DNA of 63,367 bases, the filler included, from Conidiobolus incongruus B7586 (taxonomy: Eukaryota), in the NCBI GenBank assembly GCA_000697335.1. It is 23 parts of 23 records of this genome, joined end to end, with 100 filler letters (N's around TTAATTAATTAA, not from the genome) between each part and the next. Parts side by side here need not be neighbours in the genome. Positions count along the whole stretch, not along the records: positions 1 to 8,302 come from JNEM01005701.1; positions 8,403 to 11,506 come from JNEM01005702.1; positions 11,607 to 13,889 come from JNEM01005703.1; positions 13,990 to 21,184 come from JNEM01005704.1; positions 21,285 to 25,389 come from JNEM01005705.1; positions 25,490 to 30,960 come from JNEM01005707.1; positions 31,061 to 32,627 come from JNEM01005708.1; positions 32,728 to 38,091 come from JNEM01005709.1; 15 more parts are not named here. One strand, written 5' to 3'. How positions within the stretch are numbered: position 1 is the stretch's first letter; every line of letters begins with the position of its first letter. The notes below the pieces were generated by a model. That model was not told the DNA's origin, searched no databases, and worked only from the letters and a program-made list of their open reading frames with translations. Shown here piece after piece: positions 1-63,367 of this stretch. Position numbers and translations under genes: made by a program.

Positions 1-1513
1 CAATAACTCTCTTAATTTTTAATTAAATTTATTTAAATTAAAATATATAATAAATTTATATTATTTAGTTATAATTCAATATATTTAATTTATTAATATT
101 AACTTTTAATTAATATAATAAAATTTATATTTTATTTCAGATAAGTCATAAATTTGTGTATTTTGGTTATGGAAAGAAAATTGAAACTTAGTATATCTAT
201 CATTTACTTTTTTAATTTTCTTAAGTTTATAAGGTATAGAGTTAACTAACTTTTTATATTAATAAGGATTAATTTTTTTCTAAGTTTTTTGAATATATTC
301 CTAAAGCTTATTTAAATTCTTTATTAGTGGGAAAGCTTTTATTATTTTATTAACTGATCCTAAAGGTATTTAATTGGATTAAAGTTAAAAAATTAAAGCA
401 ACCACTTTATAACTATTATTTTATTATTTTAAAACCATTTAATAATAGAAATAATAATATAACAAAAGGTATTATCTTGTTGGAAAACAACATCTGATTT
501 ATTTAACCTATATTATTTAATAATTTTTTTAATTTATTATCTAAAATATTTTAATATATCTTAATATTAATTCTTTTATTAATTTTACAAAGATATTTTA
601 TACAACAAAATAGCATATATTCCTAAACTATAATTGACATATTATTATATTTTTGGGTTAAAATAACATAATGGTTATAAAGTAGTTCTTTGTCTTTTTT
701 GAAATATCTAGCTTTTTTATTAGATATACTAAAGTATATTTTTGTTTCATTGGACTAAATAACTTTATTCTAATTAATATCAGTTTAATTTTAATAATGA
801 CATTTAAATTTTTGTTTAACTTTACAATGGTATTTTTTTAGTTAGGGGTATTTTTCCTTAAAGCTTAAATAATATCTATTATAGCATAAAATATATATAT
901 AATAATATTAGTATCAATTAATATTCCTATATAGTTTTGTAAATTTTCTATACTTTTACAATAATATTACACTTACCTATATTAACTAAATTATAAATAT
1001 ATCTTTTATCATATTTATTTATAATCCTTATATACTTAAGTTTAAGTTTAGATATACCTTTACTACAATTTTTAATAGCTTTAACTATAATAAACTAGCT
1101 AATATTAATAATTCCAGCAATCTCATGAATTGATTTATCTTTATTATAAAGTTGATTAATATATAAGTGAATCTTTTTATAGAAGGAATTAAGTATTTTA
1201 ATATTAATTTATTTATATAATAGTATTAATATTTATTTATATATAATTTAATAAAAAAAGGATTTAAGTAATTTTTGTTTTATATATCCCTTTAACTTAT
1301 AAACCTACAAATCTATAACTCATCCTATTTAAAGTTTAAGATTTAATATATTAATCAGAAATCTATTAAATATAATTAAATATAACCTATTATAATCAAG
1401 TAATATACCTTAATTATATACTTTAATTTATATTAATTTAATTAAGAATTTTTTGAGTTATAAATGAATATATAAGTTATTTATATTTAATGACTCGTTT
1501 TTGTAAGCTAGTG
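1..1513 (-). mobile_element. Tc1-like (DD34E) DNA transposon relic, family A copy 1, truncated by window start, hypermutated
   Basis: The minus strand reads AAA GTT ATT TAG TCC AAT GAA ACA (ancestral KVIWSDET, ~742-766) and GTT TTC CAA CAA GAT AAT ACC ... AAT CCA ATT AAA TAC CTT TAG GAT CAG (VFQQDNA...NPIEHLWDQ, ~354-488). The D codon (474-476) and the E-position codon (369-371) have 34 codons between them. The element ends in TIR ...GTAAGCTAGTG followed by TA at 1514-1515. Confidence 0.9.
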
Positions 1514-4500
1514 TATATTATTTTAATTAATTAAGTAATTGGTTTTTTTAAATCAATAATATTATATTGTTAATATTGATTTATTAATAAACTTTATTTT
1601 ATTTTTTGTTATTATTTTATAATTATAATTTATGACTATTATTTTCTAAAATTCAGAATAATTTTTAATAATATGTTATAATATATTAATAATATTTATT
1701 ATATAATTTAAAATCAAGATATATTAGTTTATATTTTGATTTTTAAATAAAATTACTATTCAACAAAATATATATTATTAATCTTAATTTAAATTTCTTT
1801 TTGTTAGATATAATATTAAATTCTAAAATTAATATAAAACTTTTTATTTAAAAGTTTTAAAAAGTTATTATAAACTATATAAATATTAAAAATTAATTGT
1901 TCAGTCTATAATAGTAAGTTTTAATACTATAGTAATAAAATCTATATTGATAAAGTCATTATTTTATAATTATATATTATAATTTAAATACTGTAAAAGT
2001 TTATTTATAAAATTCATTTAAATAAAGATTAAAATTTTTAAAGTCATATTGGTTAACAACAAATCATATTTAATCAAATAATTTATATAAACTTATGAAT
2101 ATATTTTCCAAAATTTTATAAAATAATAGTCTTAAATAAATCTTTATAGCTTTCATTATTATATATTTTTTCCAAACTAATTCTATTAATATTTATATAA
2201 TTTTTTTAATATAATTGCAATCAGTCAAGTTCCCAATAATTTAATACTATCAATAGAATCATTCTAAGCCACATTTGAATAAGCCTGTTATTTATACCGG
2301 TTTGGCATTTTGTAACAGAACTTTCGTGATGAATAATATTCGTAGAAAATTTTACATCTTTTGCAAGAGTATTTTTTTCATTATAGGAGATTTAATGAAA
2401 TCTTAAATATTTTAAATAAAAAAGTTGGCTTTATTTAAAGATCTTTTTGATACTACGCTATCTCCTTGATTTTTAACTGGAATGTTTATTTCCATAGAAA
2501 TAGTCAACTAATGCACCAATAGGTATAATATCCATCTGAATTTTTTACTTTTTGAACCTATATTTGTCCCGATGTTATATACTCTCTTGTATTTCAATTC
2601 TGTTACCATAATTTCCAATTATGAAATAAATATTCGTGAAAGCCTGATTTAATAATATAAAGCTATATTTTCTAAAAATTCAGAATTTACTAACTCAATA
2701 AGATTTGTTTGTAAAATATAAATAATTTAAAAATTATTGTACTCAATATAATTAATTGGATATATGATTTTGATTAGGTATAAAATTATTAAGATTTTCC
2801 AAAAAATTTTACACCATTACTCTTATTTGATTGGTTACAAATATAACCCAATCTTTCTTCATCAATTAATCTGAACAAATTCCGAAAGCTAACCACGTTT
2901 AAGAATTAATTTCAATTTTAACATAACTTTCAAAATATATATCAAGCTAATTTAAATTAATAATCTAAGATATTAATGATTTATTTCAAAATATAAATAG
3001 TAATTAAATATATCAGAACAGTATATTTTAATATATAATCTATTATATTTAATAGTTAGAATTATTATTCTTAAAATATTGAGATAATTATAGTTAAATA
3101 ACAAACTCTAAATTAAAAATATATTTTAAATTAAATAAAATGATATATATTTTGATAGTTGAAGGTTTAATGTTTTCAAAATATATCTTGAAAAATATAT
3201 GAATAGAAGATACTATAAATATAATAGTTATTAATAGTATTCTTTTCTAACATGAAAAATAAAATAATACTAATTAACATCAATAGTGTTAATCAATAAT
3301 AAGGTTGTATATTTTAAAACTATTCCTAATTGACAGAAATTATTAATCAAGTATATCTTAAAATGATATACTTTCATCAATTCATAATTATTTTACTTAC
3401 TCTAACTACTAGTTCTAATTTTGCTATATAGCATTATATATAATTTATTATTAATAGATTAATTATGATTTCTTATTGAAAAATTTTCAATTAAAGGCAT
3501 TTCAAATATTTTATATATAAAGTTCATCAACTCTTAAACTTATGATTATAAATTGTAATCATAGATACATACTAATGCAATTTAAAAAATTTTTGTTTGA
3601 TGTTATTTACAAAAAGGTTTATCAATTAGCTATATAACTGTCATTCACCAATTTTGAAATCAATTAACAATTGATTTCAAGTTAAAAACATTCTATATAA
3701 GATATTCCAATAATAATATACAGTTAAAATCCTTTAATTCGGGATTGTTTAATTAATTTCAACTATTAATATATAACATAAAATTCTGATAAAGTAGCTC
3801 TAAATTAAGTATTGGTATCGCATCATAAAGTTTATACATTTTGTTCAGAATATTCTCTAAAAATTAGAACGAAATTCATGTAAACAATATTGATATATAA
3901 GATGAAATGAATTCGTTAATATGAGCAAATTACTTTATTATAGGATTATTCCATGTATATAATTATGTTTTTAAAATTATAGTAAATAATTATATTACTG
4001 TGAAAGCAATTTATAATTTGTTCAGGAGGAAAATAACCATGCATATTTTTTCAACTATATTTAAATTCTGATATGTATGTGTCAAAGCTGACAAATCGGC
4101 ATTTTAAAAAAATTGCAAATAAATTATAATAAACAAAAAATAGGTGACCACTTATTTATCTTTGAATTACTGCTTTAGTGAAGTTATTCATGAATATTAG
4201 CAAGGTATTTGGATGTACCATTTTTAAGATAAATCATTTTAAAACCCAAATCATTTTGAATTTGTATACATATGTCTTATAACCAAATACAAAAAATAAT
4301 CCTTTTATAAAAAAATATTGTGTTTCTAGTTTGTAAGTTAATTGATTATAGATCATATGGATAAACTAAGATTATAACCATACAAAAACTATCGTTTGAT
4401 TGAAAGTAAATATAAATATGCAATCTAAAAATATTATATATTCTCTATATTTAGTTAAATTTAAAACGTGATTAATTTGGATAAGATTAAAACATGAGAA

Positions 4501-5220
4501 AAATCAAAATATGAACTTATTTTAATTTATCAATATATAATTTTAAGCTATATGTATTACTGTTTTTATCAAGAAATATATATCAATTTACAATATATAT
4601 CAATCTTTCATTCTAATCTATAGATTCTCAGATCAAATCACTCACCTAATTATTCTATTACATTAATAACTAGCTCATAATGGTCAAAATTGTAAATTTT
4701 AATATTGCATTCAAATGATAATAAACTGGGCAAATTTAATTATCACAATTTATTAACTGGCAAAACGTTGAACCGGGTAATCGCTGATTGATGACATTTA
4801 TAGATAATTTATTATATTAACATTATATTCAAAATACCTTAATAATTACAATTTAAATAATAAATTTGAAATAATTATCAAATTTTAATATATTGAATCA
4901 TTATTAAATAAAATAAAAGATTAAAAAACTATAAATTTAATGAATTATTTTGAAATTAATTTATATATAAATGAATAGTGAGATTAACTGAAGTTTATTA
5001 TGTACTCCTTAATAATATCTTAATAATCTTTCCATCAAATCAAATATTTATCCATAACAGTCAACTTTTAAATTTATTTACCAAATTTGGTAAATTAATC
5101 AGAACAGATATGGATTCAAATTATCTAATTTGTATTGCTAAGTATTTCAGAACAAACGCAAATGACTTAGATTTATCGTAATTAATATCCAAATTATATT
5201 ATTTTGGATAAATAACGTAG

Positions 5221-5228
5221 TATAAATA
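5221..5228 (+). promoter_or_regulatory. Putative TATA box of MFS gene
   Basis: TATAAATA lies 57 nt upstream of the ATG. Similar ~60-nt TATA-to-ATG spacing occurs at three other genes in the window. Weak on its own in AT-rich DNA. Confidence 0.4.
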
Positions 5229-5277
5229 CTTGGAAAAATCCGTTAAAATTTTAATTATTGAATAAAGAATAATTGAA

Positions 5278-6600
5278 ATGGATGTTGAAAAGCAGGTGCA
5301 GAGCAATGATAATATATGTGTCCAGACTAACGAGAGGCAGCAGGATTTATTAAATCAGATGGAACCTGTGGATAAACCTCAATGCTTTGGCAAGTTGGAT
5401 TCTGGAAGATCATGGTTAATAGCAATAGCTGGATTCACTATTAATTTTATGGTTTTTGGGTCGGCTTCAATATTCGGTGTATACTTGAACCATTATACAA
5501 ATTATGAATTTAGTAGTGAGCCAAAATCAACACTGTCTTTGGTAGGAGGCCTCGGGCCTGCTATTTTCGCATTATGCTGTCTTCCCTCTGGTATTATAGC
5601 AGGTAAAATTGGTCACAGAGTCACAATATTCATTTCTGCTGTTGTGTTTGGTATTGGATTGGTTATTGCTTCATTTGCAACTCAAGTGTGGCACCTATTC
5701 ATAGGGCAAGCACTGTTCATTGGATTTGCCATAAGCTTGTGTTTCATTCCTACTGTCAGTATCATCCCACAGTGGTTCGAAAGACATCGAGGCATTGCAC
5801 TTGGCATTTCAGCTGCTGGTTCAGGTATTGGCGGTCTTGTACTTGCTCCCTTAATTCAAGCCATTATTGATTCGATCGGAATCAGGTGGGCACTTCGTGT
5901 TAATGCCATTTTAGGTGTTGTGGGTCTGATTGCATGTGGATTTATTGTTAAGCCTAGAGTTCATACACAGCCTCAGAAAAAATTGATTGATTTAAAAGTT
6001 ATACTTGATAAAAAATTTATCATGATGTGGTTCATGGCCTTTTGTTCGTGCTTTGGATACTGGACACCATTTTTTTTAATTCCTTTATATTGTAAATATT
6101 ATGGTATATCTGCATCCACTTCAAGTTTAATAGTAGGTTTAATGAATGGAGGATCAGCTGTTGGACGTATTGCTATGGGACAGATCACCAATTATATTGG
6201 TAGTATCAACACGTTATTCTTATGTCACTTTGTAGTAAGTTTGTCATTTGTAATCATATGGCACTTTGCAACTGTAACTTGGTCATTGATTATATTCTCG
6301 ATTATATTTGGATTTTTCTCAGGTGCTTTCTTCACTCTTGCAGCTCTAATTGCCCCTCAATTATTTGGGATTCAAAAATTAGCTCAAGTTAACGGTCCTT
6401 TTTACACTGCATGCTCGCCAGGGTTTTTGGCCGGTACCCTGATTTCTACAGCCATTGTAAATGCTTCGACTAGCTTGGATGGCACTTATATTGATTACTT
6501 ACCAATGCAACTCTATCTATTCGGTTGCTATATGTTATCCTGTTTGTTTGTTATCCTGTTAAAATTTCAACTAACTAAAAATCTATTTGCAAAATTATGA
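5278..6600 (+). CDS. MFS transporter, monocarboxylate porter (Mch/MCT-like) family, 440 aa, intronless
   Basis: About 12 hydrophobic segments. Family motifs include D-S-G-R-S-W before TM1, IPQWFERHRGIALGISAAGSGIGG and NGGSAVGRIAMG. Confidence 0.92.
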   Translation: MDVEKQVQSNDNICVQTNERQQDLLNQMEPVDKPQCFGKLDSGRSWLIAIAGFTINFMVFGSASIFGVYLNHYTNYEFSSEPKSTLSLVGGLGPAIFALCCLPSGIIAGKIGHRVTIFISAVVFGIGLVIASFATQVWHLFIGQALFIGFAISLCFIPTVSIIPQWFERHRGIALGISAAGSGIGGLVLAPLIQAIIDSIGIRWALRVNAILGVVGLIACGFIVKPRVHTQPQKKLIDLKVILDKKFIMMWFMAFCSCFGYWTPFFLIPLYCKYYGISASTSSLIVGLMNGGSAVGRIAMGQITNYIGSINTLFLCHFVVSLSFVIIWHFATVTWSLIIFSIIFGFFSGAFFTLAALIAPQLFGIQKLAQVNGPFYTACSPGFLAGTLISTAIVNASTSLDGTYIDYLPMQLYLFGCYMLSCLFVILLKFQLTKNLFAKL

Positions 6601-8302
6601 TTCACATTAAACAATCAAAGCAATATTTATATCAGAATAAAATCAATCTATTTATTGAAACTAAAAAAATTAAATCAACAAACTTATTCATACTTCAATG
6701 CATCATATTTTACAATTTTATCATATCAATTTCTTTATATAATCCAATGTTTATAGTGTATTTGTTTATATCTTTTCAATTAATCAAATTTGATCAATAA
6801 TCCATATTCAACTGATCAGAATTTAACTCCTATATTCCTCCAATACTTAAATTTCATTAATTATATTAAATTGATACCATTTGAGGAATAAAGTGATTTG
6901 TATTAGTAATCAAAAACATTAATGTTTTATTTTGGAATTTTAGAGGATGTATAAAATAATCTTGCATAATTTAAAAACAATTTCCAAATCATCAAAATTG
7001 TTCAAATATTAGAATAATACTAAATAAAGTATATCAATATTATATTTTAATGAGATTTAAATAGAAATAAGGTCTCTTGAGGTATTGTAGTAATATATAA
7101 TCATTAAACAAATATAATAAATCATAATATTTTAGGTTTCTGTTTGTAAAATGAATGCCATAATTAATATTTTTTAATATGGCTAAGATCATTTACGGAA
7201 TATGTTTAATTTTAAAAAACTCAAAATTTTAATTAATTGAACAAAGTTCAATAAAACATTTGATAGATTAAGCATTAATTTTTCTAAATCTCAATTTACT
7301 CCAATCATTATGTAATTAATAATATTTGAAAAAAAACTGAATTATCATTTTGAATTTGAAATAGCATATATATATATAAGTATTTTAAATAGATTCAGAA
7401 AAGTTTTCGAATATGATAGTATAAGTATAAACGATCAATTTAAATAATATTTTGATATTTTCATTAATCAAGGCACTAAAATGATGTTATTATCCGTTGA
7501 AAAATTGGAATAATAATCCCTGCCATTTTAAATCATATTTCTTATCAATTATTTTACTTCAAAGATATTTCATTAACTATTTTTTTTTCATTTTGTTAGA
7601 GATCATTTATTTTGCTTTGTATAATAAAATCTTTAATGAATATTATTTCAAATTATGTTTGAAATGAATTAAGCTTGAGAATAATTCAATGTATTCGAAT
7701 TAAATGAATCAATATTATTATTTGAATGAAATATCAATTGACCTTTATAAGTATTAGTAACAGATTCAAACCAATTACTTAATTATATTCAAAACAAAAT
7801 ATTACCTTATAACTCAACTAAACAATATCATAAATATTTTTATTTTATATTATAAATTAATAACTTATAAAATTAAAATCATTGAATAAATGAAATTTTT
7901 GTTTATATAAATTAACAGCCATATTTCCATATCTATTATAATATTAGATAATTATATTAAAATTATCTATCATTTTATATATAATTAATAGGCAAAAAAT
8001 ATTATAATTAATGATAATAATTACTTTAATCATATATAATTTAATATTTGATAATTATTAATTAATTAATTAAATTATAAGGTATAAATTTATCATTGAT
8101 ATTAAATGAATTTAAATTTTATTATTTATTAATAAGAAATTTTTCAATAATAATATTAAAATCATTATTCTTCAATATTCCTATATTTAACTATAACTAA
8201 AATTGGATATTTTCTATAGATAAAAAAATTGCTTTTATTAGTTTTAAACCTTTATAAATTTGTTATGATTTAATATAAAATAATTTTTTTATTTGAAATT
8301 AA

Positions 8303-8402
8303 NNNNNNNNNNNNNNNNNNNNNNNNNNNNNNNNNNNNNNNNNNNNTTAATTAATTAANNNNNNNNNNNNNNNNNNNNNNNNNNNNNNNNNNNNNNNNNN
8401 NN
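8303..8402. other. Artificial assembly spacer N44-TTAATTAATTAA-N44 (first of 22)
   Basis: Identical 100-nt spacers start at 8303, 11507, 13890, 21185, 25390, 30961, 32628, 38092, 39555, 40984, 42141, 43447, 44823, 46746, 48027, 50190, 51868, 53114, 54997, 58799, 60215 and 62115. The 12-mer provides stops in all six frames. Confidence 0.97.
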
Positions 8403-8534
8403 CAAAAATTATTTATTTTTTTTCTTTTATTAAATTATATATATTATTATATTTATATTATTATTTTAAATTATTATTTTATATAATATTAATATTAAAA
8501 TACTTAAATCCCTTTTTAAAAAAATTTACATATA
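8403..8534 (+). mobile_element. Tc1 family A fragment (5' leader plus first transposase codons), interrupted by the next copy
   Basis: Matches the reverse complement of ~39285-39420 (TTATTTTRAATTATTATTTT...AAAATAYTTAAATMCCTTTTTAAAAA). It stops at a TA where a degenerate TIR begins. Confidence 0.65.
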
Positions 8535-11506
8535 TATTAACTGATAAAAATAAGTTATAAAACCAAAATTACTTATATATTATCTATATCTTAAATATTA
8601 TTTAATTAAATGAATTTAAACTAAAATATATAATTTACATATATTAATTGACTATAATTAACTTTATTTGATTATATTTTTTTAACTACTGGTTAATATA
8701 TCAAAACTTAGAATTTAGCCAAAATAGCTTATAAATTTGTGGGTTTATAAGTTAAAAGGATATAAATAATAAAACTTATATATACTAGCTTGCAAAAGTA
8801 AGTTATAAAATTAAAAATATAAATATATCTATTAATATCTTGATCAATTCTAATTCAAATAAATTTATATTAAACTATGTAATTAATATATATTTTTTAT
8901 TTATAATATAATTTATAAAGGTAAATTTAATTAATTATTAATTGATATATTAAAACTAATAGTATACTTAAAATAAGTTATAAATTTGTGGGTTTTAGTA
9001 TTGATAGAAAAATTAATATCTAGTATATCTATTTTTTGCTTTTCTAACTTATTTAACGTTATAAAGCATAGAGTCAATTAACTTTTTATATTAAGTAAAA
9101 CTAATATTACTCCAAGCTTCTTAAATATACTTTTAAAGTTAATTTTAATTTTTTTCTAAAGGGAAACTTTAATTGATTTTTTTAGTTGATTCTAAAAATG
9201 TTTTATTGGGTTAAGATTAAGAGATTAAGGAGGCTATTTTATAATAGTTATTTTATTACTTTTAAGCCATTTAATAATAGAATTTATAGTATAACAAAGG
9301 GTATTATCTTGTTAGAGTATAATATTTAACTTATTTAACCTATATCACTCAATAGTTTTTTTCAATTTATTATTTAGAATACTTTAATATATCTCAGTAT
9401 TAATTCCCCCATCAACCTTATAAAGATATTATATACCTAAAGATAATATTTATCCATAAACTATAATTAACCTACTATTGTATTTTTAGGTTATAATAAC
9501 ATAATAGTAATAAAGTATTTTTTTATCTTTTTTGAAATATCTAGCTTTTTTATTATATCTATTAAAATATATCTTTGTTTCATTAGATTAAATAACTTTA
9601 CTCTAGTTAGTTTTAATTCAACTTTAGTATTAGTATTTAAACTCCTACTTAACTTTATAATAAGATTTCTTTAGTTGGTGGTGTTTTTTCTTAAAATATA
9701 AGCAATATCTATTCTAATATAGAACATATATAATAGTATTAGTACTAACTGATATTCTTATATAGTCTTATAATTTTTGTTGTACTTTTATAGTAATATT
9801 ACATTTACTTATATTAACTAATCTATAAATATACTTTTTATCATACTTATCTATAATTTTAATATACTTAAGTTTTAGTTTAGGTGTTTCTTTAGCATTA
9901 TTCTTAATAACCCTAGTTATAGTAGATTAGTTAACACTAGTAATTCTAACAATCTCACAAGTTGATTTATTTTTATTATAAAGTTAATTGATATATAAAT
10001 GAATTTTTTTAGAGAGAGATTTAAGCATTATAATATTAATTTTAAAATATTAGCTTAATAGTTTTATAATATATATAATATAACAAGAGAAAAAGAAGAT
10101 ATATATAAGTTTTGTTATTTATACCCTTTTAATATATAAACCTATAATTTTATAACTCACCTTGGTTAAATTTTAGGTATTAATATATTAACCAATAGTT
10201 AATAAAATATAATCAAATATAATTAGTTATAATTAACAAATATAGATAAATTATATATTTTAATTTAAATTTATTTAATTAAGAATTGTTTAAGATATAA
10301 TAAATATATAAGTAATTTTGTTTTTATAACTTACTTTTGAAGGCTAGAGTATATTTATTTCTTATATTATATATAATATAACACTATTATGTTAATATTT
10401 TAAAATTAATATTATAATGCTTAAATCTTTCTTTAAAAAAGTTCATTTATATATTAATTAACTTCTTAATAGAAAAAATCAACTTATGAGATTATTAGAA
10501 TTATTAATATTAGCTAATTTATTATAACTATGGTTATTAAGAAAAATATTTAAAAAACACTTAAATTAAAACTTAAATATATTAAAATTATAGATAAATA
10601 TAATAAAAAATATATTTATAAGTTAATTAATATAGGTAAATATAATATTATTTTAACAATATAATAAGAATTATAAAGCTATATAAGAATAATAATTAGT
10701 TTCAATACTATTATATATACTTTATATTAAAATATATAATACTTATATTTAAAAAAAACACCCTTACCTAAGGAAGTTTTATTATAAAGTTAAGTAAAAA
10801 TTTAAATATCACCATTAAAGTTAAATTAAAATTAATTAAAATAAAGTTATTTAATCTAATAAAATAAAAATATATCTTAATAAAAGATCTAAATATTTAA
10901 AAAAAGATAAAGAATTTTTTTATAATTATTATGCTATTATAATCCAAAAATACAATAATAGGTTAATTATAATTTAACGATATATATTATTTTTAGATAT
11001 AAGATATATTTTTAAGATTAATAAGGGAATTAATAATAAAAAATATTAAAATATTTTAAAAAATAAATGAAGAAAATATTTAATAATATAAGTTAAATAA
11101 ATCAAATATTATTTTTTAACAAAATAATACCTTTTATTATAATATAAATTTTATTATTAAATAGATTAAAACTAATAAAATAATTATTATAAAATAACTC
11201 TTAATTTTTTCATCTTAACCTAATTAAATATCTTTAAGATTAGTTAAAGAAATTAATTAAAGCTTTTCCCCTAATAAAAAATTTAAACCAACTTTAAGAG
11301 TATATTTAAGAAATTTAATATAATATTAATTTTGTTTGATAAAAGAAACTAGTTAATTATATACCCTATAAACTTAAAGATATTAAAATAATAAAAGATA
11401 GATATATTAGATTTTAATTTTTCTATCAATACTAAAACCCACAAATCTATAATATATTTTAAATATACTTATAATTTTAATTTATCAATTAATAATTAAT
11501 TAAATT
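8535..11506 (+). mobile_element. Tc1 family A copy, plus strand, interrupted at 8781/10351 by a nested minus-strand copy; right end lost in gap
   Basis: The left IR and leader at 8535-8780 are collinear with 53466-53720. The sequence resumes at ~10352 with the transposase relic (ATG CTT AAA TCT at ~10417; TTT TAA CAA AAT AAT ACC = FQQDNA at ~11114). Confidence 0.82.
8783..10349 (-). mobile_element. Tc1 family A full-length copy (~1.57 kb), hypermutated
   Basis: Both TIRs are present (TA-TACTAGCTTGCAAAAGTAAGTTATAAAA ... TTTTTATAACTTACTTTTGAAGGCTAGAG-TA) with a TA target duplication. The internal transposase relic is collinear with copy 1. Confidence 0.9.
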
Positions 11507-12839
11507 NNNNNNNNNNNNNNNNNNNNNNNNNNNNNNNNNNNNNNNNNNNNTTAATTAATTAANNNNNNNNNNNNNNNNNNNNNNNNNNNNNNNNNNNNNN
11601 NNNNNNAATATATATTTATAAATCAAAATTATATTTTAAGTTAATATTCAATATTATTGATTAATATAAATATCAACTTCAATTTTGACTTTATTTTTAA
11701 TTTTATAAAATATCTATAATTTTTAGAAAATATAATTAATTATAAATTTAAAACCTTATTAAAATAAAAATAAGGTTGATTTCAATAAGATAAATATAAT
11801 TACAATAGAATTATTTTTAAAAATACTTAGAATAAACTCAATAGAGAATAATTTTATTATATTTAATGAGCTTTTAGATTTGTTTAATATTTAAAAAACT
11901 TATTATATTTTATATTTTTTAAATTTACTTATGTTTATTTGATTAATATTAATAATATTTAATTATTTTTAACTAGTGTAAATCAAAGATGGCATTTTCT
12001 TATATAATTTTGATTAAATTTTATTAATTCAAATTTTAAAAAAATTATAAAATATATTATAACCTGTCAATAAATTAATAAGGTAAAAAGCTATTTCTAT
12101 AATTATAATGCATATTTATGAAATAATTATATTTAATAAATTTAAGATTTGATTAGTTGAATGTAATTTAATTAAATCATATGAATAAAATTTACATATA
12201 AAAAATTTATAATGATAATTAATGTTATATTTTTAGATTTTTCAAGAATGTTACATTTCCAATGTATTAATTTAATTGTTTGGAAATAATTAAACCTTTT
12301 TACCAAAGTTTGAAAATATAATTATTTAAGTAGATAATTCAAGTGATAATCGAATAAATATTACTAGGAGCATTTCACACAGAATTAAAACAATTTCGTA
12401 TTCAAAGTCTAACTTTTAATACAATATTAATAGGATTGATATAGTTTCTATTCATATATTATCGAGTACCTAATTTACAATTAAATCGTCTATAAATTTT
12501 GTTAAAGAAATAAGAATATTAAATATCTTTGACTGAATAATAGTTAGAAAAAATGGAGAAATAAGTGAATTTTATTGAAGAAAAACGAATGATACACAAA
12601 TTATAGTTTGTTAGAATCACATATTTTTATAAAAGAACAAATGATAAATTGCATGTGTAAAATGAATTCAAATTGTACTTGGATCTAAATGTATATCTAT
12701 TAATTTGAAGTTGACATAATACCCTCGTAATAAATAACTGGTTTTGGCTATTTTCAAATTATGAACATATTCCTGAATCAGAAGTTATATTTTAAATTCA
12801 ATCCAGTTGGTTAATTTATGCGTGGATTAACAATGTGGG

Positions 12840-12846
12840 TATAAAA
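12840..12846 (+). promoter_or_regulatory. Putative TATA box of small secreted protein gene
   Basis: GGG-TATAAAA-AGG lies 63 nt upstream of the ATG at 12903. Confidence 0.5.
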
Positions 12847-12902
12847 AGGCTATCAGTACTTAGCAATTTGATTAAACTCTGAGTTAATAAAATATTATAA
12901 TC

Positions 12903-13187
12903 ATGCAATTCTCTCTTGCCTCCATTTTATTGAGCGCTTTAGTTTTTAATGTCAACGCTCAAAGTCCCTGCTCCGCTAACTTCCAAATTGTTTACGAAGC
13001 TAATACTCTCTTACCCCATCCCAACTGCGTCAAGAGCTCTATTTTCGTTCACAATATCAATCGTACCTGTATCTACGAACATGGTGGTCAAACTATGTGC
13101 TCACTCTCAGCCTTCGGCACTGCTTTTGTAAATGGTACCAAGGAGAATGCCTACAGAGTCGCTGATATTTGTCAATGTCAAGAATAA
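12903..13187 (+). CDS. Small secreted cysteine-rich protein (94 aa, 6 Cys), unknown function
   Basis: Signal-peptide-like N-terminus (MQFSLASILLSALVFNVNA/Q), GC island relative to the flanks, C/T-ending codon bias, upstream TATA, and AATAAA at the stop codon. Confidence 0.85.
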   Translation: MQFSLASILLSALVFNVNAQSPCSANFQIVYEANTLLPHPNCVKSSIFVHNINRTCIYEHGGQTMCSLSAFGTAFVNGTKENAYRVADICQCQE

Positions 13188-14572
13188 ATAAAACCATAAA
13201 TAAATTCAACAGAATATTACCTTTATATTGGATAAACTTAATATATTATAATTATTTTAATAACATTTAAATTATATAATATAAGACTTTTTCATGAAAC
13301 TCATATTTGTTGGAATAACTATATCTTAAAATATTGGACAATATATTTTAATTAAATATTGCGAACTCATTTACCACAATTGAATTCAATATACTATCAT
13401 AAATGTTATACATTATATGATATAAATCCTAAAACAATTGATGAAATATTAAATTCACCAATACTTGCATCATAACTGATTGATTATTAGATTTTTCCTA
13501 GTTAAAAACCTAGCATATAAATGATAACAAAATTAATCAAATAAGTATATCCGGATAAAAATATTTTGTTAATTTTGTTGAAATAAAATCAATATAATGA
13601 AATATTTTCTACCACAATTTTGAATATTATATATAATACTTTTTATTTTATTTTCAAATGGTATAATTGGTAATTTTTTCTCAGATATATTATAAAAATA
13701 AAAAAAATATTATTTAAAATTTTTATATTGAATATAACTATATTTTATATTTAAATTAAAATATAATGAAATTATAAATATTAAATTTTTTAAAAAAAAT
13801 TAATTTTTATTAGTAATTTTATATTAGTTCATAAAAAAACAAAAAATAATAAAAATAATACTATTTTATATATAATTTGATAATTATTTNNNNNNNNNNN
13901 NNNNNNNNNNNNNNNNNNNNNNNNNNNNNNNNNTTAATTAATTAANNNNNNNNNNNNNNNNNNNNNNNNNNNNNNNNNNNNNNNNNNNNATATATATATA
14001 TATATATATTTAAATATTAAACATTAATAAAATTAAATAATTAATAATAAAAGATATATTAAATAAAAAATAAAAAATCAAAAACCATTAAATTAAAGAT
14101 ATATTTTTAAATTATATTTTTCATTAATTTGTATTTAAATATTTAAAGCATTATTAATTAAAATTTCCAAGTTATTTTATATTAACTTTCTTAATATTTT
14201 TTATAATTTAAAAATTATTCAACTTAGTATTAATTATTATTTGATATGGTTAAGAAAACAATAACCTATTTTAATTAATCTATAAGATCATTTATAGAAT
14301 AATATAATAATTTATATTAATAATAATATTAATGAAATTTTTTATAAAATAGGTGAATTATTATTATAAATGAATTAATAGTATAAAATTATCAAATGAA
14401 TTTTAATCATTGATAAAATGTATTAGAAATGCTTAATAAAAATATAAATTAAAATAATAAATCATGATATTGATACCAAAACACTTTTAATAAGTTTTAG
14501 ATTAATGTAAATTTAGATATTCATAGACAAATAATATACATTAACCAATAATTTTGTATAAAATTTAATCAT

Positions 14573-15115
14573 TGTCACATCCTGTTCCTTCATATAAACT
14601 AGAACAAAGAACCAGTCCTGAGAACTATCACAAAGATATACCATTATTCAGTCATACTCTCAATATCTTCTAAATACACTTTAAATACACTAGTGGCTTC
14701 TATCGTGGAAACCTGATTTTTTTCTAATCAAAGCTACACTTCTGTCCCTAATTAAACTCTCCTTTTACCTCCTGAATTTCTAAAAGTAACATATCTACTC
14801 CAAAACTTTATTAAACATATATTCCTTCCCCATTATAATTTATTGCATCCAATGTACTTCTTAAGTTAATAAAGCTCAATTTTGCCACAATATTCTTTTT
14901 TCATCGTTGTAAAACTTTACTTCATGTTACTCATTCGATCTAATTTGCCAGATTCACAATTAGTTGCGTATACAGAACTCAATCGTTTAGCCATTGCGAC
15001 CCAACTAGTCCTCATGGCCTCCAAGGTTGTAGAGCACATAATCACTTATATCTTTTCTAACGAGATTAAGTCCTGGAACTGGTGTTGATCTCAATCGTCA
15101 ATCTTCTTACTAATA
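14573..15115. mobile_element. Possible solo LTR or TE fragment (GC-richer non-coding island)
   Basis: The island begins sharply at TGTCAC, a typical LTR 5' end. It is C-rich and retains CpG/CpA. No clear terminal CA or TSD was found, so the right boundary is approximate. Confidence 0.35.
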
Positions 15116-17726
15116 TAATAACTAAAATTTCAATTCTAAATGTAATTTATTATCATTATCAATATTAGTCTTAATATATTAGTATTGGTACATTTTGATA
15201 ATATATTATCAATACAATCCTCTGATCTTTTATAGTGAATACCTAAATAGAATTATTTCATTTAAATCAATATATTCACTGTACTTAAAAATAGCTATAT
15301 ATAATTGAGATGTCTTTAACAGGTCATTAAAAATAATCAATTATCAATATTTAATAGAATTAATATTGTACAATAGATATATAATGAACTATTTATGATA
15401 TGCTTTTAATAATATTGATCATTAGAATTAACTTTAGTTATACACCTTAAATACTGATAATTCTTAAATATAGTACTTTTAAGTTTATCAATTTTTTATT
15501 TTCATATAATGAATACTTTAGTTATATGATATTGTAAAGTTTGACTGCTTTGATGCATTGATTAAGATATAAATTAATTTGAAGCTTATATTCCAAAAAA
15601 CCAATAATAATTTTTAATTAAAATTGAATTTAATATTAAAATTATCCGTATTTTACCATTAATACAAATAAATTCTATAAAAATTTTATGAATAAATATT
15701 CATAAAATTGAAATAATATAAAAAAGATCTGAAAAATTTCGGGATATGGATACGGTTTAATAATCGAACATCAATTAAATTAATTGATGTTTCTTTACCA
15801 GCAATATTTGATAATTAATTACACAGAGTTTAAAAGTGTGAAATTGGCTAGTTTTTTAATTTATTTTCCATATGATAATTAATTAGTAATTCATTTTAAT
15901 TTTACTATTACGGTGTATGTTTTAGTTACAGAGTGTTTTTCAATAAGTTTTAAATTTTAATTAGTTCAAAATGATTATTCCATACAATTTGAAATTATAT
16001 TGATCAAAGATATAATATAACAAAACTACCAATATAATATTTCAATTTGTTATAATTTGCATTGACATTAATTTTCATGTGTTTGTAAATATAATAAAAA
16101 TACTCCTAGGATGGATATTGGATGTGAAATGGTTGAGTTTAAAATATACACAAGTGATGTGATTATAATCAAATAATTTGAATAGTATTCGAAGTTGGAT
16201 TCAAATATTTATTTAGATAATTAATAGTTATCACATTAGGTATCAAATACTAAATATCAAACAGAATATTTTTGAAATTCTATTATATTATTTTGTATCT
16301 ATTTTAGATATTTAACATATATTGTTTCTTAATTCCAAAATGATTTTTGTATTCTGATATAAAAATCAAATATGATGTATTGAACGTTTTGAAAATAGCT
16401 ATTCTAGTAATAATTGATTTAAATATATGTATTAGATATTCTGATGTAAACAATGATGATTAAAAAACTCGATATTACTAATATTTTTAATATAATGGAA
16501 TTATAAATGGAAAAAGCAAAGTTGATAATTTAAATTTGGAAATTTGAGAATTTTGAAATATTTTATATTATTATAAGAAAATTTCGCTACAAACATGTAT
16601 ATCAAATCAATTAAACCAGTTAATTATAGCTTTAAAATGAATTATTAATTGTTAAAGCCTTGTAAAAAATAAGTAAGCAAAAATTTCGGTATCTCCGATA
16701 ATAAAAAATATTATATCAATATGCATTTTCCAAATATGGGACAATTATAATCCCTATTTCAGTACTAATAAGATCAATAATTTAATAAAATAGATTAAAA
16801 TTTTATATTAATAGACAGAAAATTATTTTTCTCCGTTGAATAAAGTAAAAATGAACTGATTTGGTGTATGATCTCATTATTTTCGTGATTATAGGTATTG
16901 ATTATTGTTGGATTGAAACAAATAACAAAAAATATTAAAAATCTTTTAAATATTAAGCAATATTAACTTATAATATAAGGTTAAACTTAATAATTCATAT
17001 TTTCAATATATATATATATTAAACTATAAAAAATTATAGGTGGGTATATATTGTAATTGATCAAATTCTTCAACTAGGATGCTTTAATTAAATATATCAT
17101 ATACCTATATCAAAATTCCAAAAAATGACTCATAATTTATTCATAATAATCATAAACTTTATTTTTGATAAATTGATCCTATGCTAAAATAGCTAACAAA
17201 ATATGATGTTTAGTGGATATTACATAATTTAATTAATTCACATAAAAATAAGGTAAGAGAAAGATGAATGTGAATATTCATGTGATATTCAGAGTGCTTT
17301 TCATATATGTATTTTTTAAATAATTTGAATATTTTAAATATTTTTCACATTATGAATATGCCAAAAATTAAATTGAATGAAATCATTCCCGACAAACTCA
17401 TCAAACCCAGGTTTAACGAAAATAATTTTAAATATTTAACATATTTTATTAATATATTCTCAAGCTGGATTTGACTCCTCTCAACTGATTCCAATCAAGC
17501 CACCAGCAACCAATAGGGTATAAAAGCAATTTCAATCACATCAGAATTAGAAAATCTTATATTAATTGAATAATCAATTGACAAATCAAACACATTATAT
17601 TTTCATTGAATCTTAACAAACAAACAAACAAACAAAAAATCAATTTCATCTCCTCTGTTACTTACACTGCATTACCATTCAAGTTCACTCTTTTCAATTA
17701 ATCAGTAACTATAATACAATAACACA

Positions 17727-19942
17727 ATGGTAGAAGCCGAATACCTGGTTTACGACTTCTTCAACATGTTCCTCAACGCAGTTGTTGATATTTTCTTCCG
17801 CCAAATTCAACCCAGAGGTAGCCATACTATTCCCCAAGAAGGTCCAGTATTTTTCGTAGGTGCTCCTCACGCCAACCAATTTGTTGACCCTTTAGTCTTA
17901 CAACGTCACACCGGAAGACGTATATTTTACCTCATTGCCAAAAAGAGTTATGACAGACCTCTTGTAGGCGCTTTTGCTAGAGTTACTCACTCAAGTAAGT
18001 ATTTTTACTATTTCAATTGATATTTTTAAATTTAGCTTAATCTCAATCAAGAAAATTATATCCAATTTGATTTAATTTATTAATTCAATTTTTCTCTATA
18101 GTTCCTGTTGCACGTCCTCAAGATAGCGCATACAAGGGTACTGGTAAAATTCAAATTGTAGAACGTTACAACAACCCCACTCTTCTAAGTGGTATCAACA
18201 CTCGCTTTACGAAAGATTTGGGTCCAGGTTTTGCCATCACGTTCCCTCGTTCCAAAATTACTGCTGAGGTTGAAGAAGTTCTCTCTGATACCGAAGTCAA
18301 AATTAAAAAAGAAATCAAGGATTTAGTGGCTTTGGAAGCTTTGACCCAACAGGGAGGTACTTCCTTCAAGGTTATCCCCAGAATTAATCAAAATGAAGTT
18401 TATCAATCAGTTTATGATACTTTGGCTCAAGGTAATTGTGTTGGTATCTTCCCCGAAGGTGGTAGTCATGATAGAACTGAACTTTTGCCATTGAAAGGTA
18501 TTCATTTTTAATTCTTAAAATTTGTGTATTCATAGTCTAATATTATATATTAGCTGGTATTGCTGTAATGGCTTTGGGTGCTATGGCTGCTTATCCTGGT
18601 TTAAATGTTAAAATTGTTCCTTGTGGTAAATTCAAGTTGTTTTGAAATATCTAAATTTTTTATTAAAATTTATTAATTAGGTTTGAACTATTTCCATCCT
18701 GACAAATTCAGATCTCGTGCTGTTGTCGAATACGGAAAGCCAATCACTATTTCTCAAGAATTGGTTGAACGTTTTAAGAAAGGTGGTACTGAAAAACGTG
18801 AAGCTTGTTCCGAATTACTGAGCACCGTTTCCGACGCTTTGAAAGCTGTCACTGTTAATACTCCCGATTATGAAACACTTATGGTTATTCAAGCTGCTAG
18901 ACGTTTATATCGCCCCAAAAATAAGAAATTTAAAATTACTAGAGTTTTGGAACTTAACCGCCGATTGGTAGCTGGTTATTTACACTACCAAAATGATCCT
19001 AGAATCCAAGAAATCAAAGCTAAAGTATTAGAATACAACAAACAATTGAGAACTTTCGGTATTCGCGATCATCAAGTTAAAAATACTACCCTCAGTCGAT
19101 TGAGAGCATCTCTCCGTCTTTTCCGCAGAGTCATTATCTTAATGTTTATGGCAGCTCTTGCCTTGCCTGGAAGTATTTTGGCTTCTCCTATCATAATTGC
19201 TGCATCGATTGTCAGCAAACAAAAACAAAAAGAAGCTTTGGCCTCTTCATCCGTCAAAATTGCTGCTAGAGATGTTATTTCTAGCTGGAAGATTTTAATT
19301 GCTTTAGGTTTAAGTCCTTTAGTCTATGGTATTTACAGTATTATTATTACTTATTTGGTGTCTTATATGGACATTCCTCGATTCATTGTTTGGTTGACAC
19401 CAATTATTTCTCTCATTGTATTACCCATGATTACTTACATTTCCTTGATCTTCGGTGAGAGAGGTTTCGACATCTATCGTTCATTACCTCCTCTATTTTT
19501 GTGTATGTTAGGTGATCCAGCCGTCAAGACATTACCACAAACCCGTGAAGAGCTGTCCAATGAGATCACCGCGATTATCAATGAATTAGGCCCTCAACTC
19601 TTCCCAGAATTGGACCACAGTCGAACTTTCGACGAAAACAACGAACATACACCACTCACTCCCGGCAGTGTCAATGCCCTGAATTGGATCATGAGTCCCT
19701 TCGAACTCATTGGCGAGCGCCTCTTCTCCGACTATTCCGACGCCGAAAACGGCTCCACCAGTGTTTCCCGAACTACCAGCTCTACCGACTTGCCCAAGCT
19801 CGCCCCCCTGAGCTCCCTGTCCAACGCCAAGCTCAACAAGCAGGAAGATATTCTTTCCGATAAAGTTAAGATAACACCTCCATCCCCCCAAAAATCATCC
19901 AGTGACCAACAGCAACCCGTCGAAGATAAAAAAGATATTTAA
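17727..19942 (+). CDS. SCT1: Glycerol-3-phosphate/dihydroxyacetone-phosphate sn-1 acyltransferase (Sct1/Gpt2 type), 4 exons: 17727-17994, 18102-18497, 18554-18625, 18681-19942; 665 aa
   Basis: Motifs APHANQFVDP, IPVARPQD, IFPEGGSHDR, LPLKAG and IVPCGLNYFHPDKFRSR are restored by three GT-AG introns (107, 56 and 55 nt). The spliced length is 1998 nt and in frame. SCT1 versus GPT2 orthology cannot be resolved. Confidence 0.93.
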
Positions 19943-20592
19943 TTACTCTATTAAGATTCTGTATCCTCCATCTATTAATCTATAATAAATATTTCATTAC
20001 TTTATTTATAATTTATATATGATTTAATACAATTAGAATCGATATAATTAATTAATAATTTGTTTAATTATAGAGATTTGATGTGTTTTTTTGAAAAATA
20101 AATTCAATTTTAAATCGTGGTACTATTCGATTAAAATCTCCATTATCATGTTTTAATGTTTATGTCATTCTTTCAAATTTTCAGTGGTACAAAATTTCCA
20201 CATCTTTCAATCATGTTTTTCAAAGTGGAAATTTGAAAACAATATTTTCAATATATCATTTATTATTAAATTTATATATCTTTTGAAAATAGATTTTGAT
20301 AATGCTCAAGAAATATGTTTACGTTTTGTGATTTGTAAAGAAAATATATTGTTAATGAAATTTAAAGGTATTATTTTCAAATCAATTTATTTTTATTAAG
20401 ATGAAATGTTATTAATATATTATCCATAATTAGCAAAGAAAAATTTATATTTAAACCTATTTAAATAAACAAAATTAGATTTTATATAAAAGAAAAAAAT
20501 TTCGATGTCCAAATATTTGGAATTGCTTTTAGAAATTATTGATTTTAAAGGATGATCGATGATATATTATAAATATGAATAATAATTGCCAT

Positions 20593-20674
20593 GACACTTT
20601 GGCGGAGTGGTTAACGCGGCGCCCTGCTAAGGCGTTTCCCTTTGGGAGCACAGGTTCGAATCCTGTAGGTGTCG
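20593..20674 (+). tRNA. tRNA-Ser, anticodon GCT, intronless
   Basis: Acceptor stem GACACTT/AGGTGTC plus discriminator G, A-box TGGCGGAGTGG, anticodon arm GCGCC-CTGCTAA-GGCGT, long variable arm, T-arm ACAGG-TTCGAAT-CCTGT, and a T6 Pol III terminator at ~20690. Confidence 0.96.
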
Positions 20675-20965
20675 TTCCAAAGAATGATATTTTTTATAAT
20701 AATTTATTGTATCATTTTTAGCATAAATATCCACCGAATTGGTATTTGTGTTATTAATAAAATTTTTACAACATATATTTATCTTCTTTTTTATATTATC
20801 ATCCAATTTAAGCTTTATCGTTTTTTTCAATAATTTGATATTAATAAAATGAACTATTTCTAAAATTAGAAGTGATTATTTATTAAGGCTGATTGAATTA
20901 AAATATAATGGAGTTTTAATATATACTTGTATTTCAGAATAATTCTAGGGAATAGATAAATACGA

Positions 20966-21184
20966 TTATATACTGATTTCATGGGTTTTCTCTGTCAAAT
21001 CATTTAATCCGATAGCACTCAAATTGACACAATCTCCAATAATAATGCACGAAGGAGGGTTAATATCATATTGTATTTGAGTTTTATCCAACTCTTCCAA
21101 CGTGGTTTTGATGCATCGTTCGTCCGGATGCGTACTTCTTTCGACGAACATGCAAGAAAGATTTTTGGGGTATCCCAAATCTAT
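20966..21184 (-). CDS. 3' fragment of probable uroporphyrinogen-III C-methyltransferase (Met1/CobA-like tetrapyrrole methylase); 5' part lost in the gap
   Basis: GYPKNLSCMFVERSTHPDERCIKTTLEEL...PPSCIIIGDCV resembles the family C-terminal pattern G.P...P..iiEr...pdqr....tl..l....PP..iviG.vv. GC content is coding-like and the frame is open up to the gap. Confidence 0.65.
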   Translation of the reverse strand: MDLGYPKNLSCMFVERSTHPDERCIKTTLEELDKTQIQYDINPPSCIIIGDCVNLSAIGLNDLTEKTHEISI

Positions 21185-22951
21185 NNNNNNNNNNNNNNNN
21201 NNNNNNNNNNNNNNNNNNNNNNNNNNNNTTAATTAATTAANNNNNNNNNNNNNNNNNNNNNNNNNNNNNNNNNNNNNNNNNNNNAATTTAAATAAATCCT
21301 TAATAATCTTACTTAGTTAATAAATAATAAATTTCAGTTTTATATAAAAAACTAATTTGTAAGAAATTAAAAATTTACTAATATTTTAATTAAATATGAT
21401 GAATAATTAAATATTAATATTGTATTATATATTTTTATTAATTATAAAATAAATAATATATATAATTATATATTCAACAAATATTTTTTATTTAAAATCT
21501 GGAGTAATAACCATTAATTTAAATAAAATAAATATAAAGTATATAAAACATTTATGATATGTGTAAATATTAAAAAAATAAAAAATATATTTGAATAGTT
21601 GATTTAATAAACTTTGTGTTTATAGTTCAATATATTAGAAATAACTTAGCTACTATATATTTGTATAATTCATTTTATAATAATTTTTGTATAAAAAGTT
21701 TCTATATTACCAAATATATGATCATTTGAATTCAATTCTACATATTCATAATTCAGTATTTTATTATTATATTGATTAATTTGATCAATACAACTTTTAG
21801 GTTGTGAAAGGGAATTTATAATTTTAAATAATTAATAAAGTTATAGAAAAAAATAATCAGTTTTCCTAAGTAATTAATATTAATATTTTCATTACTAACA
21901 AAATTATATTATGACTGTATCTTTACTCGTCCCTTAATTATTTTTCAAATGTAATTACTTAATGTGAAACATGAGGATTGGTTAATTAATTAACTTTTAT
22001 ATTTTCCTTAAACTACCATTTTATTAACTGATTTTGATTTAGTGAATATTTCACAGGTTTAGACATAAACAAATGTTGCTCTCTTGTATTACCTCAAATA
22101 TCATGTTAAGTTTTGGCAAAAGAATTCCATTTAAATAAATATAGAGATATTAAAGAGGAATTGAAGAAAATATCAATTTGTGAAGAAATCATTTTACTCT
22201 TTAAGTGACAATTGATTGCTGACAGATTGGTTATTTAATCGCATTATTAAATGCATTTATTTAAACAACAAATTTAATGCTATTAATAAATTAAGTAGTT
22301 TTATCATTAATTTGTGCATAAATTCATGTGAAATTTAATTTCCGCCTTCTATATATTTCTCTATGATTTTGAAATAATTTTGATTTAAAATTAAGTTATT
22401 GTATCTGTTCAAGTATTTTGGGGATATTGTCAAATTATATTTACTCTAATTCTGAAAGACTATTAGTTTAAATTAGAATAATATTTGATTAAAATTATCA
22501 TATTTATATATTTTAAAAAAACATGTTAGAATTTAGATTTTTAAATAGTATAAACACGATGATGTTGAAAACTAAAAATATATTTGAGTATTTATTGAAT
22601 GATGAATTAAATTGAATATCAATATCTTAATTTTATCTTGAAAAGATCAATTGGTGCGAATTAAGTAAAACCCGTCGTTCAAGGATTAAAAATAAATTGA
22701 ATGGTAATTAGGAATTATGAACCTTGCCTTTTAATCAATTAAAGAAATTAAGAGAAATTTCTTTGGAACATCCAAATATATACAATTTTGAACAGCTAAT
22801 ACAATAAATCATAATATACTGTTACATACTTTCTGAAATTTTGAAACTGCAATTATTAAATAAATTGAAGTAAAAATTTTATTTTTAAATAATAATGAAA
22901 ACTATACAAATGAGAATTTAATGCATTGAAAAAAAATAAAATCAACTAAAA

Positions 22952-23065
22952 GTATTGGACGCATTTGGCTTGGAAAATTAATTTATGAAAATTCGGTAAT
23001 TCGCATCATTCAATTTTCAACTCGTACGATTGATATCCAATCCTAATAGTATATAAATTGACAAT
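22952..23065 (+). promoter_or_regulatory. Conserved promoter blocks of Sec14 paralog 1 (also at 34258-34368)
   Basis: GTATTGGACGCAT, AATTCGGTAATTCGCATCATT, CTCGTACGAT and GTATATAAATTGACAAT (TATA) are identical in both paralog promoters, while the spacers have diverged. Confidence 0.65.
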
Positions 23066-23141
23066 CTTTGTCCGATAATTTAAATTATTGATCATTTAAT
23101 TAATAGTTAATTCCAGTTCGTTTTCTATTTAATTAACAACT

Positions 23142-24326
23142 ATGACTTTATCAACAGTTTGTAGAAAAAAGACTCTTGAAAAAATTACTCCCGAACAACA
23201 AGATGCTTTAAAAAAGTTATGGGTTAAATTTTTGGCTAATAAAGATAAACAAAAGTTCGTTCCACCTCCACCTGAAGCTGCACCTGCAAAGAGCGGTGGC
23301 TGGTTTGGAGGAGCCAAAAGTAAACTCGGATTAGGAGGCGGTGGAGCTCAAGATGCCGCTAAAGCGCTCGCTGCCGACCCTCTTGCTGGATACAGCTGGG
23401 ACGAATTTTTGGATCAATTAAGCTACCTTATTCATGTCGATCATCCTGATACTCTATTATTAAGATTTATAGTCGCTAGAAAGTTGGATGTAGACGCCGC
23501 TTACAAGATGATTGTAGATACTGTGAAATTTTTCGATGATGAGGGATTAAACATCGTAAAACTTAATGGAGAACCTGCCGTCCCTCAGTATCCATTGGAG
23601 CAAGGTCTCATGTATTATTACGGTCGTGACAAAGAAGGCAATGTAGTCGCTTACATCAATGCTAAGCATAACAACCCCAAAAAACATACAGTCGAAGAAT
23701 TTTCCAAATATATTTTGTACCAAATGACCATTGGTTATATTCTCCTCGGTGATAACAGAACTACTATTGTGTTCGATTTGGAAGGTTTTGGATTGAATAA
23801 TGTTGATTATCACGGTATTAAATATCTTTTCAGTGTCTTGGCCAATAACTTCCCAGAAAGTTTGGCCAGAGTTATTATGTGTAACGCCCCATGGATTTTC
23901 AACGGAGTCTGGAATGTTATTTGTGGCTTTTTGGACCCCGTTGTCAAAGAGAAAATTCAGTTTGCATCAACTAGCCAATTGAGCAAATATATTGATGAAG
24001 ATCAAATTCCTTCTGATAAACTTGGCAAGGCTAACTTCAAGTATACTTACACCCCTCCAACTAAGTTAGAAGCCCAGGTCATCGACGATCCAGCTGCCAA
24101 AGCCGAGTTAATTGCTGAGCGAAAAGAATTATTAAAAGAATTTCAACAAGCCACCGAAAACTGGCTTAAAGGAAATGGTACAAACGAATTACGTACCGAA
24201 ATAGCTGATAAGCTGGCCTATAACTATCGAAAATTAGCACCTTACATTTGGAGTCAAAGTATACTTCATCGTCAAGGTGTTATCACTGAATTTGATCAAG
24301 TTGACTTTTCCAAATACTTAAGTTAA
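23142..24326 (+). CDS. Sec14/CRAL-TRIO lipid transfer protein (Csr1-like), paralog 1, 394 aa
   Basis: CRAL-TRIO N motif DHPDTLLLRFIVARKLDVDAA, plus GRDKEG, IVFDLEGFGLNNVDY, NFPESL and NAPWIFNGVWNVICGFLDPVVKEKIQF. Confidence 0.93.
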   Translation: MTLSTVCRKKTLEKITPEQQDALKKLWVKFLANKDKQKFVPPPPEAAPAKSGGWFGGAKSKLGLGGGGAQDAAKALAADPLAGYSWDEFLDQLSYLIHVDHPDTLLLRFIVARKLDVDAAYKMIVDTVKFFDDEGLNIVKLNGEPAVPQYPLEQGLMYYYGRDKEGNVVAYINAKHNNPKKHTVEEFSKYILYQMTIGYILLGDNRTTIVFDLEGFGLNNVDYHGIKYLFSVLANNFPESLARVIMCNAPWIFNGVWNVICGFLDPVVKEKIQFASTSQLSKYIDEDQIPSDKLGKANFKYTYTPPTKLEAQVIDDPAAKAELIAERKELLKEFQQATENWLKGNGTNELRTEIADKLAYNYRKLAPYIWSQSILHRQGVITEFDQVDFSKYLS

Positions 24327-25489
24327 GCCATTTAACCATTATAATAAGAAATCATTTTTAATATTAATATATCAGTACTTTTACATTCTTTGAATAAAAA
24401 TATAAATCATAGTAACAATATATTTTATTTTTTCATTAATTTCGAACCTCTAAAAACAAAATGTTTCAATGTGTAAAGGATGCGGATACAATAATAATTC
24501 CGGAATCAATCTAAATTAATATCTTCAAATCAAGTAGATGGAATTTAAAATTGGTATCTGCAAACTATTCTTTCAGTTAGCTTTGAAAAAAACAGTATTT
24601 CTTATGATTATTAATTAAATTTAAAATATTGGATTAAATTAGGGGATAAATTTCTTTTTTTGCTCTTTAATTGATCAATTTCCAATATTTAGATAGTCTT
24701 GTGACCTTTTACCTATATTATTAAAATTCATTAAATTTAATTAAACCCACTTAAATTCAATTTTATATGCATTATTCAAAATCTTAAATTTATTAACGGA
24801 ATAAGACTAATTTCAAGCTTTTTTAATTGAAATCACCCCTATTTGAATATCAAAATATAAAAACTATAAAATATTAATATAGTAAAAATATTTAAAAAAA
24901 ATTTTAATTTCAAATTATTGGATTCAATTATAAAAAATTTACCAAGAGTATATCAACTTATGTGTTTTGATTTAAATATTACCTATTCTTTTGTTAATAC
25001 TTAATTATTATATATTATATTCAATTAATTATTCTATCCATAAGGATGATAATTTAATATAGCTAAGTCCCTGTAACTTTATAGAACTATATATGATATA
25101 GTTCTTAAAATGATCTGAGAGGTTATCATAATTAACTGAATATTTATAAAAATAATTTAATTATCAAAATATCCATTATTAATAATTGAACTTCTTTTAA
25201 TTACTTAAATATCATTTTATTTAATTTTTATTTTAATCAAATATAAATTATTAAAACAAACTATTTATTGAAATAGATTGATATAAATATTTAATGATTA
25301 TATTTATTTTTAATATTAAATTTAATAATATTTGAAATTATATTAATCTTTTTAATCTTTTTAATATCAAATTTAAAATTAAATATAAANNNNNNNNNNN
25401 NNNNNNNNNNNNNNNNNNNNNNNNNNNNNNNNNTTAATTAATTAANNNNNNNNNNNNNNNNNNNNNNNNNNNNNNNNNNNNNNNNNNNN

Positions 25490-26210
25490 ACTTAAATAAA
25501 TAATTCATTATATTTATAATTTAAATTCAAAATATTATAAATTGATTAAGTCAATATAATAAACTCTTTTAAATAATAGTTAATAAATAACTTTATATAT
25601 TTATAATTATAAAAATGATAATTTGGTAAATCAATTAAATATTATAACTATTTTTATTTATATTTTAATAAATTATAATATAAAAAGATCGATATTTAAT
25701 TATTTATATTAATTTAATAGCAAGACCCTTGTTTTTAATTATATCTTAATAAGTTCAGTTTAATTATAGCATTTCTAGTTATTTTTGAATATTAGTTAAA
25801 CTACGTAATATTTGTTATATGTTTTTTTAATCAATTTAAATTTATTTATAAAATTATATACCTAATATCAAAAGATTTCAATAACCTTATAGTTAAAATA
25901 AAATTTTTTTATATATTTCCTTATTTTATTATTTATCAAAAAAATAACAATAAAGTTTTTTTAATATAAATAAGTTATAGATAGTTTTTCAAATTTTAAG
26001 ATAGTTTAACTAATGATAAACAACTGGTTGAAATAAAAATTAATATTTAATATATTGCTGGTGAGCTTTAGATAATTCTAGAAACTTTATTATTAAGCTT
26101 TACCAATAATAAAAAAACATTTGATAATTATTATCTAATATAAATATTATTTAATTAAATATTAAATTTTTAAAATTTAATTTTTCATTAAAATACATAA
26201 TATTAGAATA
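25490..26210 (-). mobile_element. Mariner family B relic, 5' portion, diverged
   Basis: Collinear with ~40200-40925, e.g. CCTTGTTTTTAATTATATCTTAATAAGTTCAGTTTAATTATAGC versus CCATTGTTTTTAATTATACCTTAATAAGTTTAGTTTAGCTATAGC. Boundaries are approximate. Confidence 0.7.
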
Positions 26211-27139
26211 TATATTTAATAATTATTTATTTTCATATTTATTTTTTTATATATTTTTCTTCCTAAAACTAATAATATATCTGAAAAATAATAAAATAGA
26301 AAATTTCTGATTTCTTCAATTTTGAGATATTATCAAAAATAAACAAATCTTAACATAACTTAAATTATGTAATCAATAATGAGCTCTGCCAATATATATC
26401 TACTAAATTTTGAAAAAGGTTAAAAACACTCTTTGTTCATTATGATATAATATTTATGATGAATTTGATAGTATATGATTATAATTGTACTAGATTTATA
26501 GTTTTTTAAAGGCCAATCGAAAAGGAATTTAGATATATTTTGGTAAATATAGGTATTTGAAATAATGTTAAATTTTTACAATAATAATTAAATTTATATT
26601 GAAAAACATAGGTGATTAAGTGCGATAAATACCAATGTATATTAAAGCATGATAAAGGAATTTAAATTGCGACTATCCAAGGAATTCTGTTGTACATTAG
26701 ATTTACAAAAACACTATCCAAACCATCAAATTAGCTAACCAACTACGATATCTTAGTCATTATTATCAAACACGAAATTTGTCTGTTAGTGATTATTAAT
26801 TCAATTATTTTACGTTGATACTATCAATTCTACAAAAATTATCACAGTGATTAAAATTGTCAAGTATATTGTTATTCATAAGTGATATATAAACTCCCTT
26901 CTAAAAAAATTTTACATACTTTAAAATTATACTAAATTGAATTAATCACACAGACCTAAAAATTGCAATATTATGATTTTAATGCAACTTTTATGAATCA
27001 GTTTAAAATAATATATTTGATAACCTTTTTATATTTTTTCTTGAGAAATTTGACGTATTACAAAGTTTATAGATTCGAAAATAAAAATGCAAATGAATAG
27101 TTAATATATTTATTTAACATAAATTATATTCAACATTAA

Positions 27140-27913
27140 TCAACGAGGATTATCAATTTCTTGATATCCAGATTGAAGTTGTTTAGAACCAATATAATTG
27201 TCAGCCTTTGAGTGAAGTTTAAACTGGACAATCATCCCAATTATGGCTATTAGCAATTCGGAAGCTAGCATCGCCCATAGGGAAGGAGTAAGTTTAAAAC
27301 TTTGCGTCTTTAAAATAATATTAGAAAGTCCGATATATCCCTTATTGGCAACAACATCCACACCGTTCATGAAAGCGTAAGATCCAAAAATGGCAGTACT
27401 TATAACAACCATTATATGCTCTAACCAAACAGCTAACGCTCCAATAGCAACACCACATAAGACTGCCAATAAAATAACAAGCCATGTAGTATGGATTTGG
27501 AAACATTGAAAGACGGCACTACCAAAAATGAAGCCAACAAGAAATCCAAGGAAGAAAATACCTACTTTGAAAAGGAACCAAGAGAGTATAGCTCCCAGGA
27601 TACCTGCGATAGCAGATCCAATCCAAATGCCAATTTCTTGGCCTTTAGTCATTTCATTTATATCAACAATGGTAACAGCAATACACAAGCTTACCAACCC
27701 AAAGAACACAAAACCAATAATAACTAACAATATTTTCACAAGCCTTTTCCCTAAAAATGTGAAAACGAGGCCAACTAGCATCAATATAATGGATAATATA
27801 ATTGAACCAGCATCAGTACGTGGTGGTCCACCCAATGTTAAGCTTGTGTTTTGAGCACTTAAACCACATATTAAGGTAAAAATAAATAATAAACTCAAAA
27901 GATCTAATTGCAT
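27140..27913 (-). CDS. Signal peptide plus ~7-TM membrane protein, DUF4203/TM7S3/TMEM198-like, 257 aa
   Basis: Hydrophobic helices with the family-like motifs GLVFTFLGKRL, GIFFLGFLVGF and VISTAIFGSYAFMNGVD. Confidence 0.85.
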   Translation of the reverse strand: MQLDLLSLLFIFTLICGLSAQNTSLTLGGPPRTDAGSIILSIILMLVGLVFTFLGKRLVKILLVIIGFVFFGLVSLCIAVTIVDINEMTKGQEIGIWIGSAIAGILGAILSWFLFKVGIFFLGFLVGFIFGSAVFQCFQIHTTWLVILLAVLCGVAIGALAVWLEHIMVVISTAIFGSYAFMNGVDVVANKGYIGLSNIILKTQSFKLTPSLWAMLASELLIAIIGMIVQFKLHSKADNYIGSKQLQSGYQEIDNPR

Positions 27914-28895
27914 TTTATAATTAATATTTTTATAATATTATTAAGTGAATAAATCATAAATTTAATTCGTTTTATATTTGAATTTTTTATAAAAAGTGGA
28001 AATAACAATTGATTTAGCGAAAAACCAGATCACATCAGGTATTAAGCCTAAATTCTACATTATTGATATTTTGTTTAATAATCTTGATGAAGTTGATATT
28101 CTATATTAGCTTAAAAGAGTTTACCACACTTTATAACCTCTTATAAGTAACATGATAAGTGCTAAGTATTAGAATTTTATACAAATGATTTTGACACTAA
28201 TAATTCAGTGTTTGGTTATTATAAAAATATTCAACAAATATAGATATTCTTTTTATTTTAAGAGCAATTATAAACTGTTAACATTTTTTACTCGTTGTAA
28301 TGTTTATTATTCTTTTTACAGCAATATTATAATATTCATTTTAAGGTAAATTGTTTGATTTAAATTATTAATTTAAAGTATCAGAGATTTTTTCACCAAT
28401 ATGGCAATGATTATTGTTAATATTTCATAATACATTAATTATTTGAATAATGAAAGAAATGTAAAAATTGATATAAAAATTGAATTCGATTGGTGAAGGG
28501 TAAAAAATGAGTCTAATTGCTTTTTGATACAGCTGATAATATTGTACCGTAATTTTAATGCAATATTTTCATATATGTGTCAAAATTGTATTTTGATTAA
28601 CTATCACTTGAAAATAAAGTATTATTTAGAATGAAATATATAAAATTCTATATATTTTCAATAATGTACTTCTGAAATGTACTATTTCATTCTAATCCTT
28701 ATGAAATAACAATAATACAAATTCAACTTTACCAATGCAAATATTTTGTTTTTGCATAGAATTTTCAATGTTTAGACTTATTTTGAAGTATTTCACTCAA
28801 ATTTCAGTTTTATATTTCGGAATTTTAATTCATATTCAACTATCAATATTTTCAAAAAATTTGTTTAATTTATTCTATTTTTGGTAATAATATAT

Positions 28896-29228
28896 TGCCA
28901 CGAGTCAGGAGACTACTCTATTACTTAACATGCTGACATCAACTGAATATAAGGGTAAATCCCCCTTCACATGATCAGTCACCTATCTATAATCTTTAAT
29001 TGTCTGGTGATACAAGCCACAAGAAAACCTCATAAATCTTCTTACTCTTTTCACTGTACATAAATCCCGGAATTAGAGCTATCTTGAATATGACAGGCTC
29101 GATCTGGTCCTCCGAGCTATCTGCCTTAAACCAATTAACTCCCTCTCTCCCCGGTAGTTACCTGGAACTCCCCAGATCTCTCTCTCGTATTTGAATTAAC
29201 TCGAACATGGCTTTCCCAACTCGTTTTA
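28896..29228. mobile_element. Probable solo LTR (~333 bp)
   Basis: GC-richer non-coding island bounded by imperfect inverted ends TGCCACGAGT...ACTCGTTTTA and flanked by ATAT on both sides (candidate 4-bp TSD). Confidence 0.5.
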
Positions 29229-30059
29229 ATATATTTTGAATATTTGAAAAAATTAAGATGTTAATTTTTTGATTTGTTATAAATGTATAGCTATATATTC
29301 AAATTAAAATTCTCTATGAGGAAATTTTCATTACAATATTTGACAATAAATTGTTGCGAATAAAATGATTTTGTTTAATATTAAATATAATTCTATACTT
29401 AATATATATTCGGCTAAGATAAATAGTAATTTTTTTTATTGAAACAAAATATAATATAGTTCCATCTAAGAAAATGATATTACTTTTTGATTTAAAATAG
29501 TAGCAATATTATTAGTATATAATCTAATTTTTTCCGGATATGATGTATACACAATTATTATCAATATTTTAATATAAAAATATCAAACTCAAAACTATTT
29601 TTTATATAATTAATATAAATTGAATATTCTCAAAATCTTATCAGTTTGAAAATCAAGGAAAAGTATTTAAAATTTAAAATATTTTCATTTAATATCAATG
29701 ATACCATTTTATAATATATAAAAAAAATATATAAACCAAATATATTTGTTTTTAATTTTTTATTTTTCTAAAAAATATTTTTTTCGAAACTTATTCTGGA
29801 TAATTTCATCTTGATGTAAAAGTAATAAAGTCTAATCTTTTATGTTTTTATTCTAAATTGAAAAATTCAATTGATAAAATTTTTGGTAAAATAATTTTTA
29901 AAGAGTATTCATTTAATATATAAACACAGTATTCAAAATTAAAATGAAAATTATATCTAGTTTTAAAAATTTAAACAATAAAAATCAATATATTAACTTA
30001 ATATTAATATCTTTTTATTATATTTTCAATAAGCTTCAAATATTGATATAATTATTATT

Positions 30060-30960
30060 TTAATTAATAATTGAAATTTGATATTTTCCATATTAATTTA
30101 ATTTATTTTTTAGAAATTTTTTCTTATAAGTATATTTCTTACTTGACCAGTATAGTTATCATTAAATAGATTATAATTTAGTTAATATATCTGATATAAA
30201 AGCTTTTTAAAATTTTTTTATTTAAGAAAATCTTTTATAATTCTAATTTTATATTTTTATATATAATATATAAAATAATATATATCAATATATAATGAAA
30301 AAACTAATTAAAGATTTTTATTTAAAAAATATAAATATATAATTAAGCTATCTATCTTTAGGAATTATATAAAAAACTATATAGTAATATAAATTAATAT
30401 AATATTTATTAATTAGAATTTATTAAAGGGATTTTTTAACTTAATCTAATATATTTTTTTGTTCTTAAATAAAAAACTATATAAAGAATTTTAAGATTTA
30501 TTAATGAATATGATTTTTTAATAAAAAACCTCAATTTTGTTTCATATTTTAATAAGGTATATTTAGTTATAATTATTTTACTATTTCTTAGTGTTTACTA
30601 AATTATATAATATTTATTTTAAATTTTAATGGTTAATTAAAGTTCAAATTAAGATTTGTATAGTATATCTATATAATTTATTTTAATTATTTTAAATAAT
30701 TCTTTAGTTATAATAAAAACGCATCTTTATATATTATTAGTCTATTTATAAATGACAAAATAATAATTAATGTCGATTTTATAGATTGAATTAAATTTTA
30801 CATAATATCCCTTTGAAATCCAATATAATAAATTCCTAAAAAATGATTTTCTTTAGATATATATTATTTTTATAAATTATTTATAAATTTTAAATTATAG
30901 TTAAATATTTATAATTCAGCTTTATTAATACCAAAATAGAAATTTTTAATGATTATTATA
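30060..30960 (-). mobile_element. Mariner family B relic, diverged
   Basis: Collinear with ~39900-40850. The minus strand at ~30130-30205 shows a decayed LPHPxYSPDYxPxD block. Boundaries are approximate. Confidence 0.7.
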
Positions 30961-31441
30961 NNNNNNNNNNNNNNNNNNNNNNNNNNNNNNNNNNNNNNNN
31001 NNNNTTAATTAATTAANNNNNNNNNNNNNNNNNNNNNNNNNNNNNNNNNNNNNNNNNNNNTATTTAGTATTTAGTATTAATCAATATATCAAAAGCTTGA
31101 ATAAACTCTACTGATATATTAATTTTATTACGTCATCATTAATTTAAGTCTTCTCCTACACTATATTCAATTGATTACCATATTTATTTTAAATATAAAT
31201 ATATAAGCTAAATCAAAAGAAAATATTCTAATAATATAAAAATTTTAATTGGAACAAAAAATAAGAGTTTATCCAAGGATAAAGATACACTATTTATTAA
31301 TTAATAAAGCAATGAATATATATTATATTTAATTTATCTTGTGTTTATTTAAGGATTAAATTATGACAATTTATAAATTTTTAAAAATATAGTAAATTTA
31401 ATATTATAAAATATAATTACATCGTTAAATTTATTTTAAGG

Positions 31442-31581
31442 AAAATAAAAACTAATATATAAAATTAATTTTAATCTTTGAAATTTTTTAATTATGATGA
31501 ATATATCAATAAAATAAATAACTAATAATAAAATAAAAACTAATATATAAAATTAATTTTAATCTTTGAAATTTTTTAATT
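31442..31581 (+). repeat. Exact 52-bp direct repeat (31442-31493 and 31530-31581)
   Basis: AAAATAAAAACTAATATATAAAATTAATTTTAATCTTTGAAATTTTTTAATT occurs twice, 88 nt apart. Confidence 0.85.
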
Positions 31582-32128
31582 GTGAAATATTATAAAAAAA
31601 TTTTAAATAAGAATAAAATTTAGATTGCGTATATTAATAATTAAGAGATTATTGGTGAAAATATTATAATAACCCTACTTAAGTTCCCAATCTGATTTTT
31701 TAGCAAATTCAATAACTTTGACAAAGAATTGGATATCTTCTTAATAGTAAAAGTTATAAAACAAGGAGAAAGTATTATATATCGAATTATTATTTCTTTA
31801 ATATGATAAAAGGATTATTAAATAAATATAGTATATTAATATAATATAACGGTGAAAAATTGAAATATAAATTTCGTGATGATAATACTCTTCAAGTATT
31901 TAACGCTACTATTGATAATATAAGATTTATGATTTGTTAAAATAATTTAATGCTTTTGATCAGAATATAATTATAATTCAAATCATGTAAAGAAAAAACT
32001 ATTTATTATATTAATTAATTTATAAAAATTCAAAATTTGAAAAAAAAATATTAAATATATTAGAGAATATAGTTTATATATATATATATATATTTATTAT
32101 AACCAATTAATTTAAGCTAAGTGATGAA

Positions 32129-32627
32129 TTTACTAATAAAAGTTTAAAAGCTTGAATCAATATTAAATTATATATTAATTAATAATTAAAGTTATATTAT
32201 ATTCATTATCTCGAATATAATAAATATTATTTTCAACTATATAAACTTATTAATATTTGAAAATAAATTAAATTTAATTAATTAGTGATTGCATTTTCCT
32301 AATTTAATTTAGAAATTCTTAATTTATCAAGTTAGTTTATATTAATTTTAATTTATAATAAAATTAAGGTGCTTTAGTTTGAAAAGGAATTACTTGTATA
32401 ATCTAAAGTTTTAAAACTTCATCCCTGAAGATAGAAGTGTAGGAATGTAAACTTACTCAAGAAAAGGAATGACATAAAAGAGAATAAAATATTATGTAAA
32501 TAACCAAAAGAAAAAGTAAGTAAAAATATAAAAGAAAGAATAAAATTAAAGTTAATAGAATAGAAGAGAGCGATTATTTAAGAAAATTTGAATAATTTAA
32601 TTAATTCAAATTTCTTAAAAAGTGGCT
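32129..32627. repeat. ~500-bp repeat, about 98% identical to the reverse complement of 62862-63367; includes LTR-like part from 32438
   Basis: Direct comparison gives 8 substitutions and one 7-nt indel. The purine tract GAAGATAGAAG precedes TGTAGGAATGT at 32438. The repeat is truncated by the gap. Confidence 0.9.
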
Positions 32628-34445
32628 NNNNNNNNNNNNNNNNNNNNNNNNNNNNNNNNNNNNNNNNNNNNTTAATTAATTAANNNNNNNNNNNNNNNNN
32701 NNNNNNNNNNNNNNNNNNNNNNNNNNNTTGTTATTGAGAAATTTAAATATAATTTTAATTTTAATTCTAATTCTATATATACTTTTATGAAAATATTTTG
32801 ATATAACTTGGTAATAATGATTTAATATCATATAAATCATTTAATATTGAAATTTTTAAAATATACCCTATTAATACCAGATATGAATTAAATTTGAATA
32901 ATTTTATTATATTATAACTATATTCAATTTATAAAAATAATTTTTAATAATAAATTTGGAATTCAATCTTTATATTTATATTTATATTTATATATTATAA
33001 TCAAGTAATTTTAAATTTCAATATAAAATTTGTATATCAAAACCTATGTAATACTCTATATTATTGAATAATAATATACAAATACCTAGTACTTTTATTA
33101 ATATATTAGCAATCAGTTATTAATATAATTTTCGGATAATTAAACCTCCTTTGTTATATATGCTCTTAAGTATATAAAAAATACTTATAATAACCTGTTA
33201 ATTTTTTAAGAATATTAATATATTTCAAAATTAATAATGTTTATATTCTATCATAATTTTTGTCTGATAATTATTTTTCAAATGTGATACCAAATAATAT
33301 AGCATTAAGGAAATAAATTATTAAACTCACTTTTTCCTTAACTGGAATTTTGGTTTACTTATTTTTATTTAATGATTTCTAGATATATTATTTCATAACA
33401 ATTAGTTAATATCTTATTATATAAAGTATCAATATAGTCTTTGAAATAAAATTCCATTTTTATAGTCGAGGAGATATCAAAGTGACCATTAACAAACTAC
33501 AAAAATAAACTGATATTATTTTTAAAATAATCATAGGTTGCTAAGACAGGTTTTCAATCAATTTCTTAGGTATCTTAATTTAAGCAATAATGTTAATGCT
33601 CAAAATATTATAATTAAATTGTTCCATCAGTGGTTTATGCATAAATTTTCATGTGATATTTTCAGCAGTGATCAATATTTTGTTCTAAAAATTTGGTATG
33701 ATTTTAATTGAAAATTATGATATTATATCTCCTTAAACATATTAGGAATATTATTAAGTTATAATTTTTCACTTTGCAATAAACTAATAGTTTAACAAAA
33801 TATTGAATCAAATATTTCATAATATAATTATATTCTTAAATAAATATTAAAAATTTCAATTAAAAACTTTTGAAATAAAATAATTTAGTCAATTATATTA
33901 TGATGCTATATTTGAATTTTGACTGAATAATTAAATTATTTAGACAATAATGGTTTATTTAGATTATTATGTTATTTCAATAGGTGCGAAGTAACCTAAA
34001 TTAAATGATAATAAGAAAAATATAAACCTTGCTTTTAGATGAAATCAAAGATCATTAAAATTGATTGTGAATATTTTAGTTTATATGATAAATAATATAT
34101 TAGATAATAGGAGAATATAATATAATGTTAAATAACATTAAAAATCTCGACCTAAGGAAATATTGAAAAGTTTAAACTGGAATTTTTGTTTATTGTTATT
34201 ATCGAAATCATGCAAAAAGTACTAATGCAATATGAATAGATTAAAATCAACTTAAATGTATTGGACGCATTATACTTAAAATTTGATAGATGACAATTCG
34301 GTAATTCGCATCATTTAATTTTCCTCGTACGATGAATATTCATTTCTAACAGTATATAAATTGACAATTATTGCCCTATAGTTGAAATTATTGATGAAAT
34401 AATTTAATAGCCAATACTAGTTTGTTTTTTATTTAATATACAATT

Positions 34446-35630
34446 ATGACTTTATCAACCGTTTGTAGAAAAAAGACGCTTGAAAAAATTACTCCCGAAC
34501 AACAGGATGCGATAAAAAAGTTATGGGTTAAATTTTTGGCTAATAAAGGTAAACAGAAGTTTGTTCCACCTGCACCTGAAGCTGCTCCTGCAAAGAGCGG
34601 TGGCTGGTTTGGAGGTGCCAAAAGTAGGCTTGGATTAGGAGGTAGTGGAACTCAGGATGCCGCTAAAGCACTCGCTGCCGACCCTCTTGCTGGATACAGT
34701 TGGGACGAATTTTTGGATCAATTAAGCTACCTTATTCATGTCGATCATCCTGACACCCTTTTATTAAGATTTATAGTCGCCAGAAAATTAGATGTAGATG
34801 CTGCTTACAAGATGATTGTCGATACTGTGAAATTCTTCGATGATGAGGGATTAAACGCTGTAAAACTCAATGGAGAACCTGCTATTCCACAATATCCATT
34901 AGAACATGGCCTCATGTATTATTGCGGCCATGATAAAGAAGGCAATATAGTCGCTTATATCAATGCTAAGCATAACAATCCCAAAAAGCATACAGTCGAA
35001 GAGTTTTCTAAATACATCTTGTACCAAATGACCATTGGTTATATTCTCCTTGGTGATAACAGAACTACTATAGTGTTTGATTTGGAAGGTTTTGGCTTGA
35101 ATAACGTTGATTACCACGGTATTAAATACCTTTTCAATGTCTTGGCCAATAACTTCCCAGAAAGCTTGGCTAGAGTTATTTTGTGCAACGCCCCATGGAT
35201 CTTCAACGGAGTCTGGAATGTTATTTGTGGCTTTTTGGACCCCGTTGTCAAAGAGAAAATCCAGTTTGCATCAACTAGCCAATTGAGCAAATATATTGAT
35301 GAAGATCAAATTCCTTCAGATAAACTTGGTAAGGCTAACTTCAAGTATACCTACACCCCTCCAACTAAGTTGGAGGCCCAAGTCATCGACGATCCAGCTG
35401 CCAAAGCCGAGCTAATTGCTGAGCGAAATGAATTATTAAAAGAATTTCAGGAAGCTACCGAAAACTGGCTTAAAGGAAATGGCACTAACGAACTACGTAC
35501 TGAAATAGCTGATAAGCTGGCCTACAATTATCGAAAATTAGCTCCTTACATCTGGAGTCAAAGTATACTTCACCGTCAAGGTGTGATCACCGAATTTGAT
35601 AAAGTAGACTTTTCCAAATGCTTGAATTAA
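34446..35630 (+). CDS. Sec14/CRAL-TRIO lipid transfer protein (Csr1-like), paralog 2, 394 aa
   Basis: 19 amino-acid differences from paralog 1 (375/394 identical). Flank homology spans roughly 33265-36375 versus 21930-24990. Confidence 0.93.
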   Translation: MTLSTVCRKKTLEKITPEQQDAIKKLWVKFLANKGKQKFVPPAPEAAPAKSGGWFGGAKSRLGLGGSGTQDAAKALAADPLAGYSWDEFLDQLSYLIHVDHPDTLLLRFIVARKLDVDAAYKMIVDTVKFFDDEGLNAVKLNGEPAIPQYPLEHGLMYYCGHDKEGNIVAYINAKHNNPKKHTVEEFSKYILYQMTIGYILLGDNRTTIVFDLEGFGLNNVDYHGIKYLFNVLANNFPESLARVILCNAPWIFNGVWNVICGFLDPVVKEKIQFASTSQLSKYIDEDQIPSDKLGKANFKYTYTPPTKLEAQVIDDPAAKAELIAERNELLKEFQEATENWLKGNGTNELRTEIADKLAYNYRKLAPYIWSQSILHRQGVITEFDKVDFSKCLN

Positions 35631-36379
35631 ACAATTTTATAATAAGATAAAATCGTTCAATATTAATATATCAATACTTCTACAATTTTTTTGAATAAAT
35701 TATAAATTATAATAATCATTGATTTTGATTTTGATTTTTATTATTAAATCCGAATCTCTATGAAAAAAAGTGTTTCGATATTTAAACTCTGCGATCGCAT
35801 CAATAATATTAAATTAAATTGTTTTAGATAAATCAATATATAAAATTGATATCTACCCACTGTTCTTAAAGTGTCATCTTTAAAAACAAACTGTAATTAA
35901 TCTGATTATTGATTATGTTTAATATATTGGTTTTGATTAGGTCATAAATTGATTTTAACTAATCATAGTTAAAAAATTAAGACCTAATGACTTTTACTTG
36001 TAGAAATAATTCATCAAAATTAATTAAATCCACTCAAAAACAATTTTATGCACATCAATCAAAATATTAAATGGATTTATTTTATATTTATCAACGGAAT
36101 AAGACTAAATTAAAGCTTCATTTTTTAAATGGTTTATCATATGATCATAACAATCAATTAAAACTTGTAAAAACAAATGGGGCAATAATATGAAATTTTA
36201 TAATTTTAATACTATAAAATATTTGAAAAAATATTAATTTATTAATTAAATTTGAAAATATTAACTAAATATTCAATTTCAAATTACTTGATTGTACTAT
36301 TATAAAAACAATTTAAAACTAATGATAATTAATTAATGTCATTTTGACTTGATTATAATTATTACTTTTTTAGACATTC

Positions 36380-36591
36380 TGTTGTATTTTGAAGATGCCC
36401 GTCCGTCTCGATTCGATAGTTAAGTCCATATTACCTCTCATTTATAGTGGCTTTGTCAGTGCATAATTAAAGGATATCATTCACTGAATCAACCATTCAA
36501 ATAAGCTATAAGACATACAGTCCTGATATGTTAAAGAGCAGGATTAATAAATAATTTAATAAATTGTATTACGAGTACTTTTCTAACAACA
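36380..36591. mobile_element. Probable solo LTR (212 bp)
   Basis: Perfect terminal inverted repeat TGTTGT...ACAACA, near-TSD ATTC/ATTT, GC-richer than its flanks, and absent at the equivalent position downstream of Sec14 paralog 1. Confidence 0.65.
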
Positions 36592-38191
36592 ATTTTCATT
36601 TACAAAACTTATTATAAAATACAGCAATTCCACTATTAATAATAATATGAATTAATCATTTTAATACTAGCTACTATCTTTGAATATATTTAAATATATA
36701 GAGCATGAATAATTTATATATCATTATATTATTAAATTTCATAACCTCATTATCTATCAATTTTAAAAGAAATTCAGGAATTTTAAATTATAAATATTAT
36801 TAATATAACCTAAATATAATTGAAAAAATTTGGATTATATATAATATAAAATTTTAAAAAGAATCAATAATTGAAATATAAAAGAGTAATTAATATATAT
36901 ATATATCAAATTAATTGTTTTTTAATATTGTAACCATTATTTTACTTATTCAAATTTTAAATCAACCAAAATCAATATATTTCAATATTTTAAATACAAA
37001 ATATTTATAATAAGTAAGTTTGCATATATAATAAAAATTTTCAAAATAAATTATAAAATTTTATTATTATATTAAGTTCTTTGTTTTAATTAGTTATAAA
37101 ATACTTTAATCCCAATAATTAATAATAATGATAATTAATTTGGATTATATATTATTAATAAATAGTTATATCCTATATATAATATAATTCATAGATATTT
37201 TGACTAAATATTTTATAGTTTATATAAATAATTTAACTCTTATATTATTTTTATTTTGATATAATAATTATTATTATTATTATATTGAATAGCTTTATTA
37301 AGGAATGATAATTTGGATGTTTTATATATCAAATTTTTATTATTAAATCATCACTATATTCAATATATAAGATTTTCAAATTATCAATTTTAATTTAAAA
37401 TTAAAATTAAATATTGAGCTCTATACGTGCTAACTAAAACTTTTTCAATTGAATTGTTTATTATTTTTATTTTATATTTTGAATTATATATTAGCAATGT
37501 TTAATATTTAAACCGCTTATCTTTATTATAAGATTCATATTAAATTTTTTTACTAAATATTACAAAGTTTTTAAATAAATATTATAATATTAATTAATAT
37601 ATAATTAATTTCAAATACAGTGGTCATATTAATTACACAAATTTTTATTTCTTTTTCAATCAAAAATTCTAATTATAATTGGAAAAATTAATTATAGTTT
37701 TTGTTAAATATATAAAATCAATGAATATTTATATATTAAATATTATCCTTACGATCCATGTAACAATTAATATTTAAAACCATTACAAAGACACTTTTTA
37801 TTGTAAATTTTTATTTTATATTTATACTTATAAGAATATTATTTGATTTTTTATTTAATTAATTTTAATATCAATGCATAATTATAGTTCAATATAAAAT
37901 TTTTATATTATTTTATATTAAGTTTTTTTTAATTATCCAATTAATTATTTTATATGTTATTTAAATGAAATAATAGTAATATAAGAGATAATTGTTTAAA
38001 TTAATATTAACTATTATTAAATATATTTTATAAAAGTATACCAATATAATAATAGGTTATATATGAATATATTAACAAAAATTATAATTTTNNNNNNNNN
38101 NNNNNNNNNNNNNNNNNNNNNNNNNNNNNNNNNNNTTAATTAATTAANNNNNNNNNNNNNNNNNNNNNNNNNNNNNNNNNNNNNNNNNNNN

Positions 38192-39554
38192 TATCTATAA
38201 TTAAATATATTTAATCTAATTTTATTAATTTTTAGTTAATATATTAAAATTTAAATTTTACCTAAGATAAGTTATAAATTTATATATTTTGGTTATAAAA
38301 AAGAAAATAAAACTTAATATATTTATCTTTTGCTTTTTTAATTGTTTTAAGTTTATAAGGTATAGAGTCAATTAAATTCTTATATTAAGAAGGATTAATT
38401 TTGTTTTAAGTATCTTAAATATATTCCCAAAGCTTATTTAAATTTTTTGCTGGTGGGAAAGTTTTAATTTTTTTTAACTGATTTTAAAGATATCTAGTTA
38501 AATTAAGGTTAAAGGATTAAAAAAACCACTTTATAACTATTATTTTATTATTTTTAAGCTATTTGGTAATAAAAATAATAATGTAACAAAAGGTATTATC
38601 TTGTTGGAAAATAATATCTGATTTGTTTAACCTATACCATTCAATAGTTTTTATAATTTATTATTTAAAATATTTTAATATATTTTAATATTAATTCCCT
38701 TATCAATTTTACAAAGATATCTTATACTAAAAGATAATATATATTCTTAAATTATAATTAACTTATCATTATATTTTTAGGTTAAAATAACATAATGGCT
38801 ATAAAGTAGTTTTTTGTCTTTTTTAAAATATTTAGCTTTTATATTAAATTTTTTAAAATATATTTTTATTTTATTAAACTAAATAACCTTAGTCTATTTA
38901 ATTTTAGTTCAACTTTAATAATAATATTAAAACTCTTAATTAGCTTTATAGTAAAATTATTTTAATTAAGGGTGTTTTTTCTTAAAATATAAGTGATATT
39001 TATTATAATATAATATATATATAATAATATTAATACTAATTAATATTCTTATATAATCTTATAATTTTTTCTATATTCTTATAATAGAATTATATTTACT
39101 TATACTAACTAACTTATAAATATACCTTTTATCATATTTATCTATAGTTTTAATATACTCAAATTTAAGTTTAGATATATCTTTATTATAATTTTTAATA
39201 GCTTTAGCTATAATAAACTAACTAACACTAGTAATTCCAATAATTTTATAAGTTTATTTATCTTTATTATAGAGTTAATTAATATACAAGTAAATCTTTT
39301 TAAAAAGGTATTTAAATATTTTAATACTAATATTATTTAAAATAATAATTCAAAATAATAATATTAGTGTATATATATATATATATTTTAATAAAAAAAA
39401 GATTTAAGTATTTTTTATTTTATATACCCTTTTAACTCAAAAATCCTTAAATTTATAACTCACCCTATTTATAGTTTAAGATTTAATATATTAACTAATA
39501 ATATATTAAATATAATTAAATATAACCTATTATAATCAAGTAATTTATTTTAAT
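38192..39554 (-). mobile_element. Tc1 family A copy, both ends in gaps
   Basis: Collinear with ~1-1415. Retains TTC CAA CAA GAT AAT ACC TTT TGT TAC (FQQDNAPCH-derived) on the minus strand at ~38584-38610. Confidence 0.9.
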
Positions 39555-39679
39555 NNNNNNNNNNNNNNNNNNNNNNNNNNNNNNNNNNNNNNNNNNNNTT
39601 AATTAATTAANNNNNNNNNNNNNNNNNNNNNNNNNNNNNNNNNNNNNNNNNNNNTATTTTCTATATATATATATATATA

Positions 39680-40925
39680 TATTTGTCTATAATTAATAAT
39701 TCAAAAATTTCTTATTTTTTTATATTATAATATTAGTATAGAAATTAAATAATAGCATAATTTTAAGATTGAAATTAAATCAATAAATAAATAAATAATA
39801 TATAAATATTAATGAATAATATAAAATTAATAGCTTTTTTTATTATTAATAACTCTTTTTTATATTTTTAATAAGCTTCTATTACCTAAAAAATAGTTTT
39901 TTTTATTAAGGACTGAAATTTGATGTTTCATAAACTAATTTAATTTGTTTGCAAGAATTATTTTTCCTATAAGCTTTTTTTTTCAATTATCTAAAATAAT
40001 TATAATTATATAGATTATAATCAAGTAAATTATATTTGATATGGTAACTCTCTTTATTTTTTTTTATATAAAATCTTTTATAGCTTTAATTTTATATATT
40101 TTGCAATTATTATACAAAATAATAGATATCTTTAATTTATATTAAAAACATTATTTAAAAATTATTTTATTTAAAAAGATAATATATAACTTATTATTAA
40201 ATGATTTTCCTTAAGATATTAAATAAAAAAACTATATACTATTATAATCCATTATAATAATTAATATTTACTTATATTTAAAATACTTATTTATTAGAAT
40301 TTATAGAAAGAATTAATTTAGCTTAATATAACATCTTGCTTTATTTTTAGGTAAAGGATTATATAAAAGAATTTAAGATTTAATAATTATAAGTATTTAT
40401 TATAAAAACCATTGTTTTTAATTATACCTTAATAAGTTTAGTTTAGCTATAGCTACTTTAGTTTTCTTTTAAGCTTTTGTTAAATTATAAGGTATCTATT
40501 TTATATTATTATTAATTAATCTAAGTTTAAACTTAAATAAATATAATATGCTTATATAATTGATATTAAATTACTTTAATAGTTTCCTAATAGAAATAAA
40601 AGGGTATTTCTTAATATATTTTTTTACTCTATTAATAAATAAAAGAGTAACAATAGAAATTAATCTTTTAGATTTTAGTAAATTTTAAATAATGTCCCTT
40701 CTAGCTTTAAAATCACAAATCTAGCAATATATTGTAGTTTTAAATAAAGCACTATCTTTAAAAGTTATTTGTAAGTTTTAAATAATTTTAAATACTTTAT
40801 AGTTAAGTTTTAAAGATATAAAAATAAAAGCCTTTTAATAATTATAATTAAATTCAAGCATAATTATATTTAAGTATAAATTTTAAAATTAAATTATTTT
40901 AATAAAAAAAATAATTAAAATTGAA
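39680..40925 (-). mobile_element. Mariner-like (DD34D) element, family B, near full length, flanked by (TA)n
   Basis: The minus strand has AAA TAG ATA CCT TAT AAT TTA (RWIPHNL-derived, ~40481-40501) and a decayed YSPDYxPCDY block at ~39990-40045. It is an inverted homolog of 41098-42140. Confidence 0.85.
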
Positions 40926-41097
40926 TATATATATATATATAGTTTGAAAATATTTATTTTTCTATATATTATATATATATATANNNNNNNNNNNNNNNNN
41001 NNNNNNNNNNNNNNNNNNNNNNNNNNNTTAATTAATTAANNNNNNNNNNNNNNNNNNNNNNNNNNNNNNNNNNNNNNNNNNNNTATATATATATATA

Positions 41098-42140
41098 TTT
41101 AATTCTAATTATTTTTTTATAAAAATTTTTTAATTATAAAATTTATATTAAAATTTAATCATATTTAAACTAGATAGTGATTATCAATATGCTTTTATTT
41201 TTATATTTTTAAAACTTAATTATAAATCCTTTAAAATTATCTAAAACTTGTAAACAGCTTATAAAAATGATGTTTTATCTAAAACTACCATATATTGCTG
41301 GATTTGTGATTTTAAAGCTAAAAGAGATATTATTTAAAATTTGCTAAAATCTAAAATTTAATTTTTATTGTTATTTTTTCACTTATTATTAGAGTAAAAA
41401 AATATATTAAGAAATACATTTTTATAATAACTAGGGAATTATTAAAGCAATTTTATATTAATTTTATAAGTATGTTATATATATTTAAATTTAAACTTAG
41501 ATTAATTAATAAAAACATAAAATAGATATCTTATAATTTAACAAAAACCTAAAAGAAAACTAGAGTAGCTATAGCTAAATTCAACTTACTCAGGTATAAC
41601 TAAAAACAAAGGTTTTTATAATAAATACTTATAATTAATAAATTTTAAATTCCTTTATATAATACTTTACTTAAAAATAAAACAAGATATTAGGTTAATC
41701 TAAATTAATCATCTTTATATATTCTAATTAATAAGTATCTTAAATATAAGCAATTATTAATTATTGTAATGAATTATAATAGTATATAGTTTTCTTATTT
41801 AATATCTCAATGAAAATCAATCAATAGTAAATTTTATATTAATTTTTTAAATAAAACAATTTTTAAATAATATTTTAATATAAATTAATAATACCTATTA
41901 TTTTGTATAATAATTACAATATATATAAAATTAAAGCTAAAAAAGATTTTATATTTAAAAAAATTAAAGAGAGTTATCATATCTAATATATTTACTTGAT
42001 TATAACCTATATAATTATAATTGTTTTAGATAATTAAAAAATTAGCTTATAAGAAAGAAAATTCATATTAATAAATTAAATTAGTTTGTAATATCAAATT
42101 TTAATTTTAATCAAAAAACTATTTTTTAGATATTAGAAAC
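41098..42140 (+). mobile_element. Mariner family B copy, 3' end lost in gap
   Basis: TTA TCT AAA ACT ACC ATA TAT TGC TGG ATT TGT GAT TTT AAA GCT (LSKTTIYRWIRDFKAG, HTH region), a WIPHNL relic at ~41520, a TIDESW relic at ~41631, and TAT TTA CTT GAT TAT AAC CTA TAT AAT TAT (YSPDYSPCDY-derived). Confidence 0.87.
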
Positions 42141-43039
42141 NNNNNNNNNNNNNNNNNNNNNNNNNNNNNNNNNNNNNNNNNNNNTTAATTAATTAANNNN
42201 NNNNNNNNNNNNNNNNNNNNNNNNNNNNNNNNNNNNNNNNTATAATACTATTATAATCAATATTTAATAATATTCTTTTATAATAATTATATATATAAAA
42301 GGTTAAATTAAATTAAAGATAAAAATAAATTATTTGCTGAATTTTATTAATAGTATTAAAAAACCAAATATTAATTGTTTTTCAAAATTCATGAGGTTTA
42401 TTTTTATCTTTTTCGTGTATCTTTTAATATAATTTTATATTCAATGCTTGAAATCAAAGACAGTCAATCTATATATAATAGTAATAATATATTTTTAGCT
42501 ATCAACATAACTTTTTATTTTTTTTATTTTAAATATTTTGAAAAATATTTATTTCTGCTATTTGCAAAATATTATAATATAAACTAGAATATTATAAGTG
42601 ATATAAAAATCTTCATAAATTTTAAGAATATTTTATAAAATTTAAAAATTATACTATTAATGATATTATGAAATATAATAATATTAAATTTATAGTATAA
42701 TATCAATCATATTTATATCAATATTCTGAATATTAAATTATTTAATTATTTTGTCTAATTTACAAAAAATTATATAAAATTAACTAACTTATCTAATCAA
42801 ACATTAAAATATATTCATATATTATTAATAAAAAATCTTGAAATAAAAATTGACTATAATTTGAATAATATAATACGATTCTATATTCAAATATCTATGA
42901 TATATTCGATTTTGATAAATTTAAATATATTTAAAACTAATATTATTATTTTAAATTATTGATAAATATTATTTTAAAATAAAATCTATATATAATTTCT
43001 AATATATAAAACACTAAAATATATAAAATAAGAAATATT

Positions 43040-43446
43040 TTATTTTTTTAATAGCTTTATATTATACTTATAGCAAATTTCTAATTTTCAATAAGCAATC
43101 CATTTTATTAAAGACTAAAATTTAATATTTTAAATCAAAATCAATTTTTTTAAGAATTGGTTTTTTTTGCAAACTTATTATTAATTAAACTTAGCAATCA
43201 TAATTAGAAATATCATAATTTAATAAATATATTAACAATGATAAGTTTTCTTAACTATTTATAAGGAAGAATTTTTATAACTTCAGTTTTATATATTTTA
43301 CCTTAATAATATAAAATTATATTATTTTTATTTTAATAAAATTGATTATTGGGGAATTATTATATTTTAAAAAATATAAAGATTATATTAAATAGATTAG
43401 TTTTTAAAAATGGAAAAAGGAAACTATATAAAGTTATATTATATAT
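43040..43446 (-). mobile_element. Mariner family B C-terminal fragment, diverged
   Basis: Collinear with ~39830-40240 (TTTTATTAAAGACTAAAATTTAATATTT versus TTTTATTAAGGACTGAAATTTGATGTTT). Confidence 0.6.
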
Positions 43447-43546
43447 NNNNNNNNNNNNNNNNNNNNNNNNNNNNNNNNNNNNNNNNNNNNTTAATTAATT
43501 AANNNNNNNNNNNNNNNNNNNNNNNNNNNNNNNNNNNNNNNNNNNN

Positions 43547-44822
43547 TTTATATTTTAAACAAAATTAATAGAATTGATTTTAAAAAAATTATATTATCTT
43601 ATTACAAATAATTAAATATTTTATTTAATATTAACTTTATAATTATAACAAATAATTTTATTTTTATAAGCAAAAATCAATACAAAAAATTAATTAAAAA
43701 ATTTAATAATTTATAAGTTTATATATTTATTCATTATTTATCTATTAATATTTTATTTATTGATTTTAATAAAATTATATCTAATAATTATTTCTTTTAT
43801 TATATAATAAACTAATTTACCAATGTTTTTAAATTTATAAGGAAATTACCTCCTAAATATAATATTAAGTATAAAATTTAACTTTTCTTTAGTGTATAGT
43901 TATATTTAAAGCTTACTTACCATTTATCTCTTAATTAATACTAAACTTTCAAAGAAGAAATCTAAAAATTACTTAAAAATAAATAAATTAAACCTTTTTT
44001 GTCATTATAAAAATAATTTATTCTCTTTATAAAACTATTAATAAAAGTTAAAAATTATATATTAATAATTATGTTTTAAATTATAAAACTATTAAAGATA
44101 ATACCTTATTATTAAATTTTTTATGATATTAAGAATCAATTACTTAAATCAATTATATTCATCAAATTATATATATAAAATATATATTATAAAATTAAAG
44201 TAAAGGATAATTCTATTTTCTTAATTATTTTAATACTTTTCTAAGTTATTATCAATTTACTATTATAAATTTCAGATTATATAATATTTTTGTAATTTTT
44301 ATTTAATTTACCAATTCCCTTTTTAACCTTGTTTTTAATCACTTTAATTTTATTTATTTTAATAATATCTTATTTTTTTTAAAACTAATATTAATTAATT
44401 CAATATATTAATTAAGTTTATAAATTTTCTAAATATATAAATTACTTTTAAAACTATTAAATTATAATTTTAATTTTTTCTTATCTTATTCTATAGTTAT
44501 ATTTTTTTTTAAAAAATAATATTGATTTAATAATATAAAATGTTATTAAAACTTTTACTATATTTACAAACTAAGATTAACTTATATTTATACTTAATTT
44601 ATTAAATTAATTTAAAGATTTAACTGATTCTTTATTAAACTTATAATTTTTTTATTAATCTCTTAAGAAAAGACTTTCTTTTAAATAAGCCTTATTATAT
44701 ATTTTTTTTATAAATATTATAATTTTATATTATTTATACTCTTTTATTATTTATTATTAATTTAAAACTACCTATTATAACTTTTATTAATTTTAATTAT
44801 TTATAGTTAATAGGAATTTATT
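43547..44822 (+). mobile_element. Ty3/Gypsy reverse transcriptase relic, hypermutated
   Basis: Ordered decayed motifs: LPPK (43846), RLS, PSSSPWGSPILFVK, IDYRALN..TIKD, GHYQFTVMNFGLCNAPATF, and TAT TTT AAT AAT ATC TTA (YxDDIL) at 44355-44372. Confidence 0.85.
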
Positions 44823-44922
44823 NNNNNNNNNNNNNNNNNNNNNNNNNNNNNNNNNNNNNNNNNNNNTTAATTAATTAANNNNNNNNNNNNNNNNNNNNNN
44901 NNNNNNNNNNNNNNNNNNNNNN

Positions 44923-46745
44923 TATATTTTATTAATATTATAGGATATTAACACTATTTAATATAGATTTTAATATATTAGTGACTTATTTAAGTTCAAA
45001 GCTTATTTAAACTTTGTTTATATTTTTACACTATATTTTATATTATATTATTATATTCTATACCATATTACGATTATATTAGATTTTCCTCTATATTATA
45101 TTAATAATCTTTTACTATTATACTTATATAATAATAATGTTAAAATTATTAAAATTCAACTAGAAAGTTAATAACTGCTTATATTAAGTTTATTTATTAT
45201 TATTCTATATTTTATTTATAACTTATTTTATTTAAATTTAATATTATATAATATAAAACCATTAAAAAAAATACCCTTATATTATTTTAATGATAATTAA
45301 ACTTAATTACTAAGTGAATTAGAGACTTTAATCTTTAAAAGCTTATTATCTTTTAAAAAACTTATTTTGAATAATTTTTGGTTTAGAAAAATTTTACTTA
45401 AAAAGTTTAAATCTAATAAACTAGTTATTTTATTATTATTAATATATTAAATCATCTTTTTAATATTTTTAAAAATAAATTAACTAGTTATAATAACTTT
45501 AAAAACCTCTATAAGCTTAAAAACTATTTTAAATATATAAATAATTATCTTGATCTATTTTTAATAAAGATTTAAAGAATATCTTTAAATTAATTACTTT
45601 TGTTTAGAAAATTTACTTATACTTAGTTATTAGCTTATAATAAGCTTAATTTTAAAAAGATTTAGGAGGATAATCTACTAGAAGAATATAAACTTTTAAA
45701 TAATTAGAAAAAACTTTTAAAAAAAGATATTACCAAAAAGATTAAGTTTAATTAACAAAAGAAAAGCTTTCTTAACTTAAACCAAAAAATTCTACAAGGT
45801 AATTAATTAAGAAATTTAATACTATATGCTTTATTATATTAAATATCATTAAAAAAATAAATCTTTAAATTATTAAAATAATTTAATTTTTAAATAAAGC
45901 TCTAATTAGTTAAACAAAATATTTTAATAATATATCTTTTTTTAATATTTATAAAATAACAATTGTAATTAGTATTATCTTTTATTCTATATTTAAATCT
46001 TTTTACTTAAAATATCAATCTTTTAAAATATATTTTAATCTACTTGAATCTAAAAAGATAAATATTTTTATTTTGAGATTTCATAAGAAAATACTTATTA
46101 AAGAACTTAGAGTTTATTTAAAAATTAATAAAAGTCATTATTATTGTTAAACAATTTAAGTTAACTATAAAGTTAATAAATATCCTTTAAAAAACAATGT
46201 CAGTAAAATCTTTAATAATCTTAATTTACTAACTACAAATTAAGTATAAATAATATTAATATAATTTTAAAATCACTTTTTTATAATTAGTTAATAGATT
46301 TTAAACTAATGCACAAAAGTTTTAATAAATTAATGATTTTACAAATTAAATTATATATACTAAAGAGATTTAGCTTATTAAATCATTAAAAACTAAAAAT
46401 ATTTTAGTAATTAATTTATTTTATAATTCTTTAACTTAAAATATAATTTTATTATTTGTTTAAACTAGTTATTTTATAGATACATTTGTTAGTGTTTTAA
46501 TTAACTTTAGTTATTTTAGCTATATTATATTTTCTTCTATTATTTCATAACTATCTTTACCTATTTAAGAGAGTAATCTAATAATTAAATATATTAACAA
46601 ATAATAAAATAAACATCTAATATTATATTTAAATAATTTTATCACTTCATAACTATACTTAATATATTAAATATTTAATTGATAATATTAGTTATAATTT
46701 TATACTAGGTTAAAATTAGTTTAAATATCAAAACTTTATATTTAT
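44923..46745 (+). mobile_element. Ty3/Gypsy gag-protease relic, family C copy 1
   Basis: Inverted homolog of 48127-50060. Contains a Gag-like KLxQLKQ..S.R..IxEF block and protease GTT TTA ATT AAC TTT AGT TAT (VLIDSGC-derived) at 46494-46514. Confidence 0.75.
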
Positions 46746-46845
46746 NNNNNNNNNNNNNNNNNNNNNNNNNNNNNNNNNNNNNNNNNNNNTTAATTAATTA
46801 ANNNNNNNNNNNNNNNNNNNNNNNNNNNNNNNNNNNNNNNNNNNN

Positions 46846-48026
46846 TGATTAAAAAATTAACTTTTTAAAATTGGTTGTTTAATTTAATTATGTTTAAATT
46901 AAATAATAATCATCAAAAGTTTTTTATTTTAGAATTAATAAAACTTAACTATAAACCCTCTAAAATTATTTAAAATTTACAAGTAGCTTTTGATAATAAA
47001 GTATTATTTAAATCAACAATTTATTGCTAGGTAAATTACTTTAAGGTTAAAAAAGAAACTATCTAAAACCTGTTAAAATATAGAAAACTAACTTTAACTA
47101 TTATTCTTTTAATTTTTAATAGAGTGAAAAAATATATTAAAAAACACCTTTTTATTTAAGTTAGAGAATTATTTAAGTACTTTAATATTAGTTTTATAAG
47201 TATTTTATATATATTAAAGTTTAAACTCAAATTAATAAATAAAAATATAAAATAAATACCTTATAATTTAACTAAAGCTTAGAAAAAAGCTAGAGTAGCT
47301 ATTATTAAACAAAACTTACTAAAATACTATTAGAAGCTTAAACTATTACTGCAAATAATTATAATCAATGAATCTTAAATCTTTATGTATAATCCTTTAC
47401 TAAAACACAAATCAAAATGTTAAATTAAGTTAAATCAACCTCCTTTACAAATCTTTTTAAATAAACATTTTATTAATAAGCAAATATTAATTATTGTAAT
47501 AAATTATAATAGTATATGCTATTCTTATTTAGTTTTTGAAAGAAAATCTATTAATAGTTAACTTTATATTGTTTTTTTAATCAAAAGTATTTTTAATTGA
47601 TGTTTTCAATATAATTTGAGAAAACTTATTATTTTACATAATAATTACAAAATTCATAAATCTAAAACTATAAAAAACTTTCTAATTAGAAATAACCAGA
47701 AAAAACTACTATATCTAGTATATTCTTTAGATTATAGCCTATATGATTATAATTACTTTAGGTAATTAAAAAACCAGCTTTCAAGAAAGAAAATTTCTAT
47801 AAAAAAATTTAATTGGTTTATAAAACATCAAATTTCAGTCTTTAATAAAAAAAACTATTTTTAGGTGTTAGTTTTTTGCTTAAATTATAGCAAAAAGTTA
47901 TTAATAATAAAAGAAACTATTCAATTTATATTATATATTTATTTTTATATATTATATATTAAAATATTTATTTATTTTCAATTACAAAAAATTCCTATTA
48001 TTAAAAATACAGAGTAATATATTAGT
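46846..48026 (+). mobile_element. Mariner family B copy between gaps
   Basis: ATC AAT GAA TCT TAA (IDESW). TTA CAT AAT AAT (LHDN, D position 47640) and TAT TCT TTA GAT TAT AGC CTA TAT GAT TAT (YSPDYSPCDY, D at 47745) have 34 codons between the two Asp positions. Confidence 0.88.
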
Positions 48027-48126
48027 NNNNNNNNNNNNNNNNNNNNNNNNNNNNNNNNNNNNNNNNNNNNTTAATTAATTAANNNNNNNNNNNNNNNNNN
48101 NNNNNNNNNNNNNNNNNNNNNNNNNN

Positions 48127-50060
48127 TTAATAATTTTATAATAGGGTAATATAGATTTTTTAAGATTAATTCTACTAATTTCTTTTAGAATATAAAAAAA
48201 ATAAATTTGTGACTTTTTAAAGAAATATTTATAGATATAAAACTGTGATATTTAAACTAATTTTAACCTAGTATAAAATTATAACTAATATTACTAATTA
48301 AAAATTTAATATATTAAAAGTAATTAGAAAGTAATAATAAATATTTAAATATAATATTAAATATTTATTCTATTAATTTGTTAGTATATTTAATTATCAA
48401 GTTATTTTTTTAAATAGGTAAAAATAATCTTATAATAATAATAAAAAAAATAATATAATTAAAGCAACTAGAATTAATTAAAACACTAACAAGTTTATCT
48501 ATAAAAGAATTAATTAACACAAACAATAAAGTGATAATTAAAGGTAATAAATTACAAAATAAATTAATTACTAAAATATTTCTAGTTTTTAATAGTTTAA
48601 TTAATTAGATTTCTCTAGTATATATAATTTAATTTGTAGAATTATTAGTCTATTAAAACTTTTGTAGATTAAATTAAAAACTGCTATTTAATTGTAAAAA
48701 AAGTAATTTTAAAGTTATATTAATATTATTTAAGTTTAATTTATGGTTAGTAGGTTAAGATTATTAAAAATTAAACAGATATTGTTTTTTTAAAAGGTAT
48801 TTGTTAGCTTTATAATAAACTTAAGTTTTTTAACAATAGTAACAATTTTTATTTACTTTTAAATAAACTTTAACTTCTTTATTAAATATTTTCTTATAAA
48901 GCTTTAAAATAGAAATATTTATCATTTGAAACTTAAGTAAACTAAAGTAAGTTTTAAAAAATTAATTTTTAAAATAAAAAAATTTAATAATAAAGTAAAA
49001 GATATTAACAATTATAAATATTATATCATAAATGTTAAAAAAACATATTATTAAATTTTTTTTTATTAACTAACTAAAGCTTTACTTGAAGATTAAGATA
49101 TTATAATAATTTATGGATTTATTTTTCTTTAGTGATATTTAATATATTAAAGCATATCTCATTAAATTTCTTAATTAATTATCTTATAGAAATTTTTTAT
49201 TTAAGTTAAAAAAGCTTTTCTCTTATTAATTAAACTTAATCTTTTAAGTAAAACCTTTTTTTAAAAGATTTTTCCAATTGTTTAAAAGTATATATTTTTG
49301 TATTAAGTTATCTTTTTAAAAATTCTTTAGGATTAAGTTTATAATAAGTTAATTACTAGATGTAAATAAATTTTTCTAAAAAAAAATAACTAATTTAAAA
49401 ATATTTTTTAAATTTCTATTAAAGATTAAATTAAAGTAATTTTTTATATTTTTAAAATAATTTTTAAGTTTGTAGAGGTTTTTAAAACTATCATAAATAG
49501 TTAATTTGTTTTTAAAGATATTAAAGAGGTAATTTAATATATTAACTATAATAAAATAGTTAGTTTATTAGATTTAAACTTTTTGAAACATATTTTTTTA
49601 ATCAAAAGTTGTTTAATATAGGTTTTTTAAAGGGTAATAAGTTTTTAAAAGCTAGAGTCTTAGATTTATTTAGTAATTAAGCTGTTATTATGATTAAAAT
49701 AATATAAGGGTATTTTTTTTAGTAGTATTATAGTATATAGTGTTAAATTTAAATAAAATAAATTATAGATAAAATTTAAAATAGTAATAAATAAATTTAA
49801 TATAAATAGTTATTGATTTTTAATAGGTTTTTTATAGTTTTATTACTGTTACTATATAAATATAATGATAATTAAACTAATATAATATAGAGGAAAACTT
49901 AATATAAAAGTAGTATGGTATAAAATATAATAATATAATGTAATTATAGTATGTAAATATAAATAAAGTTTAATTAAACTTTAAACTAAAGTAAATCACT
50001 AATATATTAAGATTTATATTAGGTAATACTAATATAATATAATATTAATAAGAAGTAGTT
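48127..50060 (-). mobile_element. Ty3/Gypsy gag-protease relic, family C copy 2
   Basis: Minus strand ~49060-49215 back-mutates to LFQLKQ..SVRQLIEEFDEIC..IPDITEEEQIHK (Retrotrans_gag-like). GTT TTA ATT AAT TCT AGT TGC (VLIDSGC) lies at ~48464-48484. Confidence 0.75.
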
Positions 50061-50289
50061 TTAATTTTAAAAGTAATATAAAAGTAAAAAATAATGATAA
50101 CTGAGAAGAAAAAGAAAAACCTAGTTTATTAGATAATTCAATACTATTTATACAATTAATTTAATTATATAAGTATAAATTAATTATATNNNNNNNNNNN
50201 NNNNNNNNNNNNNNNNNNNNNNNNNNNNNNNNNTTAATTAATTAANNNNNNNNNNNNNNNNNNNNNNNNNNNNNNNNNNNNNNNNNNNN

Positions 50290-51849
50290 CTAACCTATAA
50301 AAATAAGTCATAAAATTAAAAATATATATATTTCTATTAATATCTTAATCAATTCTAATTTAAATAAAATTATATTAAACTATATAATTAATATATATTT
50401 TTTATTTATAATATAATATATAAAATTAAATTTAATTAATTATAAATTGATATATTAAAATTAAAAGTATATTTAAAGTGAGTTATAAATTTATAGGTTT
50501 TAGTATTGATAGAAAAATTAATATTTAATATATCTATCTTTTGCTTTTTTACCTTTTTTAAGTTTATAAGGTATAGAGTTAACTAGCTTTTTATATTAAG
50601 TAAAATTAATATTACTCTTAACTTCTTAAATATACTCTTAAAGTTGATTTAAATTTTTTGTTAGGGGGAAAGCTTTAATTAATTTTTTTAGTTAATCCTA
50701 AAGATATTTAATTAAGTTAAAATTAAAAGATTAAAGAAGCTATTTTATAATAGTTATTTTGTTATTTTTAAGCTATTTAATAGTAGAATTTATAGTATAA
50801 CAAGGTGTATTATCTTATTAAATAATAATATTTGATTTTTTTAATCTATATCACTTAATAGTTTTTTTCAATTTATTGTTTAAAATACTTTAGTATATCT
50901 CAACATTAATTCCTTTGTTAACTTTATAAATATACCCTATACTTAAAAATAATATATATCCTTAAATTATAATTAACTTATAATGATATTTTTGGGTTAT
51001 AATAATATAATGATTATAAAATAATTTTTTATCTTTTTTGAAATATCTAGCTTTTTTATTAAATTTATTAAAATATATCTTTGTTATATTAAATTAAATA
51101 ACTTTATTTTAATTAATTTTAGTTCAACTTTAGTGTTAATATTTAAATTCTTATTTAATTTTATAATAAAACTTTTTTAGTTAGGGGTGTTTTTTTTTAA
51201 AATATAAGTGGTATTTATTCTTATATAAAATATATATAATAATATTAATATTAACTAATATCATTATATAGTTTTATAATTCTTGTTATATTTTTACAAT
51301 AATATTATATTTACCTATACTAACTAATTTATAAATATACTTTTTATCATATTTATTTATAATTTTAATATATCTAAGTTTTAGTTTAGGTGATTTTTAA
51401 TATTGTTTTTAATAACCCTAGCTATAATAGATTAATTAACACTAATAATTCTAGTAATCTCATAAGTTAATTTATTTTTATTTTAAAGTTAATTAGTATA
51501 TAAGTGAATTTTTTTAGAGAGAGATTTAAACATTATAATATTAATTTTAAAATATTAGCTTAATAGTTTTTATAAATAAATAATATAACAAAAAAAAGTT
51601 ATATATAAGTTTTGTTATTTATATTTTTTAACATATAAACCTATAAATTTATAACTCACTTTGGTTAAATTTTAGGCTTTAATATATTAACCAATAGTTA
51701 ATAAAATATAATCAAATATAGTTAATTATAATCAATTAATATAGGTAAACTATATATTTTAATTTAAATTTATTTAATTAAGAACTATTTAAGATATAGG
51801 TAAATATTTAAGTAATTTTGATTTTATGACTTATTTTTGCAAGCTAGTG
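50290..51849 (-). mobile_element. Tc1 family A near full-length copy
   Basis: TIR remnants at both ends (CTAACCTATAAAAATAAGTCATAAAA ... TTTTATGACTTATTTTTGCAAGCTAGTG-TA). Collinear with 8783-10349. Confidence 0.9.
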
Positions 51850-51967
51850 TATAATTTAATTTAAAATNNNNNNNNNNNNNNNNNNNNNNNNNNNNNNNNN
51901 NNNNNNNNNNNTTAATTAATTAANNNNNNNNNNNNNNNNNNNNNNNNNNNNNNNNNNNNNNNNNNNN

Positions 51968-53113
51968 TTAAAACTAATTAGAAACTATTAAGAGAATTAA
52001 AATAAGATATTATTTAGTTATTTTGATTAAATTAATTTTAAAATATATCAATACCTATAAAATATGCTAAAAAAATAAATATAATACCTAATTAAAATAT
52101 AATAAACTTATTTTATTATCAGCTTTTAATAAATTTTAATAGTAAATTTGAATTAATTTTATATAAACTTTTAAATCAACAAATAATGATAATAACTTAT
52201 GAATTTTAATTAATTTATTCTTTAAATAAATTTATTTTATTCTTTATTTCATAACTTTTATAACTAAAGATATTATATAACTATTATTCTCTAATGTTTT
52301 TAATTTTTATAAAATTTTATAAATTATTATATTTAATATGATATATATTTTAACTCTTAATTTTCAAAGTTATTATCATTTCTTTTAAGATTAACCTAGC
52401 TATGTTTATTATTAATTATTACTAAATTGATAGATTTATTAAAAAAATTATTAAAATCTTAAAACAAATGATTAAAGCTTATATTAATATTAATTTATTA
52501 AGTTAAAATACTTATATCTATTAACTTTAATATACATTTAATATTTTAATTAAAAGACTAATAGGTTTTAATATTTATTTTATTAATTATAATAAATATC
52601 CTAATTAATAGTTGTTTTAAAACTTTAAATCAACTTATCTTTAGATATTATTGAAATTTTAATTTAATAATAAATATATTAACTTTTTTATTAAAATCAA
52701 CTTAGAAATATTAAAAAATTATAAAATAATAATATTGAAAAATATTTAAAAATTCTTCTAAATATAAAATATGTTTATTTATTTAAAATGATTGGCTTTT
52801 AAACTTACTTTACTTAAATTGAACTTAAATCTAAAGCTCTTACTATTATATTATAATCCCTATAAAATTTAATATATTGATTTAAATTTTAAAAATATTA
52901 TTTTAAATTAGCTTTAAATGAGGATTAATTTTAACAATTATATATTTAAAATCAAACTTTATTTTGAAGATTTTAATATATTTCTTAATTAATTAAAAGA
53001 TTTAAAGCCAAAAATAATTATTAATTAAAATTAAAAAAATTTTATATTAGCTATATAATTTAATCTTAATCTATTAAAAATAAACTTTATTTTTAAATAA
53101 AATAAATAGGATA
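51968..53113 (+). mobile_element. Ty3/Gypsy integrase relic with possible chromodomain start
   Basis: ATG TTT ATT ATT AAT TAT TAC TAA ATT GAT AGA TTT ATT AAA at 52402 back-mutates to MSTANHxQTDGxTE, followed by ILKQMIKAY. The 3' end resembles P.III....F.V..I...Y..KW.GY. Confidence 0.72.
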
Positions 53114-53465
53114 NNNNNNNNNNNNNNNNNNNNNNNNNNNNNNNNNNNNNNNNNNNNTTAATTAATTAANNNNNNNNNNNNNNNNNNNNNNNNNNNNNNN
53201 NNNNNNNNNNNNNATTAATTAATAAAATTTGTAAAATTTACAAATTATATTTATTTTTTAAATTTTTATAACTTAAATATTATTCTAATAATTGATATAT
53301 ATAATGAATTAAAATAAAATTATAATAAATTTATTTATATATTATTTGATATTATTTATATTAATTATTTATAATAAAGAGTGTAAATAAGAATATTGCT
53401 AAATAAATATTTAAATATAATTATATTTAGTTTAAATTAAAGATCAATCTTATATGAAATATATA

Positions 53466-54994
53466 TAATTGCCTATAATAATGAGTCATAAATTCAGAAT
53501 TATTTATATATTTAATGATATCTTAAATAATACCGAATTAAATAAATTTAAATGAAAATATATAATTTACATATATTAGTTGATTATAACTAACTATATT
53601 TGATTATATTTCAATAATTCCTGGTTAATATATCAAAATCTGAAATTTAACCAAAGTGAGTATTAAATTTATGGGTAAATATATTAAAGGGGTATAAGTA
53701 ACAAAACTTATATAAATTTTGTTTATTTTTTATTATATTATATATATTATAAAACTTACAAGTTAATATACTAAAATTAATATTATAATTCCTAAATCTC
53801 TCTTTAAAAATGTTTATTTATATATTAATCAACTTAATCATAAAAATAAATTAACTTATAAAATTATTAAAATTACTATTGATAGCTTATCTATTATAGC
53901 TAGAGTTATTAAGAACAAAGTTAAAAAAATACCTAAATTAAAACTTAAATATGTTGAAATTATGGATAATCAAGATAAAAAGTATATTTGTAGATTAATG
54001 AGTATAGGTAAATTAATTATTGATATAGAAGTGTAACAAGAATTACAAAACTATTTATGAATATTTTTAATACTAATATTATTATATATGCTTAATATTA
54101 GAATAAATACCACTTACACCTTAAGAAAAAACACCCTTAATTAAAAAAGTCTTACTATTAAGTTAAGTGAGAGTTTAAATGCCAATATTAAAATAGAACT
54201 GAAACTAACTAAACTAAAGTTATTTAATTTAATGAAACAAAGATATATTTTAATAGATTTAATAGATAAACTAGATGTTTCAAAAAAGATAAAGAACTAC
54301 TTTATAACTATTATATTATAACAAACCAAAAGTATAATAATAGGTTAATTATAGTTTAAAGAAGTATATTATCATTAGGAGTAAAATATCTTTATAGGCT
54401 TATTAAGGGAATTAATGCTGAGATATTTTAAAGTATTTTAATTAATAAATTGAAAAAAATATTAAGTGGTATAGGTTAAATAAATTAAATATTATTTTCC
54501 AACAAGGTAATACCCCTTGTTATATTATCAATTCTATTATGAAATGGCTATCCCAATTTACTAATTTTAATATAATTGAAAATCTTTAGGACTAACTAAA
54601 AGAATTAATTAAAGTTTTCCACCCAGAAAAAATTCAGATTAACTTTAAAAGTATATATAAGAAGCTTAGAAAAATATTAGTTTTATTTAATATAAGAAGC
54701 TATTTGACTTTATGCCCTATAAACATAAAGAAATTTGAAAAACAAATGGTAGATATAGTAGATATTAATTTATCTATCAATAATAAAACCTGCAAATTTA
54801 TGACTCATTTTTGGAATACATTTGATTTTAATTTATCAATATAAAATTATTCAAATTTAACTTTAAATATTATATTATAAATAAAATATTTATATTAATA
54901 ATAGTTTAATTAATTTATTTAAATTAGAATTAATTAAGATATTAATAGAAATATTTATATTTTTAATTTTATAACTCATTTTTGCAAGCTAATA
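53466..54994 (+). mobile_element. Tc1 family A full-length copy with in-frame 33-nt deletion
   Basis: TIRs at both ends flanked by TA. Retains TTC CAA CAA GGT AAT ACC CCT TGT and ATT GAA AAT CTT TAG GAC (IENLWD). Confidence 0.9.
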
Positions 54995-55149
54995 TANNNN
55001 NNNNNNNNNNNNNNNNNNNNNNNNNNNNNNNNNNNNNNNNTTAATTAATTAANNNNNNNNNNNNNNNNNNNNNNNNNNNNNNNNNNNNNNNNNNNNTATA
55101 TTTATTTTATTTATTATTATATAACTATACTATATATATCAAAATTTAA

Positions 55150-55810
55150 ATTTGATATTTTTAATAAATTTATAATATAAATATATATCAATTTAATAAT
55201 GATATGTAAATAATTAAACTAATTATAACTCAATAAATAATGTCGAATTATAACCAAAAATATAGGTTTTTTTAAAACATCAAATTTAATAAATTTTAAA
55301 ATTTCAAATATAAAAGTTTATAAATTAAAATATCATATTAAAAGATTTTGTTTAATAGATTTAAATAAATAGATACTTTATATATAAATGATTATAAATT
55401 ATTATAAAAGATTATATAATATCTATATTTAGTTTTTAAAAATAAATAAATTATTTAAAATTCTTATAATATTTATAAATAAAATAATTTTAAATCAATA
55501 ATATTATAAATTAAAAATAAATATTATTTTGTATATTAATTACAAAATTAATAAAATTAAAGTTTTAAAAGATTTTTTATATTCGGTATATTTACTAAAT
55601 TAAAACCTATATGATTTTAATTACTTTAGCTAAATAAAATATTCTTGCAAGAAATAAAATTCCTAAATATAAATTAAATTAATTTATGAAATATCAAATT
55701 TCAGTATTTAATAAAAAGAAAACTTTGGTGGGTATTTAAGTATATTAAAAATATTGCAAAGAATAATTAAAGTTAAAAGAAAATATTAATACTTTATTCT
55801 TATATAATAT
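55150..55810 (+). mobile_element. Mariner family B relic, strongly diverged
   Basis: TAT TTA CTA AAT TAA AAC CTA TAT GAT TTT AAT TAC TTT (~55589) and AAATATCAAATTTCAGTATTTAATAAAAA match 47720-47850. Boundaries are approximate. Confidence 0.6.
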
Positions 55811-56001
55811 CTACAATATAAATTTTAATAATTATATTTAATTTTGATTTTAAATTTGTATGATTATTTAATTTCTTTACTTATAAATATAAAATCACAT
55901 TAAATAAATATAATAAAATATGAACCAAAAATTTTATTAGAGTATTAGGGGGAATGGAAATTAATTTTGGAACTTGAGATAAATGTATTGCCTTAACCAA
56001 A

Positions 56002-56577
56002 TCATTGACTAGCAGCAGATGCATCAGCGTTAGGTTCTCCATCATAAGGTGAACCACCGCCATATTGATTGTATCCACCATAGCTATTACCGTAGCCATA
56101 TTTCTTTCCAGGCGGTCCAGGAGGTCCAGGAGGTCCGGGAGGACCTGGAGGTCCAGGAGGTCCAGGGGGTCCATCCTTTCCAGGAGGTCCGGGAGGTCCA
56201 GGTGGGCCAGGTGGGCCAGCAGGTCCTGGAGGTCCAGGTGGACCAGCGGGTCCGGGAGGTCCTGGAGGTCCTGGAGGTCCAGGTTTACCATCTTTACCTG
56301 GAGGTCCAGGAGGTCCTGGGGGTCCAGGTTTACCATCTTTACCATCCTTACCAGGAGTCCCGGGAGGTCCAGGTGGACCAGCAGGTCCTTGAGGTCCTTG
56401 AGGTCCTGGAGGTCCGGGTTTGCCACCACCATAACCACCATAACCGCCACCATAAGGACTTGGTTTATATCCTCCTCCCTTACCAGATTCAGGTGAGAAA
56501 GCTTCTTCCCCTTGGCCAAGTGCGCCAGAGATCAAAGAGAAAATAATAGCGAAAGTAACAGTATTAAGCTTAACCAT
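56002..56577 (-). CDS. Secreted collagen-like protein, 191 aa, (Gly-X-Y)36 flanked by Gly/Tyr-rich arms
   Basis: Signal peptide of ~21 aa. Residues 52-159 are 36 uninterrupted triplets, 22 of them GPP. No Cys. TATATAAA lies ~57 nt upstream on the minus strand. Confidence 0.92.
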
Positions 56578-57255
56578 ATTGTAATTACTGTTAATATAAA
56601 TTTTTTATCTAAAGGTTTTGTCTAATGTCCGGGTTTATATAATATCAACTACTATTGATAATGGAGGCTAAGTTACTATTAATAATAAATTAATATTTAT
56701 TGAATTTTTTATCAGCCACACAGTCACTTTATGAATTTTAAAATCGAATTCGTATAAAAAATTTAATTAGACATTAAGTAAAACAATAGTTTCAAAAATA
56801 TACTCTATTTTATCCTACTCTATCCAATTTGAATATTTTTATAAATTTTCCATTTAAATTTTTATATTGCACCAATTGATTCATTATCTAACTTTGAATA
56901 TATTATTTTTTTTTATTATTTACTTTTCAAAAATTTAATTTGTTATTATTTTTGCACAAATATTTTTGCTATAAATTTTGTATTAATTTAGTAATATGCC
57001 CATACTGTTTAAGATAATAATTTTTGAAATAATTATCAAATTTGTTATAATACAATTATTCAAAGATAGGTAATATTTTTATATAATTATATATACTTAA
57101 TTTGAACTTAAATTTATAATCTTTTATGATTTCAATTTATTATTTTTTTTCATAGACTTTTATTATCTAATATTTGTTATTATTATATAGATTCTTTTAT
57201 TACCTAATACAGTATTGTAAAAAATTCTCAATATTATATCTTTAAATCATAATAC

Positions 57256-58217
57256 TATTGGGGTTTAAACTTGCCCCATTGGAAGGAATCCTGTAAAAGA
57301 ATAGAAAGTATTAGGCAAAAAAACCAAAAAGATAGATAAAAGATAAAAAAAATAAAGTTAAAATTAATAAAAATAGAGCACCTGGTTTATTTAAAAAAAT
57401 CAGATGGTTTAAATATTTCAGACTTATTAAACTTTGTCTTATAAAGTAGATTATCTAGAATATCATAAGTTTTTAGAATAAAGAGTTAAAATACTCCTTT
57501 ATTATCTTATCTTTTGAAAGTTAAAGTTTTATCCAGCTTAAATTAAAGATCTTTTGATTTGATAATTAGATGAAAAGAAAAATATATCCTTATACTTATT
57601 ATATTACCAATAAATCAAAAAAAATACATAGGCTATAAATATTTAGTAACAAAATAATAAATATATAAAAAAAATATAAATGAAAAAAGATAAACAAAAG
57701 CTAGATAATATATTAACCTAGTAATTTGCAAAAAAAAAATCAATAGATTAGCTTTGAAGATATAAGATTAATAATTTTAGCAAAAGCTCATAAACTTAAA
57801 ATTATTAATTATTATTTAAAAATTCTAGAATAAGTAATATAGAAAAAAAAGTAAAGTCTTAAAAAAAGGTTTAAGATAAAATATCTTAAATTAAATAATT
57901 ATTTTAACTAAATTAAATTAATCTTAAGATTTCTATAATAGTCCCTAATAGAATTATTATTTATTAGGGTTTAAACTTGCCTTATTAGATGGAATCCTGT
58001 AAAAAATTAGAATTATTAGGCAAAAAAACTAAAAAGATAAATAAAAAATAAAGAAAAAATAAAGTTAAAATGAATAGAAATAAAGTACTCAGTTTATTTA
58101 AAAAGGTCAAATTGTTTAAATATTCAAACTTATCAAATGATAGCTTATAAAATAGATTATTTAGAATATCTTAAGTTTTTAAAATAAGGAGTTAAAATAC
58201 TTTCTTAATACTTATTT
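57256..58217. mobile_element. TRIM-like element: two ~255-bp direct repeats (57256-~57511, 57962-~58217) around ~450 bp non-coding DNA
   Basis: The repeats align end to end (TATTRGGGTTTAAACTTGCC...GGAATCCTGTAAAA...TAGAATATC.TAAGTTTTTA.AATAA.GAGTTAAAATACT) and are homologous to the LTR-like unit at 32438 and 62749-63051. No TSD was resolved. Confidence 0.65.
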
Positions 58218-60363
58218 ATAGTATTAATATACTTAAATCAATTGATTTTATTATATTTAAAATATTTGAAAATTTGTTATAAAATATAATTTAAATAATC
58301 TAAAATAAAAATCAAAAAAAAATTAACAAAAATATAAATTATTATATATAATATTATGATAAACTGTTATTTTATATAAAATTCTCGAAATTATAAATTT
58401 TAATTAATAGTAAGAAAATATATTTTGTTAATTAAATTAACAATATAATTTATAATAATATAGTTGATAGAAAATTGATAATATAATTAATTCAACAAAT
58501 GTAATAATCTATCAATTATTATTGTCTTAATTATCCAATTTAAATTTATCTTTAATTTTGAAATTTCACACTAGCTAATTATTATCATTATTAATTTTAT
58601 TGATTTAAGTTATTGATTTTAAAATGAGAAACTTTTTATTATATATTTTATAATATAAAATCAAATTAATAAAATAAATAAGGATATTTTGAAATTTTTA
58701 AATCAGGTTATAAATTAATTAATATTTTTAAATAATAATATAATATTATAATTTATTTGATAATTTAATAATTTTAAAATTTAAAATTTATATTTTTANN
58801 NNNNNNNNNNNNNNNNNNNNNNNNNNNNNNNNNNNNNNNNNNTTAATTAATTAANNNNNNNNNNNNNNNNNNNNNNNNNNNNNNNNNNNNNNNNNNNNCA
58901 ATTATATACTGACAAAGCCAGCTTAAAATAGAAATAATATTGGTTTAGCTATCAAACTGGAAGAGATGATTAATTTTGAAATACAACAATATAAATAAAA
59001 CAATTATTATAAGTTTAAATATTAATTTAAATATTAAATAAATAATTAAAAAATATTAAATAAAAAAATAATTAAAAAAAGAATTATAAAAAAATTCTTA
59101 ATTAGTTTACCTTTGGTTTTAAGTTATTTAATAAATAATTTCTGTAATATTATAGTTTAATTTAGAAAATCGTTAGTTTATTATAATTATTATGGAATAA
59201 ATTAAAATTTATTATTAATTTTCAAAAAATAATTTTAAAGTTATTATAATATTATTTGACATTATTTTATAATTATTAAATTATAAATATTATAGATTAG
59301 GTTTATTATTATAACTTGAAAAGTTATTTATTGGTTTAATAATTAATATAAGTTTTTCAATATTATTAGGAGCATTTATTTTTTCTTAATATAATATTTA
59401 CTTATTTATTAAAAGTTTTTTATATAATTTTCAAATAAAATAGTCAATTATTTATGATTTATATAAATTAAAATCTATTTTAAAAGTTTAGCTTTATAAA
59501 TAATTAATTATAAATTAAAAGATATTATTTGTTAAAATTATTATAACAGATATAGCTAAAAAAATTATTAATTTTTTATATAAATTAATCCAAACTCTCT
59601 TAAAAAATTAAAATTTAATAATAGCTTCTTATTATATAATTTGTTAATAATATTTAATATAATTCAAAAAATCTTATTAAACTTTATAATAAGTTATTTT
59701 ATAATAAATTTTTTGTAAAAAAAGATTTTTTAATTACATCAACCTTATTTTTTAATTTAATTTTTTTAAAAAATTTAGCTATTTAAATAATTTAATTTTT
59801 TGAAATTATCTTTTTGAAAGTTTTTTAAGATTCAGATAATAATGAATTAATAATTTAAAATAAACTAAATTTTTAAAAAAAACTATTTAATTTAAGGATA
59901 TTTTTTAAATTTTCAATAAAGTTAATTTTAATTAATTTATTATATCTTCAAAATAACTTTTAAGTTAAAATAAATATTTACAAATTTTATAAATATATAA
60001 TTAATCTTTAAAATATTAAAATTTTATTTTATATATTATCTCTGATAATTATTAATTTATTGAATATAAACTTTTTAAGCTATTTTTTCTTAAAAATTAT
60101 ATGATATATTTTTTTAAATAATAACAAGCCTTTAATAATATAAATTTTAAAATAACTCAATAGTTAATTAATAATTTTTATAAAAATAATATAATATCAT
60201 TAATATATTATTATNNNNNNNNNNNNNNNNNNNNNNNNNNNNNNNNNNNNNNNNNNNNTTAATTAATTAANNNNNNNNNNNNNNNNNNNNNNNNNNNNNN
60301 NNNNNNNNNNNNNNTAACTTTATTTATTCACATATTATTTACTATAATTATAACTGATATATA

Positions 60364-61934
60364 TACTAATCTGCATAAGTAAGTTATAAAATCAAAAACA
60401 ATTATATTTTTACTAATAATTTAATTAATATTTAATAAAATAAACCTAAATTAAATAATTAAAATCTATTATATTTATTAATTATATATATCATTAAATG
60501 ATGATATTTAGCTATTAATTAGTTAAAGTATAAATCCTTAAATTTTACTTAGGATAAGTTATAAATTTGTAGGTTTTTGGTGATAAAAAAAATTAAAATT
60601 TAATATATTTACCTTTAGCTTTTTTAACTTCTTTAAGTTTGTAGGGTATAGAAATAACTAATTTCTTATACTAAAAAGGGTTAATCTTGTTTTATGCTTC
60701 TTGAACATATTTTTAAAGTTGATTTAAATTTTTTACTAAAGGGAAAACTTTAATAACTTTTTTTAACTAATCCTAAAAGTATTTAATTAGATTAAGGTTA
60801 AAAAATTAAAGAGGCTACTTTATAACTATTATCTTATTATTTTTAAATTATTTGGTAATAAAAGTTATAATATAACAAAAGGTATTATCTTACTAGAAAA
60901 TAACATTAGATTTGTTTAACTTATACTATTCAATAGTTTTTTTCAATTTATTATTTAGAATACTTTAGTATATTTCAGTATTAATTCCTTTATTAACTTT
61001 ACAAAGATACCTTATACTTAAAAATAATATATATCCTTAAATAATAATTAATTTATTATTATATTTTTAAGTAAAATTAATATAATAGTTATAAAATAAT
61101 TCTATATTTTTTTTAAAGTATCTAGTATTTTTATTAAATTTACTAAGTTATATTTTTATTTCATTAAAATAAATAACCTTATTCTAATTAGTTTTGGTTT
61201 AATATTAATAGTGATACTTAAACTCCCACTTAACTTTATAATGGGATTTCTTTAATTGGGGGTGTTTTTCTTAAGATATAAGTGGTATCTATGTTAATAT
61301 AAAGTATATATAATAATATCAGTGTTAATTAATATTCTAATATAGTTTTATAGTTCTTGTTATATTTCTACAGTAATACTATATTTGTTTATATTAATTA
61401 ACCTATAAATATACTTCTTATTATATTTATTTATAATCTTAACACACTTAAGTTTAAGTTTAAATATGTTTTTATTGTTATTTTTAACAACCTTAACTAT
61501 AATAAACTAACTAACACTAGTAATTCTAATAATATTATAAGTTGATTTACCTTTTTTACAAAGCTAATTAATATACAAGTAGATTTTTTTAAAGAGGGAT
61601 TTAAGTATAATAATACTAGTAAAAAAAATTTAATATATCTGTAAAATATTATATCAAATAATAACAAAGAGAGAAAAAAGATATAGTTATATATTATTAA
61701 ATATATCCCTTTATCTTCAAAACCTATAAATTTATGACTCACCTTAGTTAAATATTAAATGTTAATATTTTTGCTAATAGTTTACTAAATATATATAAAT
61801 ATATTTATTTATTATTAAATAATATACTTCAATTATATATTATAGTTTTAAATAATCTAATATATATAATTATTTTAGATATTAATTTAAATATATATAT
61901 ATTTGATTTTATAACTTTTTTTTGCAAATTAGTG
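60364..61934 (-). mobile_element. Tc1 family A full-length copy
   Basis: TA-TACTAATCTGCATAAGTAAGTTATAAAATC ... GATTTTATAACTTTTTTTTGCAAATTAGTG-TA. The internal region is collinear with the other copies. Confidence 0.9.
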
Positions 61935-62748
61935 TATAAGCATAATTAATATATATTTCTTTCCAACCTAATATTATATAAGTTAATCCATAAATATAAA
62001 ATTAAGCAAATTATTCAGATTTATTATTTATATCATATTTTACAAAATTAACTAAATTATTTATTCAAAATATATAAATCCTTTTATTTTACCAAATAAT
62101 GAATTTAATAACCTNNNNNNNNNNNNNNNNNNNNNNNNNNNNNNNNNNNNNNNNNNNNTTAATTAATTAANNNNNNNNNNNNNNNNNNNNNNNNNNNNNN
62201 NNNNNNNNNNNNNNTAAATTAATTAATAAAATTATTATATTATATAGTACAATATATTAATTTAGTTTTATTCATTATTTTAACGACAATATATTATAAT
62301 ATAATTTAATAATTAATATATATTCATTAATTAATAATTTTATTTTATTTTTTTATTAAATGATATTTATATTTAATTGATATATAACTTTATAATACTT
62401 TTTTTAATTAAAATATTATAAATTAAATAATATTTAATATTTTTATTATTAAAAAATTTCATTAAAATATAAATTAATAAATATAATAATTGATATAATA
62501 AATTAAATAATTCGTTAAGAAATTTTTATTAATTTAAAAATTTTTGGAATAATAAATCTCGCAATATTAAATTAATTAAATAATACTCTATTTTATGTTT
62601 TTTATATAAATCAAATTTATTTAAATTAAGAATTATATTTAAAACAATGGTATATTATTTATATATATAAAGTTTATCATCAATATATAGATATAATATT
62701 AAAATAAAAGTTCAATAATTTAAAAAAAAGTTTTTTTTAAAAGAATAT

Positions 62749-63367
62749 TGGTAAGATGTTAAGAATCCTTCTAAGCTGACAAGATGCAAATATTTCACAG
62801 AAGGGTACATTTTAACCCCTTGTTCTAAGTACTTGTGATATTCTAAAAATTCCATTTTATTAGCCACTTTTTAAGAAATTTGAATTAATTAAATTATTCA
62901 AATTTTCTTAAATAATCGCTCTCTTCTATTTTATTATCTTTAATTTTATTCTTCCTTTTATATTTTTACTTACTTTTTCTTTTGGTTATTTACCTAATAT
63001 TTCATTCTCTTTTATGTCATTCCTTTTCTCGAGTAAGTTTACATTCCTACACTTCTATCTTCAGGGATGAAGTTTTAAAACTTTAGATTATACAAGTAAT
63101 TCCTTTTCAAACTAAAGCACCTTAATTTTATTATAAATTAAAATTAATATAAACTAACTTGATAAATTAAGAATTTCTAAATTAAATTAGGAAAATGCAA
63201 TCACTAATTAATTAAATTTAATTTATTTTCAAATATTAATAAGTTTATATAGTTGAAAATAATATTTATTATATTGGAGATAATGAATATAATATAACTT
63301 TAATTATTAATTATTAATTAATATATAATTGAATATTGATTCAAGCTTTTAAACTTTTATTAGTAAA
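62749..63367. mobile_element. LTR-like unit (62749-63051, TG...CA) plus adjacent shared sequence; inverted partner of 32129-32627
   Basis: Bounded by TGGTAAGATGT...ACATTCCTACA, homologous to the 57256/57962 repeats, and near-identical to 32129-32627. Confidence 0.7.

Follow-up and report, generated by a model that had tools for sequence, protein, structure and literature searches.

Repeat-induced point mutation (RIP) in Neurospora crassa and other Pezizomycotina (RID, DIM-2) leaves dense C:G to T:A changes in repeats only, on both strands and independently in each copy, with a positive composite RIP index. The Dim2 mitotic mutation of Zymoseptoria tritici is likewise confined to transposons, where it is tied to methylated repeats; CpA is hit above CpT, more than 98 % of the C-to-T changes lying at CA, and CG is spared (PMC8016269, extract). 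CpG decay in Basidiomycota and Tuber (Masc2/DNMT1 class) erases CpG in repeats only, with CpG plus CpA affected in Tuber, and such CpG signatures of transposable elements (TEs) have been ascribed to methylation followed by deamination (PMC4352252, extract). The early-diverging fungus Phycomyces blakesleeanus, which has DIM2 and DNMT1, restricts CG and CHH methylation to TEs, and Linderina carries 5-methylcytosine (5mC) on repeats (PMC11258239, extract). In Zoophthora radicans and other Entomophthoraceae, which belong to the order of the present host, RIP indices were reported with caveats and RIP was proposed outside Dikarya (PMC11105155, extract). A kingdom-wide screen found the RIP signature in ascomycetes only and classed C. 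coronatus as 'no_rip' (PMC12543289).

Conidiobolus lies outside the groups with accepted RIP. The window analysed here comprises 63,367 nucleotides of C. incongruus B7586 (GCA_000697335.1), in which an earlier note had seen a Neurospora-type, mainly CpA-directed hypermutation of Tc1, mariner, and Gypsy relics. C-to-T hypermutation of transposons is present in the window, and it is not CpA-specific. It is probably a scar left by DNA methylation aimed at transposons and not by classical CpA-specific RIP.

The window and its host

The window is made up of 23 contigs of 1.1–8.3 kb with N44-TTAATTAATTAA-N44 spacers between them and is not one locus. The surmise that the host is an early-diverging, non-Dikarya fungus proved correct: the last SCT1 frame shares 87 % identity with C. 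coronatus KXN72366.1 (Zoopagomycota), and a homologue search with the MFS gene, which shares a contig with a Tc1 relic, settled on Conidiobolus. In the Atlas, MFS falls into both Ascomycota and Zoopagomycota clusters, which leave the taxon undecided. The SCT1 stretch is present in four DNA sequencing runs of one study and matched no RNA run, which has no bearing on expression. An Rfam scan of the window returned one tRNA and nothing else. Transposon sequence makes up most or all of 13 of the 23 pieces, which have no link to any gene; mariner copies flank two host genes besides the contig shared by Tc1 and MFS. The host genes used as markers or controls are as follows.

5278..6600, plus strand: intact MFS transporter gene, host control; C. 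coronatus is best among the named matches (57 %)
17715..19942, plus strand: SCT1 glycerol-3-phosphate acyltransferase, three open frames, host marker
23142..24326, plus strand: intact Sec14-like gene (copy a) with 37 CpG, homology control
34446..35630, plus strand: intact Sec14-like gene (copy b) with 32 CpG, homology control, sharing 91.7 % identity with copy a

Transposon relics

The multi-copy Tc1 relics named in the earlier note are genuine. A profile search with them led to intact Tc1 transposases, the best at E = 7e-59, in which DDE_3 and HTH_Tnp_Tc3_2 domains are present; the family has the helix-turn-helix (HTH) and DDE_3 domains, the length of approximately 340 amino acids, and the terminal inverted repeats of a Tc1 transposon. 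A transposase frame at 10028–9168, in the full-length relic, is colinear with the intact relative P0123 at 37 % identity; viral contigs searched for P0123 relatives yielded none. Losses in the list are of C/G cells at invariant residues.

1..1533, minus strand: Tc1 relic on the MFS contig, 81/125 lost
8522..8784, no strand given: Tc1 end fragment, inverted-repeat region, excluded from the polarised counts
8765..10353, minus strand: full-length Tc1 relic with long terminal inverted repeats, 73/124 lost, the fewest by count
10354..11506, plus strand: Tc1 relic, 97/117 lost, the highest load of all copies
38192..39554, minus strand: Tc1 relic, 91/125 lost
50290..51867, minus strand: Tc1 relic, 87/125 lost
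53440..54996, plus strand: Tc1 relic, 75/118 lost
60346..61952, minus strand: Tc1 relic, 92/125 lost

The mariner relics were confirmed by a match to the Mos1 transposase (E = 1.6e-7) over the stretch from WVPHEL to YSPDLAP, obtained with a shorter single stretch as query. With the mariner alignment as query, neither a word-index search (7992 candidates) nor a PDB profile search gave a match. The sequence at 47709–47747 reads as the earlier note had quoted it, but the AGC said to survive there is kept in that copy alone, the other six copies differing at this point. The four oldest mariner copies hold 7 CpG against 10 expected.

25562..26255, minus strand: older mariner relic, on the contig that carries the TM7S3/TM198 gene
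29918..30960, minus strand: older mariner relic, likewise on the contig of the TM7S3/TM198 gene
39693..40983, minus strand: mariner relic without CpG
41084..42140, plus strand: mariner relic without CpG
42939..43446, minus strand: older mariner fragment
46846..48026, plus strand: Mos1-like mariner relic (the E = 1.6e-7 match) without CpG, containing 47709–47747
55103..55930, plus strand: older mariner relic adjoining a collagen-like gene

The assignment of gag, reverse transcriptase (RT), and integrase to Gypsy fared less well. The Retrotrans_gag matches (E = 0.001–0.02) lie under the Pfam cut-off, Integrase_H2C2 reached E = 0.11, and the RT relic had no match in Pfam or PDB searches, its identity being presumed from our own reading of known motifs; when the Ty3/Gypsy order of gag, RT, RNase H, and integrase was sought, these relics proved to be on separate contigs. 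The gag-like relics at 48231..50060 and 44923..46745 share 82 % identity, with a transition/transversion ratio of 2.4. The 12-mer TATTTTAATAAT occurs three times, with 3.1 occurrences expected by chance.

43547..44822, plus strand: probable RT relic, motifs read by eye, without CpG, CpA observed/expected (o/e) 0.55
44923..46745, plus strand: gag-like LTR-retrotransposon relic (Retrotrans_gag E = 0.021, under the cut-off)
48231..50060, minus strand: gag-like LTR-retrotransposon relic (Retrotrans_gag E = 0.0011, under the cut-off)
51968..53113, plus strand: probable pol relic (Integrase_H2C2 only), without CpG, CpA o/e 0.61
58979..60214, minus strand: older gag-like relic

Composition of transposons and host DNA

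Transposons contain 6 CpG where 93 are expected (o/e 0.06), whereas coding sequences retain 183 of an expected 283 (o/e 0.65) and other non-coding DNA has an o/e of 0.76. CpG is thus lost in repeats and retained in genes, as in the decay of methylated transposons. CpA has an o/e of 0.62 in transposons, 1.03 in GC-matched non-repeat tiles (Fisher p = 3e-23), and 1.03–1.09 elsewhere. In piece 1, it steps near the Tc1 edge, the deficit continuing for approximately 500 bp past the Tc1 end. The composite RIP index is above zero in most transposon windows and below zero over genes. DNA transposons and a retroelement are affected alike. The GC content is 13.7 % in transposons and 18.3 % in non-repeat non-coding DNA; as the latter is GC-poor and has no CpA deficit, the suggestion that hypermutation caused the AT richness of the genome has to be abandoned.

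Mutation spectrum of the Tc1 relics

Cytosines in the relics have been lost directionally, in the context order CpG > CpA > CpT > CpC, in repeats only, and independently between copies. The seven Tc1 copies were polarised against intact relatives, which are 27–41 % identical to the relics, using cells at invariant residues and leaving out the 263-bp Tc1 fragment; the counts represent one family, and the cells are not independent. Among 859 invariant C/G cells, 596 had become T/A (approximately 70 % of the cytosines), while 912 invariant A/T cells showed 13 transitions and 49 transversions, in agreement with the heavy C-to-T load and few other changes claimed before. The loss is similar on both strands (C to T 133/206, G to A 463/653). 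By context, it amounts to 85/90 in CpG columns, 125/163 (77 %) at CpA, 121/179 (68 %) at CpT, the last assigned from neighbour columns because the class 'G after purine-ending codon' was empty, and 98/231 (42 %) at CpC. The per-site difference between CpA and CpT is not significant (site-level p = 0.19), and CpG is the most fully lost, so that the changes cannot be called mainly CpA; a moderate CpA preference is visible in composition and simulation. The 5' base is without effect (0.62–0.68), and it is the 3' base that sets the preference. No CG remains at the eight CGN arginine codons of the seven copies, and the seven relic frames together contain a single CG.

That the copies lost different cytosines was found again in all 21 pairs, with 22–39 discordant sites each; one arginine codon reads CAT, TGT, or TAT depending on the copy. 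The described conversion of TGG to TAG or TAA also holds, the 55 Trp codons now being TAA (21), TAG (19), TGG (7), TGA (5), or other (3). Two copies have only 2 changes at 128 A/T sites, yet 59–74 % of their C/G cells are gone. In Tc1, hits per C/G amount to 1.18 versus 0.018–0.054 transversions per A/T site. The ratio of the C-to-T rate to the A<>T rate in transposons is 7.8–17 unpolarised, omitting the four oldest mariner copies and one gag copy, and 22–65 when polarised in Tc1, the 65-fold value omitting 5/133 A/T sites changed in every copy and the 22-fold value including them. Unpolarised pair counts of contexts are saturated and cannot see CpG. Host controls give 2.6–3.0, which supports a repeat-specific process over a general AT bias. 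An UNREST fit (C to T 64, G to A 56, reverse 9; log-likelihood -6328 versus -6333 for GTR) was not relied on, because it assumes stationarity and gains little over GTR.

Fitting the Trp codons gave 1.45 hits per site for CpA, 0.85 for CpT, and 0.55 for CpC. Among seven simulated rate sets, the relic profile was matched only by CpG 5, CpA 1.5–1.9, CpT approximately 1, and CpC 0.4. CpA-only and Neurospora-like rates, the latter ordered as generally known, produced CpG o/e of 1.8–2.7 and CpA o/e of 0.03–0.14 against 0.03 and 0.59 in the relics, so a Neurospora-type CpA signature does not fit. CpG-only rates gave 39 % GC and a CpA o/e of 1.44 (relics, 15 % and 0.59), and context-free rates gave CpG 0.58 and CpA 1.06.

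Comparison with described systems

The relics share with Neurospora RIP the density of transitions in repeats and their confinement to repeats. They lack its dominant CpA preference: CpG is lost first and completely, and CpA only slightly more than CpT. Further differences are the sparing of a gene pair with 92 % identity and a host that belongs to the Zoopagomycota. In this Sec14 pair (1.19 kb each), both frames are open, the context profile is flat (0.11–0.19), and GC4 is 0.31–0.32, three other genes spanning 0.24–0.40. A single pair serves as the control, and its two genes are under selection, lie on different contigs, and may be alleles; being untouched, it would tend to speak against homology-triggered RIP. 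Whereas CG is spared in Zymoseptoria (PMC8016269, extract), the relics have had their CpG erased and are also heavily hit at CpT and CpC. The non-CG loss of 42–77 %, together with the failure of the CpG-only simulation, sets the relics apart from basidiomycete CpG/TpCpG hypermutation. For Phycomyces, of a different phylum, it is methylation that is reported (PMC11258239, extract), while here it is a mutation spectrum; its transposon-restricted CG over CHH methylation is the substrate pattern needed here. The Zoophthora report (PMC11105155, extract) relies on a dinucleotide index, with neither alignment nor context, in contrast to the polarised, CpG-first spectrum presented here.

Possible explanations

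The explanation that fits best, and which we hold with moderate confidence, is transposon-directed CG and weaker non-CG methylation followed by deamination; the earlier note had offered this as one option, and the CpG-first order and the erasure of CpG in repeats alone speak for it. A methyltransferase of the DNMT1/DIM-2 class would mark transposon chromatin, preferring CG to non-CG sites; deamination of the marked cytosines, through a presumed 5mC intermediate, would then give C-to-T changes on both strands. What identifies a copy would be its silent transposon chromatin, not DNA-DNA homology. The complete loss of CpG could stem from CG maintenance and the remaining loss from de novo CH methylation, the process probably fading once a copy is too decayed for targeting. 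The PF00145 family of methyltransferases also includes DNMT2. PF00145 genes were found in all fungi of PMC11105155 (extract). Against methylation stand the description of Zoopagomycota as 5mC-poor (PMC11258239, extract), the published screen in which C. coronatus repeats were without AT-rich k-mer enrichment, and a load much heavier than one would expect if weakly methylated CH sites deaminated passively. The 1.18 hits per C/G suggest that mutation is coupled to an enzyme, a mechanism put forward for Zymoseptoria Dim2 (PMC8016269, extract).

A homology-triggered, RIP-like mutator acting at zygospore or resting-spore formation with the order CpG > CpA > CpT > CpC, alone or atop CG methylation, would explain the heavy loading of young copies, the like treatment of DNA transposons and a retroelement, the distribution of the composite RIP index, and the spread of the CpA deficit beyond the Tc1 end. 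It could also draw on the RIP index over 24.2 % of Z. radicans (PMC11105155, extract) and on Aspergillus RIP at CpA and CpG (PMC4352252, extract). We nevertheless think it rather unlikely, in view of the open, CpG-containing Sec14 pair with ordinary GC4, a CpA over CpT preference of just about 1.3–1.7-fold, the 'no_rip' status of C. coronatus (PMC12543289), and the report of no Masc1/RID homologues in early-diverging fungi except one bacterial-like chytrid protein (PMC5751038). The involvement of all four contexts (42–100 %) would suit a methylation-free attack on transposon DNA, whether by an AID/APOBEC-like cytosine deaminase or by a pathway with an oxidising enzyme, but the relevant base is the 3' one, the strands are symmetric, and cut-and-paste transposons are affected, making this improbable. 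APOBEC enzymes have 5'-context and single-strand preferences. Neutral decay under a genome-wide GC-to-AT bias appears highly improbable: with host non-coding DNA at 18 % GC, dead elements would drift AT-rich regardless, but the transposons have gone beyond the host level, their CpA deficit is absent from GC-matched tiles, their C-to-T excess is far from that of the host, and context-free simulation does not reproduce them. Least probable of all is that the transposon-only contigs derive from a RIP-competent ascomycete co-assembled owing to low GC. Although 13 pieces are transposon-dominated and gene-free, a Tc1 of the same family and spectrum lies on the contig of the MFS gene with its C. coronatus matches, two further host genes have mariner copies beside them, and the spectrum is unlike the usual ascomycete one.

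Significance

RIP-like mutation beyond Dikarya is debated, and the window supplies an alignment-based, polarised spectrum from a culturable Conidiobolus. Of the idea of a poorly described defence outside Dikarya, the non-Dikarya host stands; it is not wholly new, as RIP indices were published for Z. radicans (PMC11105155, extract). In this order, a signal that scores positive on the index can be CpG-first and not CpA-specific, and an AT-rich non-coding background can mask such a signal in k-mer screens. Methylation of the transposons predicts a methylome with CG far above CA, then CT, then CC, in transposons only. More tentatively, Conidiobolus might possess an active, RID-independent, enzyme-coupled mutator by which a newly inserted transposon soon loses its CpG and most of its other cytosines. 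If so, mutagenic genome defence would be older than Dikarya, ascomycete RIP being a derivative specialised for CpA, and present RIP screens would overlook such mutators in AT-rich genomes.

Make-up of the window and its host

The 63,367 bases consist of 23 pieces of 1.1–8.3 kb each with 22 identical spacers between them. As the pieces are spacer-joined, order and adjacency across spacers are without meaning, and the spacers give rise to spurious repeat families as well as spurious adjacency. Long intact genes are found on six pieces, and transposon relics make up most of the remaining ones. The features are:

8303-8402 to 62115-62214, N44-TTAATTAATTAA-N44 spacers at 22 places, joining 23 contigs
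5278-6600, MFS gene, on one contig with the Tc1 relic at 1-1533
about 12900-13200 (+), Cys-rich short open frame just under 100 aa, with a signal-peptide-like start
20593-20674 (+), tRNA gene downstream of SCT1 (Rfam RF00005, E=1e-10)
21876-24794 and 33211-36077, Sec14-like (CRAL/TRIO) duplicated locus, upstream flank 64 % identical
27140-27913 (-), intact TM7S3/TM198-like membrane protein gene with an old mariner relic on either side
about 28900-29400, patch of raised GC (as much as 40 %) in which CpG is present and no frame reaches 100 aa, perhaps a small gene or one split by introns
56002-56574 (-), intact, GC-rich gene flanked by two decayed repeats; its collagen-like product is small, probably secreted and built on Gly-Pro-Pro repeats (Pfam Collagen, E=7e-17)

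In a homologue search, the top matches of the last SCT1 frame were Entomophthoromycotina. Its top cluster includes Conidiobolus coronatus KXN72366.1, and the 87 % identity of the window protein to it (425 residues) marks the host as a Conidiobolus akin to but distinct from that C. coronatus. The MFS gene has 14 matches at E<=1e-60, 13 of them with 47–61 % identity; a species is named in six of these 13, each time C. coronatus. Because this gene lies on one contig with a Tc1 relic, the relics are a property of a non-Dikarya host, as the earlier note had thought possible and as the C. coronatus matches of both genes bear out. A foreign origin of the relics fits poorly and is hardly credible.

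Transposon families

Self-comparison of the window yielded three families: Tc1 with seven long copies (71–87 % identical) and a fragment, mariner with seven copies (58–86 %), and a gag-like family with three. A profile search with the Tc1 frames returned 1171 proteins at E<=0.001, the best being P0123 (E=7e-59), an intact transposase of 338 aa with DDE_3 and HTH_Tnp_Tc3_2 domains; the mariner frame matched Mos1 at E=1.6e-7. The LTR element, the Gypsy relics of the earlier note, is weakly supported, by gag (E=0.001–0.02) and an integrase zinc domain (E=0.11); its reverse transcriptase had no match in domain and structure searches, and the putative reverse transcriptase motifs at 43.8–44.4 kb were read by eye. 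A fourth repeat has segments at 32129-32627, 62862-63367, 57256-57816 and 57962-58523. The first two are 98.4 % identical over 499 bases (four transitions in eight differences) and may be an assembly overlap; the tandem latter two are about 70 % alike, without CpG and low in CpA.

Context of the C>T changes

The Tc1 changes were polarised by an alignment of six intact relatives (P0123, P0287, L001–L004), scoring fixed codon positions in seven copies at the 154 of 287 residues that are the same in at least five relatives. At A/T positions 850 of 912 cells were kept (13 transitions, 49 transversions), and at C/G positions 596 of 859 are now T/A.

Loss by context in the polarised Tc1 copies
CpG: 85/90 cells
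CpA: 125/163 cells, 77 % (interval 68–85)
CpT: 121/179 cells, 68 % (interval 58–77)
CpC: 98/231 cells, 42 % (interval 31–55)
Purine neighbour, type uncertain (may hide old CpG): 167/196 cells

Per site, CpA exceeds CpC (p=0.0003), as does CpT (p=0.007); CpA versus CpT is non-significant (p=0.19) and reaches p=0.011 once the uncertain purine class is added. Hits per site in Trp codons were 1.45 for CpA, 0.85 for CpT and 0.55 for CpC. Of the 16 invariant Arg codons, eight seem to go back to CGN, with CG kept in 0 of their 56 cells, and the seven relic frames hold a single CG in total, against 46–86 per kb in the intact relatives, though these have 46–57 % GC. Unpolarised mariner and gag-like pairs give the same order (CpA 0.84–0.88, CpT 0.73–0.74, CpC 0.42–0.67). 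The mainly-CpA signature previously claimed gives way to one in which CpG is lost most fully. Losses are similar on the two strands (133/206 and 463/653). All 21 copy pairs have discordant sites (22–39 each); every pair also has more jointly kept sites than independence predicts, which means that the copies have some history or site effect in common. A broken Tc1 relative on a metagenome contig (L072, 898-1234; o/e across the match 0.25 for CpG, 1.50 for CpA) is of the CpG-only decay type, unlike the window relics.

In a forward simulation from three intact frames with seven rate sets, the Tc1 relic profile (GC 0.15, CpG 0.03, CpA 0.59, CpT 1.40, CpC 2.03) was bracketed by two sets (CpG 5, CpA 1.5–1.9, CpT 1.0–1.1, CpC 0.4). 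No context, CpA only, Neurospora-like, CpG only and CpA equal to CpT all missed it.

Confinement to repeats

Taken together, the Tc1, young mariner and gag-like sequences (19,913 bases) have 13.7 % GC, 6 CpG versus 93 expected, and o/e values of 0.62 (CpA), 1.39 (CpT) and 1.90 (CpC). Other non-coding DNA (28,630 bases) has 18.3 % GC and o/e values of 0.76 (CpG) and 1.07 (CpA); in non-repeat tiles below 16 % GC (20 of 78) these are 0.58 and 1.03, and the transposons differ from such tiles in CpA against CpT (Fisher p=3e-23) and CpG against GpC (p=3e-5). The composite RIP index is negative on genes and positive on most transposon windows. On piece 1, the CpA/CpT ratio is 0.44–0.86 as far as position 2000 and 0.9–1.9 past it. 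At 1534-2033, the roughly 500 bases past the Tc1 end, GC is still 9–10 % with zero CpG, either spread into the flank or an older repeat so far unrecognised. The four oldest mariner copies (CpG 7 versus 10 expected, CpA o/e 0.80; small counts) look as if targeting stops and background mutation then returns.

Plain AT bias of the host fits poorly and is very improbable. By one stationary estimate, the ratio of C>T to A<>T comes to 3.0 for the Sec14 flank (1174 sites, only 64 % identical) and 2.6 for Sec14 four-fold sites (only 140), versus 7.8–17.3 in transposon pairs; the polarised Tc1 count gives 22–65. The repeat-confined process explains why transposon GC lies below that of host non-coding DNA; the 18 % GC of the host, which the earlier note thought it might also account for, is left unexplained by it.

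Mechanism

In the window, C>T change is confined to repeats and strand-symmetric, and it depends on the 3' neighbour, G ranking first, then A, T and C. Of the hypermutation put forward in the earlier note, the C>T load in repeats is confirmed and the CpA specificity is not; its interpretation is partly supported. A RIP-like mutator is a possible, rather doubtful reading; it stays alive since the heavy C>T load on copies nearly free of other change suggests enzyme coupling. Under classical RIP, a pair such as the Sec14 genes (91.7 % identical across 1194 bases) is expected to carry marks. Both are open, with 37 and 32 CpG and GC at four-fold sites of 0.31–0.32 (0.24–0.40 in three other genes), and their C/T differences are flat over contexts. 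The pair thus lends homology triggering no support, but it is a weak control: a single pair under selection, on separate contigs, either paralogues or divergent alleles. RIP is weaker on unlinked repeats, according to PMC12543289.

The same paper restricts RIP signatures to ascomycetes and scores C. coronatus, the sole Conidiobolus among the genome-table rows listed, as 'no_rip' (repeat AT-rich 4-mer enrichment 0.87–1.03). The part of PMC11105155 covered here gives, with stated caveats, a RIP index signal that covers 24.2 % of Zoophthora radicans and 2.4–5.7 % of three relatives, and no value for Conidiobolus. The distribution of RID/Masc1 is treated in PMC5751038, which describes C. incongruus as TE-rich; further literature on the subject comprises PMC11258239, PMC8016269, PMC4352252, PMC13297926 and PMC7862722. 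The literature search, with most subscription papers outside its scope, found no context-resolved spectrum for Conidiobolus transposons.

A deaminase fits poorly and is improbable. The outcome of the process in the window is like that of RIP, but it lacks the dominant CpA preference by which RIP is recognised. The best-fitting reading, held with moderate confidence, is methylation of transposon chromatin, in which a DNMT1/DIM-2-class enzyme would methylate cytosines at CG and CH, and these would then undergo deamination.
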